Shown here: one piece after another, positions 1 through 64,000 of the stretch
Layout of the letters: each line of letters begins with the position of its first letter
How positions within the stretch are numbered: position 1 is the stretch's first letter
From: Nitrosomonas sp.
GTDB lineage: Bacteria > Pseudomonadota > Gammaproteobacteria > Burkholderiales > Nitrosomonadaceae
NCBI GenBank assembly: GCA_024281995.1
Contig: JAMWZW010000008.1
Coordinates: 29,806-93,805, forward strand
Length of the DNA stretch: 64,000 bases
Reading direction: 5' to 3'
Program-made: the position numbers and the translations under genes
Notes under the pieces: model-generated
What the model was told of the DNA's origin: nothing
Database searches by the model: none
What the model saw: only the letters and a program-made list of their open reading frames with translations

Positions 1-124
1 GGCGTATTCGATTGGGGCCATCATCAAATCGTGCGATAGCACTGTAATTGCCTTGTGTACTACCGGTTTCATAAACATTGATGACTTGTTCGCAAATGCG
101 TTTTTGCTGTGCGGTAAGGTTCAT
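1..124 (-). CDS. 5' part of a chitosanase-like (GH46, lysozyme superfamily) protein, truncated by the window edge
   Basis: Not in the ORF track. The reverse complement from the ATG at 124 reads MNLTAQQKRICEQVINVYETGSTQGNYSAIARFDDGPNRIR, resembling the GH46 N-terminus (INVFETG...DG). The ATG overlaps the TGA of the upstream gene (ATGA). Confidence 0.6.
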   Translation of the reverse strand, partial: MNLTAQQKRICEQVINVYETGSTQGNYSAIARFDDGPNRIR

Positions 125-633
125 GGCTGCTCTCCTCTAATTGGTTGCGATGATTTGACAGTGACGTGTTTTTTCAAGCGTGCCTGCAATTCCTTGAGCC
201 GCTCTTCGGTAATTTTCCTGAATGTATCGCTGTATTCCAGCGAAGCCAGCGTTCCGCCTTGGGAAACTACTGAGGCTTGCGCTTTTTCTTTACGCTGGTT
301 TAGCCAACGATCCTGTTCTTGGTATAAATTAACTTGCATGACTGCATTCAAATGTTGCATCAGTCTCATATAGACAATGAATAACTGAGCATCGCGCAGA
401 TCGGCGAGATTTTGCCCGATTCGATTGAGTGCTTGCTGAGAGGCATGCAAGTCTGTACCGGCGGATTCTTCGATAGACTCAGCAACTTGCTCGAGTGACG
501 GCGTCCAGGATGGGGGCACAATTTGCGCGTACAGCGCAGAAGGATTTTGTGCCAAAACTGGCACAGGAGACAGGACGGTGAGCAAGCAGCTTAACGTCAT
601 GGATGCAAGGGTTTGTCTGGTTTTAATATTCAC
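121..633 (-). CDS. hypothetical exported protein (170 aa)
   Basis: GTG start preceded by AAGGA; N-terminal signal-peptide-like segment (ending VLA-Q); helical body; lies between the L,D-transpeptidase and the GH46-like gene. Confidence 0.65.
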   Translation of the reverse strand: MNIKTRQTLASMTLSCLLTVLSPVPVLAQNPSALYAQIVPPSWTPSLEQVAESIEESAGTDLHASQQALNRIGQNLADLRDAQLFIVYMRLMQHLNAVMQVNLYQEQDRWLNQRKEKAQASVVSQGGTLASLEYSDTFRKITEERLKELQARLKKHVTVKSSQPIRGEQP

Positions 634-722
634 GCATCCTTTCCTTATTGACTGGCTTGCAGATGAGGTGACAAACAGGATTGCCTGGATTAACTGTAGA
701 TCTCTACGAAAAAGTAAGTCTA

Positions 723-1889
723 CTACCGAATCTGCTCGGATTGTTTATTCGTCATTTCCAAGACATCGTTCGCTGTCAGTTGCCGGCTCATGTCACCATC
801 CCACGTGGCATTAAACGGCAGGGTGTTCTGCACCAATATCGCGCGGTCGAGATAAGCTTGCAGGGTCAGAGCCGGTTGTGTGATGGGCAGGGCTATGGCG
901 CGCGGATTCTGGATAGCTTCATTCAGCAGAATCCGGTTAATTTTTGCATGCGGTCGCTGATCCAGCTTTGCCTTGGCTGCCGCACGCACAACACTTAATG
1001 ATTTATTAAACAATGCAATATGATTGCGCTTATCGTCTTCGAGGATGGTGTAGGTTTGCAGGTATAATTTGTGGTCGCGCCAACCGAGCAAGCGGGGTTG
1101 ATTCACGACGTGAACGGGCGTACCGACCGGTACATCGTTATAAATACCTACAATATCCTCGGGATACATGCGCAAACAACCATGACTGCCGCGTAAACCG
1201 ATACTGGGCGGTTTATCGGTACCATGAATGGCATAGCTCGGCCAGTCGAGTTTCAAGACATGCGTGCCCATCGGATTATCGGGGCCGGGTGGCACGATAG
1301 CAGGCAGCGGATCGCCATTTTCCGCATGTTCTTTACGAATGGAAAGCGGGGGTATCCACGCCGGATTTTCTTTTTTGGAAGCGACGCGGGTTACGCCTTC
1401 AGGCGTTTTCCATTGCACGCGCCCAATTCCTACGGGGTGCGTGACAACTTTTTGCGGTTCGCCAGGTTTGGCCTTGGGAAAATAAAACAGCCGCATGGCG
1501 GCAAGATTAATCACAATTCCTTGACGCGGCGCATCGGGTAAAACGAATTGGGTCGGAATGACGATTTTAGTGCCCGTTCCCGGCAGCCAGGGATCGACAT
1601 GGGGATTGGCGCTGACAATTTCTTCATAGCCCAAGTTGAAACGGCGGGCAATATCGGAAAGCGTGTCGTCTTTGCCTGCAGTAATGATCTGCAATGTGCC
1701 CACCACATCATCGCGAGCCGGGTCGAAACTGAATTCATGGCTGGCTAGCGGAATGGGTAATGACTTCACCACCGGCGGCAATGCTGCTTGTCTGCTTAAG
1801 AAAGACTGGCAGCCGCTCAACAGCAAAATGCTGGCGCAAAAACCGTATACGAGACCGTCACGGAGTGAACAGGCAAGTTTTTTATTCAT
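723..1889 (-). CDS. L,D-transpeptidase (ErfK/YbiS/YcfS/YnhG family) with LysM-like domain, probable lipoprotein
   Basis: DTLSDIARRFNLGYEEI (LysM-like), YAIHGT...SHGCLRM catalytic motif, lipobox LLSGC. The ATG at 1889 is preferred over the TTG at 1931. Confidence 0.9.
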   Translation of the reverse strand: MNKKLACSLRDGLVYGFCASILLLSGCQSFLSRQAALPPVVKSLPIPLASHEFSFDPARDDVVGTLQIITAGKDDTLSDIARRFNLGYEEIVSANPHVDPWLPGTGTKIVIPTQFVLPDAPRQGIVINLAAMRLFYFPKAKPGEPQKVVTHPVGIGRVQWKTPEGVTRVASKKENPAWIPPLSIRKEHAENGDPLPAIVPPGPDNPMGTHVLKLDWPSYAIHGTDKPPSIGLRGSHGCLRMYPEDIVGIYNDVPVGTPVHVVNQPRLLGWRDHKLYLQTYTILEDDKRNHIALFNKSLSVVRAAAKAKLDQRPHAKINRILLNEAIQNPRAIALPITQPALTLQAYLDRAILVQNTLPFNATWDGDMSRQLTANDVLEMTNKQSEQIR

Positions 1890-2200
1890 ATAATCAACAG
1901 GATCATAAAAAATAGACGTGGTCGATGGCAATCAATTTACAAGATTTCTCGTGATGACACAACAATTAACCACAATAAATCAAGATATTTTCACCATTAA
2001 TTTAAAGTATCACATGAGATACTGAACATGCGGCCATTGTTACCAGGACTATAATCTGCGCAGAGATTTCGAATTGTTTTCCGCATATTTTTTGTGCCGC
2101 TAAAATCGATTGCCAGTATGATTACAAGTTAGAAAAAAACAACACGCCCCGATTTCATCATATATCCATTGGAATTTTGCAGAAACCGTGAACGCACTTA

Positions 2201-3568
2201 ATGGCTAAAATTTTCATCAGTTACCGCCGCGATGATAGCGCAGGCTATGCGGGCCGATTGTATGATCGGCTAGCCGGTCACTTCGGTCGTGATCATGTGT
2301 TCATGGACATCGACCAGATCGAGCCGGGCGAGGTGTTCGACAATGTGATCAGGGAAAAGCTGGCAACGGTACAAGCCGCCGTGGTGCTGATCGGAAAGCA
2401 CTGGCTGAATATCACTGATGCCAACGGGCAACGGCGATTGGATCACCCCGACGACTGGGTGCGGCTTGAAATCACTGCATTGCTGGAGCGGGAAATTCGC
2501 GTCATTCCCGTGCTGGTTGGCGGCGCCGCGATGCCCAAATTGGAGCAACTGCCTGAATGCCTGATGCCATTGACGCGGCGGCAGGCGCTTGAAATTACTA
2601 GTCATGCCTGTTTTCATGGGGATACCGGCAAGCTGATAAAAGCGCTGGAAAAAATTATGGGTGCGCCAACGCCGCCGCGACCCGAACCGCCTAAACAACC
2701 GGAACAACCGGGTTTCCCGCGATTCGCGGCGATTGCCGGTGTGATTGTCGTTTTGGCGGCATGGGTTTATTATTGGGTAATGTCACCGGAGCCAACGCCG
2801 GTTCAACCGGAGACAGTAATACCCAAAACAATTAGCCAACTCGTTACTGACCCATCCAAAATTGCTGTCATTGAACCTAAAATGGTGCGTATTCCGCCTG
2901 GCAAGTTCTTGATGGATTCCGAGGACGGTAATTCAAATGAACAACCCATTCACGAAGTTACGATCGGCTACGCGTTTGAAATCGGAAAATACGAAGTCAC
3001 GTTCGACGAGTACGACGCATTTGCCAAAGCGACCCATCGCAAGTTTCCAAGCGATGAAATCTGGGGACGCGGCATACGTCCGGTAATCAATGTATCGTTT
3101 GACGATGCGCAAGCGTACGTGCAATGGTTGTCTCTAAAAACCGGCAAAAAATACCGGCTGCCGACGGAAGCGGAATGGGAATACGCCGCGCGTGCGAGCA
3201 CGGAAACCCATTATTGGTGGGGTGATGACATCGGCAGTAACAATGCCAACTGCTATGATTGCGGCAGTCAATGGGATAGCCGGCAAACTGCGCCGGTCGG
3301 TTCATTTAAGGCCAATACTTATGGGTTATATGATACCGCAGGAAATGTTTACGAATGGGTACTAGATTGCTGGCATGAGAGCTATCACGGTGCGCCTGGT
3401 GATGGTTCAGCCTGGTTGGATGCTAATGGTGGCGATTGTACTCGACGGGTGATTCGGGGCGGTTCGTGGGGCATCGATCCACTGGACCTGCGGTCGGCTG
3501 ACCGTAACTGGGACTACTCCGATGGTGCCTACAACTACCTCGGCTTTCGCGTTGCCAGGGATTTTTGA
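2201..3568 (+). CDS. TIR domain - transmembrane helix - formylglycine-generating-enzyme (SUMF1/FGE-sulfatase) family domain protein
   Basis: N-terminal IFISYRRDDS...WVRLEI (TIR_2), Pro-rich linker, TM segment, then YRLPTEAEWEYAARA, GLYDTAGNVYEW, RVIRGGSW and GFRVAR (FGE family). Confidence 0.9.
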   Translation: MAKIFISYRRDDSAGYAGRLYDRLAGHFGRDHVFMDIDQIEPGEVFDNVIREKLATVQAAVVLIGKHWLNITDANGQRRLDHPDDWVRLEITALLEREIRVIPVLVGGAAMPKLEQLPECLMPLTRRQALEITSHACFHGDTGKLIKALEKIMGAPTPPRPEPPKQPEQPGFPRFAAIAGVIVVLAAWVYYWVMSPEPTPVQPETVIPKTISQLVTDPSKIAVIEPKMVRIPPGKFLMDSEDGNSNEQPIHEVTIGYAFEIGKYEVTFDEYDAFAKATHRKFPSDEIWGRGIRPVINVSFDDAQAYVQWLSLKTGKKYRLPTEAEWEYAARASTETHYWWGDDIGSNNANCYDCGSQWDSRQTAPVGSFKANTYGLYDTAGNVYEWVLDCWHESYHGAPGDGSAWLDANGGDCTRRVIRGGSWGIDPLDLRSADRNWDYSDGAYNYLGFRVARDF

Positions 3569-3696
3569 CCTGTGTGCTTGGTGCTTTTGCCCTTTGCGGC
3601 ATTTTGTAAGGCGGCTAAGCGCAGCGCCATCCGCCGATTGTCTTGTTATTTGCGCGCCCTTCCTTGCCAAAAATATAAACGAACTTAAAAATCATT

Positions 3697-4623
3697 ATGT
3701 TGCAAAAACTGACATTGCTGTTTCCGCTCTGGATGTTACTCGCCGGCGCCATAGCTTTATTCTCGCCGGAGTGGTTATTGCCGCTGAATCAAGGGCCGGT
3801 TGTGGTGTTGATCCTGGCTTTTGTCATGCTCTGTATGGGACTGACCTTGACCTTCGACGATTTCCGCCGGATTGCCCGCATGCCGAAAGTGGTGGCAATG
3901 GGTTTTGCCGCGCAATATACCATCATGCCTTTATTGGCCTGGGGCATTGCGTCGGGGCTTGATTTACCGGTGCATTTTGCGGTCGGATTGATTCTGGTGG
4001 GTTGTTGTCCAGGCGGTACCGCCTCGAATCTGGTTTCATATATCGCGAAAGCCGATGTGGCACTATCTGTGGTGATGACCGTTTGCTCCACATTGGCGGC
4101 AGTGATGCTGACGCCTCTATTGACGCAATTATTTGCAGGACAACTGGTTCCGGTGGATACCTGGATGCTGTTCAAACAAACTCTGCAAGTCGTGATTTTA
4201 CCTGTTGTACTGGGTGTGTTACTCAATCGCTGGGTGCCACAACTCGTGCAGCGCGTGATGCCCGTTGCGCCGCTGCTATCCGTTTGGGGTGTGTGCGTAA
4301 TTTGCGCGATTGTGTTTGCAGCCAATGCCGCAACCATTCTCATGTATGGTGCTGAGTTGATGCTTGCCGTTGCGCTTTTACATGGTGGTGGTTTTTTGAT
4401 TGGTTATCAGTTTGCAAGGGTCTTTGGGTGCCATGCCCTGAGTGCCCGCACTATTTCAATTGAAGTGGGCATGCAGAATTCCGGATTGGCTATCGTGCTG
4501 GCCAAACAGGCTTTCCCGATGCTACCCCTGGCACCCGTTGCTGGAGCGGTATCGGTGTTGATGCATTCTTTGATAGGCAGTTCGCTGGCGGTGTTGTGGC
4601 GACTCCGGTCCCCACGGCGTTAG
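3697..4623 (+). CDS. bile acid:sodium symporter (BASS) family transporter
   Basis: Polytopic membrane protein with GCCPGGTASN and SIEVGMQNSGLA motifs. Confidence 0.9.
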   Translation: MLQKLTLLFPLWMLLAGAIALFSPEWLLPLNQGPVVVLILAFVMLCMGLTLTFDDFRRIARMPKVVAMGFAAQYTIMPLLAWGIASGLDLPVHFAVGLILVGCCPGGTASNLVSYIAKADVALSVVMTVCSTLAAVMLTPLLTQLFAGQLVPVDTWMLFKQTLQVVILPVVLGVLLNRWVPQLVQRVMPVAPLLSVWGVCVICAIVFAANAATILMYGAELMLAVALLHGGGFLIGYQFARVFGCHALSARTISIEVGMQNSGLAIVLAKQAFPMLPLAPVAGAVSVLMHSLIGSSLAVLWRLRSPRR

Positions 4624-4856
4624 TTCTTTCTTCCGTTATTGGGGTTGTCGAAGCCGTGCTGCGGCCCTATCGGATTATATGATAGGTATTGCCAGCCCGC
4701 TTTTCTTGTTAATGCCACTGTATCTCGCTGCATTTCACGTTCCTAGGATATTTGGATCATAAAGACTGCAAGTCTCGTGTCGATATGATTTCAAAGAAAT
4801 ATGGGGTTAATTGCCCGCATATATCCGATTCAATCCAAATAAATTAGGAAATTGTT

Positions 4857-7800
4857 ATGACCAAGTTTGTGAACGGTGAGTTCTTGATTCAGTTTGCTAC
4901 GCATATGACCGAGATAGAGAAGGTCACTATATTACGCAAAAATGGTGCTGAATTTGTCGATGATTTTGCATCATCTCAACAAGAACCGATGCTCGCGAGA
5001 GTCAACAATCCAAAATCTCTTGAGAGAGTAATCGATAAACTGGCCAAGCTGCCTGGTGTCGAGTTTGTGCAACACAATTGGGTTATATCCAATCAAGTTA
5101 GCAGCGATGATCCGTTCTATACCAACGGTAATCTTTGGGGTATGTACGGCGATCAATCTTCTCCTGCGAATAGCTATGGCAGTCAAGCAGCCGAAGCATG
5201 GAACAGTGGATTTACCGGGACCACAAAAACCGTTGTGGGTGTCATCGATACAGGCATTGATTACACACATCCAGATCTCTATCTCAATATTTGGATTAAT
5301 CAAAAAGAAATCAGCGCTACCCTCAAATCTGCGTTAACTGATGTGGACCAGGATAGTGTTATCAGTTTTATCGATTTGAATCATGCGGCTAACGTGAGTT
5401 ATGTGAACGATCTTAATAATAATGGCCGTATCGATGCCGGCGATTTGCTAGCAGATTCCCGCTGGGAAGGCGGAGATGATTTGGATGGCAATGGTTATAT
5501 TGACGACATTGTCGGTTGGGATTTCGTTAACAACGACAACAATCCTTTTGATGATGTCGGTCATGGTACCCACGTTGCTGGCACGATTGGCGCTACGGGG
5601 GGTAATGGTGCCGGTGTTTCGGGGGTGAACTGGAATATCGGGATGGTGGCGCTCAAGGCGTTGGGTCCTTCAGGAGGGACTTCTTTATCGACAACAGCGG
5701 CAATCAATTATTATACCAATGCAAGCTTGGTTTCCGGTACCGGCCAGAATTTCGTGGCTACCAATAATTCCTGGGGTGGAGGTGGATATTCCCAGAGCAA
5801 TTTTGATGCCATTGTACGCTCGGCGCAGGCTGGTAGCTTATTTGTCGCCGCTGCCGGAAATAGTGGATTGAATACCGATAGTTATGCAAATTATCCCTCC
5901 AACATGAATACCACCGCAGCAGCCGGATTCGATGCAGTGATATCGGTCGCTGCATTAACCAGTTCTGGCACACTGGCTTCCTTTTCCAATTACGGAAAAT
6001 CAACAGTTGATCTAGCGGCACCTGGGCAAGGCATTTATTCAACTGTGCCAGGTGGTGGCTATGCTTCCTATCAAGGCACATCAATGGCTGCACCGCATGT
6101 TACTGGTGCTTTGGCATTGTATGCATCCGCGCTTCCGGATATAACGGCGCAGCAATTGCGTGAAGCGTTATTGAGTACAGTGGCGCCAACCAGTGCTTTA
6201 GCGACAACTACCGTAACCGGGGGACGTTTGGATATTGGCACACTGATTGCCGGCGCGCCTCCTCCTCCCGGTGTAATTATCATTGGCGGCAGCTATACCG
6301 GCACAACAGCTAACAATATCATGAATGCTGGGGCGGGAGACGATATTCTCTATGGTTTGGCCGGCAATGACACACTCAATGGTTTGGCTGGCAACGATAT
6401 ACTGGATGGCGGCGCGGGTAGTGACAAACTCTACGGTGGAGAGGGGTCTGATATATTTCTTGTACTATTGACGGCGGATCACGGAGCAGCGGAATTTTTC
6501 GATTATGGTACTTCGGGCACCGATGAAGTACGGTTTGCTGCAACTGTTAATAGCACGCTAAAAATATTTGCGGGCGATAGTGGCATCGAACGCGTGATAA
6601 TTGGTACCGGACTCGGAGCCAGTGCCAATGCATCCGCCACGACAGCACTAAATATTAATGCTGCTGCAGCGGCAAATGCGCTGACTATCATTGGAAACGC
6701 CGGTAATAATTCGCTCACTGGTACTGCCTATGTGGATCAATTGGATGGGGGCGATGGTTCGGATGTTTATGTCATCAATTCCGCAGCGCATCATTCGGCT
6801 CCGGAAATTACCGATACAGGTTCAATTGGCATTGATGAGGTTAGTTTTGCCGCCACTACGCCCAGCACCCTGACATTGTACGCCGGTGACAGCGGTATTG
6901 AGCGTGTTATTGCCAGTGGAACAGCAGCGCTTAATATTGATGCATCGGCAGCCGAAAACAGCCTTGCGATAATTGGAAATTCCGCATCGAATGTTCTGAT
7001 TGGCACAGCTTTTCCCGATACCATGAATGGTGGCAGCGGCGGGGATATTTATCTCATCAATTCGTCCGCTGAGCACAATCAGGCTGAAATTGCTGACAAT
7101 GGAACTAGCGGAATTGACGAGGTGCGCTTTACAGCTCAAACGGCTGGAACTTTAACACTGTTCGCCAGTGATACAGGGATCGAACAAGCTGTTATTGGAA
7201 CAGGCAGTGCAGTTGCAGCTAATACCAGCGGTACTACCACTCATAACATCGATGCTACCCTAGCACCAAAAGGTTTAACTATCATAGGCAATGCAGGCGC
7301 TAATATACTCAAAGGAAGCATATTTAATGACATATTGATTGGCAATGTCGGTGAAGATTCGCTGCTAGGTGGGGACGGGTCGGATATTTATGTCTTTGAA
7401 AATTCTGCTGACCAAACTGTAGCAGAAATTTCTGATAGCGGAATTACAGGGGTTGATGTTATACGCTATGCCGCTACAACCGCCGGCACACTTACTTTAT
7501 TTGCTGGCGATACCGGTATAGAACAAATCGTTATTGGCACCGGTGTCGGACCTGCGGCGGTTTCTACAGGCACCACAGCATTAAATGTTGATGCATCAGC
7601 ACTGACTGGTCCGTTACTACTCGCTGGAAATGCTGGTGCCAATACACTTCATGCTACGGCACAAGATGATATTCTGAATGGCGGTTCGGGTATTGATATT
7701 CTTGACGGAAACGAAGGATCGGATATTTACTTGATTGCTGCAGCCGCTGAGCATTCAGCTGCGGAAATTTCTGATAGCGGCACTGCTGGATTTGATGAAG

Positions 7801-9380
7801 TGCGATACACGGCGGCAGTTGCTGGTACGCTGACACTTTTTGCCGGAGACACCGGCATCGAGCGTGTCGCAATTGGAACAGGAACTGCCGCAGCGGCTGT
7901 TTCAAATAAAACCACAGCGCTCAACGTTAATGCAGCCGAAGTCGGCAATGCGCTTGCGATTTTCGGCAATGCTGGCGCCAATATAGTAACGGGTACGAAT
8001 TTCGATGATCTTATCGACGGGAAGGGTGGGAATGATAAATTTAATGGCCTGAACGGCTCCGATATTTATTTGATAACCATTGCGGCTGAGCATGCTGTTG
8101 CGGAAATCGGCGATAGCGGTACTTCTGGAAGCGATGAAGTAAGATTTGCTGCGACGGTTAGCAGTACTTTAACTTTATTTGCAGGCGATACAGGTATCGA
8201 ACGTGTCGTCATCGGTACCGGACTAGAGGCTAATGCAATTACATCAGCCACCACGGCGCTGAATGTTAACGCCAGTCTAGTAGCTAATGCACTAACCTTA
8301 ATCGGTAACGCGGGTAGCAATATCCTTACCGGTACTGCCCATACTGATCTGATCGATGGCGGAGAGGGCTCCGATATTTATATCGTGAACGCAGCCGCTC
8401 ATCATATGGCTTCCGAATTCGCCGATAGCGGATTGACTGGAAGCGATGAAGTTCGTTTTTCTGCTACTGTGGCCAGTACACTTACAGTGTATGCGGGCGA
8501 TGTGGGCATAGAACGTATCGTTATTGGTACTGGTACAGCTGCGACTGCTGTTTCAACCGCGACTGTTGCACTCAATATTGATGCTACCGATGCTGTTAAT
8601 GCATTAACACTGGTGGGTAATGCTGGTGTGAATTCCCTGATCGGTACTGCGCAAGCCGATGTAATCGATGGCAAAGCAGGTATTGATATATTGGATGGCT
8701 GGGAAGAAGCAGATATTTACTTAATAAATGTTGCGGCAGAACACACTGCCGCAGAAATTAATGATACCGGTACAAGCGGTGTCGACGAAGTACGATTTGC
8801 AGCAGCCTCTGCGAGTACGCTAATGTTGTATGCAGGCGATAGCGGCATAGAACGTGTAGTGATTGGCACGGGAACTACGGCTAGTGCAAATACTGCCGGA
8901 GCCGCTGCTGTTAACGTAAACGCCTCTGCTGTAGCGAATGGATTGACAATTATCGGCAATAATGGCACTAACACATTGATTGGCACTGCATTTAATGACA
9001 CTTTGCATGGCAATTATGGCAACGATATTATCTCGGGAGGCGCAGGAGCGGACAAGTTCGTGTTTGATTATAGTCCGAATAGTACGTACAACCGAGATAC
9101 CATCACCGATTTCCAAAGCGGTACAGACATCTTACAATTTAGCTTAACATTGTTTACAGGTTTGGGCAGCAATCCAGGAATTCTCAATGCTGAGCAATTA
9201 TTGTCTGGTGCAGGCGCAGTATCAGCACAGGATATTGATGATCGGTTTGTCTATAATACCGCCACGGGCATCTTGTATTATGATGTCGATGGCTTAGGCG
9301 GTATTGCCGCCTTACAAGTTGCGTTAATGGGTACAACTATCCATCCCAGCATCAATAGTAGCGATATCCAATTGATTTGA
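4857..9380 (+). CDS. large S8 (subtilisin-like) serine protease with RTX Ca-binding nonapeptides and 8 tandem repeats; probable type I secretion substrate
   Basis: Catalytic triad motifs VIDTG, HGTHVAG and GTSMAAPHV; GAGDDILYGLAGNDTLNGLAGNDILDGGAGSD nonapeptides; RTX-type C-terminus; no Sec signal. Confidence 0.9.
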   Translation: MTKFVNGEFLIQFATHMTEIEKVTILRKNGAEFVDDFASSQQEPMLARVNNPKSLERVIDKLAKLPGVEFVQHNWVISNQVSSDDPFYTNGNLWGMYGDQSSPANSYGSQAAEAWNSGFTGTTKTVVGVIDTGIDYTHPDLYLNIWINQKEISATLKSALTDVDQDSVISFIDLNHAANVSYVNDLNNNGRIDAGDLLADSRWEGGDDLDGNGYIDDIVGWDFVNNDNNPFDDVGHGTHVAGTIGATGGNGAGVSGVNWNIGMVALKALGPSGGTSLSTTAAINYYTNASLVSGTGQNFVATNNSWGGGGYSQSNFDAIVRSAQAGSLFVAAAGNSGLNTDSYANYPSNMNTTAAAGFDAVISVAALTSSGTLASFSNYGKSTVDLAAPGQGIYSTVPGGGYASYQGTSMAAPHVTGALALYASALPDITAQQLREALLSTVAPTSALATTTVTGGRLDIGTLIAGAPPPPGVIIIGGSYTGTTANNIMNAGAGDDILYGLAGNDTLNGLAGNDILDGGAGSDKLYGGEGSDIFLVLLTADHGAAEFFDYGTSGTDEVRFAATVNSTLKIFAGDSGIERVIIGTGLGASANASATTALNINAAAAANALTIIGNAGNNSLTGTAYVDQLDGGDGSDVYVINSAAHHSAPEITDTGSIGIDEVSFAATTPSTLTLYAGDSGIERVIASGTAALNIDASAAENSLAIIGNSASNVLIGTAFPDTMNGGSGGDIYLINSSAEHNQAEIADNGTSGIDEVRFTAQTAGTLTLFASDTGIEQAVIGTGSAVAANTSGTTTHNIDATLAPKGLTIIGNAGANILKGSIFNDILIGNVGEDSLLGGDGSDIYVFENSADQTVAEISDSGITGVDVIRYAATTAGTLTLFAGDTGIEQIVIGTGVGPAAVSTGTTALNVDASALTGPLLLAGNAGANTLHATAQDDILNGGSGIDILDGNEGSDIYLIAAAAEHSAAEISDSGTAGFDEVRYTAAVAGTLTLFAGDTGIERVAIGTGTAAAAVSNKTTALNVNAAEVGNALAIFGNAGANIVTGTNFDDLIDGKGGNDKFNGLNGSDIYLITIAAEHAVAEIGDSGTSGSDEVRFAATVSSTLTLFAGDTGIERVVIGTGLEANAITSATTALNVNASLVANALTLIGNAGSNILTGTAHTDLIDGGEGSDIYIVNAAAHHMASEFADSGLTGSDEVRFSATVASTLTVYAGDVGIERIVIGTGTAATAVSTATVALNIDATDAVNALTLVGNAGVNSLIGTAQADVIDGKAGIDILDGWEEADIYLINVAAEHTAAEINDTGTSGVDEVRFAAASASTLMLYAGDSGIERVVIGTGTTASANTAGAAAVNVNASAVANGLTIIGNNGTNTLIGTAFNDTLHGNYGNDIISGGAGADKFVFDYSPNSTYNRDTITDFQSGTDILQFSLTLFTGLGSNPGILNAEQLLSGAGAVSAQDIDDRFVYNTATGILYYDVDGLGGIAALQVALMGTTIHPSINSSDIQLI
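6447..9040 (+). repeat. eight imperfect coding tandem repeats (94-113 aa) within the S8 protease
   Basis: The x-D-I/V-Y/F anchor motif starts at 6447, 6759, 7041, 7380, 7719, 8058, 8370 and 8709 (spacings 312, 282, 339, 339, 339, 312, 339 nt). Each unit carries DEVRF...TL.L.AGD.GIE motifs or close variants. Confidence 0.9.
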
Positions 9381-9407
9381 TGTAATTATTCTTATTGATT
9401 CAATTTA

Positions 9408-9452
9408 AATTGGGCCGGAGCGTGCAGTGCACGAAAATTCTCCGGCCCAATT
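9408..9452. terminator. 13-bp perfect inverted repeat with a nested inner hairpin, downstream of the S8 protease
   Basis: AATTGGGCCGGAG (9408-9420) / CTCCGGCCCAATT (9440-9452); the loop contains CGTGCA-G-TGCACG. There is no strong U-tract. Confidence 0.5.
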
Positions 9453-9613
9453 CATATCTTTCTCCGTGCTAAAATTTTAGGTGTTAGAAGTAGCGAGACA
9501 TAAAATTTTGCTGCGATCTGTATAGAAAAAAATTTTCTCATACTTTGGCCATCGATTGAGTTGACGCTTTTTTTCATTTAATAATGATTAACAAATTAAT
9601 TTATTAATAATAC

Positions 9614-10519
9614 ATGGCAAATATAGGTTTTATCGGGCTCGGCATCATGGGCAAGCCTATGGCCGGGCACCTGATCAAGGGCGGGCACAGTTTATTTTTA
9701 CAGTCACGCAGTGGCGTGCCTGCTGAGTTGGTTGCGCTGGGCGGTAAGGCATTAGCTTTGCCCAAAGTAGTGGCGCGGCACGCGGATATTATTATCACCA
9801 TGCTTCCCGATACGCCGGATGTGGAAAAAGTATTGTTTGCAGAGGATGGTGTTATTGATGGCCTGGAGCCGCATGCTGATCAAGCCAAGATCATCGTGGA
9901 CATGAGTTCCATCTCCCCGCTGGAAACGCGTAAGTTTGCGGCACGAATCAATGCATTTGGACATGATTATGTCGATGCGCCGGTTTCCGGTGGCGATGTG
10001 GGCGCGCAGAATGCTACGTTGACTATTATGGCCGGAGCCACGGCCGCTACCTTTGACAAAGTGAAACCGATATTCGAATTATTGGGAAAAAGCGTGACGC
10101 ATATCGGCGAAGTCGGTGCCGGGCAGGTTTGCAAGATCGCTAATCAGATAGTTGTATCATCAGCCATCGAAGCGGTGGCTGAGGCGTTGTTATTTGCATC
10201 CAAAGCTGGCGCGGATCCTGAAAAAGTGCGACAGGCTTTGATGGGTGGGTTTGCAGCGTCGCGCGTGCTGGAGGTGCATGGGGAGCGCATGATTCAGCGG
10301 CGTTTCGAGCCGGGTTTCCGCATCGAATTACACCAAAAGGATCTGAATATTGCGTTGGCAAGCGCTTTCGAGCTGGGTGTAAGTTTGCCCAATACTGCAA
10401 CGGTGCGCGAATTATTTTCGGCATGTCTCGCGCATGGTGGTGCAAAATGGGATAATTCAGCCATTGTAAAAATGCTGGAAAAATTGGCTAATCACGAAAT
10501 TCAAAAATATCCGGAATAA
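9614..10519 (+). CDS. glxR: 2-hydroxy-3-oxopropionate (tartronate semialdehyde) reductase
   Basis: IGFIGLGIMGKPMA Rossmann motif, DAPVSGG, GQVCKIANQ, FRIELHQKDL. Confidence 0.85.
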   Translation: MANIGFIGLGIMGKPMAGHLIKGGHSLFLQSRSGVPAELVALGGKALALPKVVARHADIIITMLPDTPDVEKVLFAEDGVIDGLEPHADQAKIIVDMSSISPLETRKFAARINAFGHDYVDAPVSGGDVGAQNATLTIMAGATAATFDKVKPIFELLGKSVTHIGEVGAGQVCKIANQIVVSSAIEAVAEALLFASKAGADPEKVRQALMGGFAASRVLEVHGERMIQRRFEPGFRIELHQKDLNIALASAFELGVSLPNTATVRELFSACLAHGGAKWDNSAIVKMLEKLANHEIQKYPE

Positions 10520-10523
10520 TTGC

Positions 10524-11978
10524 ATGGCTGTTCATGAACTTATCCAAAATCTGAGATCTTTCTTACCCGCTGAGGCGGTATTGTATGAAGCCGAAGATTT
10601 AAAACCTTATGAATGCGACGGTTTGTCGGCTTACCGGCAACTGCCGATGGTGGTGGTATTACCGGAAAACGAGGAACAGGTCGTTAAGGTTTTACAACTG
10701 TGCCATGCAGCACAAACGCCTGTGGTGGCGCGCGGTGCGGGTACCGGCTTATCGGGAGGCGCATTACCGCATGCGCAAGGTGTTTTATTGTCACTGGCAA
10801 AATTGAATCGAATCATCAATGTCGATCCGCTTGCGCGCACCGCACGGGTGCAGCCAGGTGTACGGAATTTGGCAATCAGCGAAGCCGCCGCACCTTATGG
10901 TTTGTATTATGCGCCAGACCCTTCGTCGCAAATTGCTTGTTCGATTGGCGGCAATGTAGCAGAAAACTCAGGCGGCGTGCATTGCCTTAAATATGGCCTT
11001 ACGGTGCATAACATTCTCAAATTACGTGTTTTGACTGTTGACGGAGAGCGCCTGGATATCGGTAGTGAAGGTCTGGACAGTGCAGGATACGATTTGCTTG
11101 CATTGATGACAGGCAGTGAAGGTATGTTGGGTATCGTCACGGAAATTACTGTGAAATTGATCCCGATTCCGGAAAAAGCGCAGTTGGTGATGGCTGCGTT
11201 TGACGATGTGCAAAAAGCGGGTAACGCGGTGGCGAATGTGATTGCTGCGGGCATCATTCCTGCTGGCATGGAAATGATGGATAAAATTACTATTCATGCG
11301 GTGGAAGAATTTTTGCATGCCGGTTATGACCTGGATGCGCAAGCTATTTTACTGTGCGAATCCGATGGTAGCGCCGAAGAGGTAGTCACAGAAATTCAGC
11401 GCATCCATGACATCATGCGGCAAAGTGGTGCAATTACCATCAGCACCTCGCGCAACGAAGCGGAGCGGCTCAAACTCTGGGCGGGGCGTAAGGCGGCATT
11501 TCCCGCGGCAGGCCGGGTTTCGCCTGACTACTACTGCATGGACGGCACTATTCCGCGCAAGCATTTGGCCGATGTGTTGCGTGGCATAGAACAACTTTCA
11601 CAGGAATATGGCTTGCGTTGCATGAATGTGTTTCATGCCGGCGACGGCAATCTACATCCTCTCATTTTGTATGATGCCAATCAACCGGGCGAATTGGAGA
11701 AAACCGAAGAATTTGGCGGGAAAATATTACAGATGTGCATTGATGCTGGTGGAACAATTACCGGAGAGCATGGCGTGGGGATGGAAAAAATCAATCAAAT
11801 GTGTTCACAATTCAGAACCAGTGAGTTGGAAATATTTCATGCGGTCAAAGCGGCATTTGATCCGGCTGGGTTGCTTAATCCCGGCAAAGCCGTGCCCACC
11901 TTGCATCGTTGCGCGGAATTGGGTGCTATGCATGTGCATCAGGGTGAAGAGAAATTCGCCGAATTGCCGCGTTTCTAA
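10524..11978 (+). CDS. glcD: glycolate oxidase subunit GlcD
   Basis: YECDGLSAYRQLP, PDPSSQIACSIGGNVAENSGGVHCLKYG, HAGDGNLHP, GEHGVG; first gene of glcDEF. Confidence 0.95.
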   Translation: MAVHELIQNLRSFLPAEAVLYEAEDLKPYECDGLSAYRQLPMVVVLPENEEQVVKVLQLCHAAQTPVVARGAGTGLSGGALPHAQGVLLSLAKLNRIINVDPLARTARVQPGVRNLAISEAAAPYGLYYAPDPSSQIACSIGGNVAENSGGVHCLKYGLTVHNILKLRVLTVDGERLDIGSEGLDSAGYDLLALMTGSEGMLGIVTEITVKLIPIPEKAQLVMAAFDDVQKAGNAVANVIAAGIIPAGMEMMDKITIHAVEEFLHAGYDLDAQAILLCESDGSAEEVVTEIQRIHDIMRQSGAITISTSRNEAERLKLWAGRKAAFPAAGRVSPDYYCMDGTIPRKHLADVLRGIEQLSQEYGLRCMNVFHAGDGNLHPLILYDANQPGELEKTEEFGGKILQMCIDAGGTITGEHGVGMEKINQMCSQFRTSELEIFHAVKAAFDPAGLLNPGKAVPTLHRCAELGAMHVHQGEEKFAELPRF

Positions 11979-11983
11979 ATACC

Positions 11984-13057
11984 ATGCTAGCTATTATTAA
12001 TGAATATATCGCAGCCATACATAAAGCGGCTGAAACTAAAATTCCACTGAAGATAAGCGGTGGCGGTACTAAGCATTTTTACGGCAATGCAATGACCAAA
12101 CAGGACATTGCATTGCTGGATATGAACAATTATCACGGCATTGTTGATTATGAGCCGACAGAACTGGTGATTACAGCGCGTGCCGGTACCCGGCTAACGG
12201 ATCTGGAAGCTATGCTTGCACAGCACGGGCAAATGCTGGCGTTTGAACCTCCCCATTTTGGTGAACTGGCTACGCTGGGAGGATGCGTGGCAAGCGGCTT
12301 GTCGGGGCCGCGCCGCGCTAGTGCCGGTTCGGTGCGCGATTATGTGCTGGGTGTGCGCATGCTGGATGGGCAAGGCAAGGATTTAAGTTTTGGCGGGCAA
12401 GTCATGAAAAATGTTGCGGGTTACGATATTTCCAGGTTAATGACGGGCTCAATGGGAACGCTGGGTGTGTTGCTTGAAGTTTCGCTGAAGGTTTTACCCA
12501 AACCGGCAACTGAAATGACGTTGCGCATGTCATTGCATGAAGCGGCAGCAATCGAGAAAATGAATCAATGGGCCAGTAAACCGTTACCCATTTCTGCGAC
12601 GTGTTATACCGCCGGCGAGCTCTTTTTGAGACTTTCGGGTGCTCAGTCCGCAGTGCGTGCAGCGCAATTGAAATTAGGCGGCGAAGCGCTGCATGACGGC
12701 GAAGTCTTTTGGCACACGATACGCGAGCAAACACATGCTTTTTTTCAGTCAGACAAACCGCTGTGGCGTTTATCCATTCAATCCACTGCAGCGCCCATGA
12801 CATTGCTTGGTAAGCAGCTAATCGAGTGGAATGGCGGTTTACGATGGTTACAATCTGGCGATGAAGCAGAAACAAAAGTTATACGTAACGCCGCAGAAAA
12901 GGCGGGCGGTCATGCCACGTTGTTTCGTAATAATAACCAGCGTATTGGCGTATTTCATCCGCTTCCTCCCGCTATGATGAAGATTCACCGTTCATTGAAA
13001 GAAAAATTTGATCCACTGGGAATCTTCAATCCCGGCCGGCTTTACTCTGAGATTTAA
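11984..13057 (+). CDS. glcE: glycolate oxidase subunit GlcE
   Basis: YEPTELVITARAGT, LAFEPPHFG, GGQVMKNVAGYD, FDPLGIFNPGR. Confidence 0.95.
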   Translation: MLAIINEYIAAIHKAAETKIPLKISGGGTKHFYGNAMTKQDIALLDMNNYHGIVDYEPTELVITARAGTRLTDLEAMLAQHGQMLAFEPPHFGELATLGGCVASGLSGPRRASAGSVRDYVLGVRMLDGQGKDLSFGGQVMKNVAGYDISRLMTGSMGTLGVLLEVSLKVLPKPATEMTLRMSLHEAAAIEKMNQWASKPLPISATCYTAGELFLRLSGAQSAVRAAQLKLGGEALHDGEVFWHTIREQTHAFFQSDKPLWRLSIQSTAAPMTLLGKQLIEWNGGLRWLQSGDEAETKVIRNAAEKAGGHATLFRNNNQRIGVFHPLPPAMMKIHRSLKEKFDPLGIFNPGRLYSEI

Positions 13058-14305
13058 ATGCAAACCAAACTCGTAGACTTTATAAAAAATTCTCCACAAG
13101 GACAGGAAGCGGATGCCATTTTGCGCAGTTGCGTGCATTGCGGTTTTTGTCTGGCGACTTGCCCGACTTATCAGATTCTTGGTGACGAGCTCGATAGTCC
13201 GCGCGGTCGTATTTATCTAATGAAGCAAATGCTGGAAGGGCAGCCTGTTACGCAAAAAACGCAATTGCACCTTGATCGCTGCCTGACTTGCCGCGCCTGT
13301 GAAACAACTTGTCCTTCGGGTGTGCGCTACGGTGCATTGGTGGACATCAGCCGCGGTATCGTTGAAAAGCGGGTAAAGCGCAGTTTCCGTTCTGATTTTG
13401 TACGCTATACGTTGCGCAAAATTTTACCTAATCCATTATTGTTTAATACATTATTTAAGGCTGGACAGGCAGTGCGCGCGATTTTGCCAGGAAAACTGAA
13501 AAGTAAAATTCCGCCCAAACTCAGTCCCGCTAAATTATGGCCTACAGAGCAGCATACACGCAAAATGCTGGCACTTGATGGCTGTGTGCAACCGGCAATG
13601 GCACCTAATATCAACGCTGCTACCGCACGTGTGTTGAATAATTTGGGCATATCGCTAATCACGGCTGCAAATGCCGGGTGTTGCGGGGCTGTTACTTTTC
13701 ACTTGAATGCACAGGAGGAAGGATTGGATTACATGCGCCGCAATATCGATGCGTGGTGGCCATTGGTAGCGCAAAGCGAAGTTGAGGCGATAGTGGTGAC
13801 AGCCAGTGGTTGTGGCGTAACTGTGAAAGACTATGGACATTTATTGCAGCATGATCCGGTCTATGCAAAAAAAGCGGCTGATATTTCGGCACTTGCTAAG
13901 GATATCAGTGAAATAATTCATGCTGAATTAGAAAATATTAAGTTATTGCTGGATAAGCACAACGGTAATGCACGTAAAATGAAATTGTCTTTTCATTCGC
14001 CTTGTACTTTGCAGCATGGTATGAAAATTCGCGGTGTTGTGGAAGACATTCTGATTAATATTGGTTTTGATTTGACCTCTGTTCCTAATAGTCATTTATG
14101 CTGCGGCTCAGCAGGCACCTATTCGATATTGCAGCCTGACTTGTCACAACAATTACTAAAAAGTAAAGTACTCGCTTTAGAATCAGGCAAACCGGAGCAG
14201 ATTGCTACCGCTAATATTGGATGCTTAGTGCATTTGCAAAGTGGTACAGCAGTACCCGTGAAACATTGGATTGAATTATTGGACGAATACTTGCTCAGCG
14301 TATAA
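13058..14305 (+). CDS. glcF: glycolate oxidase iron-sulfur subunit GlcF
   Basis: CVHCGFCLATCP and CLTCRACETTCP 4Fe-4S motifs; two CCG domains. Confidence 0.95.
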   Translation: MQTKLVDFIKNSPQGQEADAILRSCVHCGFCLATCPTYQILGDELDSPRGRIYLMKQMLEGQPVTQKTQLHLDRCLTCRACETTCPSGVRYGALVDISRGIVEKRVKRSFRSDFVRYTLRKILPNPLLFNTLFKAGQAVRAILPGKLKSKIPPKLSPAKLWPTEQHTRKMLALDGCVQPAMAPNINAATARVLNNLGISLITAANAGCCGAVTFHLNAQEEGLDYMRRNIDAWWPLVAQSEVEAIVVTASGCGVTVKDYGHLLQHDPVYAKKAADISALAKDISEIIHAELENIKLLLDKHNGNARKMKLSFHSPCTLQHGMKIRGVVEDILINIGFDLTSVPNSHLCCGSAGTYSILQPDLSQQLLKSKVLALESGKPEQIATANIGCLVHLQSGTAVPVKHWIELLDEYLLSV

Positions 14306-14454
14306 ATATCGCAGGATTTTCACAACCAAGAACCTGAAATCAAAGATTTTCATTTTGAAGTAATTAAAAACTTGCTTGAATGATCACTTAAGTTCGTTAT
14401 ATACTGCTCCCCTTAATTTAAATAATTAAAGAACTTTATAAGGAAAACTACATA

Positions 14455-14676
14455 ATGAAATATACTCTTCTGGCAGCATTCTTACTGGCATTAACATTAT
14501 CTGCATGCGGTGGCAAACCTAGTCAAGCACTACCTGAAACAGAAAAAGAAAACTACGAAAAGATGATGCGTGGTGAGCAAGTTGATTGTCCGCATGGATT
14601 GGATGGTAATGGAAATTGCTTGAAAGAAGGCGCGGATCCTCGTCCATATGGTGGAAGCAGCAAACCTGGTCATTAA
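14455..14676 (+). CDS. small lipoprotein (73 aa), unknown function
   Basis: AGGA ribosome-binding site, lipobox LSAC, own downstream terminator. Confidence 0.8.
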
Positions 14677-14727
14677 AAAGAATTCTCTTTTTAATAAAAA
14701 AACCGCCGATTTGGCGGTTTTTTTATT
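14672..14727. terminator. bidirectional rho-independent terminator preceded by a second AT-rich hairpin
   Basis: AATAAAAAAACCGCC-GATTT-GGCGGTTTTTTTATT (14693-14727, perfect 15-bp arms) between convergent genes; also ATTAAAAAGA-ATTC-TCTTTTTAAT (14672-14695). Confidence 0.9.
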
Positions 14728-14767
14728 CGAAAACAGAATATGAGCTTTATTCTTCTCTTTATTCTGT

Positions 14768-15931
14768 TTATCTCAGTTGTTCATGTAATAATTTTAGAAT
14801 ACGGTCTGTAGTCGCAGAATTAACGGCTGTTCCGTCATCATTAAGTAAGGTGACGTTGCTGGCATTTGTTCCGGTATTATTAACTTGTATACGGTATTTT
14901 GCCGCTTTCGCACCGTCTTTGTCATTATCATTTCGCCAGAACATTATTCCCGACAGCAATCCTTTGTCATCGCCAGTCTTTTTGGCATCTTTGTCAGGAT
15001 TAAGATAACGTACATAATAAATCCCTTCGACACGATTTCGATCTTCAACGGTAAAGCCAATACGGTCAAGAGCCAATCCCACGCGCCGCCATGATCGATC
15101 AAATGCTTCATTAATGATCAATGTATTTCCTGTTTCACGATCAATATAGGCGCGCTCTTGAGTTGAGCTTCTGCTGGTAGTGAGCTCCAATTTAGCTTTT
15201 TCTTCCGCGACACCAAAGCGCATCATTAAACGTGATAGCATTTCAGCTTCCAGATCTGGATCAGCAGGTCTTGGTTGCCAGACTGTGCGATTAAGATTGC
15301 CACCTTCTAACACTTCATTCATGCCGCGATGGCTGATATATATTTCAGTGTTACCTAATTCATTTCGTTCCAAACGCGTACGAAATTTATCACGCTCTGC
15401 TGTGGAATATATGCTATCAAGAAAAGTAGAAAGAATGGTTCGCAATGGATCTTGTGGAATTTTTGCTCGATTTTCAGCCCAATCGGTTTCCATAATGCCG
15501 GTTTCAGGGGCTTCTATTTTGATCAGAAAACCGAGTTCTTGCCAAAATTCCTTTACGATCGGCCACACGACTTCAGGTGCTTGTGGTACAACCAGCCAAC
15601 GTTGCGTGCCGGCACGTTCGATATGAACATTTTGGAATGAAGATGGTACCAACGAATGTGAACCGGTTTTGAATTGTCCGCCGCGCTCACTATTGTAGTT
15701 GGAAAATGTCGTACTTCCTGGTGAATCAGAATCCGGAATTGAGTATCGTTCATCAATCTCAGGTGTAATGAGATCCGGGGGTATTTCTAATGGGGGTAAT
15801 TTCCCTGCTGATTTATATTCAACCGTTTTTGTCTCTGGAAACAATTGGAACGTGTTACAACCAGTGTTCAATAATGAAAGCGCCATTGCCACTGACGGCA
15901 CAACTACTTTCCGCCATTTTGTTGTTGACAT
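14768..15931 (-). CDS. bamC: outer membrane protein assembly factor BamC (NlpB/DapX) lipoprotein
   Basis: Lipobox, LPPLEIPPDL, GIMETDWAENRAKIP, AWRRVGLALDR-like motif (SWRRVGLALDRIGFTVEDRNR); directly downstream of dapA. Confidence 0.92.
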   Translation of the reverse strand: MSTTKWRKVVVPSVAMALSLLNTGCNTFQLFPETKTVEYKSAGKLPPLEIPPDLITPEIDERYSIPDSDSPGSTTFSNYNSERGGQFKTGSHSLVPSSFQNVHIERAGTQRWLVVPQAPEVVWPIVKEFWQELGFLIKIEAPETGIMETDWAENRAKIPQDPLRTILSTFLDSIYSTAERDKFRTRLERNELGNTEIYISHRGMNEVLEGGNLNRTVWQPRPADPDLEAEMLSRLMMRFGVAEEKAKLELTTSRSSTQERAYIDRETGNTLIINEAFDRSWRRVGLALDRIGFTVEDRNRVEGIYYVRYLNPDKDAKKTGDDKGLLSGIMFWRNDNDKDGAKAAKYRIQVNNTGTNASNVTLLNDDGTAVNSATTDRILKLLHEQLR

Positions 15932-15932
15932 C

Positions 15933-16820
15933 TTACTCCTTTACTTCAGGGATATTGGCCAATTGCATTGCTTCTAGAATAAGCTGATGATATTGATTCG
16001 ATAATGGGGTGAGGGGTAAGCGAATTCCAGGATTTATTAAACCCATTTGGGTGACAGCCCATTTAACTGGAATTGGATTAGCTTCAACAAACAGATCGGT
16101 ATGTAATCGCAGCAGTTTGTTGTTAAGCGTTCGTGCCGTATTCAAATCGCCAGAAAATGCGGCGATACACATATCATGCATCATTTTTGGAGCTACATTT
16201 GCTGTAACTGAAATAATGCCATGTGCACCCAGCAACAGTAGCGCTAACGCGCTGCCGTCATCTCCGCTGTAGATGGAAAATCCTGATGGTGCGCGAAACA
16301 ATAGATCACAACCACGTCCAATATCTCCTGTCGCATCTTTAATGCCAACAATATTGGGAATCTGTGCGAGGCGTAATGCTGTATCGTTTTGAATATCCGC
16401 AACGGTTCTACCGGGAACGTTATATAAAATATGAGGAATTTCAACCGCTTCTGCAATAGCTTTGAAGTGTTGATACAGCCCTTCCTGGGTAGGCTTGTTG
16501 TAATAGGGTGCAACCGATAGACAGGCATCTACGCCGGCATTTTTTGCAAAAATTGATAAATCGATAGCTTCACGTGTTGAATTGGCGCCCGTGCCCGCAA
16601 TTACCGGTATCCGGCCCGCGACATGATCAACTGCTGTTTTCATCAGCAAATGGTGTTCATCAAAGTCTACTGTCGGAGATTCTCCGGTAGTGCCAACCAC
16701 CACTACGCCATCGCTACCCTGTACGATATGGAAATCGAGTAAAGAGCGGAATCGATCCAGGTCTAATCCGCCATCCTCATGCATAGGGGTAACGATGGCA
16801 ACTAAGCTACCTTTAAACAT
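15933..16820 (-). CDS. dapA: 4-hydroxy-tetrahydrodipicolinate synthase
   Basis: [39 protein letters not shown]. Confidence 0.97.
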
Positions 16821-16900
16821 GACGAGCTATCCAATAAAAAAATGATATTTTACCCGAATATCATTAAGACGCTATGTTTTAATCTGCTAACGTCAAAATC

Positions 16901-19513
16901 TCAATCATTGATTCTGGAGAAATTCATTTTATTGTCATAGTAATCAACTTTGATGGTATCTTTTGCGACAAAATTACCTTCAAGAATTTCTTTAGCTAGC
17001 GGATTCTCAATTTGAGCTTGAATCGCACGTTTAAGCGGCCGCGCACCAAACACAGGATCAAAGCCGGCTTGAGAAAGTGCTGATAGCGCTGCTTCGCTGA
17101 TTTCGAGTCGCATTTCCAGTTTAGCCAATCGTGCTTCAAGATAGTGCAACTGTATTTTTGCGATGGACTCGATATGCCTTTCATCCAACGCGTGAAATAC
17201 TACCACTTCATCAATACGATTAATAAATTCCGGACGGAAATGCGTTTTGACTTCCGTCATGACAGCTTGTTTAATCGCTTGATATTCGTTTCGCGACATT
17301 TCCTGGATCATTTGCGATCCCAGATTGGAAGTCATGACAATAACAGTGTTCTTGAAATCAACCGTACGTCCTTGGCCATCAGTCATACGTCCATCATCTA
17401 GAACTTGCAGCAATACATTAAATACGTCGGGGTGTGCTTTTTCCACTTCATCCAACAAAATAACGGCGTATGGCTTTCTGCGTACGAGCTCCGTCAAATA
17501 ACCACCTTCTTCATAACCGACATAGCCAGGGGGGGCTCCAATCAGTCGTGCTACAGAATGTTTTTCCATGAATTCTGACATGTCGACGCGTATTAAATGA
17601 TCTTCGGAATCAAACAGAAAACCAGCCAGTGCCTTACAAAGTTCAGTTTTTCCCACACCTGTGGGGCCAAGGAATAGAAATGAACCATAAGGCCTGTTCG
17701 GGTCTGCCAAACCCGCACGGGAACGTCGAATCGCATCAGATACCAAGCGTACGGCTTCATCCTGACCTACTACCCGATCATGCAGTTTTTGCTCCATCAG
17801 AAGTAGTTTTTCGCGCTCACCCTGCATCATTTTGGAGACAGGGATGCCTGTTGCGCGAGATACTACTTCAGCAATTTCTTCCGCGCCAACCTGCGTGCGT
17901 AATAGCTTAGGAGCTGAGGTGGTCGTGCTTGAACCGCCTTCTGCAGCTTGTTTCTGATCGCTGAGTTGTGACTGTAGTTGCGCTTCTAATTGAGGAAGGC
18001 GGCCATATTGTAATTCTGATACTTTTTGCCAATCTCCCTTACGCGTTGCAGTTTCTATTTCCAGTTTGATTTTTTCCATTTCTTCTTTGATTTGCTGGGA
18101 GCCCTGCACATGAAATTTTTCAGTTTTCCAAATTTCAGCTAAATCAGCGTATTCGCGCTCTTTTTGTTTGATTTCTTCTTCGAGTAATTGCAGACGTTTT
18201 TGCGAAGCTTCGTCTTTTTCCTTTTTAATGGCTTCGCGTTCAATTTTAAGTTGTATCAAGCGCCGATCAAGCTTATCCATTGCTTCTGGCTTGGAGTCAA
18301 TTTCCATGCGGATACGTGCCGCGGCTTCATCAATCAAATCAATTGCTTTATCGGGCAGGAAACGATCGGTAATATAACGGTTGGATAATTCTGCAGCAGC
18401 AACTATGGCAGGATCCGTAATATCTACACCGTGATGAACCTCGTATTTTTCTTGCAAGCCGCGCAGGATTGCGATAGTTGCTTCCACTGTGGGTTCTTCT
18501 ACCAATACTTTCTGGAAACGCCGCTCAAGCGCAGCATCTTTTTCGATATATTTGCGGTATTCATCTAATGTAGTGGCACCAACGCAATGTAACTCACCCC
18601 GCGCCAAAGCGGGCTTTAGCATATTACCCGCATCCATTGCGCCTTCCGCTTTACCTGCTCCAACCATGGTATGCAATTCGTCAATGAATACAATCGTTTT
18701 GCCTTCGTCCTGTGCAAGCTCTTTCAATACAGATTTGAGGCGCTCCTCAAATTCGCCGCGGTATTTCGCACCAGCCAGTAGTGCGGCCATGTCTAAAACA
18801 AGAACGCGCTTATCTTTCAGACTTTCAGGAACTTCACCATTGATAATGCGTTGTGCCAAACCTTCAACAATTGCGGTTTTACCTACGCCGGGTTCGCCAA
18901 TGAGTACAGGATTATTTTTTGTACGCCGCTGCAATACTTGGATCGCACGACGAATTTCATCATCTCGTCCAATCACCGGATCCAATTTTCCTTGCCGCGC
19001 ACGTTCGGTAAGGTCTAATGTGTATTTTTTCAGAGCCTCGCGACTGCCTTCAGCTTCGGCGCTGCTCACTTGTTCGCCACCTCGGATGGTATTGATGGCT
19101 TTCTCCAGTGCTGCATAATTAGCGCCGTACTGTTTGAGTAAAGCGCCTATTTCGCCTTTATCCTGTAGCATTGCGAGCAGAAACATTTCTGAAGCAATAA
19201 ATTGATCATTGCGTTTTTGCGCTTCTTTGTCTGCCACATTGAGAAGATTATTCAGGGTACGGGAGATAGTAACTTCTCCTTCTGAATTATCAATTTTAGG
19301 CAAGCGATTAACACTCTGTTTGAGGTTTTCTATCAGGGGAGCGACATTGACTCCCGAGCGCTGTAGTAATGACAATGTACTGCCATCGTCTTGCTGCAAT
19401 AACGCCAGCAATAGATGTTGTGGTTCAATGGTTGGATTATCCTGGCCGACCGCGATACTTTGCGCATCTGCAATGGCTTGTTGAAACTTGGTGGTTAGTT
19501 TATCAAAACGCAT
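16901..19513 (-). CDS. clpB: ATP-dependent chaperone ClpB
   Basis: Two AAA+ modules ([16 protein letters not shown]), coiled-coil M domain, GARPLKR. Confidence 0.98.
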
Positions 19514-19543
19514 GAAATTCTCCCTCGCTAGATTATTGATCCC

Positions 19544-19573
19544 TAAGTGGGGTAAGAGAGGCGAAATTTCAAG
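19544..19573 (-). promoter_or_regulatory. sigma-32 (RpoH) heat-shock promoter of clpB
   Basis: The minus strand reads CTTGAAA-N14-CCCCACTTA, matching the CTTGAAA / CCCCATNTA consensus with one mismatch, about 30 nt upstream of the clpB ATG. Confidence 0.8.
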
Positions 19574-19579
19574 AGCGGA

Positions 19580-22500
19580 TTATTTTGCGATACGCAGTGG
19601 TAGGGCGTGAAATTTATTGGCAATAGATTGCTTTAAGAGATTTTCGATATCAGAAACAGGCACGGGTCTACTGAAATAATAACCCTGATAGTGATTGCAT
19701 TGTTGTGCAATCAATAAATTGAGTTGTTCTTCTGTTTCAATACCTTCAGCAATAACTTCTATTTCCAGGCTGTGCGCCATCGCAATAATGGCGGCAACGA
19801 TCGTGCGATCATTTTTGTCGCTTACAATATCGCGTACAAATGAACGGTCGATTTTAAGCGTATGTATCGGAAAACGCTTGAGATAACTCAGACTCGAATA
19901 ACCTGTACCAAAATCATCAATTGATATGTGCATTCCCATTTCACTCAAGCATTTGAGGGTTTCGATGACTTTTTCAATATTATCGATGAGCATGCTTTCG
20001 GTGATTTCCAGGCTGATGTATTTTGCTTCAACGCCAGTTTCGTTAAGTATGCGGGCAACATTTTTTGTTAATTCCTTATCCCGGAACTGCCTTACTGATA
20101 GGTTAATAGCGACCCTTGGAACGGGATATCCTTGTTGTTGCCATGTTTTAATTTGCATACAAACTGTTTTGATAACCCATTCGCCAATTGGAATAATCAA
20201 TCCGGTTTCTTCCGCCAGGCCAATAAATTTATCAGGAGTAATCAGTTTATGCTCGGGGTGTCGCCAGCGGAGTAGAGCCTCTACACTGTGTAACTGATTG
20301 TCAGGCATATCCATAACAGGCTGATAGTACAAGACCAATTCATTGCGCTCGAGTGCATGGCGTAAATCCAAAGTAAGGGTATGCCGCTCATGCGCAGATT
20401 TGTTGAGTTCATCAGTGAAGAATTGGTAATTATAGCGGCCATTTGCTTTTGCATAATACATGGCTACATCGCTATTTTTTAATAATGCATCCGCACTGGT
20501 TCCATCGCCAGGAAACACAGCGATTCCTATACTTCCCGCGATATGAAGTTCGTTCTTATCGATCTGATAAGGTTGTGTTATCGAATCCAGAATTTTTTGT
20601 GCAACTTTGGCAGCATCCAATGATTCTGCAATAGAATTTAATACCACAATGAATTCATCTCCTCCTTGGCGTGCAACGGTATCTTCGTTACGCACACACG
20701 ACAGCAATCGTTCTGCGACTGCTTTGAGTAAAAGATCGCCAATGTCGTGACCTAATGAATCATTGATAGTTTTGAAATGATCCAAATCAATAAAGAGTAC
20801 CGCCATTTGCCTTTGATGACGTGTATCATGGACGAGGGCTTGCTCAATGCGATCTTGCAGTAAAAGCCGGTTGGGTAACCCAGTCAGAGCATCGTGCGTA
20901 GCCATTCTAATGATTCGTTGCTCGGCCTCTTCGCGTTCATACCAGCGCCCGAGGTCATGTGCAATGCTATCAATCAGGTTTTGCTCATAAGGGAGTGTGA
21001 AGGGAAGGTCTTGCAGATAAGAGACTTTTAACAATCCGCATATGGTTCCGTTGGATATAATTTGCGCTGTTAACTGGTTATGGAAGTTTTCTTGATATCC
21101 TATTGTAGCAATTTGCTTATTCTCCAACTCAATCATGGCAACTGCCATTTCCGGAAAATGCAGAGCTCGGATGAGTGACTCCAAAATGTTTTGACATATT
21201 TTTTCAGTACTGAGATTCTGCGCCATACAATGTCTGATGATCTGCATACAATTGCTTTCCCTCATTCGCTCGCTCAGGCCAAAATCTTCTTGCTTCTTTG
21301 CAGTGATATCAACGCTCACTGACATATAGCAGTCAATTTCTTCGCAAGTGTTTATTAAAGGAATGATTGCGCAGTCTAACCAAAACAGCATTCCGGATTT
21401 GTTGCGATTACAGATTTCCTGATGCCAAATCTCGCCTCGAGTAATGGTCGACCACAAATCATCAAAGAAAGATTGGGGGTGAATGTGTGAACTCAATAAC
21501 CGATGGTCTTGCCCGATCAATTCTTCCTGGGAATAACCACTCATTTCACATAATTTATCATTCACCTGAACAATTTTGCCATTGCGATCAGTAATGGAAA
21601 TTAAGGCAAGTTTACCTATCGTATTAATATATGCTGTTAATTCAAAAGAAATTTTTTCAGTATCGTTCTTTTCTTTGATCAAGTTTTTATGCTTTTTTGT
21701 CAGCGAATTTCCGAATTGAATGGCTTGTTGTCTACGTGGCAGAGTGACCCAAAAAATCACTGCAAGTCCGGCCAGTACCAACAAGCTGAGATACAATAAA
21801 ATTGTTCCAATGTGATCAATGAAAGGGTTAAATAGCTCCTTTTCATTGATTTGCAATACAGCGCCTAATCCGTGGGCAAGCGGCGAGTGTGCAGCAACAA
21901 TGCTGATTTTCTGAAGGTCCTGAGCAAATTGAATCCCTTCTTTTCCTGTGAGTGCAGAATGTATCGGTAGTGGTTTGTCGTTGACGATACGCTGCATACG
22001 CATGAATTGACTGTCGTTCAAATTGTGCCGGAAGCAGTTGATTGCTAAGTCATTATCTTTTACCGGAGCGCACAGCAATAAGTCGCTGGATTTCCCAATT
22101 AAAGCCGTATCCGTAAATATTTTCATGAGTGCCGGCATGGGTTGTTCAGTAGTGATGCGGCCGATAAATTTGTTCTCGGTGTTGAAAATATTTATAAAAC
22201 TGCGCAAAAGGAATTGCCTGTTCCATAATAATTCACTACGGTTTTCCAAGTCAGCCTGGAGTTCACCAATGAGGTGTGGTCGAGTGGATTTCTGACCGGA
22301 TTCGAGCACTAGGTTGTTATTCGAGTCATGGATGCTGATACTTGAAAAGTTATTTTGCAGCATTTTCTCTGAGAATTTCACTAAGTGAGCGGTGCTTGTA
22401 GCGCGAGACTCATTGAAATGAGTATTTTCCAAATCAGTGACTGGAAAAATGGATGTGGAAAATATCTGAGTATTTGAAATGGTATGTGTAATCTGATTTT

Positions 22501-22678
22501 CTATCAGTGTAGCCATATTTCTCAGTGTCACTTGGAGACTGGAAGTGATCATGGCTTGCGCTTGGGAATGAATGCTTTTATAGACAACAAAACCCGCCGA
22601 TAAGGTGATGGCAATCAATACAAATACATTGATTGTAATGATTCTGCGATCATTATGATTGATTATGAGGCGAGGCAT
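19580..22678 (-). CDS. membrane-anchored diguanylate cyclase/phosphodiesterase (periplasmic sensor - PAS - GGDEF - EAL)
   Basis: Two TM segments, PAS (HQEICNRNKSG..FW), intact GGDEF with RNED I-site, VEALLRW and DDFGTGYSSLSYL. Confidence 0.92.
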   Translation of the reverse strand: MPRLIINHNDRRIITINVFVLIAITLSAGFVVYKSIHSQAQAMITSSLQVTLRNMATLIENQITHTISNTQIFSTSIFPVTDLENTHFNESRATSTAHLVKFSEKMLQNNFSSISIHDSNNNLVLESGQKSTRPHLIGELQADLENRSELLWNRQFLLRSFINIFNTENKFIGRITTEQPMPALMKIFTDTALIGKSSDLLLCAPVKDNDLAINCFRHNLNDSQFMRMQRIVNDKPLPIHSALTGKEGIQFAQDLQKISIVAAHSPLAHGLGAVLQINEKELFNPFIDHIGTILLYLSLLVLAGLAVIFWVTLPRRQQAIQFGNSLTKKHKNLIKEKNDTEKISFELTAYINTIGKLALISITDRNGKIVQVNDKLCEMSGYSQEELIGQDHRLLSSHIHPQSFFDDLWSTITRGEIWHQEICNRNKSGMLFWLDCAIIPLINTCEEIDCYMSVSVDITAKKQEDFGLSERMRESNCMQIIRHCMAQNLSTEKICQNILESLIRALHFPEMAVAMIELENKQIATIGYQENFHNQLTAQIISNGTICGLLKVSYLQDLPFTLPYEQNLIDSIAHDLGRWYEREEAEQRIIRMATHDALTGLPNRLLLQDRIEQALVHDTRHQRQMAVLFIDLDHFKTINDSLGHDIGDLLLKAVAERLLSCVRNEDTVARQGGDEFIVVLNSIAESLDAAKVAQKILDSITQPYQIDKNELHIAGSIGIAVFPGDGTSADALLKNSDVAMYYAKANGRYNYQFFTDELNKSAHERHTLTLDLRHALERNELVLYYQPVMDMPDNQLHSVEALLRWRHPEHKLITPDKFIGLAEETGLIIPIGEWVIKTVCMQIKTWQQQGYPVPRVAINLSVRQFRDKELTKNVARILNETGVEAKYISLEITESMLIDNIEKVIETLKCLSEMGMHISIDDFGTGYSSLSYLKRFPIHTLKIDRSFVRDIVSDKNDRTIVAAIIAMAHSLEIEVIAEGIETEEQLNLLIAQQCNHYQGYYFSRPVPVSDIENLLKQSIANKFHALPLRIAK

Positions 22679-22939
22679 TGTTTATTTGCTAGAAAATTGT
22701 TGTGGCGTTTTGTTGTAAATGATGAAAATTATCCAAAGAGCGACAACCTATTATCGGTAAACTACTTTTACACTTAAACTGCGATTAGGCACTCTTTTAT
22801 CCCTTTATCTGAAATCTATTGTTCACAGAATAACGTTTAATCAGATGGGAGTTAGTAGCAGTAGGGTGCTGCCAGAAGATTCAAATATATTAAAATGAAT
22901 GGATCGGAAGAGTGTACTTAAGAATGATTTGACGCGGAT

Positions 22940-24427
22940 TTATGTTGTTTTTTTAGTCACTTCCGGGTAAGGGTACAAAATATTCAATGCGACGCTTTTG
23001 CCAGCGGTCTCGACGATGCGCACATGCTCGCGTTTGAATTGCCGGGCATGATGCAGGCCGCATGAATGCGCGATCATGTTGATTTCCTTGTTAACATTTC
23101 TGGCGTAATTGGCTACGCGCAGATATTTTTCTTCAACCACCAGGCCCCTCTGCAAGCGTACATCGTGTGTCGTAACGCCGGTGGGACAAGTATTGAGGTG
23201 ACAGCGCATCGCTTGGATACAGCCGAGCGAAAACATAAAGCCTCGTGCGGTGTTGACAAAATCTGCACCGGCACAAAGTGCCCACGCACCTTCTGCGGAA
23301 GTGACCAATTTTCCGGCAGCCACGACATAAATGCGATTTTTCAAACCGGATTGGATCAGCGCATCGACCACACGCGGCAGCGCTTCGGCGATGGGTAGGC
23401 TGACATGATCAACCAAAGTTTGTGGCGCCGCACCGCTGCCGCCTTCGCCACCGTCTATGGTGAGGAAATCCGGGGCGTATTCCAAACCGCGGCGATTGAT
23501 GCTGTCGCACAGTTCATTGATGAAATTCCATCCGCCGATGGCTGTTTTGATGCCGACCGGGCGCCCCGTCAATTCGCGGATGTAATGGATTTTGTCGAGC
23601 AGTTCGTCGATGTTGTTGATATCCTTGTGGCGGTTCGGGCTGATTGAATTTTGATTGACAGGAATGCCACGGATTGCAGCAATTTCTTCATGTACTTTAC
23701 TGGCGGGAAGCAGTCCGCCTTTGCCCGGTTTTGCACCTTGCGACAGTTTGATTTCAAACGCTTTCACTACTTTGCTCAATTCTTTCGCGCGTTGCGGTGA
23801 GAAATTGCCCTGTTCATCGCGAATACCGTATTTTGCAGTACCGATTTGCATGATCAGATCGCAGCCGCCTTCCAAATGATAAGGCGCCAAGCCACCTTCA
23901 CCGGTATTCAACCAGCAGCCTGCCTGTGCCGCGCCCAGCGATAAAGCGCGCACCGCAGGTTTGGAAATGGCGCCATAACTCATGCCGCTGATATTGATAA
24001 TCGATTTGGCTTCGAATGGCTGTTCGCAGTAACCTTCGCCGATGTGTAGCGACGGCGTGGGCAACTGATCTTCTTCCTGGATCGGGAAAGCGGCATTGAC
24101 AAAAATAATCGAGCCCGGCTGGCGTAGATCGTTGGTGGAACCAAAACCGACCAGACTGCCTTTGTTCTTGGCGTTTTTGTAAATCCATCCGCGGGTAGAG
24201 CGATTGAACGGCATCTCGTCGCGGTCATTGGCGAAAAAATATTGGCGGAAATACTTACCCTGTATTTCGAAAAAATAACGCAAACGGCCTATAACCGGAT
24301 AATTGCGCAGAATTGAATGTTTTTTCTGCGTCACATCCTGGATGAACCACACCACGATCAAGCCGACAGTGGCTACACCCAGCATCGTGGCAATGCTATA
24401 AAAAATCAGATCAAATGCGCCGGACAT
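22940..24427 (-). CDS. FMN-binding glutamate synthase family protein
   Basis: SGMSYGAIS, NTGEGG, EIKLSQGAKPGKGG, DGGEGGSGAAP, GCIQAMRCHLNTCPTG. Confidence 0.9.
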   Translation of the reverse strand: MSGAFDLIFYSIATMLGVATVGLIVVWFIQDVTQKKHSILRNYPVIGRLRYFFEIQGKYFRQYFFANDRDEMPFNRSTRGWIYKNAKNKGSLVGFGSTNDLRQPGSIIFVNAAFPIQEEDQLPTPSLHIGEGYCEQPFEAKSIINISGMSYGAISKPAVRALSLGAAQAGCWLNTGEGGLAPYHLEGGCDLIMQIGTAKYGIRDEQGNFSPQRAKELSKVVKAFEIKLSQGAKPGKGGLLPASKVHEEIAAIRGIPVNQNSISPNRHKDINNIDELLDKIHYIRELTGRPVGIKTAIGGWNFINELCDSINRRGLEYAPDFLTIDGGEGGSGAAPQTLVDHVSLPIAEALPRVVDALIQSGLKNRIYVVAAGKLVTSAEGAWALCAGADFVNTARGFMFSLGCIQAMRCHLNTCPTGVTTHDVRLQRGLVVEEKYLRVANYARNVNKEINMIAHSCGLHHARQFKREHVRIVETAGKSVALNILYPYPEVTKKTT

Positions 24428-24509
24428 ACTCTCTCCTTATTCCACTTGTCAATCGCTATACTTATCCATTCATTTATCGTAAGTGTACAACCAGCGTGCA
24501 CTATAATGC

Positions 24510-25394
24510 ATGGCTTCATGGCCGGTTAACTTAAATAAAGTAGAAAAAGTGCAAGATTTACACGATGAAATTCGCGATAACGTAAAACGCGCGTTACAGG
24601 AAGATATTGGCAGCGGTGATCTGACGGCATCGCTAATCCCCGGCGGCAAGACACTGAGTGCTGCCGTGATCAGCCGGGAAGAGGCGGTATTGTGCGGTGT
24701 GCAATGGTTTGAGGCCTGTTTTTTAACTTTGGCGCCTGAAACGATTATCGACTGGCTTGCCAAAGATGGCGATCGGGTGCAGGCGGGACAGAAACTATGC
24801 GAAATTAAAGGGCCGGCACGCGCATTGCTGACCGCGGAACGCTCCGCGCTGAATTTTCTGCAGTTGTTATCCGCCGTGGCGACGCAAACCAGGCATTTTG
24901 TCGATGCCGTTGCGGGCACGAAAGCTGCCATTGTCGATACGCGCAAAACATTGCCCGGTTTGCGCCTGGCGCAAAAATACGCGGTTACCTGCGGCGGCGG
25001 CGTCAATCACCGCGTAGGATTATTTGATGGCATTTTGATCAAGGAAAATCACATCATCGCCGCAGGCGGCATCCAGCCAGCTCTGAATCAAGCGCGGAAA
25101 ATCGCCCCGCCGGGTGTTTTCATCCAAATCGAAGTGGAATCGCAACAGGAACTGATTGAAGCGCTGCTCATTGGCGCCCAAATGTTACTGCTGGATAATT
25201 TTAATTTGGATCAATTGCGCCATGCCGTTACCCTGACTCGCCGGCAAGCCGGTGAGCAAGTGATCCTGGAAGCATCCGGCAATATTACTTTGGATAACGT
25301 ACGCCAGGTGGCGGAAACAGGCGTTGACCGCATTTCGATTGGCAGTCTGACCAAGAATATTCAAGCCGTGGATTTATCGATGCGGTTTGTGTGA
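24510..25394 (+). CDS. nadC: nicotinate-nucleotide pyrophosphorylase (carboxylating)
   Basis: EDIGSGDLT, LTAERSALN, DTRKTLPG, LIKENH, EASGNITL, ISIGSLT; start position uncertain. Confidence 0.95.
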   Translation: MASWPVNLNKVEKVQDLHDEIRDNVKRALQEDIGSGDLTASLIPGGKTLSAAVISREEAVLCGVQWFEACFLTLAPETIIDWLAKDGDRVQAGQKLCEIKGPARALLTAERSALNFLQLLSAVATQTRHFVDAVAGTKAAIVDTRKTLPGLRLAQKYAVTCGGGVNHRVGLFDGILIKENHIIAAGGIQPALNQARKIAPPGVFIQIEVESQQELIEALLIGAQMLLLDNFNLDQLRHAVTLTRRQAGEQVILEASGNITLDNVRQVAETGVDRISIGSLTKNIQAVDLSMRFV

Positions 25395-25512
25395 GAAGCT
25401 TTTAGAGAGCACATTTAAGCGAATACATATAAGCTTCTGGTAGATAAATTCTCAGCGTCCTAAGTAATCGGTAGTGTGCTGTTTCACTCAAAGTATTCAT
25501 GTTGATGGAGTT

Positions 25513-26169
25513 TTAGTTAGCTTTCTCATCAAGAATAGCCTTGAGGCGATTTTCAACAGCAGCGAGTTCATCAAGTGTCACATTTGGATTTTTTTCTGCC
25601 ATGGATAAGAAGAGTGCTCCTTCTTTTAAAAACAGTCGGGCGAAGAAACCTTTTCGAAGTCCAGAATTTGTGTGTCTAAGATCGTTGCGTATCGCGAGCA
25701 AAAATGCTTCGGTAAGAAATATAGTCTGCGCATCTGGAGTTCCCTTAGCTAGGTGATCTTTCCACGCGACAAATGCTTCAATAACTTCTGGTCCACTCCA
25801 AAGGATCAGTTTTCTGGTGAATTCGCGCAAGAACGATACTAAGTCCTTATCTGGCTGATCGGCAGATTTTTCTCCACCCGAAAAGTAGATATTAAAAAAT
25901 TCTTTTAGAAACTCATCATAGATCTCAGTCTTTTTGTCACGATAAAGTGCATCAAGCTCCTTCTTCCGCTCATAATACCTTCCGATCATGATTGTCACGG
26001 TTGCGACCAAGATCGTCACTGCTCCAGCTATAAGAGAAGCTGCAAGCTCCTTTGGGACTGTGCTAACGTAATCAAAGAATCCTTGAATGGCCCAAACTAC
26101 TAAAAATACAACTCCGGCAATTAGTGTAAGTGCGAGAATAATTGAAAGAAATTTTATGAGGCGTTTCAT
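25513..26169 (-). CDS. hypothetical membrane protein (two N-terminal TM helices)
   Basis: 218-aa ORF with two hydrophobic segments followed by a charged helical domain; no family recognised. Confidence 0.65.
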   Translation of the reverse strand: MKRLIKFLSIILALTLIAGVVFLVVWAIQGFFDYVSTVPKELAASLIAGAVTILVATVTIMIGRYYERKKELDALYRDKKTEIYDEFLKEFFNIYFSGGEKSADQPDKDLVSFLREFTRKLILWSGPEVIEAFVAWKDHLAKGTPDAQTIFLTEAFLLAIRNDLRHTNSGLRKGFFARLFLKEGALFLSMAEKNPNVTLDELAAVENRLKAILDEKAN

Positions 26170-26192
26170 CTGCTTAAAGAATGCAACTAATA

Positions 26193-26840
26193 TTACTTAC
26201 TCTCCATCGTACTAATAAACGCATTCGCTTCGTTGATCGATTTTTCCATCGATGCAATTAGCGCCGAGACGTCGGATTTAATATTGCTTAATTCGCCTTT
26301 CAGCGAGGCGATGGCGCGGGCGTTGAGGTTGTGTTTGAGGAACATGACTTGGTCGTGGAACACGGTGAGGATGGGTTCGATCTTGGCTTCGGCTTGTTTC
26401 ATCGAGGCAATCAACTGGCGGTAGTGCGCTTGCGTGCTGTCGAGTTTTTTCTGGCTGCTTTGTTTCATCGATGCATTGCTGTATTGCGTAATTTCCTGCT
26501 TCCACTCGTTAAACAATGCTTCGGATACGCTTTCAATGTCGGCAATACGGCTTCTGACTTCTTCGGCTTTGCCGATGCTTGCTTCGTAGGCGTCATTCAG
26601 ACGGTTATACGTATCTTCCAGATCGCCGCCGCTGAAATGGGTGGCGGCGGTGAATTGTTCCAGCGCGGATTTAAATTGTTCCTTGGTTTCCTCCTGCGTG
26701 TCGCGCGCTTTTTCGACGCGGTATACCATCACGTCGCGCTTCGGAATGCCGACTTTTTCCAGACCCTCAAGGTACATTGTGGAGCAAGCGGTAAGCATCA
26801 GCGCTAGTGAAATAACGAATAAACGAATAATAGGGCTCAT
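26193..26840 (-). CDS. DUF2959-like coiled-coil lipoprotein
   Basis: ATG at 26840 with GGAG RBS gives MSPIIRLFVISLALMLTAC (lipobox); LFLKHNLNA-like motif (MFLKHNLNARAIASL). The longer start in the ORF track is probably spurious. Confidence 0.75.
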   Translation of the reverse strand: MSPIIRLFVISLALMLTACSTMYLEGLEKVGIPKRDVMVYRVEKARDTQEETKEQFKSALEQFTAATHFSGGDLEDTYNRLNDAYEASIGKAEEVRSRIADIESVSEALFNEWKQEITQYSNASMKQSSQKKLDSTQAHYRQLIASMKQAEAKIEPILTVFHDQVMFLKHNLNARAIASLKGELSNIKSDVSALIASMEKSINEANAFISTMESK

Positions 26841-26892
26841 AAGTGTATCTCCGTTGAAAGTTCTGTAAATAGTCGCGGGTTTAAGCGATTTG

Positions 26893-28887
26893 TCAGCGTA
26901 ATACGCCGCGCTGTAGCAATTGCCACGCAACTTTCAAACCCCACAGGATAGGGTGGCGGCGCAGCATCGGGGTGATTTCGACGTGAACGCCGGTATGCCG
27001 TTCAATTTTCCATGCGGCGTATTCGACGCTATTTCTGAAAGTCAGTGTGGCCTTGGCCAGTCTCAGGATCGATAACATTCGCCCTTGCCAGCGGCGCAAA
27101 CGCCAGTGCCATAGCGCTTGCTTTTGCATTTCTGGTGTAGTCAGGCAACGATATTTACCATTGTTTTGTTTTTCCAGGATTTCTTCCAACATGGGGCTGG
27201 CGACATCTGTGAGGCGGGTAAAAGCGCTGAGATTGGTTTGCGCCAGATGGCGAGCGCGTGTTTCCCGCTCCGCACGTAATTCAGCAGAATAAGTGAGCGT
27301 TAGGCAGCGCGTCCAGATTTCTTCGACATCGGCTATTCCGGCTTCAAGCGTGGGGACGCCTGATTTCAGAAAGTTAATGACGGAATGGGCCTGTGCTACG
27401 TATAAGCGTTCCCGCACAGTCTCATCACGAACATACAGCAACCGTGATGGTTGGGCAAAGCGTGCCCAAATATAGGGATGAAACCAGTATTGCGCGCCCC
27501 GTTCAAAATCTTCTGTTGAAATGACAGCGTATTTGGCGCGTAACATGCGCTCTTGATGCGGTACCTCGAGGTAAAAAACATTGGGTGCCAGCCAGGCGTT
27601 TAAATTAGCCAAATAATTCTGGGGATACGCTTTATAGTAGCTATTGACGATGACGTACAGATCGACGATACCTTCTTCCAGGCTGACTCCGGAATGCAGG
27701 CAGGAACCATAGAGCATCACGGCATCCAGTGATTCACCGAAACGCATAATAAGCGAATCGACCAAAGGTACGAGATCAGGTGATGTTTCCTTGTTGTTTT
27801 CCCAAGCAACTTCACTGATCAATCGAACAGGTAGTTGTTTGGCGGGTGCGGATATGGAGTAATTCATGGTAATAATGTTGTCCTTTAGTGCTAAAAATGT
27901 AATGGGATTGGTTGCAGTAATTCGTAAGGGATTGTATGAATTGACCGATCGATACAATTCACCATCGACAATGTATTCATCATCCATGTGTAAAGTCACT
28001 GCATGGGTGTTATGGCTAAAGTAGCCGTCTTTTTCTTGTAATACTTCACCGCCGCCGGAAAGTAGTGGCCATAATGAGCGCCACAAGCGTTTGTGCTGTT
28101 GATTAACCCAAGTCACATGCAGCGGTTCGGGTTCTTTGCCCCAATACGGCCGGATGTTGAGTAACAAGCGGTCCAATGCGCTGACTAGCGCAAATAGATA
28201 AGTGCCCTGGTGTGACTCTCCGTTGGCTTGCGTTATCTTCATGGTAACAGGCGCCCATTCATCATCTTGGCGGCCAAAGATCTTGCCGGTAATCATGCCG
28301 GCAAGCGAGCGCAGCATAATGAGAAAGGTAAAAATTCCACCGGTAATTCCAATTTGCTTTACCGGGCTACGCGAGAATTTGACGCCACGCGCGATCAGGC
28401 CGACAGCAAAGAACATGCCATAGATTGGCGCCATGCCGCGTTGTTCGATCCGCAATGCCGGTCGTTGCACCAGATTTGGCGCCGATGGCTGCAATAAATA
28501 ATCACGTAAGCACGCTAAGATCCGCTCAGGTTTGCCGCACATGCCTAAATCCAAGGGCGTCATATTGGTGGTGCCGCCAGGAATAATTACCAGCACCGGC
28601 CATTTTTCAGGTGCCAACAGAGTAAACAGATGGCCAAGTATTGCGTGCGTTGTGCCATCTCCAGCGACAATGACCAGTAAGTCGATGTCTGCGCGCAGCA
28701 GTTGCACGATTGCCGTTTTAAAAGAAGTGGCGTCACTGGCTTCGCAAACAAGCATAGAGGGCATTGCTTCTAATATTCGATGGATAGCCGCTTGACGCTT
28801 GCGTACTTGACCACTCATAGGGTTTAGCAGGCAGCCCACTTTAGCTGTCCTGGTTTTCAGGCGGTCAATCCGTGCGTGTAAAGTCAT
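26893..28887 (-). CDS. diacylglycerol/sphingosine-kinase-family domain fused to a nucleotidyltransferase-fold domain (CpgB-like + CpgA-like)
   Basis: N-half LNPMSG...AGDGTTHA (DAGK catalytic); C-half MLYGSCL...DLYVIV (Pol-beta NTase-like); internal Met341 at 27867. Confidence 0.75.
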   Translation of the reverse strand: MTLHARIDRLKTRTAKVGCLLNPMSGQVRKRQAAIHRILEAMPSMLVCEASDATSFKTAIVQLLRADIDLLVIVAGDGTTHAILGHLFTLLAPEKWPVLVIIPGGTTNMTPLDLGMCGKPERILACLRDYLLQPSAPNLVQRPALRIEQRGMAPIYGMFFAVGLIARGVKFSRSPVKQIGITGGIFTFLIMLRSLAGMITGKIFGRQDDEWAPVTMKITQANGESHQGTYLFALVSALDRLLLNIRPYWGKEPEPLHVTWVNQQHKRLWRSLWPLLSGGGEVLQEKDGYFSHNTHAVTLHMDDEYIVDGELYRSVNSYNPLRITATNPITFLALKDNIITMNYSISAPAKQLPVRLISEVAWENNKETSPDLVPLVDSLIMRFGESLDAVMLYGSCLHSGVSLEEGIVDLYVIVNSYYKAYPQNYLANLNAWLAPNVFYLEVPHQERMLRAKYAVISTEDFERGAQYWFHPYIWARFAQPSRLLYVRDETVRERLYVAQAHSVINFLKSGVPTLEAGIADVEEIWTRCLTLTYSAELRAERETRARHLAQTNLSAFTRLTDVASPMLEEILEKQNNGKYRCLTTPEMQKQALWHWRLRRWQGRMLSILRLAKATLTFRNSVEYAAWKIERHTGVHVEITPMLRRHPILWGLKVAWQLLQRGVLR

Positions 28888-28904
28888 GAGCTAGAAATAG
28901 TGAA

Positions 28905-30143
28905 TTAGTTGGATGAAAAAGGGTAAGGTTTTCTGAGATTGAGTGGTGCGCGCGTAAAGATTTTGACCGCCCATATTTCCCGGTCGCGTGCCGGATCGAT
29001 ATCCTGCAGCCACGATTTCAGTGCACCTTCTCTTTGCTTGACTTGCCAGCCCGTAACTACGCGCCATGTAAGGAAGCCGGTTGAGAGTAAATGCCAGAGA
29101 ACCACCAGAATTAAGCCGGTGTCCGGGTGACCGGCCGCCCAACCATATGTAAGCAGTAGAAGATTAGGATTACGTCGTGCCGTGATTAAACGATTGAAGG
29201 AATCCAGTTTGCGCCAAATGAATAGGTCAAAAGGTGCCAGCCAAAGCTGGAATGCGCCTTCGCATAAGCGTCCGCCGATATAGCCAATGAACATAAGCCC
29301 CATCAGTATTTCCAATCCGGCAATAGCAGAGTCGCTACCTGCCAAGCCGGCACCCCAGGCGAGATACCAAAGCGGCGGATGGATAATATCCAAGCCATGA
29401 TCCATGACATCTCCAACACGGCTTGAAGTTACGGTGACACGCGCCAATTTGCCATCAACAGTATCGAGGAAAGTCATAAACCATCCCATCAGCAGGCCAA
29501 TGCCAAAAAATCCGGCCCAGAATGCCAAGCCGGTCAGAATAGCCAGCACAATACTGAGGTAGGTCACATGATTCGGCTGCCAGCCTCGATGCACGCAATA
29601 ATGTGTAGCCCAGAATGCAGGCACCGGCCAAACCCATTTGGTGACAAGATCGGTTACGCCTTTATACGAACCGGAAAACAGCTCCTTTTCCAGGAGCGGG
29701 CGGTTATTCTCGCTGATGGGTAAAATGTAAGGCGGATCCTTCTTTTTCAGGTTTTGCTGGAAATCGATTTTCAGATCTATTAACCCAATGCGTGGGATAG
29801 TGAGTAACACGAATTTATAATTCTGGTTTTTGTTGCTGTTAAGGTTTCTGAGGACTCGCGGTGCTTGATTGCCATCGGTGCGGATGGCGGCAGGGCAATT
29901 TTCTTCACTGTATAAGGCTATTTTTTTATCCAGACTCAATAATGCGGCCAGTACCCGCGTATCGAACAGAAAATTGGCATTCAGAAATAGTGCACTGGCG
30001 CCGGTAGGAATTTTTTCGACATGTTCAACCAGCTGGATGTGTTCATAGGCGTTAAGCATACGCTGTAGACGCTCACGACCGGTCAATCCCCAAATTTTGA
30101 TTTCACTTTCACCGAAAATATAAATATATGTTGAAGTGGACAT
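28905..30143 (-). CDS. CDP-alcohol phosphatidyltransferase family protein (CpgC-like)
   Basis: FLDTVDGKLARVT...GDVMDHGLD matches the D-x2-DG-x2-AR-x7/8-G-x3-D-x3-D signature; extended N-terminal domain. Confidence 0.88.
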   Translation of the reverse strand: MSTSTYIYIFGESEIKIWGLTGRERLQRMLNAYEHIQLVEHVEKIPTGASALFLNANFLFDTRVLAALLSLDKKIALYSEENCPAAIRTDGNQAPRVLRNLNSNKNQNYKFVLLTIPRIGLIDLKIDFQQNLKKKDPPYILPISENNRPLLEKELFSGSYKGVTDLVTKWVWPVPAFWATHYCVHRGWQPNHVTYLSIVLAILTGLAFWAGFFGIGLLMGWFMTFLDTVDGKLARVTVTSSRVGDVMDHGLDIIHPPLWYLAWGAGLAGSDSAIAGLEILMGLMFIGYIGGRLCEGAFQLWLAPFDLFIWRKLDSFNRLITARRNPNLLLLTYGWAAGHPDTGLILVVLWHLLSTGFLTWRVVTGWQVKQREGALKSWLQDIDPARDREIWAVKIFTRAPLNLRKPYPFSSN

Positions 30144-30229
30144 GTGATGTGGTTGTGATAATTATTCCATATGATCACAGCAGCGATCTTTTGACGGGAT
30201 GCTCGTAATTCATAAATTTAGTCAGAAAA

Positions 30230-31597
30230 TTAACCTATTTGTATCTCTGCATTAGCGTATTTAATATGCTTTTTCTTTGGAGTAGCCAGAAAATAGGCAA
30301 AAGTCAGTGGCCCTACGCGACCGACTATCATTAAAAATATAATGACAATCTCTCCTCCCGTACTTAACTGAGTTGTTAATCCCCTGGACAAGCCAACTGT
30401 GCTCAGTGCAGATACTACCTCGAAAACGATATCAATGAATGGAGCTTTCTCAGTTACAGTCAGGAAAAAGATTCCAATGAAGATCATGATAATAGATACA
30501 GTAGTTAATGCCAATGCTTTCATTACTTGTGATTGAGGAATAGTTCGTTGCAGTACTACGACATCATCCCGGCGGCGGAGGAAAGTATAGGTAGCCATGA
30601 TTAAAACCACGAAAGTGCCTAATTTAAGCCCGCTGGCGGTACTTAATGAACCTCCTCCGATAAACATCAATAAGATTATCAGGGTTGTTGTGGCATCGGT
30701 AAGTTCTTCTATAGCCAATGTATTGAAACCAGCCGTTCGCGGCGTAACGGCCTGAAACCAGGCAGCAATCACCTGATCTCCAAGCGATAGTGGGCCTAAT
30801 GTCGCAGGATTCTGTACTTCCAGAATCCAAATAAGTACAAAAGCACATAAATTAATGATCAATGTGCTAATCAATACAATTTTGCTGTTAACGCTCAATT
30901 TATGCCAGCTTTTTTGTGTTCTTAAGTCAATTAATACCAGAAAACCGATACCGCCGATAATAAAAAGCGTTGTGATGATAATATTAACGGGTAAATTGCT
31001 GGCAAAGGGCATCAGGCTGTTACTATTTAGGGCAAAACCAGCGTTATTAAATGCGGAAATCGTATAAAAGAATGCTTGATAGACAGCCGTGGTAAAACCC
31101 AAATCGTTTAACCATGTGGCAGTTAGTAATAAGAATCCGGCCAGTTCTATGAATAACGAATAAATTAAGACATATTTTGCCGTGTGGGCGACTTTTTCCA
31201 AGCTGGTTTGATTAAAGGCTTCCCGTGCAATCATTTGTTGCCCAATACCAAATCTGGCACCCAAACTTAATGCCGCAACAACCGCAAAGGTCATGAAGCT
31301 TAATCCACCGGTTTGAATTAATAGGGCAATAATAATTTGGCCGAACAAAGTAAAATGAGTACCCGTATCGACAACTGCCAAACCGGTAACTGTAACCGCT
31401 GAAGTTGCGGTAAAAATGGATTGTAGCCAGCTAATCTCGCTATGCGTTGCAAACGGTAGCTTTAGTAACAAAGATCCAAGTATAATCAACAAAATAAATC
31501 CCAGGAAAAGTACAGTCGGGGGATTGATATTCAATGTGGTGGTTTTTGGCAGGGTTACTCGTTTGTAAGGTAGAACACGGGGATCCCATAATTTCAT
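30230..31597 (-). CDS. ktrB: Ktr/Trk potassium uptake membrane subunit
   Basis: Four pore-loop Gly motifs: SAVTVTGL, SAFNNAGF, PRTAGFN, SALSTVGLS. Confidence 0.9.
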   Translation of the reverse strand: MKLWDPRVLPYKRVTLPKTTTLNINPPTVLFLGFILLIILGSLLLKLPFATHSEISWLQSIFTATSAVTVTGLAVVDTGTHFTLFGQIIIALLIQTGGLSFMTFAVVAALSLGARFGIGQQMIAREAFNQTSLEKVAHTAKYVLIYSLFIELAGFLLLTATWLNDLGFTTAVYQAFFYTISAFNNAGFALNSNSLMPFASNLPVNIIITTLFIIGGIGFLVLIDLRTQKSWHKLSVNSKIVLISTLIINLCAFVLIWILEVQNPATLGPLSLGDQVIAAWFQAVTPRTAGFNTLAIEELTDATTTLIILLMFIGGGSLSTASGLKLGTFVVLIMATYTFLRRRDDVVVLQRTIPQSQVMKALALTTVSIIMIFIGIFFLTVTEKAPFIDIVFEVVSALSTVGLSRGLTTQLSTGGEIVIIFLMIVGRVGPLTFAYFLATPKKKHIKYANAEIQIG

Positions 31598-31599
31598 AA

Positions 31600-32253
31600 T
31601 TACGCCAGCCTGGGAGCAATCGTTTTAAGTATGTTTAAAGTACCGGCTAATACCAGTGAGTCGCCTGATTCTAAAACAAAGTCCAATTTAACCGGTGTGA
31701 AGATATCTTTATTACGCTGCACCAAAAGCGGCTTTATCGAATGCTCCGTTTCTTTTAATAGCTCTTCGATTGCAATGCCTTGACACTTATCGGTTATCGT
31801 AATTTCAACCACATATAAATTGTAACCTATCGCCATATATTGGTTTACCATAGGGTAATTAAGCGATTGTGCTACTTTCATGCCCATTTCTTCTTCGGGA
31901 TGAATAATTCGGGAAACACCGATTCGAGAGAGAATCGTGTGGTGTGGTCGTGAAGTTGCTTTGACCCAGATTTCCTTGATATTCATGCTCTTGAGTTGCA
32001 GAACGCACAATATGCTGGCTTCCAGGCTTTCCCCGATTGCAACAAGAACAGCATCGCAGGCCGTAATATTCAGATCCTTAAGTGCGTGTTCATCCGTTGC
32101 ATCTGCTATTGCTGCAAGGGTTAATTGATCTGCCATTTGATTTATAATTTTCGGGTTAATATCCACCCCGATTACCGAGTGACCGAGACGCATCAATTCT
32201 AATGATGCTGCAGATCCAAACCGGCCTAGGCCTATTACTGCAAATTGCCCCAT
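31600..32253 (-). CDS. ktrA: Ktr/Trk potassium uptake RCK regulatory subunit
   Basis: VIGLGRFG Rossmann motif, DATDE, IIHPEEEMG. Confidence 0.9.
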   Translation of the reverse strand: MGQFAVIGLGRFGSAASLELMRLGHSVIGVDINPKIINQMADQLTLAAIADATDEHALKDLNITACDAVLVAIGESLEASILCVLQLKSMNIKEIWVKATSRPHHTILSRIGVSRIIHPEEEMGMKVAQSLNYPMVNQYMAIGYNLYVVEITITDKCQGIAIEELLKETEHSIKPLLVQRNKDIFTPVKLDFVLESGDSLVLAGTLNILKTIAPRLA

Positions 32254-32312
32254 TTCATTTCCGCCTTCGTTTTAAAAGATGATTGTTGCAAAGCTGCACT
32301 GGCAAGTCTCAA

Positions 32313-33374
32313 TCAGAAAGTTTTGCGCAACCATAAATAGGCTAAAAGAATCATGATGAGGCCAGGTACCAGCGCGATGAGTGCAGGGTTTAAGTCTAAT
32401 ATGAGTCCGACATTGGCGATAATTTGATCGAGTAAATAAACAGCAATACCAATGAGCGCAGCAAATACTAGTTTATTGCTCAAACCGGCGCGTATTGATC
32501 CAAAGACAAATGGAATCGATAGCAGCAGCATGGCGATCGTCATGAGTGCGCTACCTGCCTTACGCCATAGCGTTAACGCATAGGATTTTGCATCCTGACC
32601 GGTACTGCGTAAGAATTCTACATGCCGTGCCAATTCGAATGGAGATAGGCTTTCAGGCGGTTTGGTCAGGGTAGCAATGTCCTCCGGATTAAGAAAAGAC
32701 TGCCACTGTAATGAGTGGTGGCGAGTTGCTGAAATGCTATCCGTGGTAAAACTTCTTGTGATGACATTACTCAATTCCCACACATTGTTATCGGTAATGT
32801 CGGCATACTGCGCCTGGGTGTGCGTATTCAAAAAACCATCTTGGTCCAGTTGCAGAATTTCAATATCGGCGGCCTTTTGAGCATGTATCATTTGACCAAT
32901 ACGTAGAATATTGTGTTCGTTGCGCGTCCAGATTCCAAGGTTTCTGCCTAATTCGGCACTAAGCCCCAGTGCAATTGCACGATTCGTGATGGCGTGTTGC
33001 TGTAATTGTGGTGCTACAAAGTGTTCGAGCGTGGTTACGAATAGCAGCAGGAGAATACCAATCGTCAAAGATACGAAACTGATGCGAGTAGGTGATAATC
33101 CCGCAACCCGCATGGCAATTAATTCTGAGTGCACAGCCAGTTTACCTAGCGCTATAACAGTTCCTAATAAGGCTACAAAAGGAGCGATTTGAATAAATCT
33201 TCGCGGTAGTAACAGGGCGGTGTATAAGAACGCATCTGTGACGTGATAAGTGCCTTTGCCGACATCATCCAGTTGATCCAGTAAATCAAAGAAGCTGAAT
33301 AAAGGAAGCAAAACCGCGGTTGCAATGGTGAAACCGATCGCTACTTGATATGCGATATAGCGGTAAATAATCAT
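32313..33374 (-). CDS. lptG: LptG-family permease (paralog in the sphingolipid cluster)
   Basis: MIIYRYIA start at 33374 overlaps the lptF stop (ATGA); SELIAMRVAGLS motif; six-TM layout. The ORF-track start at 33494 is an out-of-gene extension. Confidence 0.85.
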   Translation of the reverse strand: MIIYRYIAYQVAIGFTIATAVLLPLFSFFDLLDQLDDVGKGTYHVTDAFLYTALLLPRRFIQIAPFVALLGTVIALGKLAVHSELIAMRVAGLSPTRISFVSLTIGILLLLFVTTLEHFVAPQLQQHAITNRAIALGLSAELGRNLGIWTRNEHNILRIGQMIHAQKAADIEILQLDQDGFLNTHTQAQYADITDNNVWELSNVITRSFTTDSISATRHHSLQWQSFLNPEDIATLTKPPESLSPFELARHVEFLRSTGQDAKSYALTLWRKAGSALMTIAMLLLSIPFVFGSIRAGLSNKLVFAALIGIAVYLLDQIIANVGLILDLNPALIALVPGLIMILLAYLWLRKTF

Positions 33375-34450
33375 CGCTGGTGGGAAAATTGTTTTTGCCG
33401 TGCCAGTAATGCATAGATGACCAATCCACATATCATGATCAGCTCCAGCCACCAAACACCCGGTATCGTTCCAATGGTGCCTTGCTCCACCCAATTTTTA
33501 GCGAGCCCAGCGAGATTATAATAGGCAGCAAAAACCAGGGCCGCGATCAAATAAGTGCGGTCGGTTTTATCATGGCGCGGCGTGGTGCGGATAAACGTCA
33601 TCGCAATAAGGGCGAGCAGGATGGTGGTCAGTGGGCGTGAAATACGCCATTGTAATTCTGCGATATCCCTTAGTTGATCGGATTCCCAAAGAGTTCTTGT
33701 GGCTGCTGATTTGCGCCGGTAGTTAAGGGCGAAATCGTTATCATAAAAATACGTCATATTTTTAAACTGAATGACATCATCAATAGTGGCTGTACCGCTT
33801 AATTTATAAACTATTCCTTCGGATAGTTGGATACGCGGCCGCGGTTCTTCCGCTGTGGGTTGAATCTGGCTGGCTTGCTTGGCAATTACGATTTCGCTAC
33901 CTTCGGATTTCCTGATATATTGAAAAATATCCTCCATTTGTTTGTCGATGTCATTTTTGTTGCGGACATAGATGACTCTACCTGTTTTTTCGCTGCCGTA
34001 AAATCGCCCGACTTGGAAGCGGTTGGTATTGAGCTCGGCTTCCGCTTGTGCATCGAGAATATAGCTCTCTCCATAAGCCCAAGGACGGACATACGATGAT
34101 AGGATGCCGCTGACGATACCGACGGGTATCGCTACCGCTAATACGGCTAATACAATGCGCGTATGGCTAATGCCCATAAAGCGGATGACATTTAATTCCT
34201 GATCTTTGTTAAGTCTACCAAGGCCGATAATTACTGATATATATAGTGCAATGGGGATGAGTACTTCTAGTGCAATCAACGTTTTCAGAAACACAAGTTG
34301 GAGCAGGGCAACAATTCCCAATGTTTCAGTAACGGCGCCCGCCAGTAGGCGAGCACTGCTGAAGCTGGCGAATAAACTAACCAGGATTAGGATGACTACC
34401 GTGAATGGCAGCAATATTTCACGAGCAATATACCGTTCTACTAATTTCAT
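33371..34450 (-). CDS. lptF: LptF-family permease (paralog in the sphingolipid cluster)
   Basis: MKLVERYIAREI, GRLNKDQEL, AELQWRISRP. Confidence 0.85.
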   Translation of the reverse strand: MKLVERYIAREILLPFTVVILILVSLFASFSSARLLAGAVTETLGIVALLQLVFLKTLIALEVLIPIALYISVIIGLGRLNKDQELNVIRFMGISHTRIVLAVLAVAIPVGIVSGILSSYVRPWAYGESYILDAQAEAELNTNRFQVGRFYGSEKTGRVIYVRNKNDIDKQMEDIFQYIRKSEGSEIVIAKQASQIQPTAEEPRPRIQLSEGIVYKLSGTATIDDVIQFKNMTYFYDNDFALNYRRKSAATRTLWESDQLRDIAELQWRISRPLTTILLALIAMTFIRTTPRHDKTDRTYLIAALVFAAYYNLAGLAKNWVEQGTIGTIPGVWWLELIMICGLVIYALLARQKQFSHQR

Positions 34451-34515
34451 TGAGTTGCTAGATCAGTGCGAGACTGATGACGTTACGGTAATAGGGATTG
34501 GATAGCAGGAGAACA

Positions 34516-35361
34516 TTATTTAACAGATGAATCGTCATTGTAAAAGCCGGATGCTTTTTTATTGAGTATAGACTCAGCCAGCATCAGATCTTCAATTTTA
34601 TCAACATCCACGCCAGCTCGCGGGTCATCCAGCATAATGGCTTGTATTTTTACTCCTGATTTTTCCGAAACAGCTTGTAACGCTTGTCGCAATGTTAACA
34701 ATCTAAACAAGTAGGAAAATACCATTTTAAATCCGAGTACCTGCTTGATTAAGCGCCAAGGGTGCTTACGCAAGTCTTCAGCTTGCCGCCAGAATCTGAC
34801 CAATGCTCTTCCCTGTGAATTAAATGTAAACAAATTACAGCCGCAGAATCCACCATCACTGAGGCGGATAACCGTACGCTTGGAACCGGGAAATGCAGCA
34901 GCAATAACCTGTTGCCGGATTGCACCGACAGTGGCGTCACAGGGTGTTGCCAAAGATGTTCGCAAGAAATTTTGTACAATGCTGGGTGTAAGCAAGGCAT
35001 GATCGGCAGTGGTTAATAATACCGGTGTATCACTGGGTATTTGGCTGAGACCGTTTTCAGCGCTTCGGCTGGGTGAATCCAAATTCGGTAACCAGGTCAC
35101 CTGCCCTGAGGCAATGCGCTGTTTTAATTCGGGGCAATGTACGTGCAGCGCTTCGGGGGGACCACAGAGAATAATGGTAGAAATCAGATCACAGGCTGAT
35201 AGTGCATCCACAACGCGGATAATCATCGGTATGCCACCTACGGATGCAAAAGCTTTACAAGCAGCTCCTGTGTGTTGCGTGATAGGATCCGCGCTGGTGC
35301 GGTCAGCAGCGAGAACCAATGCAGCATATCGTTGCGGTATTTGATGGAATTCATCGTTCAC
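34516..35361 (-). CDS. MobA-like NTP transferase / nucleotidyltransferase
   Basis: ALVLAADR...KAFASVGGIPMI, LLTTADHALL, GVDVDKIEDL. Confidence 0.85.
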   Translation of the reverse strand: MNDEFHQIPQRYAALVLAADRTSADPITQHTGAACKAFASVGGIPMIIRVVDALSACDLISTIILCGPPEALHVHCPELKQRIASGQVTWLPNLDSPSRSAENGLSQIPSDTPVLLTTADHALLTPSIVQNFLRTSLATPCDATVGAIRQQVIAAAFPGSKRTVIRLSDGGFCGCNLFTFNSQGRALVRFWRQAEDLRKHPWRLIKQVLGFKMVFSYLFRLLTLRQALQAVSEKSGVKIQAIMLDDPRAGVDVDKIEDLMLAESILNKKASGFYNDDSSVK

Positions 35362-36509
35362 AGTGTTTTTCCATAGATACGATAACGTTTGTATTGCTTG
35401 CTGCCGATCCTGTCGAGGATACTGCGCATAGCAGCATTATCTTCCAGAATCCATGACATCTCGACTTCTCGAATTCCACGTTTGAGCCCCACTTGTCTTG
35501 GGGCATCGATTACCAGGCATGCGAGTGCCAAACCAATGGGCGTATTGTGAAATTGCTTGCGAACACCCATAAGTGGTATACGGCCTGTGTGTATTTGATT
35601 ATTCCTAATGCTTTGAATGAGTTTAAGCCATCCGAATGGAAATAGACTGCCGTTAAGTTTGATCAAGACTTCGTTGAGATTAGGAAGTCCGACCATAAAA
35701 GCCGCAGGCTTACCATCAACTTCGGCAATTTGAATATATTCATCAGGTAGTAGTAGTCGCAGACTACTGCCTAATTCAGCAAATTCTTCTTGTGTAAACG
35801 GGATAAATCCCCAGTTCTCAGACCAGGCATCATTGAATATATCACGCAAAATTTCCATTTCGTGATCAAACTGATTGCGTTGTAATGTGCGTAATCTGAT
35901 TTGTGAAGAGAACCGATTGATCAGCATTTGCATGACCTTAGGTATTTCAAAATCAACGTTAACTTTATAAGCCAGTAAATCTTTTGCCGGAAAATATCCT
36001 TGTTCTTCAAGCAATCGGTCATACCAGGGTGGTGAGTGCGGCATCATGACGACCGGCGGGGTATCAAAGCCTTCAACCAAAATACCGCATTCCTGATTGA
36101 TGGAAAGATTGAACGGACCAGTGATGCGGCGAATTTGCCGAGAGGCTAGCCATGCTTCTGCATGTAGCATTAACGCAGCGCATACGGCTGAATCGTTGAT
36201 GCATTCGAACAAACCAAAGTGGCCGCTATCTGTGCCATAACGTTCTTGATGCAGTGAGTCGATTTGCGCACTGATTCTTCCAATGGGTTGATCATTTCGA
36301 TAGGCAACCCAGGCCTGCCACTGGCCATGCTTAAAATAAGGATTGAAGCGGGAGAAGTGAAAGCGCCGCTCGAGACGTAAAGGCGGCACCCACATCGGAT
36401 CATTAGCATAGACATGCCAGGGTACATCAATAAATTTCCCCATATCGCGATAAGACATGACCGGACGTACCGTAACTTGGGAGGTGACCGGCTTATCGTG
36501 TTTAGTCAT
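35358..36509 (-). CDS. GNAT-fold protein of the bacterial ceramide synthase (bCerS)-like family
   Basis: DPMWVPPL, GRISAQID, GPFNLSINQECG, KDLLAY, EMSWILEDN..M, Y..YR.Y; neighbours match the Caulobacter sphingolipid locus. Confidence 0.75.
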   Translation of the reverse strand: MTKHDKPVTSQVTVRPVMSYRDMGKFIDVPWHVYANDPMWVPPLRLERRFHFSRFNPYFKHGQWQAWVAYRNDQPIGRISAQIDSLHQERYGTDSGHFGLFECINDSAVCAALMLHAEAWLASRQIRRITGPFNLSINQECGILVEGFDTPPVVMMPHSPPWYDRLLEEQGYFPAKDLLAYKVNVDFEIPKVMQMLINRFSSQIRLRTLQRNQFDHEMEILRDIFNDAWSENWGFIPFTQEEFAELGSSLRLLLPDEYIQIAEVDGKPAAFMVGLPNLNEVLIKLNGSLFPFGWLKLIQSIRNNQIHTGRIPLMGVRKQFHNTPIGLALACLVIDAPRQVGLKRGIREVEMSWILEDNAAMRSILDRIGSKQYKRYRIYGKTL

Positions 36510-36593
36510 AACAAATCAATGGTATTGTTTTGATGATGCGCCGTTAAAATTGATCAGAAACATTTGCCGCTTTATTGGGCGTGCAGATTAATA

Positions 36594-37067
36594 TTATTTA
36601 ATTTCAGTATGTTTCAGTAATTTGGTTACGAGTTGATGAAAAACTTCTTTGGGATCCGGTTCGTGTTGAGCGGATGGATTGGATGCCATAGCATTTTGCT
36701 CAGCAGCAGCAATTTTTTCATCGGTAATATTGCGGCAAAAATCGCGGAAATTATTCCAATCCGTGTTGTATTCGAGTAAATTTTTTTGCGGGATAAAAAC
36801 ACGAAAAACCTCAAAATTTTGATACATTTCCGGCAGCCTGGCCGTAAGGTAATGGTTGATATTTTTTGGCCAGCGTTTATGCTGGGGGTACATGTCGGCC
36901 AATTCAATTTCGATCGTAGCACGAAAATTTTCGATGGCCATAGCACGGCGCTTACGATTAATAATATCCACCATAATGGCTACTATTCCTGCAAAACCCA
37001 ATAAGAAAAAAGGCCACAGCGGAACAGTTTCAAAATATCCTGAGATTTGATCAATATATTCGTTCAA
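36594..37067 (-). CDS. hypothetical protein with N-terminal TM anchor
   Basis: 157-aa ORF with one hydrophobic helix; divergent from the sigma-54 operon. Confidence 0.65.
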   Translation of the reverse strand: MNEYIDQISGYFETVPLWPFFLLGFAGIVAIMVDIINRKRRAMAIENFRATIEIELADMYPQHKRWPKNINHYLTARLPEMYQNFEVFRVFIPQKNLLEYNTDWNNFRDFCRNITDEKIAAAEQNAMASNPSAQHEPDPKEVFHQLVTKLLKHTEIK

Positions 37068-37289
37068 GGTCGTCTCTAATCATTTAATACAAAAGGTAAC
37101 AAAAAATCTGCGCCTGACGCAGCATCGCTGCCGTATCTTGCCATAGTAAAGCGTGTGGATCAATACAGGCTTCTACCTGATTTCTGCTGATAAGCATTCA
37201 CAGAGTAGTTGTCATTTCAAGTCCGGCCAAGAATGTATATCAATGTTTATTAGGAATTAATCACTTTATTCGGAATGACAAATTTCGAA

Positions 37290-37309
37290 TGTTCAAAGAA
37301 TCCTGAACA
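37290..37309. promoter_or_regulatory. candidate enhancer (UAS) palindrome for a sigma-54 activator
   Basis: TGTTCA-N8-TGAACA about 200 nt upstream of the -24 element; a second inverted pair TTGTCATT (37209-37216) / AATGACAA (37274-37281). Confidence 0.35.
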
Positions 37310-37509
37310 ACAAGGATTGTGTCATAGGGAGTCATCATAGAGCCGAAAACTTTTTCGCTCATAACAGGGGATGGACCCGGCTTACCGAAATCAATTTCGT
37401 TAATTTTTTTCCTTCGTTTAATTTATTTCCTTTGAGTTCTAATTTTTTTCACTCATATTTTCAGTGGATTAGATATTTTTTGAACGATATGTTGCAACAT
37501 TTATTTTTT

Positions 37510-37524
37510 TGGCACGCGGCTTGC
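37510..37524 (+). promoter_or_regulatory. sigma-54 (RpoN) -24/-12 promoter
   Basis: TGGCACG-CGGC-TTGC, matching TGGCACG-N4-TTGC with exact GG-N10-GC spacing, about 110 nt upstream of the ATG at 37633. Confidence 0.9.
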
Positions 37525-37632
37525 GTATATCAAGATGAAGGAGATTGGGGGTTACACCGATTGACCTTACAGGAGCGTACAACGCTTATTTAACGCAAGT
37601 ACTTGAATAAAAAAATAGTGGAGGGCTATACC

Positions 37633-38325
37633 ATGTATCAGAGCGAAAATACTTTTGAATTCAATCCGGAAATGAGTGGTTTTGAAGCCGAGCAATATGA
37701 AGGTGAACAGTATGAAGGCGAACAATTTGAGCAATTTGAATATGGCGAAGCGGAGTGGGGGGAAGTATTTAATGAAAGTGAGGTAATGGAACTCACTGCC
37801 GAACTTCTGGAAGTTACCAACGAAGCAGAACTCGACCGTTTTCTGGGTAAATTGATCAAGAAAGCCGGTAGTGCCTTAGGTAAAGTGGTGAAATCCCCCA
37901 TCGGTCAAGCAGTGGGTGGGGTACTCAAGGGCGTCGCCAAAAAAGCATTACCGATTGCTGGTGGTGCGCTGGGTGCTTATTTTGGCGGTCCTCTTGGCGC
38001 CAAGATCGGCAGTGGCTTGGCCTCCGCGGCGGGAAGTGCACTCGGACTTGAACTTGAAGCGCTTAACCAAGAAGATCGCGAATTTGAAGGCGGAAAACAA
38101 TTTGTGCGATTCGCCGCTAATACCGTGAAGAATGCCGTAGCAGCACCACCTGCCGCCAATCCTCGCAGCACCGCGCAAGTGGCTGCTAATAAAGCCGCAC
38201 AAGTCTATGCACCCAATTTATTAGGTTCAGGATCGACATCAACCATGCCATCAGCCATGCCAGGTAAAGGGCGCGGAGGCCGATGGTTCCGGCGTGGCCG
38301 CAACATCATCATTGTCAATTGCTAA
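37633..38325 (+). CDS. charge-segregated glycine-zipper protein 1 (unknown function)
   Basis: ATG at 37633 with GGAGGG RBS; EQYEG repeats, ELTAELLEV..EAELDRFLG, Lys-rich amphipathic and Gly-zipper core, C-terminal GRWFRRG. Confidence 0.85.
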   Translation: MYQSENTFEFNPEMSGFEAEQYEGEQYEGEQFEQFEYGEAEWGEVFNESEVMELTAELLEVTNEAELDRFLGKLIKKAGSALGKVVKSPIGQAVGGVLKGVAKKALPIAGGALGAYFGGPLGAKIGSGLASAAGSALGLELEALNQEDREFEGGKQFVRFAANTVKNAVAAPPAANPRSTAQVAANKAAQVYAPNLLGSGSTSTMPSAMPGKGRGGRWFRRGRNIIIVNC

Positions 38326-38361
38326 GCAGTTTCTATACATATATTTACGAGGAGAACTAAC

Positions 38362-39063
38362 ATGCATGATATTGACCGTACACAACTGGAAAGCAACCCC
38401 GAGCTGGAAAATTATGAACATGAGCAATACGAGTTTGGAGAATACGGCGAATATGGTGAAACCGAATGGGGAGGCGAAACTGGTACTTTTAGCGAAGCGC
38501 AAGCGATGGAATTGGCCGCCGAGTTATTGGAAGTCAGCAGCGAAGAAGAGCTGGACCGGTTCCTGGGCAGTCTTATCAAGAAGGCTGGTCAAGTTGCCGG
38601 GAAGTTTATCAAATCCCCGGTAGGTCAGCAGCTTGGCGGCTTGTTGAAAGGCGCGGCCAAGCAAGCCTTGCCTATGGTGGGTAGTGCCATTGGTGGTTAT
38701 TTTGGCGGTGCGGGCGGTGCCAAAATCGGCAGCCAGGTGGCCTCTACCGCAGGGCGCATTTTTGGTCTGGAGCTGGAAGGACTGAGCCATGAGGATCAGG
38801 AATACGAAGCTGCCAAAAGCTTCGTTCAGTTTGCCGGAACAGCCGCAAAAAATGCAGCACTATCACCGCAGGCAGCCAATCCAAGGGCGGTTGCGCAATC
38901 CGCAGTTGCGGCAGCCGCCCGTCAACTTGCTCCAGGTCTCGTTCGCGGTGCTCCGGCTGCAGCGTTAGTTGCATCGGGCAGCGCGTGCCCTTCCTGCGGA
39001 CGGGGTGCCATGAGCGGCCGCTGGATGCGGCGCGGAAACAAAATCATACTATTTGGAGCTTAG
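38362..39063 (+). CDS. charge-segregated glycine-zipper protein 2 (paralog of protein 1)
   Basis: GGAG RBS; alignable with protein 1 throughout (ELAAELLEVSSEEELDRFLG, GLELEGL..EDQEYE, GRWMRRG). Confidence 0.88.
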   Translation: MHDIDRTQLESNPELENYEHEQYEFGEYGEYGETEWGGETGTFSEAQAMELAAELLEVSSEEELDRFLGSLIKKAGQVAGKFIKSPVGQQLGGLLKGAAKQALPMVGSAIGGYFGGAGGAKIGSQVASTAGRIFGLELEGLSHEDQEYEAAKSFVQFAGTAAKNAALSPQAANPRAVAQSAVAAAARQLAPGLVRGAPAAALVASGSACPSCGRGAMSGRWMRRGNKIILFGA

Positions 39064-39069
39064 CCTATC

Positions 39070-40431
39070 ATGGCTGCCACTTCTTACGCCACATGGATGC
39101 TCGAGCAGGAAGCTCGTGCTTTGCTGACCCGGTTGAAACGCGTCAAGCCTTTCGCTTTGCATGAAACCATGCTGCCAGCGGCATCGTTATTACCGGCAGC
39201 GCAAACCGGCATCGAGCGTTACTTGATGGAAGGGCGGCGAGAATTGAGAGGTATGATTCAACGTTACATTGCCTGGTTACGCGGACCATCCGGGCGTAGA
39301 GCCACGCCCGCCCATGCGCAGCGGCTATTCTCACTGCTGCGATTGAGATTCAATGCGGTACTGACACAATTTGATCTATTTAACGATGCACTCACGCAGC
39401 GCAGCGAAAATGAAATCGGTGTCTGGCTTTCCGGACTTGAAGTGGTGTCGGCTGATGCACTCACTATTCCGGGGCATTACTACGAGGTACCGCCAGTTAT
39501 CTGCTACCTCGATCGTGGTGTCGGCGCAGCGATCCGCCGTGCCAGAACACGATTGCCAGGCGGCGGTGAAAATCCGGTAGCGGTGATTCGTGTTCCGCGG
39601 GAACGTATGGTGGGCAGCGGTATCGCTTCTTCTCTGATCCATGAAGTGGGGCATCAGTCGGCTGCTCTGCTTAACCTGGTGAATTCCTTGCGGCCTGTTT
39701 TGCAGGGTATGCAACGAGGCAGTGGAGCCTATAGCAGTACTTGGGCATTGTGGGAACGGTGGATTTCGGAAATCGTCGCCGATTTTTGGTCTGTTGCCCG
39801 CATTGGCATTGCTTCAACGCTCGGGTTGATGGGCGTCGTTAGCTTGCCGCGCGCTTTTGTATTCCGCTTGAACCGGGATGATCCGCATCCGTCGCCGTGG
39901 ATACGCGTCAAGTTGAGTTGTGCGATCGGGCAAGCGCTTTATCCGCATCCGCAGTGGCAACGCCTGGCTCAATTATGGGAATCCTATTATCCGCTGGATG
40001 GATTGGAGGCCGCGCAACAGCAGAATTATCAGGCATTGCAAGCGACTTTACCTGGTTTTGTAGCGCTGCTGATTAATCACAGACCTGAAAGCCTGCGCGG
40101 GCGCAGCCTGGCTGAAGCCTTGCAGGTGCAAAACCGCCAGCCGCGTCGTCTTCAGGCATTGTTCCTAGCGTGGCGGCAGGAACCAGTGAAAATGTATCGC
40201 GCATCACCAGTACTGGCTTTTGCTGTGATCGGTCAAGCACGTGCCGACGGCCGCATGAGTCCGGAGCAGGAAAGCGCCATACTGGGAAAATTGCTCACCC
40301 ACTGGGCGTTGCGCAGTACCTTGGCAGTGTCCGCGGCCTGCTCAATGCAATCAGAACGGCCGAAGCCTTGGCTCACAAACTACTACCAACAAAATCGTTT
40401 TATTAACTATTCACTCAGGAGAATGACATGA
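39070..40431 (+). CDS. HEXXH (gluzincin-like) metallopeptidase-fold protein
   Basis: LIHEVGHQ followed about 40 aa later by WISEIVADFW (E-x-x-A-D third-ligand pattern); no signal peptide. Confidence 0.7.
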   Translation: MAATSYATWMLEQEARALLTRLKRVKPFALHETMLPAASLLPAAQTGIERYLMEGRRELRGMIQRYIAWLRGPSGRRATPAHAQRLFSLLRLRFNAVLTQFDLFNDALTQRSENEIGVWLSGLEVVSADALTIPGHYYEVPPVICYLDRGVGAAIRRARTRLPGGGENPVAVIRVPRERMVGSGIASSLIHEVGHQSAALLNLVNSLRPVLQGMQRGSGAYSSTWALWERWISEIVADFWSVARIGIASTLGLMGVVSLPRAFVFRLNRDDPHPSPWIRVKLSCAIGQALYPHPQWQRLAQLWESYYPLDGLEAAQQQNYQALQATLPGFVALLINHRPESLRGRSLAEALQVQNRQPRRLQALFLAWRQEPVKMYRASPVLAFAVIGQARADGRMSPEQESAILGKLLTHWALRSTLAVSAACSMQSERPKPWLTNYYQQNRFINYSLRRMT

Positions 40432-42596
40432 GTACAACTAGTCGAAGCCGAAAAGATGAAAAAAAGAAACCGGGAATCCTTAGAGTTAATTTATTCGCTG
40501 AATTTTCAGCTACAACGAGAGACCGAGAATTAAAAGGTGCTATCACCAACGCAGCAGTTATCGTCAAAACAAACATGTTTTCGAATAATAAAATTGTTGC
40601 TCAAGATGTGACTGGACAAGATGGATGGGTAGATATTCCTCTCGAATCGGGGGGGTATCGTATAGAGTTTCCTTCACTTCCCGATCAATGGCAGCCGCAG
40701 TCAGGGCATTTAAGTGTCACGGTTGACGATGCTAAATTTAATGAAACAGGACATATTGTCGAAGCGCGTCAGAGTGGACTGGCTCTGGATATACTTACTA
40801 CGGCAGGCGACGATTTTATGCCCAAGCCCAGCTTGAATATCACGCAAGGTAAAGGAATCTGGATAGTAGTCACTGTACCGAACTATTTGCCATCTGTAAT
40901 TCCCGATACCTCGATAAACAGAGGCTTTTTACAAAAAATTCAAAAATCCGAGCACAGGGATAATGTGAGCTATAAGGCTCAAGTAACAGATGTATCGGGT
41001 AGCGGTCCATTTGGTTTTTTTAGCAGAGTATTGCTTAGCGATGATCGTGATGGCCCAGCCGTTATTATGAACGACGAAGCTGTTATTGAAGAAAGTAAGC
41101 AAATTGTTGGTGGCCAAGTCAATACTACTACCTCATTAACACGTACTGAGACCTCTTTCACTGAAGACACGGCATTCTGGACGGCGATCCGCAATAATAC
41201 GGATGCGCTTTCATTCAATAATTATCTTAGTTTTATGAATTGGATCTTTTGCAACCAGTTACCTAAGAATTTGAGCGGTTTTGAAGATAAACGCTTTGGC
41301 AAAAAAAGAGAGGCCTTTGAAAGCGATGAAATAGGTTTATTGAATAAACGCTTTTTGCCTTTTACTGATTCAGATGCCTATCGTGTGATGAAGGCTGCGA
41401 CTGAGGCATTTGTCATGGTGAACTGTGGGGTGTTGAGCGAGGAATTACAGCCGTTTGACTTGGAGTTAGATAAAGCCTATCTCGATAGGAGAGATTTGCC
41501 GTTTCCACAGAACGGATTGAGTAGTGCTTTTAACGATAATTATCTGGTGGGCGTCGATGGCAATGGTAACGTATTGCCCTATCTCGCGGTTATTCGTCGG
41601 AAGTTACCCGATATCAAGATTAAGCTAACTCCTTTCGAAGAGGCGGCTCGAAGAAGTAGATCCAATGCAGTCGATGCGGACGAATGTTTTGGGCTGCTGC
41701 AAGAGAAACTCGCCAATCCTTGCTTGCTCGAGCTCATCTGGTCGTACTGGCACGAAGAAGGCATGTTGGTGCAAACAACTAACGCCATTACACGGCGGTT
41801 CCAGAATGTGCGTTCATCTGCACGTGATCCACTGGTTAACCTGGAAATGGATCCGCTACGGCCGCTCAATAATGTGCTTTGGGGTTATATCCAGGACGAG
41901 CAACATCGCTTGACCGTCAACCGGCGTAATTACGAGTACGATCACCATTACGGTCTCCATTTGGAAGGCAAAGCGGTGCAAAATTTTCGTCCCGCCGATA
42001 CGCGTTCAAAGTTCCTGGAAGCGTTTCATCATTTATTGCGTTTATGTAGCGTATTTTATAAGCAAGACGATGATACAACAATCAAGGCTGATGCTTTTCC
42101 AGTACTCAACGCCCTCAAGGAAATACACTTGATTCTGTCCCAAGGGGCGCACAATCAATTTGGCGATTTACCATCAACGGCTCGCATCGAAATGTTGATG
42201 CAGCAATGGTTGCTGGCTCGGCCGGAGTTCCGGGAATTGTTGCCGACGCGCATTATGGTGGCTTATCCCGAACCTTGGATGGATCGCGTTGACGCGATGA
42301 AAAAATTGCAAGGCTGGACCGATACCAGCGTATTGCATTTCCGCAACTTGGGCATGTTCGGTGAGCAACTTTTGCTTTCCATCCGTTGGGGTCATTGGAG
42401 CGACGAATTCGAGCCTGTCAAAGCGCTCAATTGGGCGCGGTTTTTCCGTCCGCAGGCTCAGGGCTACATTCATGCCTACCGTGCTGCAACCGGTGTTGAT
42501 CTATCGGTTGATTTGACTGCCAATGTGCCCGTGGATTCGACCTTGCCATCGGTATTGTTGCAAAAGCGCCTGGCAAGTCAGCAACGGGCGATGTGA
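40428..42596 (+). CDS. hypothetical protein (722 aa): beta-rich N-terminus plus helical His/Glu-rich C-terminal core
   Basis: Start overlaps the upstream stop (ATGA); long ORF with no recognised named family. Confidence 0.8.
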   Translation: MSTTSRSRKDEKKKPGILRVNLFAEFSATTRDRELKGAITNAAVIVKTNMFSNNKIVAQDVTGQDGWVDIPLESGGYRIEFPSLPDQWQPQSGHLSVTVDDAKFNETGHIVEARQSGLALDILTTAGDDFMPKPSLNITQGKGIWIVVTVPNYLPSVIPDTSINRGFLQKIQKSEHRDNVSYKAQVTDVSGSGPFGFFSRVLLSDDRDGPAVIMNDEAVIEESKQIVGGQVNTTTSLTRTETSFTEDTAFWTAIRNNTDALSFNNYLSFMNWIFCNQLPKNLSGFEDKRFGKKREAFESDEIGLLNKRFLPFTDSDAYRVMKAATEAFVMVNCGVLSEELQPFDLELDKAYLDRRDLPFPQNGLSSAFNDNYLVGVDGNGNVLPYLAVIRRKLPDIKIKLTPFEEAARRSRSNAVDADECFGLLQEKLANPCLLELIWSYWHEEGMLVQTTNAITRRFQNVRSSARDPLVNLEMDPLRPLNNVLWGYIQDEQHRLTVNRRNYEYDHHYGLHLEGKAVQNFRPADTRSKFLEAFHHLLRLCSVFYKQDDDTTIKADAFPVLNALKEIHLILSQGAHNQFGDLPSTARIEMLMQQWLLARPEFRELLPTRIMVAYPEPWMDRVDAMKKLQGWTDTSVLHFRNLGMFGEQLLLSIRWGHWSDEFEPVKALNWARFFRPQAQGYIHAYRAATGVDLSVDLTANVPVDSTLPSVLLQKRLASQQRAM

Positions 42597-43723
42597 GCTG
42601 CATGGCTATGATCAATTTCACCTCGGCGCTATATCTGGGACTGCATCATCCGAGCCAGTTTTTGCAACCCTGGCAACAACTTACACTGGGGGTGCCGGCT
42701 GCGCTTGAAGAACCGCCCGGGGCTGAGGAGGCGGCGGGAGGATTGGCACAGTTACAAGGGTGCGAGCACGGTGTGTTGTTGCCTTCCACGTTGCATCTAT
42801 TCTGGGATTTATTTGCCATGCTGCGCCAACAACCGGCAGCGTTGTTTCTGGATGAAGGAGCTTATGCGATTGCTCGCTGGGGAGCAGAGCAATTTAGTGC
42901 CAAAGGGGGTGATGTTTACACTTTCCGGCACCACGATCCTGAAGCGCTGCTGGTGCAAATCAAGCGGCATGCGCATCAAAGAAAATATCCCGTGGCAATT
43001 GCCGACGGCTTTTGTCCGGCGTGCGGTCATGCCGCACCAGTCGGAGAATATCTGGAAATTGTGAGACGTTTTGGTGGTTTACTGGTGTTGGATGATACCC
43101 AAGCTTTGGGAATTCTGGGTGAGTCGCCAGCGTTGCACAGTCCTTATGGCAAAGGCGGGGGCGGTATGTTGCGCTGGAGTGGAAACTTTGGACCGGACAT
43201 CGTGGTGGGCTCATCACTGGCAAAAGGTTTCGGCGTGCCGGTGGCGGCTCTTGCGGGCAGCAAAAAACTGGTCAAACGCTTTAAAATGGCCAGTGATACC
43301 CGGGTACATGGCAGTCCGCCGTCGGCGGCTGTTATTCACGCAGCCGCTCATGCGCTGACGGTGAACGAGATCCGAGGCAGTTTGCTGCGGCACAGATTGG
43401 CTCAGCGGGTTGTTCAATTTCGCAAAGGACTGGAAGCCATCGGCTGGGATTCCATCGGCGGCTGGTTTCCCGTTCAAACCTTGCGGGGAATCGTTGGAAA
43501 CGCCGCGGTCAAAATGCACCAATACCTTTCCCGGAACGGTATTCAGACAGTATTGTCACGGCCCCGCGATAACGGCGAGGCACACCTGAGTTTTTTAATT
43601 ACAGCGCGGCATAGCGCTGATGAAATTGATCATTGCATCGACATACTGAGCACATTGACGCATAGCATCGACAAGGCTGCAAATCGCAGCGGCAAGTCAG
43701 CGTATTCGGGCTTCATAAAATGA
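42593..43723 (+). CDS. divergent PLP-dependent alpha-oxoamine synthase-like (BioF/KBL/SPT fold) protein
   Basis: INFTSALYLGL, ADGF, LDDTQALG and SSLAKGFG (Schiff-base Lys); GTGA overlap with the upstream stop. Confidence 0.8.
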   Translation: MSCMAMINFTSALYLGLHHPSQFLQPWQQLTLGVPAALEEPPGAEEAAGGLAQLQGCEHGVLLPSTLHLFWDLFAMLRQQPAALFLDEGAYAIARWGAEQFSAKGGDVYTFRHHDPEALLVQIKRHAHQRKYPVAIADGFCPACGHAAPVGEYLEIVRRFGGLLVLDDTQALGILGESPALHSPYGKGGGGMLRWSGNFGPDIVVGSSLAKGFGVPVAALAGSKKLVKRFKMASDTRVHGSPPSAAVIHAAAHALTVNEIRGSLLRHRLAQRVVQFRKGLEAIGWDSIGGWFPVQTLRGIVGNAAVKMHQYLSRNGIQTVLSRPRDNGEAHLSFLITARHSADEIDHCIDILSTLTHSIDKAANRSGKSAYSGFIK

Positions 43724-43746
43724 CAACTATAGGCGAGAGGTGAATC

Positions 43747-46128
43747 ATGAATCAAGAACTGAACTTTGAAACCATACCGTTAGAACTCGCTCCTGAAATT
43801 ACGGGAGAAATGTTCGAGGTGGAAGGCGAGCGAGGAATCCGCCGCTCATTTGCAGGATCTAGAAACCGCAGTTTCCGGCCTGGCGTTCGTCCCGGTTTGA
43901 GACCAAAAGGAACCAAACGGCCGCCATTCTCGCGAACAAGACCTTTCGTAAAGGGGTCGCGGCGGCCGTTTGGAAGTGCTGTCTATGAACCTTATCCGAT
44001 TGCGAGCGAGCCCTATTCCAGTGAACCGGAACCATCCGGCTCAGAACGCACCCGCTGGGTACAGGATTGCTTGAATCAAACGGCGGGAACGCAACTTCCG
44101 GTGACTGGAATCATGGGGCGGGAGACACGCAGCGCCGTGCGGAATTTTCAGCGGCAGCAAGGGTTAAGAGCAAGCGGCATTGTCGGGCCGGATACCGAAG
44201 ATGCGTTGAAGGCGGCATGCACCGGACAAAATGCCGGGGAAAATTCTGAGCTTGAATCGTATATCAAAGAACCTGGTTTTATCGCGTGGTTAACCTGGCA
44301 ACCCAGTAATGAAAATCCGAAGTTATTTACCTGGGATGAAATCCAGAAGCGCGCGCGTGATCGGATTCACGGTGATGTCGGTGTTTATGTTGTTGTTCTA
44401 TTTGAACGAAGAACCATTGGCGGAAAAACCAAAAAAATAATCACCAAAATCCTGAAGGTAGGAAAGGCGATTGATGATTCCTTCAGGCAAAGACTAGAAC
44501 GCGAAGATCACCAAAAAATACGAGCAAAGTATCCGGGAAAAGTTGGATACTATCTGGCCAAAATACAAGCAAGCGGCGCATGTCCCATTCGTGGTTGCGG
44601 TACTGCAATAGAGCATTTGGTAACACGCACCTTGATTCGGGCGCGAAAAATGCTGCCTGAGCATCAGCGGCCTATTGTTCCTATCAAGGCACTCGAGCAA
44701 ATTCAGGTGGCCAACATTCTGCCGAAGCCTTTGGCAAAAAATCTTGGAAAAGCCTATGCTGCAGCCGGCCCCATGGATGTCCGGAAACAAAGAATAGGGC
44801 CAGTGGCAGCTCCAGCCAGCGGCTCCGGTAATTTGATACTGCCGAAGGATGCAATATGGGAACTGGAGTACCCCTTCAGCGAAGCCGAAGAACTGGAGCT
44901 CGCCGCCGAATTATTGGCCATTTCCAACGAAGAAGAGCTGGATCTATTTCTTGGCAAAATGTTCAAGGGAATCGGTAGAGGATTGAAGAAATTTGGCCGT
45001 TTCGTCGGCAAGAAAGTGCTACCCGCATTGGGTAAAGGTTTGAAGGCTATCGGCAAGGTTGCATTGCCGATTGTTGGCAAAGCGCTCGGATCTTTTATTC
45101 CCATACCGGGCGTTGGCACGGCTATCGGAGGGGCTATCGGAACAGCTGTCAGCAACGCGTTGGAGCTTGAATTCAGCGGCTTGCCTGCTGAAGAGGCAGA
45201 GCTGGAAATGGCGCGGCGTTTTGTGCGCATTGCCGCGACAGCAGCCAGACAAGCGGCTTTGGCCAATCCGCATGCCAATCCCGAAGCTATCGCCAATGCT
45301 GCTTTGATAGCAGCGGCTAAAATGCAAGTGCCGAATCTTCCTGTAGCGATTCAAAGAAATTCGGAACTAAACGGTGCGATTAATAATGAATGGCAGACCA
45401 ATAGCATTCAACCCGAACGATCCGATCAGGAAGCGTTTCTGGGCGATGTATGGAACTCCATTAGCACCGGAGCTCGTAAGCTCTCCAGTGGCGTTGCCAA
45501 TATGCTGACAGATTGTGCGCCCATTGAAGATCGCACAAGTTTTACGCCTAGAGATAAGCGCAAAGGGAAGCCGCGCGATATGAGTAAAGTATATGCGCTG
45601 GTGTTGCATCAGACTGCCGGCAATCAAAGGAATACGCCACCCAATCGGTATGACAGTGTCACTGCGCATTTTGTAATCAAGCCAAATGGACAAATACTGC
45701 AATTGCATCCATTGGCAGCTTACCTTAATGCCTCAAATGGGTTTAATGCTGGCAGTGTAGCCGTTGAATTTGCAGGTAATTATCCTGATGTAAAAGGTAA
45801 ACGGTACGTTTATCCGAATGGCGCATCGCCTCAAGGCATTCTGACTGCCGAACAGATCAAGGCTGGGCGCTGTTTAGTGCGTTACCTTGTTAAAAATATG
45901 GGCCTTACCCATATTGTGGCTCATCGGCAATCCAGTGCAACCCGTGCAAACGATCCGGGTCCGGATATTTGGTATCACGTAGGTCAATGGGCAATCAATA
46001 ATCTAGGTTTACGGGATGGTGGGCCAAGTTTTAAGGTTGGTAGCGGCAATCCCATACCGGATATTTGGCGGACGTGGGGAGAAACCAGACCACAACAGCC
46101 TGAACTTGGCGAGGAAATCTTTGCTTAG
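43747..46128 (+). CDS. multidomain protein: PG-binding domain + GIY-YIG-like region + third copy of the charge-segregated domain + N-acetylmuramoyl-L-alanine amidase
   Basis: WVQDCLN...FQRQQGL..SGIVGPDT (PG_binding_1); ELAAELLAISNEEELDLFLG; LVLHQT, TAHFVI, SVAVEF, IVAHRQ, DPG (Amidase_2). Confidence 0.8.
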   Translation: MNQELNFETIPLELAPEITGEMFEVEGERGIRRSFAGSRNRSFRPGVRPGLRPKGTKRPPFSRTRPFVKGSRRPFGSAVYEPYPIASEPYSSEPEPSGSERTRWVQDCLNQTAGTQLPVTGIMGRETRSAVRNFQRQQGLRASGIVGPDTEDALKAACTGQNAGENSELESYIKEPGFIAWLTWQPSNENPKLFTWDEIQKRARDRIHGDVGVYVVVLFERRTIGGKTKKIITKILKVGKAIDDSFRQRLEREDHQKIRAKYPGKVGYYLAKIQASGACPIRGCGTAIEHLVTRTLIRARKMLPEHQRPIVPIKALEQIQVANILPKPLAKNLGKAYAAAGPMDVRKQRIGPVAAPASGSGNLILPKDAIWELEYPFSEAEELELAAELLAISNEEELDLFLGKMFKGIGRGLKKFGRFVGKKVLPALGKGLKAIGKVALPIVGKALGSFIPIPGVGTAIGGAIGTAVSNALELEFSGLPAEEAELEMARRFVRIAATAARQAALANPHANPEAIANAALIAAAKMQVPNLPVAIQRNSELNGAINNEWQTNSIQPERSDQEAFLGDVWNSISTGARKLSSGVANMLTDCAPIEDRTSFTPRDKRKGKPRDMSKVYALVLHQTAGNQRNTPPNRYDSVTAHFVIKPNGQILQLHPLAAYLNASNGFNAGSVAVEFAGNYPDVKGKRYVYPNGASPQGILTAEQIKAGRCLVRYLVKNMGLTHIVAHRQSSATRANDPGPDIWYHVGQWAINNLGLRDGGPSFKVGSGNPIPDIWRTWGETRPQQPELGEEIFA

Positions 46129-46219
46129 TATGCCTGTGAATTATTTTCAATGATTTTTGCCATCCGAGAAAAATTGTTTTTTGTTGAGAATTGCACAAAA
46201 ATCTTAAAGGAGAAACAAG

Positions 46220-46798
46220 ATGACTACCATCTCAACCCAATCAGCGGAGGGTTCACTTGTAATCACGTCAAATGATGGTGAGCTTCCTGCTGCATCCGCC
46301 GTACTGTTGTTGAAAGCCACAAACCCGGAATATAACCAGCCTGTATTACATATCAAACAGGCAGGTGAACGTGGAAGCGCGGCTTCGATCCGGATCGACG
46401 ACCCGAATCCTGATATCGAGTTTGTCGAGACTAGCCCGGATAATCCTAATCCCAATGATCATGGCGCCGGGAAGTACGAGATTGCCGTTCAGTCGGATCG
46501 GCTTCAAATTAATGGCCGCAAAGCTGATGGTAGCCGCTTCGAAACCATCGTCGTGTTTCAGCGGGCGGGAGTAAATTGCGATCCTCTGCGGCCAGAAAGC
46601 GGGGGAAATATCGGTTTTGGTTTTAAAGAAGCCAAAGAGTTTAAAGATTTTGGAGGCGGACAAGGCGTCATCGCGATTGTCAATGTTTGTGTCGCTCCGA
46701 CGAAAAATCTCGCCGGTGCCGGAATTTTATATGTCGAGGACGGGGCGCTCAAATATATGGGATCGAAGGGAACAATAACTATTATTGCGCCAGCATGA
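46220..46798 (+). CDS. hypothetical beta-rich protein with a phage tail-fibre-like C-terminal motif
   Basis: AGGAG RBS; C-terminus GGGQGVIAI...GILYVEDGALKYMGSKGTITIIAPA. Confidence 0.65.
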   Translation: MTTISTQSAEGSLVITSNDGELPAASAVLLLKATNPEYNQPVLHIKQAGERGSAASIRIDDPNPDIEFVETSPDNPNPNDHGAGKYEIAVQSDRLQINGRKADGSRFETIVVFQRAGVNCDPLRPESGGNIGFGFKEAKEFKDFGGGQGVIAIVNVCVAPTKNLAGAGILYVEDGALKYMGSKGTITIIAPA

Positions 46799-46816
46799 AC
46801 GAGAGGAGAGTAAGAA

Positions 46817-48343
46817 ATGTCGACAAATTACGTTTGGCCGCTCAGCAACAGTACGACATCCGATGAGATGAACACTTCATTCGGGCCGCGCATCAATACC
46901 AATCGCTGGGATTTCCACGATGGCATCGATCTGCCGGCCAGTATTGGAACCAAGGTTTATGCTATGCGCGGGGGAATAGTGCATTTCGCCGGGTTACCTG
47001 GAGACCCTGGGGCGGGCAGGTATGATTCCCGTCATGTCATCCTCGAGGTTGATGACCCCAATGACGGATGGATGTATCTTGCTTACCTGCATCTTGACAG
47101 TATTGATGGGGCCGTGATCTCCGGTGCGAATATTGTGCAGGGGCAGGAAATCGGCACAGTCGGTAAGCACGAAGCGACTTATCCACATTTGCACATCGAG
47201 TTTCTCCAGGGAACGCCCGATGCCGATGCGCAAACCAGTCGTCATCCATTGAAGTATCTCCCCTATTCCAACAAGGCGAACTTTACCGCACCGCTAGCCG
47301 ACCGTTTCAATCGCTTCGGGCCACACATGGCAGCGCGTCTGCTATTCGGCGCCAGCAATAGGTCGGAAGGTGATTTGCTGAGGATTGAAGTCGACCTTCT
47401 CAGGGGTACCGGCGTGCTTGCTACCCGCGTCGTTGATTTTCACGATGAAACGACGATCAATAAGAAAAGAGGTAACAGCGACAAGAAAATCTTCAAAAAC
47501 GACATGGGCGTGGAAGGTTACCAAAAATCCCGCATGAACGATCCGGAACGTACACGTGCCGACCTTCACTACGGTATCCTGGTGCGCAACTTACCGGATG
47601 AGTGCGATACCCTCGTGGCTCGTGTTTTCGATATCGGCGGCAGCATGGTCAGCAGTGCGCCAATTCCCGTTCCGGATCAGAATGCAACGAATGAGCTTGT
47701 CTGTTTCGAGGGCGGCGCGATGCCACCCACAGGCTGGGAGCTTGTGACGAGCACGACAGGCAGCGGAACAACGGTGACAAATGATGCCTCTGCTGCATAC
47801 TCCGGTACGCACGGCATGCTCTGCATCGATGACTCCACTACAGAGACGAGAACACAACGGGCAGGTATCGAGTTTACGCTACCACCCGGTCGCTTCGAAT
47901 GGATTGCCGAAGGCTGGTTTAATCCGAATGTGCTGGATTTGGCACCGGATCAATCAATCTTGCTGCTGCATCTCCTGCATGGCGAAAATCTGAGCGTAGC
48001 GGCACGCATTCGCAACGAAGACGGTCAACTGCTCGCAGGAATCGTGGCGAAGGATAGCGACGGCGACTTGAGAGGTTCGAATAGTTCGGTAGTTTCCGGT
48101 GCCATCATTCCCGGCTTCTGGCGCAAGTGGAGACTGCATCTGCTACGAATCGGCACGCGGGAAACGACTGCTGTGCTTTATCTGGACAAAGACGGCGAAT
48201 TGGCAGAGCATGACCGCCTTAACTGGGATTCGACGACCTTTGAACCTCAAGTTTTGCGCGCTGGAATAGGCCGGTCGGAGGCGGGAGGGAAAGCTACTGT
48301 ACTGGTCGATGAACTGCGGATAAGCGAATATCCCATTCCGTAG
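46817..48343 (+). CDS. M23 family metallopeptidase with C-terminal beta-sandwich domain(s)
   Basis: FHDGIDL (HxxxD), YLHL, YPHLHIE (HxH); no signal peptide. Confidence 0.85.
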   Translation: MSTNYVWPLSNSTTSDEMNTSFGPRINTNRWDFHDGIDLPASIGTKVYAMRGGIVHFAGLPGDPGAGRYDSRHVILEVDDPNDGWMYLAYLHLDSIDGAVISGANIVQGQEIGTVGKHEATYPHLHIEFLQGTPDADAQTSRHPLKYLPYSNKANFTAPLADRFNRFGPHMAARLLFGASNRSEGDLLRIEVDLLRGTGVLATRVVDFHDETTINKKRGNSDKKIFKNDMGVEGYQKSRMNDPERTRADLHYGILVRNLPDECDTLVARVFDIGGSMVSSAPIPVPDQNATNELVCFEGGAMPPTGWELVTSTTGSGTTVTNDASAAYSGTHGMLCIDDSTTETRTQRAGIEFTLPPGRFEWIAEGWFNPNVLDLAPDQSILLLHLLHGENLSVAARIRNEDGQLLAGIVAKDSDGDLRGSNSSVVSGAIIPGFWRKWRLHLLRIGTRETTAVLYLDKDGELAEHDRLNWDSTTFEPQVLRAGIGRSEAGGKATVLVDELRISEYPIP

Positions 48344-48348
48344 CCGTC

Positions 48349-49839
48349 ATGTTTGCCACTGCGGATGTGCCAATGAGATTTGCGAATCTATCGTTTGATC
48401 CAACCGCTTTGGCTAGCGCGTACAGCCGGAAACATCATGGTCGCTTTGTGGCGGAGCTGGGGGAGTTTATTCGCTTCCCGAGTATCAGTGCGCAGCCGCA
48501 GCATAAAGGCGATACGCAGCGTTGCGCGGCATGGTTGACTGATCATTTGAAAAAAATTGGCATGGAACGAGTAGCTGTGATTCCTACCAGCGGTCATCCC
48601 GTAGTTTATGCTGAGCACTGCCATGCAGCGGGAAAACCGATGGTGCTGATTTACGGCCACTATGATGTGCAACCGGCTGAGCCGCTGAGTGAATGGCGCT
48701 CGGCGCCGTTCGAGCCGGTGATCCGTGGAGACGATCTTTATGGCAGAGGCGCTTCGGATGATAAGGGGCAGCTTTTTACACATGTCAAGGCATTGGAAGC
48801 ATTGCTTCGAGGCGGTCAGGGGTTGCCCGTTAACATCAAGTGCCTGTTTGAGGGCGAAGAGGAAATAGGCAGCCCCAGTTTGCCTGATTTCATGATTGCC
48901 AACCGGCAGTTACTTGCTGCGGATTGTGCCGTGATATCGGATACGCAAATCCCGGCTGCCGGTCAACCTGCCATCACTTATGCCTTGCGAGGTTCAATCA
49001 ATTTTGAGCTGGAGATCACCGGGCAAAAGCGGGAACTACACTCGGGCGTGCTGGGCGGTGCCATTCATAATCCGCTGCAAGCGCTGTGTGAAATGATTGC
49101 GCAACTACATGATCAGGCTGGACGTATAGCTATTCCTGGTTTTTATGACCGTGTGCGGAGATGGGATATGAAGGAGCGTGCCTACATGAAAAGGGTTGGA
49201 CCGTCTGATGAAAAAATATTACAAGATGCTGGAGCGGCAATGGGTTGGGGGGAACGGAATTATTCATTGTATGAGCGTACTACAATCCGCCCTACTATCA
49301 CGGTAACCGCCATGCATGGCGGATATCAGGGTAGCGGTGTTAAAGCGGCTATCCCGACACACGCTGTGGCCAAACTGAACTTCCGTCTGGTACCAGACCA
49401 GGATCCGCAGGAAATTGATCGGTTATTCCGGGAATATGTCGAACAGATTACGCCTCCGGGTCTGCGGTTACGAGTTCGTACTTTTGCATCATCCCGGCCT
49501 GTACTGATAGGCCGCAGCCATCCTGCAGTAATGGCTGCGGCGCACGCCTATCGTCAGGGATTCGGGACAGCACCGGTATTTTTGCGCAATGGCGGCACGA
49601 TTCCGGTAGTTGGTCTGATTCAGGAAATTTTGCATCTGCCTGTTGTGTTGATGGGATTCGGTTTGCCAGATGACAGGATTCACGGATCGAATGAAAAATT
49701 TCATTTACCCAATTTTTTCAATGGCATTGAGACCAGCATCCGGTTTCTGACAGCAATGGGTCAGAGTCAGCATGCCAGTCTTGTCAGGCGGGATAACAGT
49801 CAGCAGATTCGTAACACAGGAACGTTTTGGGGGCCATGA
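48349..49839 (+). CDS. M20 family dipeptidase
   Basis: YGHYDVQP, GRGASDDKG, EGEEEIGS, IHGSNEK. Confidence 0.92.
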   Translation: MFATADVPMRFANLSFDPTALASAYSRKHHGRFVAELGEFIRFPSISAQPQHKGDTQRCAAWLTDHLKKIGMERVAVIPTSGHPVVYAEHCHAAGKPMVLIYGHYDVQPAEPLSEWRSAPFEPVIRGDDLYGRGASDDKGQLFTHVKALEALLRGGQGLPVNIKCLFEGEEEIGSPSLPDFMIANRQLLAADCAVISDTQIPAAGQPAITYALRGSINFELEITGQKRELHSGVLGGAIHNPLQALCEMIAQLHDQAGRIAIPGFYDRVRRWDMKERAYMKRVGPSDEKILQDAGAAMGWGERNYSLYERTTIRPTITVTAMHGGYQGSGVKAAIPTHAVAKLNFRLVPDQDPQEIDRLFREYVEQITPPGLRLRVRTFASSRPVLIGRSHPAVMAAAHAYRQGFGTAPVFLRNGGTIPVVGLIQEILHLPVVLMGFGLPDDRIHGSNEKFHLPNFFNGIETSIRFLTAMGQSQHASLVRRDNSQQIRNTGTFWGP

Positions 49840-50630
49840 TGATCATTGATTGCCACTGTCATGCCGGAAGCGGCGATGGGTTTACCGGACCCTGGGATAC
49901 GCGGGCGCCATTAGAGGATTATCTGCGCCGTGCCACTGCGGCAGGAATTCAGCGCAGTGTTTTATTTGCCGCATTTCATTCGGATTACGCTGCTGCCAAT
50001 AAAGAAGTGGCGAAAATTGTAGCTAGCCGGCCGGACAGGTTTTATGGATTTGCATTTGTGCATGCGGCCAGAGACCGCGGGCGGGTGCATAAATTGATCG
50101 AAACCGCTGTCAGACAATATGGATTTGCTGGGATCAAAGTGCATCGCCATGATGCGCCGATTACCCGGGAAATCTGTGATGCGGCGAGGGCTTTCGCTTT
50201 GCCGGTACTTTACGATGTGGTGGGAGAAGTATCGGTTTGTGAGTTGCTGGCGCAAGAATACCCGGATGTCAACTTCATTATTCCCCATTTAGGCAGTTTT
50301 GCCGACGATTGGCGTGCACAATTAGGTCTCATTGATCATTTGGTTCGTCATCCGAATATTTATGCGGATACCGCTGGTGTGCGGCGTTTCGATTTGCTGG
50401 AACAAGCGGTGAAACGCGCCGGAGCGGGCAAGATTTTGTTTGGTTCGGATGGGCCATGGCTTCATCCAGGCATTGAATTGGCAAAGATCAAGGCATTACG
50501 CCTTTCACCACAGCAAGAAAAATTGATTTTGGGAACTAATTTGCAGAAATTAATCCATTCTGCGCGACAGTATCGGCCATCCGCTTTATCCGGAAGGCAC
50601 AACACGGCGCCATTCGCTTTTTCCGAATAA
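49836..50630 (+). CDS. amidohydrolase family (Amidohydro_2) protein
   Basis: IDCHCH, GIKVH, IPHLG, ILFGSDGP; the ATG at 49836 overlaps the M20 stop (ATGA). Confidence 0.9.
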   Translation: MMIIDCHCHAGSGDGFTGPWDTRAPLEDYLRRATAAGIQRSVLFAAFHSDYAAANKEVAKIVASRPDRFYGFAFVHAARDRGRVHKLIETAVRQYGFAGIKVHRHDAPITREICDAARAFALPVLYDVVGEVSVCELLAQEYPDVNFIIPHLGSFADDWRAQLGLIDHLVRHPNIYADTAGVRRFDLLEQAVKRAGAGKILFGSDGPWLHPGIELAKIKALRLSPQQEKLILGTNLQKLIHSARQYRPSALSGRHNTAPFAFSE

Positions 50631-50655
50631 AACTCCGCAGACGAAGATAGCGTAA

Positions 50656-52053
50656 TCAATACTCGCTATTTTCCTGGCGTTGCGCTGCCCGGCGCAACTG
50701 TAAGGCACGGTCGGTTACGCCGAGACGTTGCGCGGCGCGTTGTAAATTGCCGTTTGCTTCGTCGACCGCGATACGAATGGCGGTTTCTTCGGTGTCTTTG
50801 CTGATAGTTTTGAGTCCCATGCCGCGGTTCAGCGCGATGCGGATTGCCCGCTCAAAACTCATGTCGCGCCATTCTTTCCAATCTTCAGATAAAACCGGCC
50901 GTTCATCCGGCGGAATACAGCCAACAGTAATAGGGCCTTCACCCGCATAGCGGCACAACATCCGCGCGATTACCTGCTTGAGGTCGCGTACATTGCCCGG
51001 GTATTGCCTGCGTAACAGATATTCTTGCACAGGCTTATCAATGGTGGGCACATTGTGGTTCGTGCAGTTTTTTTTTAGGAAATGATTGGCTAGAGGCAAA
51101 ATGTCTTCAGATCGTTCGCGCAGAGGTGGTAAGCGGCATATATAGCTGGCAATTCGGTAATAGAGATCGGCACGGAATTCGCCGCGTTGAACTTGTGCCA
51201 TGAGGTCGCGATTGGTGGCGCAAATTAATCGGAATGAGGTGCGTTGCCAGGCATTGCCGCCGACACGTTTGTAAGTTTGCTCTTGAATGACCCGTAAAAG
51301 CTGAGTTTGCATGGTCAAGGATAATTCGCCCACTTCGTCCAGAAAAAGCGTGCCGCCGTTTGCGAGCGCGAATACACCATCCCGTGAAGATGCAGCACCT
51401 GTAAATGCCCCCCGTTCATGACCGAAAAATTCACTGCCCGATAATTCCGGCACAATAGTCGTGCAATCCAGAATGACAAGCTCGCCCTTATCGGTGCGAT
51501 TGTCGAGCGAGTGTATGAGATTGGCCAGTAATTCCTTTCCTGTTCCGCTTTCGCCGAGAATTAATACCGATACGTTGGTAAAGCGCGCGACTTCGATCAC
51601 TTGGCGTAATATGGTTTGCAGTGTTTGGCTTGTACCAACCAATGCATTTTGAACAAGCGAAGAATTGAGTAACCGATTGATGGCTTCCCAGCGGCGCAGG
51701 CGGGCGGTGATTTCATGAATGATCAAATTATCTTTTGTGCAAACCAGTACATCAGACGCGCCCGCTTCCATTAATTGCCAGATGGCTTCTCCTGAAATCG
51801 CTTCGTGACAGCAGGCAAGGACTTGTATTTGACCGTTGTGGCTAAGTTCGCATAACTGTTCGCAGAGTTCCGGGGTTACTTTGTTGCTAAAGACGATACC
51901 GGAGTGACTGCAGGGAACGCGATAATCTTGTACTTTGATGCCCTGCTGGGTCAAGAGGTCGATGAATTTACAAATAGTTTTTTCCGAGTACTCTCCGACG
52001 CCGCGAATCCAGACAGTGGTAGGTTCAGATATATCATTAAAGAAAGTATCCAT
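50656..52053 (-). CDS. sigma-54-dependent transcriptional activator (bEBP) with degenerate receiver-like N-domain
   Basis: GESGTGKE, FFGHERGAFTGA, LFLDEVGE, FRADLYYRI and a Fis-type HTH; the ATG at 52053 is preferred (TTG at 52065 is an alternative). Confidence 0.93.
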   Translation of the reverse strand: MDTFFNDISEPTTVWIRGVGEYSEKTICKFIDLLTQQGIKVQDYRVPCSHSGIVFSNKVTPELCEQLCELSHNGQIQVLACCHEAISGEAIWQLMEAGASDVLVCTKDNLIIHEITARLRRWEAINRLLNSSLVQNALVGTSQTLQTILRQVIEVARFTNVSVLILGESGTGKELLANLIHSLDNRTDKGELVILDCTTIVPELSGSEFFGHERGAFTGAASSRDGVFALANGGTLFLDEVGELSLTMQTQLLRVIQEQTYKRVGGNAWQRTSFRLICATNRDLMAQVQRGEFRADLYYRIASYICRLPPLRERSEDILPLANHFLKKNCTNHNVPTIDKPVQEYLLRRQYPGNVRDLKQVIARMLCRYAGEGPITVGCIPPDERPVLSEDWKEWRDMSFERAIRIALNRGMGLKTISKDTEETAIRIAVDEANGNLQRAAQRLGVTDRALQLRRAAQRQENSEY

Positions 52054-52792
52054 AGTATTTAGCAACGAACTGATTGAATTACATCCACGAAGAATCCGGA
52101 AGGGCTCTTCTCATGTTTGATAATTGCTTGCAGTCAGTGTCGCTATACTTGGATTTTTTGATCAGCCGAATTACTTCTTATTAGTATTCAGCAGGTTGTT
52201 ATTGAAGTGTTGTTCAAGCAATTATTTTTTCATTGCATGGCGGTTAATTTCCATGCCTGCAATTTCATTCTAAAGTAAATTACCTTAATCTTGAATAAGA
52301 TTTATGTATTCTTTTAATTACTTCATGATTTCTATGATAGATATATTGGTTAATCCGGATTCTCACTAAGTAAGCAGCACTGATTGAATCTTACTTCGGC
52401 GCTCAATAGGAGGTGGTTTGAGCGCGTACGTTGCTATCTTATAAACTTAATGAAAGTCCGGTTTTAATCTGAATTGGCAACAAATCCCTATACTTGTGCT
52501 AGCGATATTTCCATTCATTGATAATAAAGTTATCACCGAATTGTTTAATTTGAAGTGAGATTAATCACATGTCCTGCAATTTTATGGCATCATCGTTAAA
52601 CAGTTGAAATTTGGACTATTAGAAAATCTATTACCAGTCAAAGTATTGTGGCGATCTGAAGTGGTTGTTCTTACATTTCATCTGATTCTTCTCATATTTG
52701 CATTGACCTGATATGGCTTATTGCGTTATTTTTACCCATTTTTATAATAGAGCCTTTGATGGGTTACAGTTTTTTATTGGTTGGCGATTTTT

Positions 52793-53047
52793 ATGGCCAA
52801 ATCTTCTAAACAAGTTGCTTCAACGCAACCAGAGAGCTTTGAAGCGGCATCGGCTGAGTTGGAAAAGATAGTATTGGCGATGGAAACAGGGCAAATGTCA
52901 TTGGAGGCTTCGTTATCAGCCTATCAGCGCGGGGTCGTGTTATTGCAATATTGCCAGAATAAATTGCAGGATGCGCAGCAACAAGTAAAGATACTTGAAG
53001 CCGATATGTTAAAAAATTTTACCAAACCTGATCCTGATGAGCGCTGA
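52793..53047 (+). CDS. xseB: exodeoxyribonuclease VII small subunit
   Basis: SFEAASAELEKIV..ME.GQMSLEASLSAYQRG; upstream of ispA. Confidence 0.95.
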   Translation: MAKSSKQVASTQPESFEAASAELEKIVLAMETGQMSLEASLSAYQRGVVLLQYCQNKLQDAQQQVKILEADMLKNFTKPDPDER

Positions 53048-53930
53048 TTTTCAGAACTGGGCCACTAGCTGCCAGGCACGTATCGAAACATTCTTGGAGG
53101 CAAGATTGCCTGCAATAGATTGTGTTCCCGAGCGATTACACAAAGCCATGCGATATTCCGTACTGGGAGGAGGCAAGCGGGTGCGCCCGTTGTTATCCTT
53201 CGCGGCCGGAGAGCTTGCGGGTGCTGATGTTGTACGTGTTACCAGCGTGGCTGCTGCAGTAGAACTTATTCATGCTTATTCGCTGGTGCATGATGATTTG
53301 CCGTGTATGGATGATGATATTTTGCGGCGTGGTAAACCTACGTGTCACGTAGAATTTGATGAAGCTACTGCGTTATTGACGGGCGATAGTTTGCAAACGT
53401 TGGCTTTTGAGATATTGGCAGAAAAGCGTTTGACTGATGGGCCAGAGTCGCAATTAGAAATGATTGCACATTTAGCGCTAGCAGCGGGTTCACGGGGAAT
53501 GGCGGGGGGGCAAGCATTTGATCTTGATAGCGTCGGTAAACCACTCAGCTTACCGGAGCTGGAATATATGCATATTCACAAAACCGGTGCGCTTATTCGA
53601 GCTGCTGTGATGCTTGGTGCTCGTTGTAGTAGTCGTTTAAACGATGAGCAACTGGGTAAATTAGATCATTTTGCCAAATGTGTCGGTTTGGCATTTCAGG
53701 TAGTCGATGACTTGCTGGATACAGAAGCAACGACGGCGACACTGGGTAAAACTGCCGGTAAAGATGCGGAGAACAATAAGCCCACTTATGTCAGTATCCT
53801 AGGTATAAGCGAAGCGCGAGAGTTGGCGCAGAAGTTACAATGCGACGCTGATCAAGTTTTGAATAGTTTTGGTGAAGGTGCATTGCGGTTGCGTCAAGTT
53901 ACTGATTTCATTATTAAACGTAAATTCTAA
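53037..53930 (+). CDS. ispA: farnesyl diphosphate synthase
   Basis: GGKRVRP, SLVHDDLPCMDDD..RRGKPT, FQVVDD, GKTAGKD. Confidence 0.95.
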   Translation: MSADFQNWATSCQARIETFLEARLPAIDCVPERLHKAMRYSVLGGGKRVRPLLSFAAGELAGADVVRVTSVAAAVELIHAYSLVHDDLPCMDDDILRRGKPTCHVEFDEATALLTGDSLQTLAFEILAEKRLTDGPESQLEMIAHLALAAGSRGMAGGQAFDLDSVGKPLSLPELEYMHIHKTGALIRAAVMLGARCSSRLNDEQLGKLDHFAKCVGLAFQVVDDLLDTEATTATLGKTAGKDAENNKPTYVSILGISEARELAQKLQCDADQVLNSFGEGALRLRQVTDFIIKRKF

Positions 53931-53964
53931 ATTTCTTCTTGATCTATTTATTTCCAGGATTTGA

Positions 53965-55809
53965 ATGTATCCACTACTAGATACCATTAATTCACCATCC
54001 CAGTTACGTGAACTGGAGCAAAAAAAGTTACCTCAATTTGCCAAAGAGTTACGCAACTTTCTGGTTGAGTCAGTTGCTAAAACCGGTGGACATTTATCTT
54101 CCAATTTGGGTACGGTTGAATTGACCATTGCCTTGCACTATGTATTCAATACACCTTACGATCAGCTTGTTTGGGATGTGGGGCACCAGACTTACGCACA
54201 CAAAATTTTGACAGGCCGGCGAGAAGGTATGAGCAAGCTTCGCATGCAAGGTGGCATAGCAGGTTTTCCTCGTCGCGATGAAAGTGAATATGATGCATTC
54301 GGTACTGCGCATTCAAGTACCTCGATTAGTGCTGCTTTGGGTATGGCAGTAGCTGCGCGATTAAACAAATCGGATCGGCGCGCAATTGCCATTATTGGTG
54401 ATGGTGCCATGAGTGCGGGTATGGCTTTTGAAGCACTCAATAATGCCGGGGTGATGGATGCTAATTTGTTGGTAATCCTGAATGATAACGATATGTCGAT
54501 ATCACCGCCGGTGGGAGCATTGAATAATTATTTAGCCAAGTTGATGTCTGGACGGTTTTATGCCACAGCGCGCCGTGCTGGTGAGAAAGTGCTTGGTGTG
54601 GTCCCTTCCGTGCTGGAGCTGGCAAAACGCGCTGAAGAGCACGTTAAAGGCATGGTAACTCCCGGCACATTGTTTGAAGAATTTGGATTTAATTATATCG
54701 GTCCGATTGATGGGCATGATTTGGATGTTTTGATTACGACTCTAAAAAATATTAAACTTCTTGATGGGCCGCAATTTCTACACGTGGTTACTCGCAAAGG
54801 AGCTGGCTATAAAGTTGCCGAAGAAGATCCAATTTTATATCACGGTGTTGGTAAGTTTGATCCGAAAAAAGGAATTGTCACCAAATCTAACGGTAAGCCG
54901 ACTTACACCCAGGTTTTTGGTGATTGGTTGTGCGATATGGCCGCGCAAGATTCCCGTTTGATAGGTGTCACACCGGCAATGCGTGAGGGTTCTGGCTTGG
55001 TGCGTTTTTCACAAGAATATCCAGAGCGGTATTTTGATGTGGGCATTGCGGAGCAGCATGCGGTTACTTTTGCTGCAGGTGCAGCATGCGACGGCTTGAA
55101 ACCGGTAGTTGCGATTTATTCGACCTTCTTGCAGCGTGCGTATGATCAATTCATTCACGATGTTGCTATCCAAAATCTTCCTGTTGTTTTTGCCATTGAT
55201 CGCGCCGGTTTGGTGGGTGCCGATGGACCTACGCATGCAGGAAGTTTTGATTTATCCTATCTGAGATGCATTCCGAACATCACAGTTATGGCTCCAGCGG
55301 ATGAAAATGAATGCAGGCAGATGTTGTTTACTGCTTTTAAACTGGATACGCCATCAGCAGTACGTTATCCGCGAGGATCAGGAGTGGGAGTGCAAGTGCA
55401 GAAAAAGATGCAAGCACTGCCGATAGGTCGTGGTGAGGTGCGGCGTCAAGGTGAGAGAATTGCATTGTTGGCGTTTGGCAGCATGTTGGCGCCGTGCATG
55501 GAAGCTGCAGAAGAGCTCAATGCGACGGTAGTAAATATGCGTTTTGTCAAACCGCTCGATGATGAATTAGTGGCTGCTTTGGCGAATAGTCATGAGCTGC
55601 TGATTACCGTGGAAGAGAATACCATAATAGGTGGTGCAGGCAGTGCTGTAACAGAATCGCTCAATAGCCAACGAATTGATGCCCAAGTATTACAATTGGG
55701 ATTGCCGGATATTTTTATCGATCAAGGGGATCATGCGCAAATGCTTGCAGATTGTGGATTAGATAAGAATGGTATTATTAAGTCAGCACGATTAATCGTA
55801 GGTGAATAA
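53965..55809 (+). CDS. dxs: 1-deoxy-D-xylulose-5-phosphate synthase
   Basis: [43 protein letters not shown]. Confidence 0.98.
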
Positions 55810-55922
55810 CTTTTACCTTTAATGAGTGTCTATTTTTCTGTGACAGCATTAATTTTGACCTGGAATTGATTAGCACATTATTCAATTGTTGCCAGGTATT
55901 CCTCGTTGCTTAGGAGAAAAAT

Positions 55923-56726
55923 ATGAATAAACAAATAGATTTACCGATTGCTGATGTACAGAATACACTTGATACTCGACGTATCGCGATCGATAGGGTG
56001 GGGATTAAGGCTATACGTCACCCCGTAGTTGTCGCGGACAAAGATGATGGCGTGCAACACACCGTGGCAATTTTCAACATGTATGTGAATTTACCGCATA
56101 ATTTCAAAGGCACACATATGTCTCGCTTTGTTGAGATTTTGAATAGTCATGAACGGGAGATTTCTGTCGAATCCTTCCAACTTATGTTGCGGGAAATGAT
56201 CGAAAAATTGGGAGCGGATTCGGGCCATATCGAGATGACTTTTCCTTATTTCATTAATAAATCCGCGCCTGTTTCTCAAGTAAAAAGCTTATTGGATTAT
56301 GACGTGACGTTTACGGGCGAGATTAAAAATCACGAGTATTTCTTTACGATGAAAGTGGTCGTTCCGGTTACCAGTTTATGCCCATGTTCTAAAAAAATAT
56401 CCAATTATGGTGCTCATAATCAACGGTCGCATGTCACTATTTCAGTGCGTACCAACAGTTTTGTATGGATTGAAGACATTATTAGGATTGCCGAGGATAA
56501 GGCATCGTGTGAATTATATGGCCTTTTAAAAAGACCTGATGAAAAGTACGTAACCGAGCGAGCCTATGATAATCCTAAGTTTGTGGAAGATATCGTAAGA
56601 GATATTGCAGAAGTACTTAATCGTGATGAACGTATCGATGCGTATGTAGTTGAATCAGAAAATTTTGAATCTATTCATAATCATTCGGCCTATGCATTGA
56701 TAGAAAGTGATAAGAAGAAACACTAA
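55923..56726 (+). CDS. folE2: GTP cyclohydrolase FolE2
   Basis: [40 protein letters not shown]. Confidence 0.95.
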
Positions 56727-56839
56727 AAGATTTCCAAGGCGAAATTCTTAATACGCTGTTTTGTTTAAAAAAATATGAATTGAAAGTAAATATAGCCTGC
56801 AATTCCTGGCGTAATCTTGTTGAACGGAGAATGGATCAT

Positions 56840-57946
56840 ATGTCACATTTGATTATCCAAGAACGTGCCAGGGGGGCGATTATGGGAGCTTTCATTGGCG
56901 ATGCTTTAGCAGTTGGTCCGCATTGGTATTACGATCTTATGGAAATGCGGCGCGATTATGGAGAGTGGATCACTACGTACACAGATCCAAAACCGGGTCG
57001 CTATCATAGTGGGCGCAAAGCAGGTCAGCTCTCGCAATCCGGCATCATTCTTAAGCTCATGCTTAAATCCCTTGTTGCGCACGGTGGTTATGATGAGAGG
57101 GATTTCTGCCATCGCATGGATGAAGAACTTTTTCCATTCCTTGATGGTAAACCAATGAGCGGGCCGGGTGGTTACACCAGTCAATCCATTCGGACAGTAT
57201 GGCGGCGACGCGTTGAGCAGCAGTTGCCATGGGGGCAAGTTGGCAGTCATGCTGATGATACCGAAGCGATTGAACGTACACTGGCATTGGGTGTGCGTTA
57301 TGCATTCCAGCCTGTAGAGCTCGCTCATACCATTGCAAGCAATACAGCCCTAACCCAAATTGATGAAGCCGTGATCTCCATGACAGTTGCTTATGCGGCG
57401 GTGCTAGGTATGCTGGTGCAGGGACATGCACTGGATAAAGCATTATCCGAAAAGTTAATGAAATTGGTAAAAAGTGGAAAGCTACCCTTTCATGCAGTAA
57501 CTTTTGACGATTTGCAGCCACCGCGACCAGGCGACCCTGATCCGCCACGTGCTGGAAAATTTGCTTCACCCGATGCTTTGTTGACGCCATCCTATATGGC
57601 TCAAGCTGCAGCGGATCCGGATATACGCATTGAACCGGCATGGAAGGTATCGATTGTCTATGGTATGCCTTGTGCCATTTATCACCAGCTTCCTGCTGTT
57701 TATTACCTTGCCGCACGTTTCTGTGATGATTTTGAGTCAGCCGTATTGCATGCTGTCAATGGTGGTGGGCAAAATCAGGCGCGTGCGATTCTCACCGGTG
57801 CATTGGTAGGCGCACAAGTGGGTCTTTCCGGCATTCCGCAACGTTTTCTTGATGGACTTGAAGATCTGAGTGTACTCAAGAGCCTTGCTACAGATCTTTC
57901 TTCACAGCTAATCGGCTCCGTTGCTAATTCCACTGAGCAATTATAA
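56840..57946 (+). CDS. ADP-ribosylglycohydrolase-family protein with altered catalytic motifs
   Basis: GAFIGDALAVG and AILTGALVGA match the family. The usual TDDT and DTDT acidic motifs appear as SQSG and QNQA. Start chosen from the GGAGA RBS spacing. Confidence 0.8.
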   Translation: MSHLIIQERARGAIMGAFIGDALAVGPHWYYDLMEMRRDYGEWITTYTDPKPGRYHSGRKAGQLSQSGIILKLMLKSLVAHGGYDERDFCHRMDEELFPFLDGKPMSGPGGYTSQSIRTVWRRRVEQQLPWGQVGSHADDTEAIERTLALGVRYAFQPVELAHTIASNTALTQIDEAVISMTVAYAAVLGMLVQGHALDKALSEKLMKLVKSGKLPFHAVTFDDLQPPRPGDPDPPRAGKFASPDALLTPSYMAQAAADPDIRIEPAWKVSIVYGMPCAIYHQLPAVYYLAARFCDDFESAVLHAVNGGGQNQARAILTGALVGAQVGLSGIPQRFLDGLEDLSVLKSLATDLSSQLIGSVANSTEQL

Positions 57947-58004
57947 ATTTCAACTGAATACTGATAGAGTGAAATCTGTAAATAAATAGATGCCCAATTT
58001 CAGC

Positions 58005-59543
58005 TTATATTGACTGTTGTTTAGTGAAGTCTTTTAGGCGGAATCCTAATAACCATAAGGTAGCAAAATAACTGGATGCACCAGCAACAATAATCCAGCT
58101 TAACCGGGCAGCACGGGTTAGTGTTGAATCAATTAACCATGAAGCATCATCGCCCGCAGTAAACCATAATACAACGCCCATAACCGTGAGTGCTGTCAGT
58201 ATTTTTAGAAAGAAAATAAGCCAACCTGGCTGCGGTTGATAGATATGGTGATTACGTAGCTTGTAATACAGCAATCCTGCATTAAGGCAGGCACCTAAAC
58301 CGATAGCAAGTGCCAATCCTGCATGTTTTAAGGGAATAATAAAAGCAAGATTCATAAGTTGGGTTGCAATTAAGGTAATGATTGCAATCTTCACGGGTGT
58401 TTTAATGTTCTGGCGTGCATAAAATCCTGGTGCTAGCACTTTCACTAGAATTAATCCAAGCAATCCCGCACTATAAGCAATGAGTGCTTCACGTGTCATC
58501 CATACATCATGTGCTGTGAATGCGCCATGATGAAAAAGCGTGGTAATGAGTGGTGTCGCTAGCTGTGCTAATGCCAATGCTGCAGGTAAAGTGAGTAATA
58601 TGGTCATGCGCAAGCCCCAATCAAGGAGGCGTGAATATTCTTCCCGGCTATTGCTGTTATAATGACGAGCCAGTGAAGGCAGTAAGATAGTACCCAACGC
58701 AACACCCAGAAGACCCGCTGGAAATTCCATTAAACGATCAGCGTAATAAAGCCATGATACGCTGCCGGTAATGAGCAGTGAAGCAAAAATGGTATTGATC
58801 AATAAGCTAATTTGACTAACTGAAACACCAAAAATTGCCGGTCCCATCAGTTTGATTACACGCCAGGCGCCGGTGTCAGGATTTTTAAAATGAATTCGTG
58901 GTAATAATTTAAGTCTTAGTAAAAATGGTACTTGGAAGGCGAGTTGTAATATACCACCAATAAAAACTGCCCACGCTAAAGCAAATACCGGTGAATTGAA
59001 CAGCGGTGTTAACCACAATATACAACCAATAAATGATAAATTTAATAGTGCGGGTGTAATTGCGGGAACGTTAAATTTTCCATAAGTATTGAGTATGCCG
59101 CCTGCTAACGCGACTAGCGAAATAAAAAAAATATAAGGGAATGTAATTTGTAAAAGCGCTACTGTCAGATCAAATTTTTCCAAGTCAGCAGAAAACCCTG
59201 GTGCGCTGATATAGATAATCAGTGGTGCAGCCAAAATACCAATGAGTGTAACAATAAAAAGTGTGATGCCTAAAAGCGCGGTAATGTGATCAATTAGACC
59301 GCGAGTTTCTTCGGGAGTGCGAGTGGTCTTATATTCAGCAAGTATGGGAACAAATGCCTGTGAGAATGCACCTTCAGCAAATATTCGACGTAATAAATTC
59401 GGAATGCGAAATGCAACAAAAAAAGCATCAGTTAATATTCCTGCACCAAAGAATCGAGCGATCATGATATCACGCAAAAAACCGAGAACTCGGGATATAA
59501 ACGTCATACTGCTGACTGCAACAAGAGCTTTGAGTAAATTCAA
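58005..59543 (-). CDS. murJ: lipid II flippase MurJ
   Basis: [34 protein letters not shown]. Confidence 0.97.
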
Positions 59544-59663
59544 TGGTGTTTAAGTTTGTGCTAGTGATTAGCAGAATTAATTAGTTTTAAAAGATTTTTT
59601 CTTTTTGTGTTACTAAAATTAAATGTTATATATTCTGACTCATTGGAGAATTTTAGATTTCTT

Positions 59664-60386
59664 TCAGAAAAAATGTTTTAATTTTTGTAATAGACCCTCT
59701 TCAGACCAATTCCATTGTAAGCAATACTCTGCTCCCAATTTTGGATCTTTAATATCTGCTTCAATATTTGTTTGTCCAGTAACAGTCGGTGGCAGAAGTG
59801 CCTTTTCTTCACCATTGAACTTGCAGAAAAATCTAGCGGATGAAACCGTGCGTCCTGGAGGCAATTGAACCATTAGATGCAATCGCCGAGTGTCGTTGTC
59901 AACAACATGAGAAAGGATTCCATCGCTTTGAGTGAAGGAATCTTCGTACTCATACGATAAAGTTAAATCTGAGCCGTGAATTATCTTTAATTCTGGTGGG
60001 ATCTTCATGCAAACTTCGTAATCTCCATTTACTTTTCTTTGCTCGACTGGTTCAATATTGTTGACTTTGAAGTTGCTAATACTTCCGAGGGCGCGAATAT
60101 TTTTAAAACAATATTCTGAATTATCAACATGACAAGCAGTAGTCATTTGTGTTTGTGTCAGGGTTGCTTTGCTTCCACTCGTATCATGAATAGTAAGAAT
60201 TTTTCTCAAATTTGCAACAGTAAATGCGAACTTGTTCTGTCTGATTTGATCATAAATCAGTATTAATGCACTGACAGCAAAGATTATTCCAATCACAACA
60301 TATTCTGTCAGCAACGCTACCAGTATGCCAAAGACGATAAGCATTATATTGATATAAAAAATTAGTTGGTTGGGCTTGTCAAACAT
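59664..60386 (-). CDS. hypothetical protein, N-terminal TM hairpin plus predicted beta-sandwich domain
   Basis: 240-aa ORF with two hydrophobic helices and a beta-rich domain ending PKLGAEYCLQWNW. Confidence 0.7.
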   Translation of the reverse strand: MFDKPNQLIFYINIMLIVFGILVALLTEYVVIGIIFAVSALILIYDQIRQNKFAFTVANLRKILTIHDTSGSKATLTQTQMTTACHVDNSEYCFKNIRALGSISNFKVNNIEPVEQRKVNGDYEVCMKIPPELKIIHGSDLTLSYEYEDSFTQSDGILSHVVDNDTRRLHLMVQLPPGRTVSSARFFCKFNGEEKALLPPTVTGQTNIEADIKDPKLGAEYCLQWNWSEEGLLQKLKHFF

Positions 60387-60780
60387 TCAGAACTCCTCAA
60401 TTAGCTAACATGTTCCTATTATTTATCGAAGCGCTGAGTTTATCAGAGAGAAGCATGCAAAAGAAACAAGATAAATGCGAGATGAAGTCTAATTTTCTAT
60501 TTTTAACAAAAGAAGAGTAAAAAATAGATTGGTTTCTAAGTAAATAGGCAATTTAGGAAGTTTAATTTATAGATGTGGAATCACAAATACGTGGTGCTAG
60601 GATATTAATCGTAAATTGACTAAATAATAATCTTATTTTTTAATCTTTCGTAGATTGGATTATGGAATCATGTATTGATATCCACTAAAGTTTGAGCGAG
60701 TAAAGTCGTTAAAATCAAAATAATAACGTCGCTACCAGCGTAGCGGTAATTTTTGTTGAATCAAATTTATCTGGAATAGT

Positions 60781-60990
60781 GTGATGAAAATTCTTGTTAA
60801 TTTCAAATCTGGATTTAAACAAATATTTATTGTTCCAAAATCTATGTTAGCAGTAGAATTTAGAAATATGGCCAAGGAGATTGGCGGTAAAATCGATAGT
60901 ATCGAATTTTCTTTGCCTACTCGTCGCCCATCAAATTTTACGAGATCAGAACTTTCTGAAGGAATAATTCGTCTACCTGATAAACGTTAA
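60781..60990 (+). CDS. small hypothetical protein (69 aa)
   Basis: The only ORF in an AT-rich gap; weak GGAA-type RBS; convergent with ssb. Confidence 0.45.
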   Translation: MMKILVNFKSGFKQIFIVPKSMLAVEFRNMAKEIGGKIDSIEFSLPTRRPSNFTRSELSEGIIRLPDKR

Positions 60991-61021
60991 AATTTAGCCC
61001 AATTTTGATTTATCTAATCAA

Positions 61022-61471
61022 TTAGAAGGGAATATCGTCATCCATATCATCAAAGCCGTTGGATTTTTTTACTTGCGAAGAGCGAGGAGAAATAGAATTG
61101 TCTTCTTCATGCTCGGATGATTCAAAACTACCACTGCCTGATCGAGCCCCCAACATCTTCATGTCATTAGCAATAATATCTGTTGTATAGCGTTCTACGC
61201 CATTTTTGTCAGTCCATTTTCTTGTTTCTAGCCTCCCTTCAATATATACAGAGCGCCCTTTTTTTAGATATTCCCCAGCAATTTCTGCAAGCTTGCGATA
61301 GAAAGTAACGCGATGCCATTCAGTCTTTTCCTGTTTTTCACCATTCTTATCTTTCCAAATATCTGTTGTTGCCACCGTTATATTTGTTACTGCATCACCA
61401 TTTGACATGTAGCGAGTTTCTGGGTCTTTTCCCAAGTTTCCAATGAGTATAACTTTATTGACTGATGCCAT
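61022..61471 (-). CDS. ssb: single-stranded DNA-binding protein
   Basis: [18 protein letters not shown] ... DDDIPF; the true start is the ATG at 61471. Confidence 0.98.
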
Positions 61472-62855
61472 TTGTTTCCTCCCCAAGCAATTTAATTACT
61501 TTTTCTTCATCAAAACCTTTCATGTCAACTTTTAGATAGGCTACTCCTTCATTAACCAATATTAAAGCTTCATATACACCACGTATCGCTGCCAGCTGAC
61601 GTGACAATTCTTTTGATTTGCTTACATCCATTTCTTGTACATGATACATCTTGGAGCGCACTGCCGCAGGAGCTTTCATCGTGATCGCAAGGATCAACCA
61701 CACTATTAATAGTAAGCCGCAAAGTGTAAATAATGCATGGCTTCCATACATACCAAATAAATAACCGCCGCTTGCAGCACCTGTGAACGCTCCCAGAAAT
61801 TGCGTACTACTATAAATACCAATTGCTGTTCCTTTTGCACCTATTGGTGCTATTTTTGAAATTAGCGATGGTAAGCTAGCTTCCAGCAAGTTGAATGCCG
61901 TAAAGAAAACTAATAATGCAGTAGCAGTTCCCCAAATTGAATCAGAAGTAATCGCTAATAATAGTTGTGCTGCTAACAATATAGCAATCGCTGCAATAAA
62001 AACGGGCTTTAATTTTGCTTTTTTTTCGGCGTAAATGATTGCCGGAATGATAAATATAATAGATAAAACTAAAACTGGTAAATAAATCTGCCAGTGGTTA
62101 TTTGCTATCATTCCTGCTTGGCGTAAAGTAAGCGGTACAACCAACCACAGCGCCATCAATGTGGCATGTAAAGCAAAAATACCATAATTTAAGCGTAACA
62201 ACTGCGAATCCCGCAATACACTTGTAAAACTTGCAGCAGATGTTTCCGTATCTGAATGAAAACGACTGATTTGTGGATCAGGAACAATTTTCTTGACGAT
62301 AACTATTGCTATCAGTGCCAATATTCCTGTCATAGCAAAAATTCCAGGGACACCGATCCATTGGTTTAAAACCGGCGCAGTAACCAAGGAAATGGCGAAT
62401 ACCATGCCGATGGTCATACCAATAGTTGCCATTGCTTTGGTGCGGTGTTCTTCGCGTGTGAGATCCGCAGCAAGTGCCATTATGGCGGCTGAAATTGCTC
62501 CAGAACCTTGAATGATGCGTCCCACTATTACCCAGTAAATGTCGGTTGCAAACGCTGCAATGAGACTACCTACAGCAAATAAAATCAATCCTAAATAGAT
62601 GACAGGCTTGCGACCGATTCGATCAGACAGCCAGCCAAAAGGAATTTGCAAAATAGCTTGTGTTAATCCATATGCTCCTAGTGCGATACCGACTAAGGTG
62701 TAGTTATCACCACCAGGCAGATCCTCTGCATAAAAGGCGAATACCGGCAAAATGATAAATAATCCCAGCATTCGTAAACCATAAACGCTAGCCAGACCAA
62801 TAGTTGCGCGTAGTTCCGGTGGCGACATTTTTTCGGATGAAGATGAAGCAGACAT
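61455..62855 (-). CDS. MFS transporter (YajR-like)
   Basis: [34 protein letters not shown] and a C-terminal YAM-like domain; lies between uvrA and ssb. Confidence 0.9.
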
Positions 62856-62921
62856 GAATCAGGTTGTGATATTCCCAAAAAGTTGGGTATATTAACAGGT
62901 TGACTCATACATAGATAGTTC

Positions 62922-64000
62922 ATGGAATCGATAAAAATACGTGGTGCACGCACCCATAATCTGAAAAATATCCAATTGGATTTGCCACGCAACAAGCTTG
63001 TGGTTATTACTGGGCTATCAGGATCGGGCAAATCCTCACTGGCATTTGATACACTCTATGCGGAAGGGCAACGCCGTTATGTGGAATCGCTCTCCGCTTA
63101 TGCGAGGCAATTCTTGCAATTAATGGAAAAACCGGAAGTAGATCTAATCGAAGGACTTTCTCCGGCAATTGCCATCGAGCAAAAAGCAACTTCACACAAT
63201 CCGCGCTCGACGGTGGGTACAGTCACAGAGATCCATGATTATCTACGTTTGTTATTTGCACGTGCCGGTGATCCTTCCTGCCCGCAGCATAACATCGTGT
63301 TGACCGCACAAAGTGTTTCACAAATGGTCGATCATGTACTTCAGCTCCCACAGGATACGCGCTTGATGATTCTTTCCCCACTGATCGTGGAACGTAAAGG
63401 TGAACAAGTTGAATTGTTTGATGAGCTTCGCGCACAAGGATTTATTCGTTTGCGGATTGATGGCGAAGTATACGAAATTGATGCATTGCCGAAACTGCAA
63501 AAAAACAAAAAACATACCATAGAGATCGTAATCGATCGCTTGAAAGTGTCTCTTGAAGCCAAACAGCGGCTTGCGGAATCATTTGAAATGGCGTTACGTC
63601 ATTCGGATGGGCGCGCTTTAGCCATCGAGATGGATACCGGCCATGAACATCTCTTTTCCGCTAAATTTAGCTGTCCTGTCTGTAGTTATTCTCTATCTGA
63701 ACTAGAACCTAGATTATTCTCATTTAATAATCCACTGGGTGCATGTCATAAATGCGATGGTCTGGGGCAGATCACTTTTTTTGATCCAGCACGTGTAGTA
63801 GCTTTTCCACATCTATCACTGGCTGCAGGTGCTGTGAGGAATTGGGATCGGCGCAATCAATTTTATTTTCAGTTATTAACAAGCTTGGCAGATCACTATC
63901 AATTCGATTTGGAAGCTCCATTTGAGAGTTTGGATGAATCTATTCGTAACATTATTTTGCATGGTTCAGGTAAAGAAAAAATACAGTTCTGCTATTTAAC
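62922..64000 (+). CDS. uvrA: excinuclease ABC subunit A, 5' part, truncated by the window edge
   Basis: Not in the ORF track. ATG at 62922 gives [16 protein letters not shown]...[35 protein letters not shown] and the Zn finger FSCPVC...CHKCDG. Confidence 0.97.

Follow-up and report, generated by a model that had tools for sequence, protein, structure and literature searches.

The closest described relative of the locus studied here is the cluster Neut_1100-Neut_1106 of Nitrosomonas eutropha C91, a member of the same genus, in which cerS, a CC_1153-like nucleotidyltransferase (NTase) gene, lptF, lptG, cpgA, cpgB, and cpgC follow one another in the same order (Olea-Ozuna et al. 2024, PLoS Pathog, PMC11324152, Fig 7 and S2D Table). 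The published table gives 41% identity between Neut_1100, the N. eutropha CerS counterpart, and CC_1154, 33% between Neut_1101 and its listed orthologue CC_1153, and 41% between Neut_1104 and CC_1159. Synthesis of CPG/CPG2 was predicted for N. eutropha from this orthology, and Neut_1102/1103 were treated as orthologues of the "second versions" LptF2/G2; that these form the sole LptFG pair and that lipid A genes are absent is not stated there (PMC11324152). Because the N. eutropha cluster has been published bioinformatically, the core of our reading is already known.

The experimental reference is Caulobacter crescentus, whose contiguous locus CC_1152-CC_1168 (CCNA_01210-01226) encodes the same families: CerS, CpgA-D, LptF2/G2, Spt, AcpR, CerR, and AasR. 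In Caulobacter, CpgB has been assayed as a ceramide kinase and CpgD as a CTP:phosphoglycerate cytidylyltransferase, and LptF2/G2, which associate with LptB in a complex, are needed if the cell produces anionic sphingolipids (PMC12275187; PMC10331486; bioRxiv 10.64898/2026.04.12.717747). Since Caulobacter keeps LPS and canonical LptFG, its F2/G2 proteins are true paralogues. Its locus further encodes LptC2, a phosphoesterase, and a flippase, none of which is present in Nitrosomonas; in Caulobacter, cpgB and cpgC are separate genes. A third relative is the yghO-spt island of Escherichia coli BL21(DE3) (NC_012971 2989282-2997066), in which the products of yghO, aasR, cerR, acp, spt, and lptF/lptG share 32-53% identity with their Nitrosomonas counterparts. 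E. coli keeps LPS and canonical lptFG, and its island has no cpgA, cpgB, or cpgC in the stretch read. Finally, Sphingomonas (e.g., S. wittichii) resembles Nitrosomonas in having no LpxC, LpxB, or WaaA, in possessing spt and a single LptFG pair near its sphingolipid genes, and in keeping the full Lpt bridge, with LptA, LptD, and LptE; the LptFG of S. wittichii is described in the literature as being of the F2/G2 type only.

We analysed a window of 64,000 nucleotides from a Nitrosomonas genome. An earlier note on this DNA had listed nine genes in the region, and all nine were found at the positions it named, on the minus strand. The closest proteins to the locus products are those of Nitrosomonas oligotropha, N. 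ureae, and strain Is79A3. The note's assignment of the DNA to a betaproteobacterium is thus correct, and the host belongs to the oligotropha/ureae lineage of Nitrosomonas. The likeness to the Caulobacter locus that the note had pointed out also stands, as the family content mirrors CC_1152-CC_1168 as described in the literature.

The run begins with cerS (positions 35358..36509; 383 aa), which encodes a homologue of the bacterial ceramide synthase, a tandem-GNAT N-acyltransferase. Although the protein has only a sub-threshold match to the Pfam GNAT family (E 1.4e-3), its AlphaFold model (pLDDT 91.3) shows a tandem GNAT fold, matching tandem-repeat GNATs in Foldseek with an E value of 8e-16. 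It is 48.5% identical over 373 aa (E 9e-138) to YghO of E. coli BL21, a published CerS orthologue, and this closeness upholds the earlier claim that the GNAT protein is of the bacterial CerS type. Directly downstream lies the gene for the CC_1153-like NTase (34516..35361; 281 aa), a MobA/CofC-like protein of the NTP_transf_3 family (PF12804, 51.4 bits); it starts with GTG and overlaps the cerS stop by 4 nt. The two genes adjoin in 63 of 80 related loci, with the NTase gene directly downstream, and 43 of the 46 long loci contain spt/cerR/aasR/acpR or cpg genes. The order cerS-NTase-lptF-lptG-cpgA-cpgB-cpgC is common to all Nitrosomonadaceae loci fetched, a recurrence that argues against a chance arrangement. 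The same gene families are clustered in beta-, gamma-, and alphaproteobacteria and in metagenome-assembled genomes (MAGs) of Desulfobulbaceae and Thermodesulfobacteriota.

Two parts of the run are less widely shared. The genes ktrA (31600..32253; TrkA-N/TrkA-C, Pfam TrkA_N 96 bits) and ktrB (30230..31597; TrkH family, TIGR00933 343 bits) lie between lptG and cpgA, a feature that sets this cluster apart from that of N. eutropha C91. Among the family loci compared, they occupy this position in the source genome and in one other locus (L030) only; synteny comparison did not reveal them in the locus of N. oligotropha Nm45 or in the remaining family loci. The GC content of ktrA is 0.405, against 0.45-0.50 in the flanks. 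The ktrAB pair is a recent lineage-specific insertion that is unrelated to the lipid pathway. At the other end, the last gene of the run in Nitrosomonas (26193..26840) encodes a DUF2959 lipoprotein (Pfam DUF2959, 276.9 bits) with a signal peptide that ends in the lipobox LTAC. It also lies 3' of cpgC in loci L030, L032, L035, L037, and L041, and it was not found after cpgC in the fetched loci from outside Nitrosomonadaceae.

The earlier note had predicted that spt, acp, and cerR would lie elsewhere in the genome. They do: aasR, cerR, acpR, and spt form one operon on another contig (G000:C1:262202-266418), in which the other three genes, adjacent to spt, encode an AMP-ligase, an epimerase-family reductase, and an acyl carrier protein. 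Scored with NF047599, a model for betaproteobacterial serine palmitoyltransferases (cut-off 500), the spt product reaches 567 bits. Identities of the four products to those of the BL21 island range from 41 to 53% (Spt 53%, AasR 48%, CerR 44%). Within Nitrosomonadaceae, spt was found in 60 of 61 genomes, and outside the family it reached the cut-off in 1 of 78. Orthology to the assayed Caulobacter enzymes was drawn by way of the BL21 proteins of E. coli and of the table published for N. eutropha. N. eutropha C91 has the same split into three regions: the main cluster, aasR-cerR-acpR-spt (Neut_0458-0461), and the CC_1157 counterpart with cpgD (Neut_0267/0268).

The head-group genes begin with a cpgA-like gene (28905..30143; 412 aa) for a CDP-alcohol phosphotransferase (CDP-OH_P_transf, PF01066, 33.7 bits), the product of which also has an NTase-like domain with a weak N-terminal NTP_transf_4 match. 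The gene is kept 3' of lptG across the family, and its product is 35-50% identical to those of cerS-cluster genes of other classes. Next comes a single ORF of 664 aa (26893..28887), a fusion of cpgB and cpgC that are separate in N. eutropha C91 and in most Nitrosomonadaceae. The fusion arose here through loss of a stop codon, and such fusions have more than one independent origin. Residues 1-335 form a DAGK-type kinase domain (DAGK_cat, 46 bits) and residues 336-664 a Tam41-type cytidylyltransferase domain. The latter matches Tam41 by profile (6IG2, E 6e-6), and a fold search with its model (pLDDT 87.6) returned 7ECD and 6IG4 on top (E 1e-8, TM 0.49-0.57). It thus has the fold of the Tam41/Mmp37 CDP-diacylglycerol synthases (6IG2, 6IG4, 7ECD) but is only 14-16% identical to them. 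Given its fusion to a lipid kinase and its place in a sphingolipid operon, the domain would have ceramide-1-phosphate rather than phosphatidate as its substrate. We found cpgB/C in 60 of 61 Nitrosomonadaceae genomes. The position of the DAGK_cat domain before cpgC is conserved, but the CpgB-type kinase of N. eutropha is only about 25% identical to Caulobacter CpgB, so the ceramide specificity of the kinase is not assured. A candidate for CpgD (COG1213 in Caulobacter-type gene sets) is a cpgD-like gene for a 250-aa NTP_transferase on the other contig of the same genome (G000:C1:239129-239881). It adjoins a counterpart of the NifS-like CC_1157, as Neut_0267/0268 do in N. eutropha, and its product is 40-54% identical to those of genes in cerS loci.

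One way in which the pathway could be right and its product wrong is that the head group is something other than phosphoglycerate, for example, phosphoinositol, phosphoglycerol, or another phospho-acid, giving an anionic or zwitterionic lipid. The best curated matches of the CpgA-like enzyme are inositol-phosphate synthases, weak at 44 bits against a cut-off of 180. The Caulobacter phosphoesterase CC_1158, flippase CC_1166, and LptC2 have no N. eutropha orthologues, and the cpgD operon of the source genome also contains HIT, desaturase, and dPGM-type phosphoglycerate mutase genes that lie outside the Caulobacter scheme. However, CpgA and CpgD of N. eutropha share 41-44% identity with their Caulobacter counterparts across 93-96% of the protein length, and a phosphoglycerate mutase in the cpgD operon fits a phosphoglycerate donor. 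We regard a different head group as unlikely, though it is the most serious of the alternatives.

Considerably less probable is that the kinase-Tam41 fusion, CpgA, and the NTases act on glycerolipids, converting diacylglycerol via phosphatidate and CDP-diacylglycerol to an unusual phospholipid, with the linkage to cerS reflecting envelope co-regulation only. The DAGK_cat and Tam41 families were indeed defined on glycerolipid substrates. Against this, the cpg and NTase genes accompany cerS and spt in four classes, and the source genome has three further CDP-alcohol phosphotransferases for ordinary phospholipids. In Caulobacter, moreover, an assay established that CpgB phosphorylates ceramide, and the only lipids missing from cpgA, cpgC, and cpgD mutants are phosphosphingolipids.

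The remaining genes of the run concern export. The lptF (33371..34450; Pfam LptF_LptG, 210 bits; TIGR04407, 288 bits) and lptG (32313..33374; TIGR04408, 316.6 bits) genes are of the sphingolipid-locus type and overlap as ATGA, in which the lptG start codon joins the lptF stop. They encode the one LptF/LptG pair of the source genome, inside the sphingolipid operon between the CC_1153-like NTase gene and cpgA, and apart from ktrAB this arrangement recurs in all family loci. A single LptFG pair is present in 60 of 61 Nitrosomonadaceae genomes. In the source genome the pair is not a paralogue beside a canonical one, which is the state of S. wittichii rather than that of Caulobacter. The suggestion in the earlier note of a "second Lpt-like route" consequently fails, because there is only one pair, and without a lipid A pathway a first route would have nothing to carry.

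The type of the pair was assessed by phylogeny. Although it passes the curated TIGR04407/TIGR04408 cut-offs, these do not discriminate between types because the BL21 island pair also passes. The LptF protein is 34% identical to BL21 LptF2 and 23% identical to LptF of E. coli K-12, and the LptFG pairs from 28 other families of Burkholderiales, to which identity is 20-30%, make up a separate clade. In trees built with FastTree or a short IQ-TREE search, from sequences that did not include Caulobacter F2/G2, the Nitrosomonas pair nested in a clade of 21 cluster pairs with 99-100% support, the BL21 island pair included; the two also fell in the same 29-row clade, again with 99-100% support. LptG grouped with the cluster-type pairs (99% SH-aLRT) and LptF fell inside the cerS-cluster clade, and the alphaproteobacterial cluster pairs had long branches and were poorly placed. 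Forcing Nitrosomonadaceae together with the canonical Burkholderiales cost 133 lnL for LptG and 129 lnL for LptF (p-AU 1.3e-5 each), for a clade that was named post hoc, once the tree had been seen. A search for pocket residues that separate the two LptFG types found none.

The lipid A genes show the complementary pattern. Searches with a Pfam profile, in which positive controls were recovered, found LpxC in 0 of 61 Nitrosomonadaceae genomes. Of 6 other Burkholderiales genomes, all 6 have it. Using E. coli queries in tblastn, we detected none of LpxA, LpxB, LpxC, LpxD, and WaaA in the source genome, in which the controls FabZ, PepA, and HolA were matched; KdsC and KdsD were not found there either. 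An LpxK-family kinase is retained, as are MsbA-like transporters, and in the literature N. europaea is described as having only lpxK among nine lipid A genes. The Lpt bridge is kept: LptC, LptA, LptD, and LptE score 143.8, 95.6, 341, and 68.5 bits, respectively, and LptB is 59% identical to that of E. coli. All the genomes with two LptFG pairs have LpxC, and Taklimakanibacter albus, which has its sole pair in a cerS locus, is without LpxC, as is a Sphingomonadales MAG. The absence of lipid A genes and the non-canonical phylogeny argue against identification of the pair as the canonical LPS extractor LptB2FG. It is scarcely credible that the sole pair serves an LPS-like glycolipid from an unrecognised, non-Raetz route, with sphingolipids reaching the outer membrane otherwise or never leaving the inner one, and with lptFG placed in the operon by historical accident. 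The retained LpxK, MsbA-like transporters, and complete Lpt bridge, the fact that the pair exceeds the curated LptF and LptG cut-offs, and the single LptFG pair of the sphingolipid-making Bacteroidetes and myxobacteria (literature) could fit such a route. However, LpxA, LpxB, LpxC, LpxD, WaaA, KdsC, and KdsD were sought in the source genome and not found, the cut-offs are passed by the BL21 island pair too, the phylogeny is of the sphingolipid-locus type, and Sphingomonas shows the same pattern and has no LPS.

We consider it probable that the locus is the head-group and export half of a Nitrosomonas sphingolipid system whose lipid replaces LPS; the replacement is suggested by the presence of the sole LptFG pair in the sphingolipid operon of a family without lipid A genes. 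As orthology indicates, ceramide would be the product of Spt, AcpR, AasR, and CerR, whose genes lie on the other contig, together with the tandem-GNAT CerS of the locus. By homology with the assayed Caulobacter CpgB, the DAGK-type domain of CpgB-CpgC would phosphorylate it. The ceramide-1-phosphate would most likely be activated with CTP by the Tam41-type domain, to judge from its fold and from the recurrent fusion. CpgA, the CC_1153-like NTase, and the CpgD-like cytidylyltransferase encoded elsewhere may then add phosphoglycerate-type groups. The predicted product is an anionic phosphosphingolipid like CPG/CPG2 of Caulobacter; for these last steps, orthology is joined by Caulobacter genetics. 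Export would fall to the operon's LptF2/G2-type pair, the only one in the genome. Both the CPG-type product and the lack of LPS are predictions from genome content.

Nitrosomonadaceae look like a Sphingomonas-like, LPS-free lineage that would export an anionic sphingolipid via the Lpt machine. Here, as in Sphingomonas, lipid A genes are missing, spt is present, and the Lpt bridge is kept, and the two groups would share the logic of re-using the Lpt machine for a sphingolipid. They differ in that the head-group genes are of the CPG type in Nitrosomonas rather than glycosyltransferases, and in that the glycosphingolipids of Sphingomonas are chemically established whereas the Nitrosomonadaceae case is predicted from genes; the literature searched yielded no lipid chemistry for any member of the family. 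As one group belongs to the Alphaproteobacteria and the other to the Betaproteobacteria, the loss of lipid A in Nitrosomonadaceae looks independent of that in Sphingomonas. We found no paper in the literature searched that links the sole sphingolipid-locus LptFG to the missing lipid A genes in this family.

A broader proposal, which we hold to be evenly poised between right and wrong, is that all betaproteobacterial ammonia oxidisers are LPS-free, with an outer leaflet of essential anionic CPG-type sphingolipid that is extracted by LptB2-F2G2 and passed along the usual LptC-A-D/E bridge. Sphingolipid would then have replaced LPS for a second time in proteobacteria, independently of Sphingomonas, through gain of a sphingolipid cluster with its own LptFG, followed by loss of canonical lptFG and lpx genes; the CpgB-CpgC fusions would mark CDP-ceramide as an intermediate.

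In soils, waters, and treatment plants, nitrification starts with a step performed by Nitrosomonadaceae; one member species is also applied to the skin of humans. If they have no endotoxin and depend on an anionic sphingolipid, views of their envelope permeability and of their sensitivity to polymyxin and LpxC inhibitors would change, and their lipid biomarkers and immune neutrality would be reinterpreted. The natural kinase-Tam41 fusion would be a ready reagent for examining whether CDP-ceramide is the intermediate missing from the pathway to ceramide phosphoglycerate. N. europaea, which is genetically tractable, would in turn offer a natural case of an Lpt machine without LPS as its cargo, and it would allow a direct test of a question raised in Caulobacter, namely, whether sphingolipids use LptA and LptD/E.

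The nine genes at window positions 26193 to 36509 are closely packed and all lie on the minus strand. The first in transcription order encodes a 383-amino-acid (aa) protein that matches the Pfam GNAT family only below threshold. The second gene, similar to Caulobacter CC_1153, encodes a 281-aa NTP_transf_3 protein, and its start overlaps the preceding stop by 4 nt. Family scans assign the third and fourth genes to lptF and lptG, the ATG of lptG overlapping the lptF stop as ATGA. These are followed by ktrA and ktrB (window 30230 to 32253) and by a cpgA-like gene, whose 412-aa product is a CDP-alcohol phosphotransferase that also shows a weak nucleotidyltransferase match at its N terminus. The eighth gene encodes a protein of 664 aa: its N-terminal part is a DAGK catalytic domain, and its C-terminal half has a weak match to Tam41/Mmp37. 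The product of the ninth gene (window 26193 to 26840) belongs to the DUF2959 family, and translation from its likely start yields a lipoprotein signal that ends in LTAC. The family scans recovered each gene listed in the earlier note, and its whole list is therefore real. No RNA family matched the window in an Rfam scan, and scans for promoter and terminator consensus sequences in the window gave nothing decisive, with fewer promoter-like sites than in shuffled sequence.

Sequence searches of solved structures with single proteins returned only weak GNAT and DAGK matches. The model of the 383-aa protein is a tandem GNAT (pLDDT 91.3), and the solved structures that match it best are those of tandem-repeat GNAT acyltransferases (Foldseek E value, 8e-16). 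As anchors for orthology, we used a published table relating Nitrosomonas eutropha to Caulobacter and the RefSeq record of an island in Escherichia coli BL21(DE3), which carries yghO, genes for a fatty acyl-AMP ligase, an epimerase, and an acyl carrier protein, spt, and a second lptG/lptF pair. The 383-aa protein is 48.5% identical to BL21 YghO (E value, 9e-138). Its gene adjoins a CC_1153-like gene in 63 of the closest 80 related loci, and 43 of the 46 loci among these that span at least 18 kb contain ceramide-core or cpg genes. Given this identity and linkage, the protein does not fall outside the bCerS clade, and we refer to it as CerS. All of its nearest relatives (79 to 88% identity) are Nitrosomonas proteins, found in N. 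oligotropha, N. ureae, and strain Is79A3. The 80 loci span beta-, gamma-, and alphaproteobacteria as well as metagenome-assembled genomes (MAGs) of Desulfobulbaceae and Thermodesulfobacteriota; Caulobacter is absent among them.

The remaining ceramide genes, spt, acp, and cerR, had been expected elsewhere in the genome, and they were found in a single operon on another contig of the source assembly (2.88 Mb, 21 contigs, 97.6% complete). In this operon (G000:C1:262202-266418), genes for a fatty acyl-AMP ligase and an epimerase-family reductase accompany those for an acyl carrier protein of 84 aa and for an alpha-oxoamine synthase that scores 567 bits on the NCBI betaproteobacterial serine palmitoyltransferase model (cut-off, 500). 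Identities to the BL21 island counterparts are 53% for Spt, 48% for AasR, 44% for CerR, and 41% for AcpR. We rejected as a second spt a divergent alpha-oxoamine-synthase-like gene at window 42593 to 43723, which scores 69 bits against the same cut-off and lies 6 kb from the cluster within a neighboring sigma-54 island. A hopanoid-type pair, coding for an HpnH-like radical SAM protein that contains DUF3463 and for a family 2 glycosyltransferase, lies 3 kb past the downstream end of the spt operon (G000:C1:269532-271822; positions 13533 to 15823 of fetched locus L014). A third region (C1:236833-241104; positions 4834 to 9105 of locus L027) contains a NifS-like gene and a gene for a 250-aa COG1213-type nucleotidyltransferase, which is a candidate CpgD. 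The latter is followed in the same operon by three genes, whose products are a HIT protein, a member of the fatty-acid desaturase/hydroxylase family, and a phosphoglycerate mutase of the dPGM type. In other taxa, a HIT gene likewise occurs together with cpgD in 14 of the closest 80 cerS loci. The HIT protein may be an unrecognized member of the pathway, and the mutase may be a dedicated supplier of phosphoglycerate.

This gene set corresponds to a described system. The 17-gene Caulobacter region CC_1152 to CC_1168 includes genes for CerS, the nucleotidyltransferases CC_1152 and CC_1153, LptF2, LptG2, LptC2, the CDP-alcohol phosphotransferase CpgA, the ceramide kinase CpgB, the CDP-diacylglycerol-synthase-like CpgC, Spt, AcpR, CerR, and AasR (Olea-Ozuna et al. 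2024, PMC11324152). Published work on these homologues established that ceramide is made by Spt, AcpR, AasR, CerR, and CerS and that CpgA, CpgC, and CC_1153 are required for the anionic sphingolipids CPG and CPG2. Assays reported in other papers identified CpgB as a ceramide kinase and CpgD as a CTP:phosphoglycerate cytidylyltransferase that synthesizes CDP-glycerate. The same study that described the Caulobacter region listed N. eutropha orthologues in three regions (Neut_1100 to Neut_1106, Neut_0458 to Neut_0461, and Neut_0267/0268) and predicted synthesis of CPG/CPG2 (PMC11324152); gene order and the three-region layout are the same in our source genome. The core reading of the cluster, sphingolipid synthesis and export, is thus correct in substance and not a discovery, since the N. 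eutropha cluster was published in 2024. Within Nitrosomonadaceae, spt and cpgB/cpgC are each present in 60 of 61 genomes, and spt reaches the model cut-off in 1 of 78 other Burkholderiales genomes.

The 664-aa protein joins two of these enzymes. Its C-terminal half was modeled with a pLDDT of 87.6, and Tam41 CDP-diacylglycerol synthases (7ECD, 6IG4, and 6IG2; E values of about 1e-8) account for all of the top five fold matches; a profile built from 35 homologues of this half also matches Tam41 (E value, 6e-6). Most Nitrosomonadaceae have separate kinase and Tam41 genes, and the usual cpgB/cpgC junction reads "...FLVL," a stop codon, 4 to 6 in-frame codons, and an ATG. Across loci L016 to L041, the cpgB stop is replaced by Lys or Gly in the oligotropha/ureae lineage, and one Nitrosospira locus also lacks the stop; the fusion therefore has more than one origin. 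In the 664-aa ORF, the junction is at window 27870 to 27900. This recurrence supports the idea that the kinase and Tam41 enzymes act consecutively, which fits the possibility of a CDP-ceramide intermediate raised by Olea-Ozuna et al. (2024, PMC11324152). We infer that the Tam41-type domain makes CDP-ceramide.

Two other features are local. Only this genome and L030, a locus from one metagenomic Nitrosomonas, have ktrA and ktrB between lptG and cpgA, and the GC content of the two genes is 0.405 versus 0.45 to 0.50 in the flanks. They are a recent insertion with no relation to the lipid pathway; this insertion and the history of the fusion are smaller new points. A DUF2959 lipoprotein gene follows cpgC in several Nitrosomonas loci and was not seen there outside Nitrosomonadaceae. 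Its product could be an envelope partner of the sphingolipid system or a mere neighbor.

The earlier note had taken the clustered LptF and LptG for a second Lpt-like route. The source genome encodes no LptF/LptG pair other than that of this operon, and a single pair is found in 60 of 61 Nitrosomonadaceae genomes. Other Burkholderiales also have one pair each in 29 genomes, representing 29 of the 30 other families sampled; the exception is a 0.9-Mb genome without a match. The Nitrosomonas proteins are only 20 to 30% identical to those pairs and 34 to 51% identical to the extra pair in the cerS clusters of a Pseudomonas, Azorhizophilus paspali, a Salinisphaera, Desulfoprunum, and gammaproteobacterial MAGs, genomes that have two pairs each.

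A sole pair could be the canonical housekeeping LptFG, a reading favored by its above-cut-off scores on the curated LptF and LptG models. RefSeq/PGAP gives the BL21(DE3) island pair (L179; NC_012971, 2994920 to 2997066) the plain name "LPS export ABC transporter permease LptF/LptG," and the curated models therefore do not tell sphingolipid-type pairs apart from LPS-type pairs. We rejected this reading on the basis of these names and of the trees. In FastTree and short-search IQ-TREE analyses, from which Caulobacter and Sphingomonas were absent, the Nitrosomonadaceae LptF and LptG both nest within a clade composed only of cluster-encoded pairs (99 to 100% support), as does the BL21 island pair. 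Canonical Burkholderiales pairs form their own clade, grouping with the canonical copies of the two-pair genomes. E. coli K-12 LptG is nearest the canonical copies, and K-12 LptF was drawn into a small group that it forms with two sequences from alphaproteobacterial clusters, both on long branches; alphaproteobacterial cluster pairs in general have long branches and are poorly placed. Forcing Nitrosomonadaceae to group with canonical Burkholderiales, a grouping defined post hoc after inspection of the trees, lowered the log-likelihood by 133 units for LptG and by 129 for LptF (p-AU, 1.3e-5 for both). The pocket residues of E. coli LptG (K34, K40, K41, R133, and R136) and LptF (K30, R33, and K317) did not separate canonical from cluster-type pairs, and the E. 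coli pocket lysines are not conserved even among canonical Burkholderiales LptFG.

The family also has no recognizable lipid A genes. In the source genome, whose sequence has no masked bases, tblastn with E. coli K-12 queries found no LpxA, LpxB, LpxC, LpxD, WaaA, KdsC, or KdsD, and the same search recovered FabZ, PepA, HolA, LptB, LptA, LptD, MsbA, and an LpxK-like gene. KdsA and KdsB queries gave weak matches at the level of paralogues (26% and 34% identity), which we do not take as a sign of Kdo synthesis. The Pfam LpxC model had no match in the 61 Nitrosomonadaceae genomes, all at least 95% complete. The model did detect LpxC in the controls (E. coli, Caulobacter, Synechococcus, and Bacteroides), in all six of the other Burkholderiales families examined, and in all two-pair genomes tested. 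Among the other genomes tested, it missed only a Sphingomonadales MAG and Taklimakanibacter albus (Hyphomicrobiales; genome G067), whose sole LptFG is within a cerS-cpg cluster (L090) and which may be another LPS-free sphingolipid lineage. An LpxK-family kinase is retained in the source genome (G000:C11:143829-144842, locus L176; 200 bits), with no other gene of the Raetz pathway of lipid A synthesis. Of the nine Kdo2-lipid A genes, N. europaea was reported to have lpxK alone, which was attributed to genome reduction (Opiyo et al. 2010). The Lpt bridge is intact, with LptC at 143.8, LptA at 95.6, LptD at 341, and LptE at 68.5 bits and an LptB 59% identical to that of E. coli.

Related arrangements have been described. 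In Caulobacter, LptF2 and LptG2 associate in a complex and interact with LptB, and their deletion is tolerated only if the cell makes no anionic sphingolipids; Sphingomonas wittichii, which is without LPS, has only an F2/G2-type pair and retains LptA, LptD, and LptE (2026 preprint). Our literature search, which covered sources other than subscription journals, found no paper tying the loss of lipid A genes in ammonia oxidizers to the sphingolipid cluster and its type of LptFG.

The proposal of a second route is thus replaced by a more interesting one: the sole LptFG is encoded in this operon and belongs to the sphingolipid type, and the family is without lipid A genes. On this genomic evidence, the source organism is predicted to make a CPG-like anionic sphingolipid, which the sole LptFG would export together with LptB, LptC, LptA, LptD, and LptE, and this sphingolipid would stand in for LPS.

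Follow-up and report, generated by a model that had tools for sequence, protein, structure and literature searches.

The locus lies in a 64-kb window of a Nitrosomonas genome (the whole stretch of DNA analysed) and comprises ten genes on the forward strand, spanning 37633 to 50630, and a convergent regulatory gene. GZ denotes glycine-zipper proteins and 'Big' an orphan protein of 722 aa. The features, with coordinates, strand and the evidence for them in parentheses, are as follows.

37077..52695, no strand: whole island (empty site in three congeners)
37344..37357, + strand: palindrome 1, CGAAAACTTTTTCG, candidate activator site (CGAAA-N4-TTTCG, conservation in promoter alignment A6)
37386..37399, + strand: palindrome 2, CGAAATCAATTTCG (invariant CGAAA...TTCG columns in A6)
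37457..37472, + strand: A/T-rich block (invariant TTTnCAnnnnATT columns in A6)
37510..37524, + strand: sigma-54 -24/-12 promoter, TGGCACgcggcTTGC (consensus match)
37633..38325, + strand: GZ-a, 230 aa, acidic head and glycine zipper (paralogy, charge, tree)
38362..39063, + strand: GZ-b, 233 aa, acidic head and glycine zipper (homologs, charge compensation)
39070..40431, + strand: HExxH protein, 453 aa (motif, alignment A2)
40428..42596, + strand: Big, 722 aa, orphan (alignments A1 and A3)
42593..43723, + strand: BioF/KBL-like PLP enzyme of the alpha-oxoamine synthase family, 376 aa (Pfam/NCBIfam)
43747..46128, + strand: cargo fusion, 793 aa (PG_binding_1, GZ-c and Amidase_2 matches)
46220..46798, + strand: 192-aa protein, local accessory (present here and in relative L013 alone)
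46817..48343, + strand: M23 peptidase with long C-terminal extension, local accessory (Peptidase_M23, E 1.1e-15)
48349..49839, + strand: M20 dipeptidase, PRK08201-type, lineage-specific accessory (NF006053, E 1.3e-156, score above the family cut-off)
49836..50630, + strand: Amidohydro_2 metal-dependent hydrolase, core (PF04909, E 2.5e-21, DCHCH motif)
50656..52065, - strand: cognate sigma-54 activator (Sigma54_activat, GAFTGA, Walker A, HTH_8)

Comparison with congeneric genomes delineates the block as a discrete insert of ~15.6 kb between conserved housekeeping genes, and not within a defence island. In the cassette-free Nitrosomonas genomes L097, L098 and L099, the two flanking genes (a homolog of the ORF at 36594-37067 on one side, an 88-aa ORF/ispA/dxs on the other) are only ~460 bp apart, and homology to these genomes, compared over the 64-kb window, ends near 37076 and restarts near 52696. 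Direct repeats flanking the island were looked for and none was found. Because of the empty site in congeners and a GC shift (46-56% for island genes versus 44-46% for the flanks), the block is best explained as a horizontally acquired, self-regulated cassette. The gaps between its ten co-oriented genes are 36, 6, -4, -4, 23, 91, 18, 5 and -4 nt, and the predicted ATGA, GTGA and ATGA overlaps at 40428, 42593 and 49836 are all present. Sigma-70-like promoters and terminators are not in excess within the block, and a hydropathy scan detected no signal-like N-terminal or transmembrane-grade hydrophobic segment in any of its proteins, in agreement with the absence of Sec/Tat signals claimed in the original prediction.

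The consensus sigma-54 promoter foreseen at 37510-37524 is confirmed as TGGCACgcggcTTGC; it is the sole consensus-like -24/-12 site within the block, an equivalent site precedes the first GZ gene in 58/75 related loci, and rpoN is found in this genome. The two palindromes further upstream are 42 bp apart, and their pattern, CGAAA-N4-TTTCG, occurs twice in the window against an expectation of 0.18. Palindrome 1 is almost invariant among Nitrosomonas promoters (A6), the pattern lies upstream of the cassette promoter in 24/66 loci from several genera, and pairs spaced by 41-42 bp are found in L013, L016, L086, L059, L069-L071 and L082. Such paired sites ahead of the promoter, kept across genera, are a new putative element, and the palindromes are candidate binding sites for the activator. 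The A/T-rich block between palindromes and promoter may be an IHF-like bend site, taking WATCAAnnnnTTR to be the IHF consensus.

The GAFTGA activator predicted to close the block was recovered with a Sigma54_activat match (E 3.5e-58) together with the GAFTGA, Walker A and HTH_8 signatures, and a terminator-like hairpin (50646-50633) is located just past its stop codon. Its N-domain is receiver-like, and an alignment of 17 loci shows neither the phospho-acceptor Asp nor the conserved Lys; the absence of these usual residues from such an activator domain appears to be a further new feature. In PADLOC, the generic AAA+ part of the activator alone is matched, by RtcR/PspF-type models. Dedicated sigma-54/bEBP stress operons are exemplified by pspF-pspABCDE and rtcR-rtcBA, with which the cassette shares the organization of one operon with its own adjacent enhancer-binding protein as well as these AAA+ matches; it differs in its sensor, receiver-like without Asp/Lys as opposed to CARF or the domain-less PspF, and in its regulated genes, which are unrelated.

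The two small proteins had been proposed to be paralogs with a third copy in the 793-aa protein, and they do share 58% identity, the third copy (GZ-c) standing at 45% (E 8e-29). The three ancient paralogs combine a strongly acidic head with a basic, glycine-rich and amphipathic body. The N-terminus of GZ-a bears FEFNPE, while GZ-b opens with MHDIDRT, as do 85/120 of its homologs, and ends with a GRWxRRGxxIIL motif. In the tree, GZ-c forms a single clade (support 100/100); the third copy is an orthologous lineage of ancient origin rather than a domain captured recently. Charge segregation, likewise anticipated, is reflected in net charges of -19 and -16 over the first 60 residues of the two small proteins, and extends to homologs of GZ-b (n = 100; N-part -17.8, C-part +10.8, with a raw Spearman coefficient of -0.55 that ignores kinship). 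Judged from these sequences, charge masking is conserved and compensated in the family. The amphipathic helix FLGKLIKKAGSALGKVVK has a moment of 0.68, and the top Kyte-Doolittle score over 19 residues is ~1.1. GZ-b homologs number >1787, every one named hypothetical, and the listed GZ homologs are ~60-99% identical over their full length, without a hypervariable core.

No match in Pfam, NCBIfam, PADLOC or the PDB was obtained for the GZ family, the HExxH protein or Big. In gluzincins (thermolysin/neprilysin type), HExxH is followed by ExxxD, and the HExxH protein is alike in that 21 diverse homologs all keep HEVGH (191-195) and E234xxxD238 without change (A2, 70% mean column identity); from its motifs, it is a probable gluzincin. 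It differs from gluzincins in that neither its sequence nor its fold could be matched to a peptidase family and in a 39-residue spacing and helical context that are not assignable; its AF2 model (mean pLDDT 60.6) gave no Foldseek match. Remoter paralogs in other Nitrosomonas again adjoin acidic/cationic proteins and, in one case, a PG_binding_1/M74 protein. Big consists of an exchangeable N-terminal region (aa 1 to ~240) and a conserved all-helical core of ~480 aa, which matches 1291 50%-identity clusters (AF2 mean pLDDT 42.7 for the whole protein). Its N-terminal type is otherwise found only in L015 and L086, the closer L014 and L016 having another, and the counterpart of this region in relatives gives matches to CarboxypepD_reg, SpaA and SdrD_B Ig-like domains, of a kind usual in surface proteins. 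A swapped N-terminal domain is, on these comparisons, a new characteristic of Big.

The proposed identities of the PLP, PG_binding_1 plus Amidase_2, M23, M20 and amidohydrolase proteins were all matched in Pfam/NCBIfam. The PLP enzyme matches Aminotran_1_2 (E 3.3e-10) and bioF (E 1.2e-21, well under the family cut-off); K211 and D168 are invariant, and an invariant Q170 aligns with the His of the BioF DDAHG stretch, presumably H207. The cargo fusion is composed of a FETIPL tag, an Arg/Pro-rich tract, PG_binding_1 (44044-44208), an unassigned middle, GZ-c (~44866-45366) and Amidase_2 (45586-45963); its middle (aa 170-372) matched neither the PDB nor a GIY-YIG-like HMM from relatives. The designation 'tail-fibre-like' for the 192-aa protein did not hold, the matches being limited to the C-terminal 45 aa with Streptomyces hyaluronidase 4ufq (E 4e-5) and a single weak hit to a PHROG family with no assigned function, with none in Pfam or NCBIfam. 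The amidase and M23 domains match PHROG endolysin families. Across loci, the cargo is a varying set of domains, devoid of export signals, that bind or cut the wall or cut lipid, protein and DNA; it includes amidase, M23, M74, NlpC/P60, PLD, trypsin-like, OmpA/PG-binding and GIY-YIG-like domains, and minimal cassettes of Oxalobacteraceae carry a GIY-YIG-like protein alone, without a recognizable wall hydrolase. A new putative N-terminal tag, F[ED]xxP[FLW], marks cargo proteins (40/133 variable-region ORFs versus 4/1208 control ORFs, a ~90-fold enrichment), and is absent from the M23 and 192-aa proteins. Weak pre-toxin matches, below Pfam cut-offs, were seen to PT-VENN (E 0.0011) and PT-TG (6/21 members).

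Related loci, 494 in number among 185,579 species genomes, are scattered over at least three phyla and hundreds of bacterial species; Janthinobacterium, Variovorax and Paraburkholderia phymatum STM815 are among the carriers. The core order (two GZ, HExxH, Big, usually PLP, GZ-c, Amidohydro_2, activator) is kept in 67/67 complete related loci, with an upstream GZ in 67/67 and a downstream GZ in 62/67; tblastn recovered the Amidohydro_2 gene from most loci that extend past the PLP gene. Co-occurrence in other genomes, across genera and phyla, upholds the ten-gene system of the original prediction for the core, and not for three members: the M23 and 192-aa genes are confined to this locus and the 98%-identical L013, and M20 is limited to Nitrosomonas, Nitrospira, Vicinamibacterales and one unclassified Pseudomonadota MAG (L026). 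The cassette is present in 14/41 Nitrosomonas species and in 4/401 Pseudomonadota sampled, with two decayed copies, and some copies adjoin transposases, an integrase or a toxin-antitoxin pair; this patchiness suits a costly or conflict-related accessory trait. The phage genomes searched contained no match to the system, this genome has no type VI sheath gene, and no immunity gene was recognized in the cassette. The genes map to no characterized pathway, GZ, HExxH and Big belonging to no described family, and full-text literature searches yielded no paper describing the cassette, in line with the initial impression that no named system has such a composition. A self-contained, conserved system of unusual make-up is thereby supported at the sequence level.

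The most likely function is that of an inducible lysis or killing device, because a dedicated sigma-54 switch and charge-masked GZ proteins are combined with three orphan core proteins and signal-less wall-cutting enzymes. The function proposed from the outset was inducible antagonism or programmed lysis in which the shared domain would serve in trafficking or be a masked membrane-active module; it fits, being favoured by the cargo repertoire and the conserved, compensated charge masking. More specifically, a tightly gated device breaching the cell envelope from inside is a tentative reading, plausible rather than probable. Its products would be made solely upon firing of the cassette's own activator, which, lacking a phospho-acceptor, would be released by some cue, bind the palindromes and open the sigma-54 promoter. 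The GZ proteins would be self-masked pro-forms in which the acidic head neutralizes the cationic zipper, until the HExxH protein removes or remodels heads and/or F[ED]xxP[FLW] tags; unmasked GZ domains, perhaps with Big, would then permeabilize the inner membrane and let the signal-less PG-binding amidase and M23 reach the wall, or neighbours after lysis. In relatives, the M74, NlpC/P60, PLD, trypsin-like and GIY-YIG-like enzymes would take the same route. The cells could in this way lyse altruistically, abort an infection or release antibacterial proteins. Such a breach is supported by the island, promoter, palindromes, rpoN, tight packing and core synteny, by the GZ-c clade, the charge data, the HExxH motif and the neighbours of its paralogs, and by the cargo, the tag, the absence of signal/TM segments and of a type VI sheath, and the patchiness. 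Counting against it, the hydropathy of GZ domains is unlike that of classical transmembrane holins, the protease is assigned from motifs with a poor model, the core PLP and Amidohydro_2 enzymes have no place in the scheme, an antagonism weapon would need an immunity gene, and none was recognized, and the minimal Oxalobacteraceae cassettes are without a recognizable wall hydrolase. Cytoplasmic peptidoglycan recycling (AmpD-type) is another role that Amidase_2 and M20 enzymes can have, and it may weigh against a breach. Phage or tailocin holin-endolysin cassettes, and holin-dependent 'type 10' secretion, are alike in that signal-less hydrolases would depend on small co-expressed proteins to open a membrane lesion, in their endolysin families and in their silence until triggered; however, no transmembrane holin or spanin was found in the present cassette, its small proteins are of a 230-aa acidic-head/glycine-zipper type, three more orphan/enzyme genes belong to its core, and it is under sigma-54/bEBP control without a phage-genome match. 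The Caulobacter Cdz proteins (CdzC/CdzD), contact-dependent glycine-zipper bacteriocins thought to be membrane-active, are similarly encoded side by side (a likeness at the level of description) but are small, with a dedicated type I export and an immunity partner, all three lacking here.

An unlikely alternative is a new system that exports or delivers polymorphic toxins, Big, GZ and HExxH forming or servicing a translocon or particle and the F[ED]xxP[FLW] tag, plus MHDIDRT on GZ-b, acting as export or loading signal; tagged cargo would be carried out of living cells to kill competitors. The enrichment of the tag, a modular cargo to which GZ-c is fused or adjacent, the exchangeable Big N-terminus with its surface-type matches and the pre-toxin similarities speak for it, although the latter are under threshold, the tag skips two proteins, immunity genes are not recognized and the core has no transmembrane segment, ATPase or outer-membrane component. 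Polymorphic toxin systems, reportedly described by Zhang, de Souza, Anantharaman, Iyer and Aravind in 2012, resemble the cassette in having a conserved module joined to, or next to, varying amidase, peptidase, PLD and GIY-YIG-like nuclease-fold domains and in the weak PT-VENN/PT-TG similarity, and differ by known secretion trafficking domains and immunity genes, neither recognized here. With the same mechanics as the envelope breach, an abortive-infection or stress-suicide module would fire when the activator senses phage infection or damage beyond repair, to the benefit of kin. This is distinctly unlikely: tight sigma-54 gating, a non-phosphorylatable sensor domain conserved family-wide, the lack of a recognized immunity gene and the mobile, patchy copies agree with it, but PADLOC recognizes nothing beyond the generic AAA+, phage genomes are without matches and the neighbours here are housekeeping genes.

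Two further readings place the proteins in the cytoplasm or in peptide biosynthesis. A cell-wall recycling or envelope-stress operon, in which Amidase_2, M20, Amidohydro_2 and PLP process cytoplasmic muropeptides or amino acids and GZ proteins stabilize the membrane in a PspA-like manner, is very unlikely: every protein looks cytoplasmic, M20 strongly matches an ordinary dipeptidase family and pspF-pspA provides the precedent of a membrane-stress operon under sigma-54/bEBP, but PLD, trypsin-like, NlpC/P60, M74, OmpA-like and GIY-YIG-like cargo is foreign to recycling, M20 and amidase are outside the core, and a patchy island is unlike a housekeeping pathway. The RiPP-like cluster raised as an alternative in the original prediction, with GZ precursors modified by HExxH, PLP and amidohydrolase, proved weak and is highly improbable. 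Tandem small paralogs followed by enzymes, conserved N-terminal segments as potential leaders and Cys pairs close to the termini would suit it; against it, no RiPP maturase or RRE family is matched in Pfam/NCBIfam, the cassette has no transporter, the ~230-aa 'precursors' are conserved throughout, and the third GZ copy forms part of an enzyme fusion.

The block of ten genes closed by a convergent activator gene most likely represents a silent device that attacks the envelope once fired. This reading stems from the combination of a portable switch, conserved self-masked cationic glycine-zipper (GZ) proteins, a probable metalloprotease and wall-binding and degradative enzymes without a Sec or Tat route. 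The components of the cassette are as follows.

37344-37357 and 37386-37399, paired palindromes CGAAA-N4-TTTCG
37510-37524, sigma-54 promoter
37633-38325, + strand, glycine-zipper protein GZ-a
38362-39063, + strand, glycine-zipper protein GZ-b
39070-40431, + strand, HExxH protein (453 aa)
40428-42596, + strand, Big (722-aa orphan)
42593-43723, + strand, PLP enzyme
43747-46128, + strand, 793-aa cargo fusion with the third zipper copy, GZ-c
46220-46798, + strand, 192-aa protein
46817-48343, + strand, M23 peptidase
48349-49839, + strand, M20 dipeptidase
49836-50630, + strand, Amidohydro_2 protein
50656-52065, - strand, activator

In three cassette-free Nitrosomonas genomes (G421, G425 and G412), the homolog of the left-flank ORF (36594-37067) lies ~460 bp from the 88-aa ORF/ispA/dxs genes, which form the right flank in the window. 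Since these flanks adjoin there, and since the homology of the window to cassette-free genomes ends near 37076 and restarts near 52696, the block is an island of ~15.6 kb, extending from the promoter region through the activator's own upstream region. The GC content of the island genes is 46-56% versus 44-46% in the flanks, and no direct repeats of at least 9 bp are found at the borders. The genes to the left, at 26193-36509 (a GNAT-like protein, a MobA-like NTP transferase and others), are kept in cassette-free congeners and so lie outside the island. The closest protein matches of the window come from N. ureae and Nitrosomonas MAGs, with 95-99% identity.

The ten + strand genes (37633-50630) are separated by spacers of 36, 6, -4, -4, 23, 91, 18, 5 and -4 nt. 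The translational-coupling overlaps of the original prediction (ATGA at 40428, GTGA at 42593 and ATGA at 49836) were all found, and the proposed sigma-54 promoter, TGGCACgcggcTTGC at 37510-37524, is a textbook -24/-12 element (-24 GG/-12 GC, defined here as TGGCAC-N5-TTGC). The pattern TGGC-N8-TGC has 23 matches in the 64-kb window, and this site is alone in resembling the consensus within or ahead of the block. Sigma-70-like promoters and terminator-like hairpins are not enriched inside the block; two hairpins alone are well placed, one at the end of the left-flank gene (37122-37108, - strand), the other at the end of the activator gene (50646-50633, - strand). An equivalent of the promoter is present in 58 of 75 related loci, and rpoN is located elsewhere in the same genome (C1:735487).

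Upstream of the promoter, the motif CGAAA-N4-TTTCG occurs exactly twice in the window (expected count 0.18), as two palindromes 42 bp apart and ~120-165 bp upstream of the -24 element. Both are conserved across eight aligned Nitrosomonas promoter regions that have diverged elsewhere. The motif also precedes the cassette sigma-54 promoter in 24 of 66 loci belonging to several genera, frequently paired at a distance of 41-42 bp, with a total of 38 occurrences across 1.5 Mb of related-locus sequence. The paired palindromes can be read as candidate binding sites of the activator. The latter comprises an AAA+ domain with GAFTGA (Sigma54_activat, E 3.5e-58) and a Fis-type HTH (HTH_8). Its N-domain is conserved family-wide and receiver-like, with W at strand 1, G[VL]V[LF] at strand 3 and AGAxDVLxW, and is devoid of the phospho-acceptor Asp and of the conserved Lys. 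Conservation does not extend to its cysteines. With PADLOC models, matches to the cassette are limited to the generic AAA+ part of this protein.

The charge segregation announced for the two small GZ proteins (58% identical to each other) is real, with net charges of -19 and -16 over the first 60 residues; the next 60 are basic, contain 12-14 glycines and include the amphipathic helix FLGKLIKKAGSALGKVVK (hydrophobic moment 0.68). In 100 single-domain homologs, the charge amounts to -17.8 +/- 2.4 in the N-part and +10.8 +/- 3.3 in the C-part, the two being negatively correlated (Spearman -0.55, not corrected for phylogeny). The GZ proteins reach a Kyte-Doolittle score of at most ~1.1 over 19 residues, with no TM-grade segment in any small protein. 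More generally, the proposed lack of export signals holds for the whole cassette, since neither a signal-like N-terminus nor a TM-grade hydrophobic stretch is seen in any product, and the third zipper copy was recovered in the 793-aa protein, where it spans residues ~374-540 (45% identity, E 8e-29). Judged by a maximum-likelihood tree of 60 GZ domains, this copy is an ancient, dedicated paralog, because all downstream copies fall in one clade (100/100); the upstream copies comprise one slow-evolving and one fast-evolving type. The slow type starts with MHDIDRT (window 38362-38382), found in 85 of 120 homologs (P0001-P0120) from different phyla; such conservation is unusual for the first residues of a protein and suggests that the N-terminus is recognized or modified. 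The C-terminal end reads GRWxRRGxxI(I/V)xxG in the upstream GZ proteins and in most free-standing GZ-c copies, and the free GZ-c copies start with CxCxxC. The >1787 GZ homologs are all named hypothetical. Pfam and NCBIfam give no match in the two small GZ proteins, the HExxH protein, Big and the 192-aa protein, and profile searches against PDB sequences give none for Big, its N-terminus, the HExxH protein, GZ and the middle region of the 793-aa protein.

In the HExxH protein, H191, E192, H195, E234 and D238 are invariant across 21 diverse homologs. As in gluzincins, HExxH and a downstream Glu ligand are both present, and by these motifs the protein is a probable metalloprotease. Examined for a zincin fold or homology to a MEROPS family, it gave no Pfam or PDB sequence match, a poor AF2 model (mean pLDDT 60.6) and a best Foldseek E of 0.78 (PDB); scanning each member of the HExxH and Big alignments with Pfam at E up to 5 yielded no consistent family for the cores. 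HExxH paralogs of 25-28% identity adjoin acidic-repeat/cationic-zipper proteins in two other Nitrosomonas genomes. Distant cassettes are found at L095 (G437:C116, 7242-13342) and L094 (G438:C7, 5085-13234), the HExxH neighbors in L094 being a PG_binding_1/M74 protein and a protein of 821 aa whose amphipathic helix is extremely rich in Lys. Since distant HExxH paralogs stand beside charge-masked clients, the HExxH/client pairing is older than the cassette. HExxH genes with in-frame stops (G434:C9:4028-5294 and G436:C11:184092-184544) suggest decaying cassette copies in two Nitrosomonas genomes.

The core of Big is all helical in a poor AF2 model (21-sequence alignment, mean pLDDT 42.7). Its profile, run against 1.84 billion representatives, retrieves 1291 clusters at 50% identity; no distant annotated relative emerges, all 150 matches listed being strong family members. 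The N-terminal 240 residues of Big in the window are of a type common to L015 and L086 only; the closer relatives L014 and L016 share 85-95% identity with the window across the majority of the remaining cassette genes, yet have another N-terminal type, and some relatives have N-termini that match CarboxypepD_reg, SpaA or SdrD_B Ig-like domains. Similarity to the pre-toxin domain PT-TG is seen below threshold in 6 of the 21 homologs of Big, with E 0.021 at best. PF23135 (TRI4_N) was discarded as uninformative: it passes the cut-off in a single homolog (P0078), reaches E 0.11 in the window protein and is silent in the window's genome and ten cassette-bearing genomes, and the literature retrieved for 'TRI4' was limited to fungal trichothecene papers.

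The PLP enzyme retains, at positions aligned to their BioF equivalents, the Schiff-base lysine (K211) and the aspartate facing PLP-N1 (D168), both invariant. The His of the BioF DDAHG stretch (H207) aligns with an invariant Gln. With 76.9 bits versus a bioF cut-off of 426, the protein is far under every equivalog cut-off and is, as read from these residues and scores, a relative of the alpha-oxoamine synthase family (BioF/KBL/ALAS/SPT) and not a BioF. The Amidohydro_2 protein is recognized by Pfam and begins with the usual HxH motif (DCHCH).

The variable region between these core genes carries the cargo. In relatives, a protein here designated X begins with an acidic stretch and an Arg/Pro-rich tract, includes PG_binding_1 in some cases, and contains a GIY-YIG-like domain (GxY...YxGxT..L..R...H...E...NQRELE); this domain was found in 47 of the 67 loci. 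The 793-aa protein of the window joins X and GZ-c to PG_binding_1 and Amidase_2, the latter two recognized by Pfam/NCBIfam, as are Peptidase_M23 and the M20 dipeptidase, of PRK08201 type and over its cut-off. The 793-aa protein, its middle (aa 170-372) included, gives no match to the X HMM (built from 26 relatives) even with filters off, so that a GIY-YIG reading is unsupported in the window. Likewise, a Tat signal at RRSFAG was ruled out because an Arg/Pro-rich tract follows instead of a hydrophobic core. At 43837-44010 (aa 31-88), the acidic start precedes the Arg/Pro-rich tract RSFRPGVRPGLRPKGTKRPP, which in the X proteins of the related loci L037, L040 and L004 reads RPRPRPRPRPLP; this arrangement recalls proline-rich antimicrobial peptides made with acidic pro-pieces. 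The pre-toxin domain PT-VENN is found just under its cut-off at aa 142-169 (E 0.0011, 19.5 versus 20.3 bits). Cargo in relatives varies among Amidase_2, Peptidase_M74, NlpC/P60, PLDc_2, trypsin-like, OmpA-like and GIY-YIG-like domains, and PHROGs match only as endolysin types, in the amidase, PG-binding and M23 domains. The variable-region proteins share an N-terminal tag, F[ED]xxP[FLW] (window example MNQELNFETIPLE), present in 40 of 133 variable-region ORFs versus 4 of 1208 flank ORFs of the same loci; the GZ-a N-terminus, FEFNPE, is related to it. The tag is absent from the 192-aa and M23 genes, which occur only in the window and one 98%-identical relative and look like a recent insertion. 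As for a cognate immunity gene, expected directly downstream of each toxin in a polymorphic toxin system, no small conserved gene follows the cargo, the 192-aa gene being missing in L014 and L016 despite the same amidase. Residues 148-192 of the 192-aa protein (46661-46798) match the C-terminus of Streptomyces koganeiensis hyaluronidase (4ufq, E 4.4e-5). The M20 gene is found in Nitrosomonas, Nitrospira, Vicinamibacterales and one unclassified Pseudomonadota MAG (L026).

A scan combining a Big alignment pattern with tblastn detected 494 loci among 185,579 species genomes, of which the best-scoring 80, dominated by Betaproteobacteria, were analyzed. Gene order was surveyed in 67 complete loci by tblastn and by strand-restricted and stop-to-stop HMM scans. 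The order is fixed: two upstream GZ, HExxH, Big, PLP, X, downstream GZ, optional cargo, Amidohydro_2 and the convergent activator. At least one upstream GZ is present in all 67 loci, two in 65, and the downstream GZ in 62. Distribution is patchy: the cassette occurs in 4 of the 401 Pseudomonadota sampled and, within Nitrosomonas, in 14 of 41 species, among them two with in-frame stops. Hosts include Nitrosomonas, Nitrospira, Methylococcaceae, Janthinobacterium, Massilia, Rugamonas, Variovorax, Polaromonas and Vicinamibacterales, and megaplasmids of Rhizobium, Ensifer and Paraburkholderia; cassette proteins are also labeled Blastocatellia and Actinomycetota. A collection of phage genomes gave no match. 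Transposases (rve, ISL3), a phage-type integrase and a BrnT/BrnA pair flank the cassette in L004 (184-1417 and 20603-20675) and L007 (578-1486 and 8293-8803), which fits mobility.

How would such a device reach the wall? Because no type VI sheath gene (TssC/VipB) is found in the genome and no transporter gene in the cassette, a sequence of permeabilization is favored, to which we give a little under an even chance. Release of the activator would trigger a burst of operon expression, the HExxH protein would unmask the GZ domains, these would permeabilize the membrane, and the hydrolases would gain access to the wall; the outcome may be lysis that benefits kin, abortive infection or the liberation of antibacterial proteins. 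The weak points of this scheme are the absence of a TM holin, a protease assigned by motifs only, the lack of a recognized immunity gene, and the PLP enzyme and Amidohydro_2 protein, both core, being assigned no role. The N-terminal tag and the exchangeable N-domain of Big leave room for a more daring but rather unlikely view, that of a genuine system for export or delivery. In its developed form, likewise rather unlikely, three ancient GZ paralogs, HExxH and Big would build a sigma-54-fired assembly for membrane breaching or export, a hitherto unrecognized and self-contained machine that would move folded signal-less proteins across the envelope and tell its clients by the short N-terminal F[ED]xxP[FLW] tag. 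A RiPP cluster is very unlikely, the 230-aa proteins being conserved end to end, unlike short precursors with a conserved leader and a variable core, and no RiPP enzyme family being matched.

The nearest analogs are holin-endolysin cassettes/type 10 secretion, polymorphic toxins, Cdz glycine-zipper bacteriocins, and the psp and rtc bEBP operons. Signal-less muralytic Amidase_2 and M23 enzymes with PHROG endolysin matches are shared with holin-endolysin cassettes, but the latter contain a holin with TM helices, of which the window cassette has none. As in polymorphic toxin systems, toxin-type domains vary between loci on a conserved scaffold, whereas the trafficking domain or apparatus of T5SS, T6SS or T7SS type has no Pfam counterpart in the cassette. 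In the full-text literature searched, no paper on the cassette was found, and all database names are 'hypothetical protein'.

If the envelope-attack reading is true, hundreds of environmental species, including the nitrifiers Nitrosomonas and Nitrospira, soil Oxalobacteraceae and carriers of rhizobial megaplasmids, would hold an unstudied and tightly gated breaker of their own or their neighbors' envelopes. This would bear on population crashes and on DNA and protein release in nitrifying biofilms, on interbacterial competition in soil and on the catalog of bacterial protein exit routes, and it would give a role to at least three large orphan families (Big alone has ~1300 clusters at 50% identity). 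The paired palindromes, the -24/-12 promoter and the cognate activator would form a compact, portable and very tight switch, and the charge-masked GZ design would be a bacterial counterpart to the pro-peptides that mask cationic antimicrobial peptides in animals. Should the machine reading be true, the cassette would stand on a par with a new secretion or lysis-release system and would come with its own portable promoter-enhancer-activator unit.

A reduced cassette (L096) is present on plasmid pBPHY01 of Paraburkholderia phymatum STM815 (1543793-1567052; ACC75920-ACC75923). The PLP gene was not detected there, nor was a canonical TGGCAC promoter close upstream. The genes retained are those for GZ, HExxH (ACC75923), Big (ACC75922), Amidohydro_2 (ACC75920) and the activator, in a strain that is genetically tractable and for which rpoN work has been published.

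Follow-up and report, generated by a model that had tools for sequence, protein, structure and literature searches.

The window analysed here, a stretch of 64,000 nucleotides from Nitrosomonas sp. (contig JAMWZW010000008.1), encodes two adjacent paralogous proteins, GZ1 and GZ2, whose charged residues are sorted along the chain into an acidic N-terminal part and a cationic, glycine-rich core. What might such proteins be for, and why should opposite charges be kept together in one chain? A preliminary description had seen in them an acidic pro-piece masking a cationic amphipathic peptide. We reconsidered this idea in the light of the composition, predicted structure, homologues and genomic surroundings of the two proteins.

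Charge segregation in GZ1, GZ2 and a fused copy

The GZ1 gene has a GGAGG sequence 8 nt 5' of its ATG (Table 1). A recount gave 21 Glu and 1 Asp with no Lys or Arg in residues 1-68, and 10 Lys/Arg and 17 Gly with no acidic residue in residues 69-139 (RFLGKLIKK to SALGL); the charge counts and coordinates of the preliminary description were thus exact. The full partition was reproduced in none of 100,000 shuffles of GZ1. The description had extended the pattern, with the same boundaries, to the second protein and to a domain of a 793-aa protein, and all three copies indeed have ELD-x-FLG and L-ELE as bounding motifs. GZ2 has 21 acidic residues and a single basic one in its N-terminal part (65 aa), followed by a core (71 aa) with 9 Lys/Arg, 17 Gly and no Asp or Glu. 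In the fused copy, from which the C-terminal cap is missing, 33 residues with 12 Asp/Glu precede a core (73 aa) with 12 Lys/Arg, 16 Gly and no acidic residue.

Table 1. Location of the GZ genes, of the parts of GZ1 and of the neighbouring cassette genes in the window
Feature	Position (nt)	Strand	Remarks
Putative sigma-54 promoter	37510-37524	+	TGGCACGCGGCTTGC; 123 nt 5' of the GZ1 start codon
GZ1 (230 aa)	37633-38325	+	First-position paralog; C-terminus ...IIIVNC
GZ1 aa 1-45	37633-37767	+	Acidic/aromatic disordered tail; pLDDT 37-46
GZ1 aa 46-68	37768-37836	+	Conserved acidic helix, SEVMELTAELLEVTNEAELD; pLDDT 74-90
GZ1 aa 69-106	37837-37950	+	Two cationic amphipathic helices; model helices 64-81 and 90-105
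GZ1 aa 107-139	37951-38049	+	Glycine zipper; eight small residues at i,i+4
GZ1 aa 140-193	38050-38211	+	Acidic patch, ELEALNQEDREFEG, then two helices in the model
GZ1 aa 214-230	38272-38322	+	Basic C-terminal cap, GRWFRRGRNIIIVNC; predicted beta-hairpin
GZ2 (233 aa)	38362-39063	+	Adjoins the HEXXH gene; C-terminus ...IILFGA
HEXXH protein (453 aa)	39070-40431	+	Starts 6 nt after the GZ2 stop; 80/81 loci
722-aa protein	40428-42596	+	76/81 loci
BioF-like PLP enzyme	42593-43723	+	Alpha-oxoamine synthase family, scoring well under family cut-offs; 73/81 loci
793-aa cargo protein	43747-46128	+	Contains the fused GZ domain
Third GZ domain copy, fused	44857-45333	+	aa 371-529 of the 793-aa protein; E 2e-36
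192-aa protein and signal-less M23 peptidase (508 aa)	46220-48343	+	Strain-specific insert in the variable region
M20 dipeptidase and Amidohydro_2	48349-50630	+	End of the operon
Sigma-54 enhancer-binding protein (EBP)	50656-52065	-	Convergent; AAA+ domain and HTH

Within the tail of GZ1, a TFEFNPEM motif lies at the N-terminus and a 15-nt tandem repeat (37683-37724) codes for the EQYEG unit. AlphaFold predicts helices at residues 48-59 and 64-81 (pLDDT 74-90). The cationic helices are amphipathic, as had been proposed, with a hydrophobic moment of 0.63 for residues 67-90 of GZ1 and up to 0.84 in the fused copy. The GxxxG-type zipper noted earlier proved to be an unbroken chain of small residues from G110 to G138, in nearly invariant alignment columns; its pLDDT is 34-48, and it is unmodelled in the monomer. 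Two helices (146-170 and 177-192, pLDDT 83-89) follow the acidic patch, which is 65% identical across homologues, and the cap is modelled as two strands (217-221 and 224-228) in which G216, R217, W218, R220, G222 and I225 are invariant (alignment A1). In the model, the acidic and the cationic helices share one bundle (pLDDT 80-90), and the whole has the shape of a soluble bundle, with a moderate overall confidence (mean pLDDT 65, pTM 0.54).

Conservation and charge balance in the family

The search with GZ1 returned 1,985 homologues, and the family amounts to at least 2,375 clusters at 50% identity; homologues from other phyla (Nitrospirota, Acidobacteriota) reach 57-77% identity. We compared 177 single-domain homologues, whose identity to GZ1 ranges from 44 to 96%. 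The core is devoid of acidic residues in 125 of them and has at most one in 159, and the N-terminal part has at most one basic residue in 143; the charge partition is thus conserved well beyond the window. The core has a fixed length and a mean pairwise identity of 57-58%, and is far less variable than the tail (36%, length 0-54). The acidic helix, at 60%, is conserved to the same degree as the core and is kept by all the fused copies, the transferable domain (profile positions 34-193) being made of the acidic helix, the core and the C-terminal helices.

In a set of 99 non-redundant homologues, the net negative charge of the N-terminal part co-varies with the net positive charge of the rest of the protein (Spearman 0.70), and this relation is retained with independent contrasts (r = 0.65, p = 2e-13; sign test, 71 vs 25). 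All the proteins of this analysis are net negative (-1 to -26). The acidic part of GZ proteins appears to neutralise their cationic part. Composition, conservation, charge co-variation and predicted fold are shown, and each GZ protein is probably made as a soluble, net-negative helical bundle. That the core is so strongly conserved could be explained just as well by a constant binding partner, for instance the HEXXH protein or the 722-aa protein.

Sequence and structure searches

Neither GZ1 nor GZ2 was assigned to a family by Pfam (run to E 10), NCBIfam or PADLOC, or matched a PDB sequence. The sole return of hmmscan for GZ1 against all of Pfam-A (E at most 10) was Orbi_VP5 (E 0.21); none of the glycine-zipper or bacteriocin families Gly-zipper_Omp, Gly-zipper_YMGG, Gly-zipper_OmpA, Rick_17kDa_Anti and Bacteriocin_IIc matched. 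A Foldseek search of PDB and BFVD with the GZ1 model gave nothing under E 0.5, and GZ matches no pore former by fold or by sequence. Our literature searches found no published work on the family or on its cassette.

Three other assignments were considered and dismissed. The Pfam TRI4_N matches of some homologues are sub-threshold and hit the acidic/aromatic repeats, the JGI label "DUF697 family" carried by others is not reproduced by Pfam, and a defence system has no support beyond the patchy distribution, since PADLOC matches nothing but the AAA+/HTH part of the EBP. Weak profile matches to PHROG 167, a tape-measure family, were obtained with GZ1 (E 6e-4) and the 793-aa protein (E 2e-5); composition alone may explain them, and the relation is unproven. 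A tblastn search of 50,697 phage records with GZ1 and a fold search of the BFVD viral models returned nothing, and no phage genes surround the cassette.

The GZ cassette and its cargo

The GZ genes head a cassette whose order is kept in 73-80 of 81 loci: one to three GZ copies, the genes of the HEXXH protein, of a protein of about 720 aa and of the PLP enzyme, a variable cargo region, Amidohydro_2 and the EBP. Amidohydro_2 was found in 46 and the EBP in 41 of the 81 loci, both counts being limited by flank length. Stop and start codons overlap among the genes 3' of GZ, and the HEXXH gene is translationally coupled. In 35 of 74 related loci, TGGCAY-N5-TTGC lies in the 400 nt that precede the first GZ gene (expected, 0.002 per upstream window), and such sigma-54 control fits a payload that needs to stay silent. 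Domain searches assign nothing to the N-terminal 135 aa of the EBP. The GZ2 type is present in every cassette, including the single-copy loci; GZ1 and GZ2 form separate position-specific lineages in the tree, and the fused and downstream copies have a clade of their own.

The four core cassette proteins match no described family, fold searches having covered the GZ1 and 722-aa models. The HEXXH protein is 56-83% identical across phyla and has no match in Pfam or in PDB sequence searches, profile search included. In the 722-aa protein, a hypervariable pair of N-terminal beta-sandwiches precedes a C-terminal region, about 500 aa long, that is helical and conserved. In Foldseek, the N-terminal domains of its model match only Ig-like, pilin or transthyretin-like folds and the helical core has no match; sequence and profile searches of the PDB with this family yielded nothing usable.

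The variable region encodes PG_binding_1, Amidase_2, Peptidase_M74, OmpA, PLDc and Ntox16 domains, and many of its proteins, cell-wall enzymes among them, are fused to a GZ domain. The 793-aa protein has an N-terminal NFETIPLE motif and an Arg/Pro-rich tract, after which come PG_binding_1, a middle domain, the GZ domain and Amidase_2. The insert with the 192-aa protein and the M23 peptidase is confined to one of the 81 loci (L008). An N-terminal motif resembling F-E-x-x-P-F is found in 32 of 101 variable-region ORFs vs 1 of 399 flank ORFs, the GZ cap motif (GRWxRRG) reappears at the N-terminus of other variable-region proteins, and acidic/aromatic repeats (EFE/EYE) occur at N-termini and between cargo domains, with Arg/Pro-rich tracts after the cargo N-termini.

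The cargo has no signal peptides, though it is aimed at the cell wall or membrane, and neither a transmembrane segment nor a signal peptide was found in any cassette protein, which leaves GZ as the sole membrane-like component. The best 19-residue Kyte-Doolittle average is 1.09 in GZ1 and 1.07 in GZ2, the zipper being too rich in glycine to score as a transmembrane helix. In 65 loci, we found no immunity-like, signal-peptide or membrane ORF beside the cargo, which is unusual for interbacterial toxins, and no transporter or exporter ORF in the cassette or the variable regions. VipB, Phage_sheath_1 and CagE_TrbE_VirB were not found in this Nitrosomonas genome (97.6% complete). With neither a T6SS sheath, nor a contractile sheath, nor VirB4, no known injector is available, and we rejected dependence on T6SS, eCIS or T4SS for this genome.

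Possible role of the GZ proteins

The GZ proteins are the best candidate for the membrane-breaching part of the cassette. We tentatively suggest that they neutralise their own charge and may form the subunit that breaches the membrane in an undescribed cassette for toxin release or lysis, a reading to which we give somewhat less than an even chance. Gating by sigma-54 and the EBP would switch on a horizontally spread cassette of signal-less enzymes attacking wall and membrane. The acidic helix and the acidic/aromatic tail would mask electrostatically the two cationic amphipathic helices and the glycine zipper, until the mask was displaced after the switch-on, possibly by the HEXXH protein, whose gene is translationally coupled, or when the bundle met an anionic membrane. 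Once unmasked, the cationic helices might attach to the cytoplasmic membrane and the zippers assemble there as an oligomeric lesion, through which PG-binding hydrolases, PLD and Ntox16 cargo, some of it bearing its own GZ domain, could reach the wall. In the end the producer could lyse and so release the cargo, or the cargo could enter a neighbouring cell.

Should GZ indeed open membranes to signal-less enzymes, it would represent a new way of releasing proteins or of killing bacteria, and the GZ domain would be a natural self-neutralised membrane-active module with its charge balance under selection. Wall hydrolases that are naturally joined to a cationic amphipathic module would provide new bacteriolytic enzyme carriers, and the family a new marker of conflict islands in environmental bacteria, e.g. 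nitrifiers and methanotrophs.

The same data can be read in other ways. GZ could be a soluble adaptor or assembly subunit, docking on the HEXXH or the 722-aa protein through its helical bundle, its N-terminal F-E-x-x-P-F-like tag and its C-terminal GRWxRRG hairpin, with GZ-domain cargo co-assembling with free GZ1 and GZ2 and the zipper serving as a helix-packing interface between proteins and not as a membrane element; the Tap and Eag adaptors of T6SS effectors, and the small helical proteins that accompany LXG toxins, are models of this kind. We regard such a role as unlikely, with some weight in its favour: the predicted monomer is a soluble bundle with a hydrophobicity under the transmembrane threshold, GZ, the HEXXH protein and the 722-aa core are extremely conserved and co-occur one to one, the paralog lineages, each tied to a gene position, go far back and have been stable, and the tag-like motif is common to GZ and cargo, as the cap motif is to GZ and other variable-region proteins. 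An adaptor would, however, leave unexplained how signal-less wall enzymes cross the membrane in a cassette with no membrane-like protein, and why strongly cationic amphipathic helices are kept together with a selected charge compensation. It is quite improbable that GZ is instead a scaffold of charge-driven condensates or filaments, in which cationic cores and Arg/Pro-rich tracts bind the acidic/aromatic tails and linkers and the cargo is thereby concentrated in a cytoplasmic body before release. The acidic/aromatic repeats and Arg/Pro-rich tracts of the cargo, the disordered, repeat-expandable tail and the strong block patterning of charges would suit a condensate, but the charges of GZ are balanced intramolecularly in a net-negative protein, and its core is an ordered, near-invariant domain and not a low-complexity sequence.

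The preliminary description had proposed a proteolytic pro-peptide. In that scheme, the HEXXH protease would cut between ELD and RFLG and between L and ELE, and so free a 71-residue cationic peptide that kills other bacteria. The composition does resemble that of precursors joining an acidic pro-piece to a cationic peptide, the HEXXH gene lies directly 3' of GZ2, and the cationic helices of one homologue match the insect peptide family Moricin sub-threshold (E 6e-4, 20 bits, cut-off 27.6). Yet signal peptide, dibasic site and exporter are all absent. Neither N-terminal region is hydrophobic (GZ1 starts MYQSENTFEF and GZ2 MHDIDRTQLE), and the junction between pro-piece and core, ELD-R-F, offers a single Arg inside a predicted continuous helix (64-81, pLDDT 82-90). 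Evolution has also run opposite to that of peptide precursors, the core being conserved and the tail variable, and the acidic and C-terminal helices are transferred together with the core as one domain. What survives of the original idea is the masking of charge, supported by the co-variation; a cleaved antimicrobial-peptide precursor we consider very unlikely. We would give hardly any credence to GZ being a modification substrate, whose Gly-rich segment is altered by the HEXXH, 722-aa and PLP proteins into an active product. Three orphan, enzyme-like and conserved proteins do follow the GZ genes, with overlapping codons, but no RiPP enzyme family is recognisable in the cassette with Pfam or NCBIfam, the Amycolatopsis cassette has no PLP gene, and a hypervariable Ig-like N-terminus, as in the 722-aa protein, would be unusual for a tailoring enzyme.

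Comparison with known systems

Two zipper systems are among the nearest parallels to the masked, membrane-breaching GZ proposed here. In Tde1, a T6SS DNase effector of Agrobacterium tumefaciens, consecutive GxxxG motifs of an N-terminal glycine zipper permeabilise the cytoplasmic membrane for translocation; Tde1 is delivered by the T6SS, and a separate adaptor, Tap1, masks the zipper region in the producer (PMC10240207). Tde1 and, as we propose, GZ are both soluble zipper proteins whose zipper is held harmless in the producer, but GZ has no T6SS in its genome, carries its own acidic mask and exists both free-standing and fused, and homology between the two is not detectable. CdzC and CdzD of Caulobacter crescentus are paired small glycine-zipper proteins that kill through bacterial membranes, and have a dedicated type I export and a membrane immunity protein (PMC5380434). 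They resemble GZ1 and GZ2 in being two adjacent paralogs with extended glycine zippers. Compared by description, GZ differs from them in its larger size, its acidic masks, its HEXXH, 722-aa and PLP partners and its lack of a transporter or immunity ORF.

Precursors of antimicrobial peptides and defensins combine a signal peptide, an acidic pro-piece, a dibasic processing site and a hypervariable mature peptide. As in GZ, where the two segments co-evolve, an anionic segment balances a cationic amphipathic one in cis; GZ has neither signal peptide nor dibasic site, however, and in GZ it is the cationic core that is conserved. In holin/endolysin and type 10 secretion systems, signal-less peptidoglycan hydrolases need a small membrane-lesion protein encoded nearby, under tight gating. 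Unlike holins, which are small and have true transmembrane helices, GZ proteins have no such helix, are 230/233 aa long and net negative, and belong to a much larger conserved cassette. Siphophage tape-measure proteins, with their Gly-rich membrane-inserting segments and M23 or lysozyme domains, share with GZ the combination of a Gly/Ala/Lys-rich segment with wall hydrolase domains. Polymorphic toxin systems, in the study of which by Zhang et al. 2012 the Ntox16 domain was reportedly defined, are like the GZ cassette in their constant module with swappable enzymatic domains and in their patchy horizontal spread, but a known trafficking domain (Pfam), a secretion system and an adjacent immunity gene were not found here.

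Distribution of the cassette

The distribution of the cassette is patchy and horizontal, over at least six phyla (Proteobacteria, Nitrospirota, Acidobacteriota, Chloroflexota, Myxococcota and Actinobacteria). Plasmid records of Rhizobium, Ensifer and Paraburkholderia also contain it, with an annotation that is unusable there, and Nitrosomonas ureae Nm13, Variovorax and Methylocapsa palsarum are among its bearers. It is possible, if rather doubtful, that GZ is the membrane-breaching subunit of a self-contained machine for protein release or delivery that moves between phyla, taking rpoN along in actinomycetes. To our knowledge, sigma-54 is normally absent from actinomycetes; the Amycolatopsis cassette comes with an rpoN of its own, and the presence of a sigma-54 gene in an actinomycete would thereby find an explanation.

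Charge partition and its conservation

The tandem paralogs GZ1 and GZ2, of 230 and 233 residues, and the glycine-zipper (GZ) domain within the 793-aa cargo protein are the only three GZ copies in the genome of the window. Our recount of GZ1 gave numbers and coordinates identical to those of the preliminary description, with 21 Glu, 1 Asp and no Lys or Arg in the N-part (residues 1-68), followed by 10 Lys/Arg, no acidic residue and 17 Gly in the core (residues 69-139, nt 37837-38049). The claim that all copies share the same boundaries also held, as ELD-x-FLG and L-ELE flank the core in 3/3 copies. The first 65 residues of GZ2 contain 21 acidic and 1 basic residues and its 71-residue core 9 basic, no acidic and 17 Gly, while the fused-copy core (73 residues) has 12 basic, no acidic and 16 Gly. 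None of 100,000 shuffles of GZ1 reproduced its partition. The helical hydrophobic moment is 0.63 at GZ1 residues 67-90 and 0.84 in the fused copy, and eight small residues spaced i,i+4 form an unbroken chain from G110 to G138.

Among 177 single-domain homologues, the core lacks acidic residues in 125 and has at most one in 159, and 143 have no more than one basic residue in the N-part. Part of the variation of the N-terminal tail comes from a 15-nt tandem repeat coding EQYEG. How negative the N-part is in net charge correlates with how positive the remainder of the protein is (Spearman 0.70, 99 non-redundant sequences), and this persists in phylogenetically independent contrasts (r=0.65, p=2e-13; same sign in 71 vs 25 contrasts). 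Net charge is negative in every one of these proteins (-1 to -26, median -6). Taken together, these comparisons indicate that the charge balance is itself under selection, and the co-variation is the strongest support for the earlier proposal that the acidic part masks the cationic one.

Features of the GZ proteins and the cassette (window positions unless stated; identities are mean pairwise, from 99 sequences non-redundant at 80%; occurrence is among 81 loci)
Feature	Position	Observation
Sigma-54 promoter, consensus	37510-37524	5' of GZ1
GZ1	37633-38325	ATG at 37633, GGAGG 8 nt 5' of start; homologues start MYESEN...
GZ2	38362-39063	
Fused GZ copy	aa 371-529 of 793-aa protein	
N-terminal tail	GZ1 1-45	identity 36%, length 0-54
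Acidic helix	GZ1 46-68	identity 60%
Cationic helices	GZ1 69-106	identity 57%
Glycine zipper	GZ1 107-139	identity 58%
Acidic patch	GZ1 140-153	identity 65%
C-terminal cap	GZ1 214-230	identity 57%
HEXXH protein		80/81 loci
722-aa protein		76/81 loci
PLP enzyme		73/81 loci
Amidohydro_2		46/81 loci, limited by flank length
Enhancer-binding protein (EBP)	50656-52065, - strand	41/81 loci, limited by flank length

The AlphaFold2 model of GZ1 (84 sequences) is of moderate confidence (mean pLDDT 65, pTM 0.54). Helices are confident (pLDDT 80-90) at 48-59, 64-81, 90-105, 146-170 and 177-192, the cap is a predicted beta-hairpin (217-228), and the tail (1-42) and zipper (108-138) are unmodelled. The predicted fold includes the acidic helix together with the cationic helices, and the ELD|RFLG transition falls within a single continuous predicted helix. 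No PDB or BFVD fold matched the model below E 0.5.

Cassette architecture and control

The sigma-54 promoter is followed by GZ1, GZ2, the HEXXH gene (6 nt from GZ2), the 722-aa protein and a BioF-like PLP enzyme, the last two each joined to the preceding gene through overlapping stop/start codons. Then come the 793-aa protein (PG_binding_1, GZ domain, Amidase_2), a 192-aa protein, a signal-less M23 peptidase, an M20 dipeptidase and Amidohydro_2, and the block ends with the convergent EBP. Gene order is unchanged across 81 loci from Proteobacteria, Nitrospirota, Acidobacteriota, Chloroflexota and Myxococcota genomes, and 35 of 74 loci have a strict sigma-54 pattern 5' of their first GZ gene (0.002 expected). 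No Pfam family matched the first 135 residues of the EBP; the PADLOC RtcR/PspF-like models match its AAA+ and HTH parts only.

The 722-aa protein begins with ~225 residues (40428-41100; alignment A4) that comprise two predicted beta-sandwich domains, pilin- or transthyretin-like, which are hypervariable even among Nitrosomonas strains with 91% identical GZ1; its C-terminal ~500 residues stay conserved from phylum to phylum. Variation of this kind is typical of domains that confer specificity or recognition, and the N-terminus may be one. In two Nitrospira loci a Y1-type transposase gene lies immediately 5' of the cassette (L001:9246-9674, L002:1717-2145). In a metagenomic locus (L003, ENA contig_121949) each cassette gene is broken into two to four ORFs and two GZ genes are fused, either because the long-read assembly is rich in errors or because the cassette has decayed.

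Cargo of the variable region

The region between the PLP gene and Amidohydro_2 is variable, with PG_binding_1, Amidase_2, Peptidase_M74, OmpA, PLDc and Ntox16 domains and a weak Glucosaminidase match. Its cargo proteins all lack signal peptides, hydrophobic segments of transmembrane grade are absent from every cassette protein, and the variable regions of 65 loci hold no signal-peptide or membrane ORF fit as an immunity protein. No T6SS sheath, contractile sheath or VirB4 was found in the genome of the window. In a Nitrospira protein (P0290), PG_binding_1, Ntox16 (36.3 bits; cut-off 25) and a GZ domain are combined. Ntox16 was defined from polymorphic toxin systems, so the GZ module is here joined to a toxin-system domain.

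Nearly all this cargo starts M-x(2-6)-hydrophobic-x-F-E-x-x-P-F (window 43747-43790; L004, L011-L030, L047, L054, L078; e.g. MNQEFSFETIPFE, MKSQIDFAIEPFAFE, MRQSLIFRPEPFEF, MKNPYYFEVEPFEIY), usually followed by an Arg/Pro-rich tract. A strict regex matched 32/101 variable ORFs vs 1/399 flank ORFs, both lower bounds because ORFs in high-G+C loci were called crudely (stop to stop, trimmed to the first Met). The motif may serve as a tag for recognition or targeting, and weaker forms occur in GZ1 (TFEFNPEM) and GZ2 (QLESNPEL). It is missing from both the 192-aa protein and the M23 peptidase (46220-48343). These two proteins occur solely in this strain and in L008, its closest relative; elsewhere among close Nitrosomonas loci the M20 gene lies directly 3' of the amidase gene. 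In Acidobacteriota (L061, L068, L079, L082, L084), F-E-x-x-P-F is replaced by Arg/Gly/Tyr/Trp-rich N-termini (MAYSNYYGRRW..., MSYWHGGSGHYHGHYGRFGRYGRP...). There, the GZ cap motif GRWFRRGxxIVL recurs near the N-terminus of unrelated variable-region proteins (L068:18202-19218, L082:17160-18113), just after an F-S-F motif, so that the cap appears to behave as a separate portable tag. The domains of multi-domain cargo (L054, L035, L057, L070, L078) are separated by acidic/aromatic repeat linkers (GEFEFEFE, EYEYEDEYEEEGEFEGEGEGE, GELFEGELFEGELFEGE) that resemble the N-terminal tail of GZ and could be cleavage or interaction sites.

Possible role of the GZ proteins

GZ is a self-neutralised, net-negative bundle that combines cationic amphipathic helices with a long glycine zipper. 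Its gene stands first, and is the most often repeated, in a cassette that is silent until triggered. The cargo of this cassette must reach the wall yet lacks an export signal, and the GZ module also occurs fused to cargo. From these features, the most economical, if tentative, reading is that GZ is the membrane-active part of the cassette, and it might then act as a holin-like release factor, a cargo translocation module, or both. Membrane-active glycine zippers have precedents: the zipper of Tde1 permeabilises the target membrane to let a DNase across (PMC10240207), and CdzC and CdzD are a pair of zipper bacteriocins (PMC5380434).

The main rival, that GZ is a soluble adaptor or assembly subunit, draws on features that suggest fixed protein partners, namely the near-invariant core, an N-terminal motif resembling a tag, and the C-terminal cap; we consider it possible, on balance doubtful. 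A condensate scaffold accounts for the data less well and is improbable. More improbable still is a cleaved antimicrobial pro-peptide, a model contradicted by the lack of a signal peptide, the lack of a processing site and the reversed direction of sequence variability, and we give very little credence to GZ being a modified-protein product.

Distribution and paralog lineages

A search of 5.8 billion proteins returned 1,985 GZ1 homologues, all named ones being "hypothetical" and the closest carrying the name Nitrosomonas. Searching 1.84 billion cluster representatives with a profile extended the family to at least 2,375 clusters at 50% identity, and in many of these the domain occurs two to four times in tandem. 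GZ has no match in Pfam (to E 10), NCBIfam, PADLOC or PDB sequences; the only weak signals came from a tape-measure family in PHROG (E 6e-4 and 2e-5) and found no support from tblastn against phages. The family is carried by 16 of 121 genomes of the window's own taxonomic family, GZ1 shares 57-77% identity with proteins of Methylococcales, Nitrospira and Acidobacteriota, and the G+C of the cassette region is 5-8 points above its flanks. By this combination, the cassette behaves like an accessory element moved horizontally.

Two GZ genes precede HEXXH in 58 of 77 loci, one in 14 and three in 4. The first ends in ...N[C/A/V] and the HEXXH-adjacent one in ...G[A/V]; single-copy genes are of the HEXXH-adjacent type, making GZ2 the universal member. 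In a tree of 179 GZ domains, the downstream copies group with the fused ones in a separate clade (support 98), and positional labels require 3-7 changes vs 33-58 in shuffles, which indicates that the tandem pair is old and that each position has kept its own lineage. Free-standing downstream copies (L001:16515-17189, L022:14400-15086, L038:16340-17053, L054:17796-18560) start MHxxxCxCxxCQ, a Cys-rich, zinc-knuckle-like sequence not present in GZ1 or GZ2.

Sigma-54 is generally considered absent from Actinobacteria. In Amycolatopsis solani (L085:8596-16775) the cassette is accompanied by its own sigma-54 gene, in the order rpoN (Sigma54_CBD, Sigma54_DBD), a 569-aa double-GZ protein, HEXXH (E 5e-144 to the window's protein), 722-aa core (E 4e-146), Amidohydro_2 and EBP. 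The PLP gene is absent from this cassette, and a DUF2272/Phage_lysozyme2 protein adjoins it. The Amycolatopsis GZ protein carries an Arg/Tyr/Gly-rich C-terminal tail akin to the acidobacterial cargo N-termini.

What the first reader, a model, noticed from the sequence alone, without database searches (positions are those of the whole stretch)
39070..40431. Cytoplasmic HEXXH protein directly after the two paralogs: candidate maturase
Seen: HEVGH plus a downstream EIVAD, no signal or TM segment, 6 nt after the protein 2 stop. Established: HEXXH...ExxAD is the gluzincin zinc-binding pattern, and some HEXXH domains in RiPP clusters are instead alpha-ketoglutarate/Fe hydroxylases. Inference: it cleaves or modifies the adjacent small proteins, for example at ELD|RFLG.
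Basis: partly seen in the sequence, partly recalled or inferred. Interest (0 to 1): 0.62.

Follow-up and report, generated by a model that had tools for sequence, protein, structure and literature searches.

The report
Hidden M48-like protease beside glycine-zipper genes
This gene encodes a very strongly conserved, unannotated enzyme that carries all three active-site motifs of the M48 zinc-protease family. It always sits directly behind self-masked glycine-zipper protein genes in a widespread sigma-54-switched cassette, so it is the best candidate for the enzyme that cuts those proteins.

Summary
ORF 39070-40431 is a real 453-aa gene under strong purifying selection (dN/dS about 0.06). It has HEVGH (residues 191-195) and EIVAD (234-238), no signal peptide, and starts 6 nt after the second glycine-zipper paralog.

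No Pfam, NCBIfam, PADLOC, PHROG or PDB sequence model recognises it. Foldseek finds no relative for a confident AlphaFold model.

New here: the protein also carries the published M48 'active-site plug' motif HPx4R (H273, P274, R279). The co-linear triple HExxH..ExxAD..HPx4R picks only six ORFs in this genome: its five Pfam M48 genes and this one. Shuffled ORFs give none.

356 of 370 full-length relatives keep the relaxed triple. The other 14 are frameshifted, partial or carry a deletion.

In 75 of 75 loci from many phyla a glycine-zipper gene lies directly upstream. In 71 of 71 the large orphan gene lies directly downstream.

Best reading: a latent, cytoplasmic, M48-like metallopeptidase that processes the adjacent proteins. 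The substrate and the cleavage site (ELD|RFLG) remain untested.

The alpha-KG/Fe HExxH alternative failed every sequence test. The scan has met this cassette before on other DNA.

The parts
37510..37524 (+). Consensus sigma-54 promoter TGGCACGCGGCTTGC ahead of the operon
   Evidence: One of only two zero-mismatch matches in the window, and the only one ahead of the operon (the other, at 6236, lies inside a long ORF). It sits about 110 nt upstream of P1.
37633..38325 (+). P1, a glycine-zipper protein with an acidic head (net -21 over residues 1-70)
38362..39063 (+). P2, a paralog of P1 and the presumed substrate. Its N-terminus MHDIDRT and its C-terminus GRWxRRGxxIILxGA are conserved across phyla
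39055..39058 (+). GGAG ribosome-binding site for the HEXXH gene, inside the last P2 codons
39070..40431 (+). 453-aa HEXXH protein: a cytoplasmic, basic (pI 10.5) M48-like metallopeptidase candidate
39397..39411 (+). QRSEN segment (Q110 and R111 invariant; E113 kept in at least 90% of A2 and invariant in A3), of unknown role
39496..39597 (+). Strand / Arg-rich loop / strand (VICYLDRGVGAAIRRARTRLPGGGENPVAVIRVP) ahead of the active-site helix. It is nearly invariant yet has low model confidence, and may be the substrate-binding edge or a flap
39640..39654 (+). HEVGH: two metal-binding His plus the catalytic Glu, on helix 183-200
39769..39783 (+). EIVAD: third metal ligand E234 and D238, on helix 219-245
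39886..39906 (+). HPSPWIR: the M48-type HPx4R 'active-site plug' motif (H273, P274, R279 invariant)
40428..42596 (+). 722-aa orphan protein, translationally coupled by an ATGA overlap and always directly downstream
42593..43723 (+). BioF-like PLP enzyme, a core cassette member
43747..46128 (+). 793-aa variable effector (PG_binding_1, P-like module, Amidase_2) and a possible second substrate
49827..50630 (+). Amidohydro_2 protein, a near-core cassette member
50656..52065 (-). Convergent sigma-54 enhancer-binding protein, the dedicated activator

Best explanation
The ORF encodes a soluble, cytoplasmic, metal-dependent peptidase of a family not yet in any model library. It carries the complete active-site signature of the M48 (HtpX/BepA/Ste24) gluzincins. 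H191 and H195 of HEVGH and E234 of EIVAD would bind zinc, and E192 would be the general base. H273-P274...R279 corresponds to the M48 HPx4R 'active-site plug', whose His occupies the fourth zinc position in BepA and keeps that enzyme latent until the plug moves. The gene is made from the same sigma-54 transcript as the glycine-zipper proteins and is translationally coupled to them. The enzyme therefore most likely binds those proteins, and perhaps the same module inside the larger effectors, and cleaves them. That would separate or trim the part that masks the cationic glycine-zipper segment. Shown: the motifs, their invariance, their specificity, the gene linkage and the selection. Inferred: metal binding, hydrolysis, latency, the identity of the substrate and the site of cleavage.
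For: (1) Invariant residues in 33 relatives down to 31% identity are H191, G194, H195, E234, D238, H273, P274, P276 and R279; E192 is kept in at least 90%. (2) The published M48 definition is HExxH, a zinc-binding Glu, and HPx4R, with the pattern H-E-x-x-H-x(30,140)-H-P-x(4)-R (PMC7950410). The protein fits it, with 77 residues between H195 and H273. (3) Specificity: among 4206 six-frame ORFs of this genome, the triple HExxH..ExxAD..HPx4R hits six. These are the five PF01435 genes plus this one, and shuffles give 0.0. In 5391 ORFs of 82 loci from other genomes, all 82 hits are family members. (4) 356 of 370 full-length relatives keep the relaxed triple (ExxxD allowed). The other 14 are frameshifted, partial or carry a deletion. 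(5) hhalign of the core against M48 aligns the strand-loop-strand and the HExxH helix at probability 40%. (6) The AlphaFold model (pLDDT 87, pTM 0.87) has two strands followed by the HExxH helix and a later Glu helix, and no membrane span. (7) Linkage: a P-like gene lies directly upstream in 75 of 75 loci, the gap is 5-6 nt in 51 of 74, and the 722-aa gene lies directly downstream in 71 of 71. The minimal Bacteroidota cassettes keep the P-like gene(s), HEXXH, the large orphan, the PLP enzyme and the activator, but carry no lysins. (8) dN/dS is 0.056-0.08. (9) Precedent: neighbouring proteases license small auto-inhibited pore formers such as EACC1, Pepco and gasdermin (PMC12642450).
Against: The Pfam PF01435 model does not score the protein or 32 relatives even at E<=5. 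A profile search of PDB sequences finds no peptidase. Foldseek finds no zincin and nothing at E<=0.001, either for the whole model or for the excised core. hhalign probabilities are at most 40% and do not bring the ExxAD and HPx4R motifs into register, because the spacing is shorter than in M48. No coordinates were available, so the geometry of the proposed ligands was not measured. Nothing shows cleavage of P1/P2. Both termini of the P-like proteins are conserved, so the acidic head is not merely a disposable mask.
Confidence: 0.45

Rival explanations
1. It is the same M48-like peptidase, but it acts in self-protection or quality control. Like HtpX or BepA, it would degrade glycine-zipper proteins that misfold or insert prematurely into the producer's own membrane, rather than activating them.
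For: Characterised M48 enzymes are mostly quality-control or trimming proteases of membrane-associated substrates (PMC7950410). The gene order and coupling fit this reading equally well. No immunity gene is evident in the cassette.
Against: The protein has no membrane anchor, whereas HtpX-type quality control acts at the membrane. A pure safety device would be expected to be lost in some lineages, yet it is present in every cassette examined.
Confidence: 0.15
2. It is an M48-like peptidase whose target is not P1/P2. The target would be another protein: the 722-aa neighbour, the module-bearing effectors, or a host protein, as with the Lit peptidase of prophage e14.
For: The gene is coupled as tightly to the 722-aa gene (ATGA overlap; 71 of 71 loci). 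The P-like module with the ELDxFLG motif also sits inside the 793-aa effector. PMC7950410 notes that Lit shares HExxH plus HPx4R. The protein is strongly basic (pI 10.5, 47 Arg).
Against: Minimal cassettes lack the module-bearing effectors yet keep the enzyme. The basic charge is not universal in the family (net -3 to +43). Nothing links it to a host target.
Confidence: 0.17
3. It is a non-hydrolytic HExxH enzyme: an Fe(II)/alpha-ketoglutarate oxygenase that hydroxylates or oxidatively cleaves the adjacent proteins, as the RiPP enzymes ChlH, BpmH and PflC do.
For: Such enzymes exist, have a zincin-like fold and act on a neighbouring precursor (PMC12636437). H191, H195 and E234 could in principle form a 2-His-1-carboxylate site. 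Several invariant Arg residues could bind a keto-acid.
Against: TIGR04267 gives no match in the protein scan or in the six-frame search of the whole genome. hhalign against six family members gives probability 0.1%. Their downstream signature (R..PR, then DGIxHA) is absent, and the M48 motifs ExxAD and HPx4R are present instead.
Confidence: 0.08
4. It is a non-catalytic scaffold or chaperone that merely holds the glycine-zipper proteins, with the HExxH site a relic.
For: No activity has been shown. The protein has large helical N- and C-terminal regions of unknown role.
Against: The catalytic triple is kept in 356 of 370 relatives across phyla, and every exception is an assembly or frame artefact or a single deletion. 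A relic site would decay.
Confidence: 0.05

Closest known systems
Peptidase family M48 (HtpX, BepA, LoiP, YcaL, Ste24/ZMPSTE24, Oma1; Pfam PF01435)
   Same: The three signature motifs occur in the same order: HExxH, the Glu ligand in ExxAD, and the HPx4R active-site plug. A strand-loop-strand precedes the active-site helix. In this genome the triple motif is found only in the five M48 genes and this protein.
   Different: The Pfam model does not recognise it. The spacing is shorter (38 and 34 residues between motifs, against roughly 60 to 75 and about 45 in the M48 sequences compared). It is soluble and cytoplasmic, with no membrane segments, signal peptide or TPR domain. It has about 130 N-terminal and about 120 C-terminal helical residues with no counterpart. 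Foldseek finds no match to solved M48 structures.
Lit peptidase of prophage e14 (MEROPS U49)
   Same: According to PMC7950410, it is a non-M48-annotated protein with HExxH plus HPx4R. It is an intracellular protease belonging to a cell-death or conflict device.
   Different: No sequence similarity was detected; no Pfam model of any kind matched at E<=0.1. Lit acts on a host translation factor and is not coupled to glycine-zipper genes. Its sequence was not compared directly here.
Thermolysin/neprilysin-type gluzincins (clan MA(E))
   Same: HExxH followed by ExxxD, with a further conserved His downstream.
   Different: There is no fold or sequence match. The downstream His lies in an HPx4R context typical of M48, not of thermolysin.
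Alpha-KG-dependent HExxH enzymes of RiPP pathways (IPR026337 / TIGR04267; ChlH, BpmH, PflC/PosC)
   Same: An HExxH protein encoded next to the ribosomal product it acts on. PflC can also hydrolyse a peptide bond (PMC12636437).
   Different: There is no model match, hhalign gives probability 0.1%, and the downstream motifs differ.
Protease-licensed pore formers (bacterial gasdermin, EACC1, Pepco; PMC12642450)
   Same: The functional logic matches: a small auto-inhibited membrane-active protein is encoded next to a dedicated protease.
   Different: Those systems use Cys or Ser proteases fused to phage sensors. Here the protease is a metalloprotease with no recognisable sensor domain, and the gate is transcriptional (sigma-54 plus its own activator). 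No PADLOC model matches any core protein.

Membership tests
Peptidase M48 (PF01435) | HExxH on the active-site helix, with both His as zinc ligands | tested here: met
   HEVGH at 191-195 lies on predicted helix 183-200. H191 and H195 are invariant and E192 is kept in at least 90%.
Peptidase M48 (PF01435) | Third zinc ligand Glu in an ExxAD motif on a later helix | tested here: met
   E234-I-V-A-D238 lies on helix 219-245. E234 and D238 are invariant, and the same motif is invariant in the 14 M48 sequences aligned here.
Peptidase M48 (PF01435) | HPx4R active-site plug; pattern H-E-x-x-H-x(30,140)-H-P-x(4)-R (PMC7950410) | tested here: met
   H273-P274-SPWI-R279 lies 77 residues after H195, and all three residues are invariant. 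The triple motif is specific: six hits in 4206 ORFs, namely five M48 genes plus this one, with 0.0 in shuffles.
Peptidase M48 (PF01435) | Score above the Pfam gathering threshold | tested here: not met
   PF01435 gives no hit for the protein at E<=0.1, nor for 33 family members at E<=5.
Peptidase M48 (PF01435) | Profile-profile similarity | tested here: inconclusive
   hhalign of the family core against 14 M48 sequences gives probability 40% and pairwise E of 3e-4, covering the strand-loop-strand and the HExxH helix only. Against single subfamilies the probability is 1-21%.
Peptidase M48 (PF01435) | Fold similarity to solved M48 structures | tested here: not met
   Foldseek against the PDB, with the full model (pLDDT 87) and with the core of residues 135-310 (pLDDT 81), lists no zincin among the top 50 matches shown for each search and nothing at E<=0.001. 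Foldseek can miss remote, rearranged helical domains.
Peptidase M48 (PF01435) | Zinc binding and peptide-bond hydrolysis | not testable with these tools
   Needs purified protein.
Alpha-KG-dependent HExxH hydroxylases (TIGR04267 / IPR026337) | Match to the family model | tested here: not met
   There is no hit at E<=0.1. The six-frame search of this genome gives no match, while five other genomes of the class score 44-120 bits.
Alpha-KG-dependent HExxH hydroxylases (TIGR04267 / IPR026337) | Downstream signature after HExxH (SPxRxxPR, then PxDGIxHA) | tested here: not met
   The alignment of six members shows these motifs, and the window protein has ExxAD and HPx4R instead. hhalign probability is 0.1%.
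Alpha-KG-dependent HExxH hydroxylases (TIGR04267 / IPR026337) | Fe(II) and alpha-KG dependence | not testable with these tools
   Needs an enzyme assay.
Peptidase M78 (ImmA/IrrE; PF06114) | Model match or profile similarity | tested here: not met
   Pfam gives no hit. hhalign against 13 members gives probability 0.05-0.1%.
Pro-protein maturase of the adjacent gene product (functional class) | Obligate genomic coupling to the presumed substrate | tested here: met
   A P-like gene is directly upstream in 75 of 75 loci with upstream DNA. The gap is 5-6 nt in 51 of 74. The coupling also holds in Bacteroidota.
Pro-protein maturase of the adjacent gene product (functional class) | Enzyme-dependent change in mass of the substrate | not testable with these tools
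   Needs co-expression and mass spectrometry.

The most novel reading that the evidence does not exclude
The enzyme is the licensing step of a previously undescribed protease-activated membrane-attack device. A latent, plug-regulated M48-type metalloprotease, produced only when a dedicated sigma-54 activator fires, would cut the self-masked glycine-zipper proteins and free their cationic zipper. This would be a metalloprotease / glycine-zipper counterpart of the caspase-gasdermin and protease-EACC1 pairs. It is present in at least 559 species of more than ten phyla and absent from all defence and toxin catalogues.
Probability: 0.3. Interest if true: 0.85.

Novelty: new variant of a known kind. 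Interest (0 to 1): 0.62.

Why it matters
The family has more than 5800 clusters at 90% identity and is about 65-72% identical across Proteobacteria, Nitrospirota, Chloroflexota, Acidobacteriota, Verrucomicrobiota and Planctomycetota. Yet it has no name, no domain model and no solved relative. It is the most conserved enzyme of a widespread sigma-54 cassette whose purpose is unknown.

Recognising the full M48 signature gives that cassette its first concrete, testable biochemical handle. It names an active-site base to kill (E192) and a plug His whose removal should deregulate the enzyme, as H246N does in BepA. It also names an obvious substrate to weigh by mass spectrometry. If confirmed, it extends the M48 family into soluble cytoplasmic enzymes. 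It would also add a metalloprotease example to the emerging rule that bacteria arm pore formers by proteolysis.

Tried and rejected
1. Family scans. Pfam, NCBIfam, PADLOC and PHROGs gave nothing for this protein. A Pfam scan of 33 relatives at E<=5 gave only scattered single hits: Zn_peptidase at E 0.08 and DUF1570 at E 0.24, one member each.

2. PDB by sequence and by profile: nothing relevant.

3. Foldseek of the whole model against the PDB and BFVD, and of an excised core model against the PDB: no match at E<=0.001 and no zincin listed. Model coordinates are not exposed, so ligand distances could not be measured.

4. hhalign against alpha-KG-HExxH and M78 sets built from genome searches: probability 0.1%.

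5. Long 'fusion' proteins (P-like+HEXXH, HEXXH+722-aa) among the representatives were examined as Rosetta-stone evidence. They cover each partner only in part and look like gene calls across frameshifts, so they were not used.

6. Charge complementarity (enzyme net +21, P1 head -21) was considered as evidence for binding. The enzyme's charge ranges from -3 to +43 in the family, so it is not a reliable argument.

8. Literature searches found no description of the family or the cassette.
Full report
**The observation**

The ORF at 39070-40431 (+) encodes 453 aa. An in-frame stop lies two codons upstream of its ATG. The P2 gene ends at 39063, and six bases (CCTATC) separate it from the ATG. A GGAG sits inside the last P2 codons. 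The stop overlaps the start of the 722-aa gene (ATGA).

HEVGH is at residues 191-195 and EIVAD at 234-238. There is no N-terminal hydrophobic segment. The most hydrophobic 19-residue window (mean 1.6, residues 247-265) is folded as two short helices in a globular AlphaFold model. HExxH arises in 0.9% of shuffles of the protein, and its conservation puts it far beyond chance (see below). dN/dS is 0.056 against a relative with dS of 0.32, and 0.06-0.08 against relatives with dS of 1.3-1.9.

**The setting**

A perfect sigma-54 promoter (37510-37524) precedes ten co-oriented genes:
- P1 and P2
- this gene
- a 722-aa orphan
- a BioF-like PLP enzyme
- a 793-aa PG_binding/Amidase_2 protein carrying a P-like module
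- a 192-aa protein
- an M23 peptidase, an M20 peptidase and an Amidohydro_2 protein

A convergent sigma-54 activator closes the block.

I examined 80 of these loci, from Nitrosomonas, Methylococcales, Nitrospira, Burkholderiales, Chloroflexi, anammox Planctomycetota, Acidobacteriota, Verrucomicrobiota and Methylomirabilis.

The order in those loci is fixed:
1. one to three P-like genes
2. HEXXH
3. the large orphan
4. the BioF-like gene
5. variable genes, often with a P-like module
6. Amidohydro_2
7. a sigma-54 activator, convergent with the operon in nearly all of these loci

Every one of 75 loci with upstream DNA has a P-like gene directly upstream. Every one of 71 with downstream DNA has the orphan directly downstream. 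The P-like stop to HEXXH start gap is 5-6 nt in 51 of 74 loci.

Two Bacteroidota contigs carry minimal cassettes with no cell-wall enzymes:
- P-like, HEXXH, 556-aa protein, BioF-like, activator
- two P-like genes, HEXXH, 765-aa protein, 375-aa protein, Amidohydro_2, activator

The lysins are therefore cargo. The enzyme belongs to the invariant core together with the glycine-zipper protein.

**The family**

The word-indexed search gave 5809 clusters at E<=0.001, all named 'hypothetical'. Identity stays at 65-72% across phyla. An exhaustive HMMER search of 50%-identity representatives gave 1026 hits, with full-length members down to 31% identity.

Across 33 such sequences the invariant residues are Q110, R111, G122, R157, P176, H191, G194, H195, E234, D238, G246, G252, H273, P274, P276 and R279. 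E192 is missing only from a frameshifted row.

No Pfam, NCBIfam, PADLOC or PHROG model matches. No PDB sequence matches either, even with a family profile.

**Structure**

With a 60-sequence alignment, AlphaFold2 gave pLDDT 87.2 and pTM 0.87. The model has these parts:
- an N-terminal helical region (residues 6-131)
- two strands (143-148, 171-176) flanking the nearly invariant Arg-rich loop DRGxGAAIRRARTRLPGGxxNP, which has low confidence
- the HExxH helix (183-200)
- a connecting helix, then the Glu helix (219-245)
- a loop carrying DPHP (271-274)
- further helices to about residue 430

Strand(s), then the HExxH helix, then a later Glu helix is the order expected of a gluzincin. However, Foldseek against the PDB and BFVD returned nothing at E<=0.001 and no zincin among the listed matches. 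That held for the whole model and for a separately predicted core of residues 135-310 (pLDDT 80.6). Coordinates are not exposed, so I could not measure whether H191, H195 and E234 converge.

**The M48 signature**

I aligned 14 M48 domains fetched from this genome and its relatives. Their invariant blocks are NAFA, HExxH, SRxxExxAD and HPxxxxRI.

The window family's invariant blocks in the same region are GAAIRRA (between two strands), HEVGH, SEIxAD and HPxPWIRV. They are in the same order and include HP-x4-R.

Bryant et al. (PMC7950410) describe this motif in BepA. H136, H140 and E201 bind zinc, and H246 of the conserved HPX4R 'active-site plug' is the fourth ligand. The plug must move for activity. 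They propose H-E-x-x-H-x(30,140)-H-P-x(4)-R as a family pattern. The window protein fits it, with a gap of 77 residues.

I tested the specificity:
- Among all 4206 stop-to-stop ORFs of at least 100 aa in this 2.88-Mb genome, 78 have HExxH.
- Seven fit the two-motif pattern.
- Six fit HExxH..ExxAD..HPx4R. These six are exactly the five PF01435 genes found by the genome search plus this protein.
- Five rounds of shuffling gave 0.4 and 0.0 hits per genome for the two-motif and triple patterns.

In 5391 ORFs from 82 loci of other genomes, all 82 hits are members of this family. The other 14 are frameshifted or partial gene calls, or carry an 8-residue deletion on a short metagenome contig.

Profile-profile comparison is only suggestive. 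hhalign of the core against the M48 set gives probability 40%. It aligns the strand, NAFA/GAA loop, strand and HExxH helix. It does not bring ExxAD and HPx4R into register, because the family's spacers (38 and 34 residues) are much shorter.

I therefore do not file the protein as a Pfam-M48 member. I call it M48-like. It is either a very divergent branch or a convergent active site.

**The alpha-KG/Fe alternative**

Alpha-KG-dependent HExxH enzymes of RiPP pathways (IPR026337/TIGR04267) have a zincin-like fold and act on neighbouring precursors. One of them can also hydrolyse (PMC12636437).

TIGR04267 does not match the protein or anything in this genome. It scores 44-120 bits in five other genomes of the class. 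hhalign against six of those domains gives probability 0.1%. Their conserved downstream motifs (R..PR, DGIxHA) are absent here. M78 (ImmA/IrrE) also fails. A 2-His-1-carboxylate iron site cannot be excluded from sequence alone, so I keep this rival at a low probability.

**How it most likely works**

Shown here:
- a constrained gene with an invariant M48-type site
- no export signal
- obligate coupling to the glycine-zipper genes, all under one sigma-54 promoter

Inferred: when the activator fires, enzyme and substrate are made together. The enzyme is latent through H273 on the metal, as in BepA. Binding of the P-like protein may involve the conserved Arg-rich strand-loop-strand and the conserved ends of the substrate. 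This binding would displace the plug, and a peptide bond would be cut.

The substrate's architecture suggests what cutting would achieve. It has a head of net charge -19 to -21, then the nearly invariant helix ELxxELLxVxxExELDxFLG, a cationic glycine zipper, and a conserved GRWxRRGxxIIL tail. Cutting would separate a mask from a membrane-active segment. That is the logic established for gasdermin, EACC1 and Pepco (PMC12642450).

The motif is shared by the module inside the 793-aa effector and could equally be a docking or folding element. The N-terminal MHDIDRT is conserved from Nitrosomonas to Bacteroidota, so the head is more than a spacer.

**Relation to earlier scan notes**

The scan has met this cassette on other DNA. 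One follow-up (e1-4270712) called the HExxH protein a probable new zinc protease of thermolysin/neprilysin type. My independent analysis agrees on the gluzincin reading and refines it to an M48-type signature with the HPx4R plug. Notes that read the cassette as a lysis device (e1-4270708, e1-1090972) are tempered by the lysin-free minimal cassettes found here.

**Limits**

There is no biochemical evidence.

My confidence that the protein is an M48-like metal hydrolase is about 0.7. My confidence that it processes the adjacent proteins as a maturase is about 0.45.

Noticed in passing
L128:8294-14479 and L129:7366-16218: Bacteroidota versions of the cassette are minimal. They hold one or two P-like genes, HEXXH, a 556- or 765-aa orphan, a BioF-like gene, optionally Amidohydro_2, and a convergent sigma-54 activator. 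There are no cell-wall hydrolases, so the lysins seen in Nitrosomonas are accessory cargo.
   Followed up: partly
window 38362-38382 (P2 residues 1-7), L128:8294, L129:7366: The very N-terminus of the P-like protein next to the enzyme, MHDIDRT, is conserved from Nitrosomonas to Bacteroidota: 40 of 73 are identical and most others differ by one residue. The C-terminus I[IV]L[YF]G[AV] is conserved too. An N-terminal tip this conserved is unexpected for a disposable acidic mask.
   Followed up: partly
window 39514-39579 (residues 149-170): The loop DRGVGAAIRRARTRLPGGGENP is almost invariant across phyla, yet it is the lowest-confidence part of an otherwise confident model (pLDDT 46-64). It looks like a flexible Arg-rich flap that orders on binding a partner.
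   Followed up: no
window 40428-41100 versus 41100-42596: In most loci only the C-terminal two-thirds or so of the 722-aa orphan is alignable (tblastn hits typically start 700-900 nt after the HEXXH stop). Its N-terminal region is therefore variable or exchangeable.
   Followed up: no
protein P0035 (metagenome contig of 2.5 kb): One otherwise 79%-identical relative has an 8-residue deletion that removes GHQAAALL, including the second His of HExxH. It is either an assembly error or a rare inactivated copy.
   Followed up: no
window 36594-37067 (-): The 157-aa ORF just upstream of the promoter, on the opposite strand, is found only next to the cassette in the four closest Nitrosomonas loci. It is not part of the conserved cassette.
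   Followed up: no
window 50656-52065 (-): The cassette's activator matches the PADLOC RtcR_PspF2 CARF_AAA_HTH model over its AAA+ and HTH part only (residues 136-456, E 4e-90). The N-terminal sensor part is not covered.
   Followed up: no
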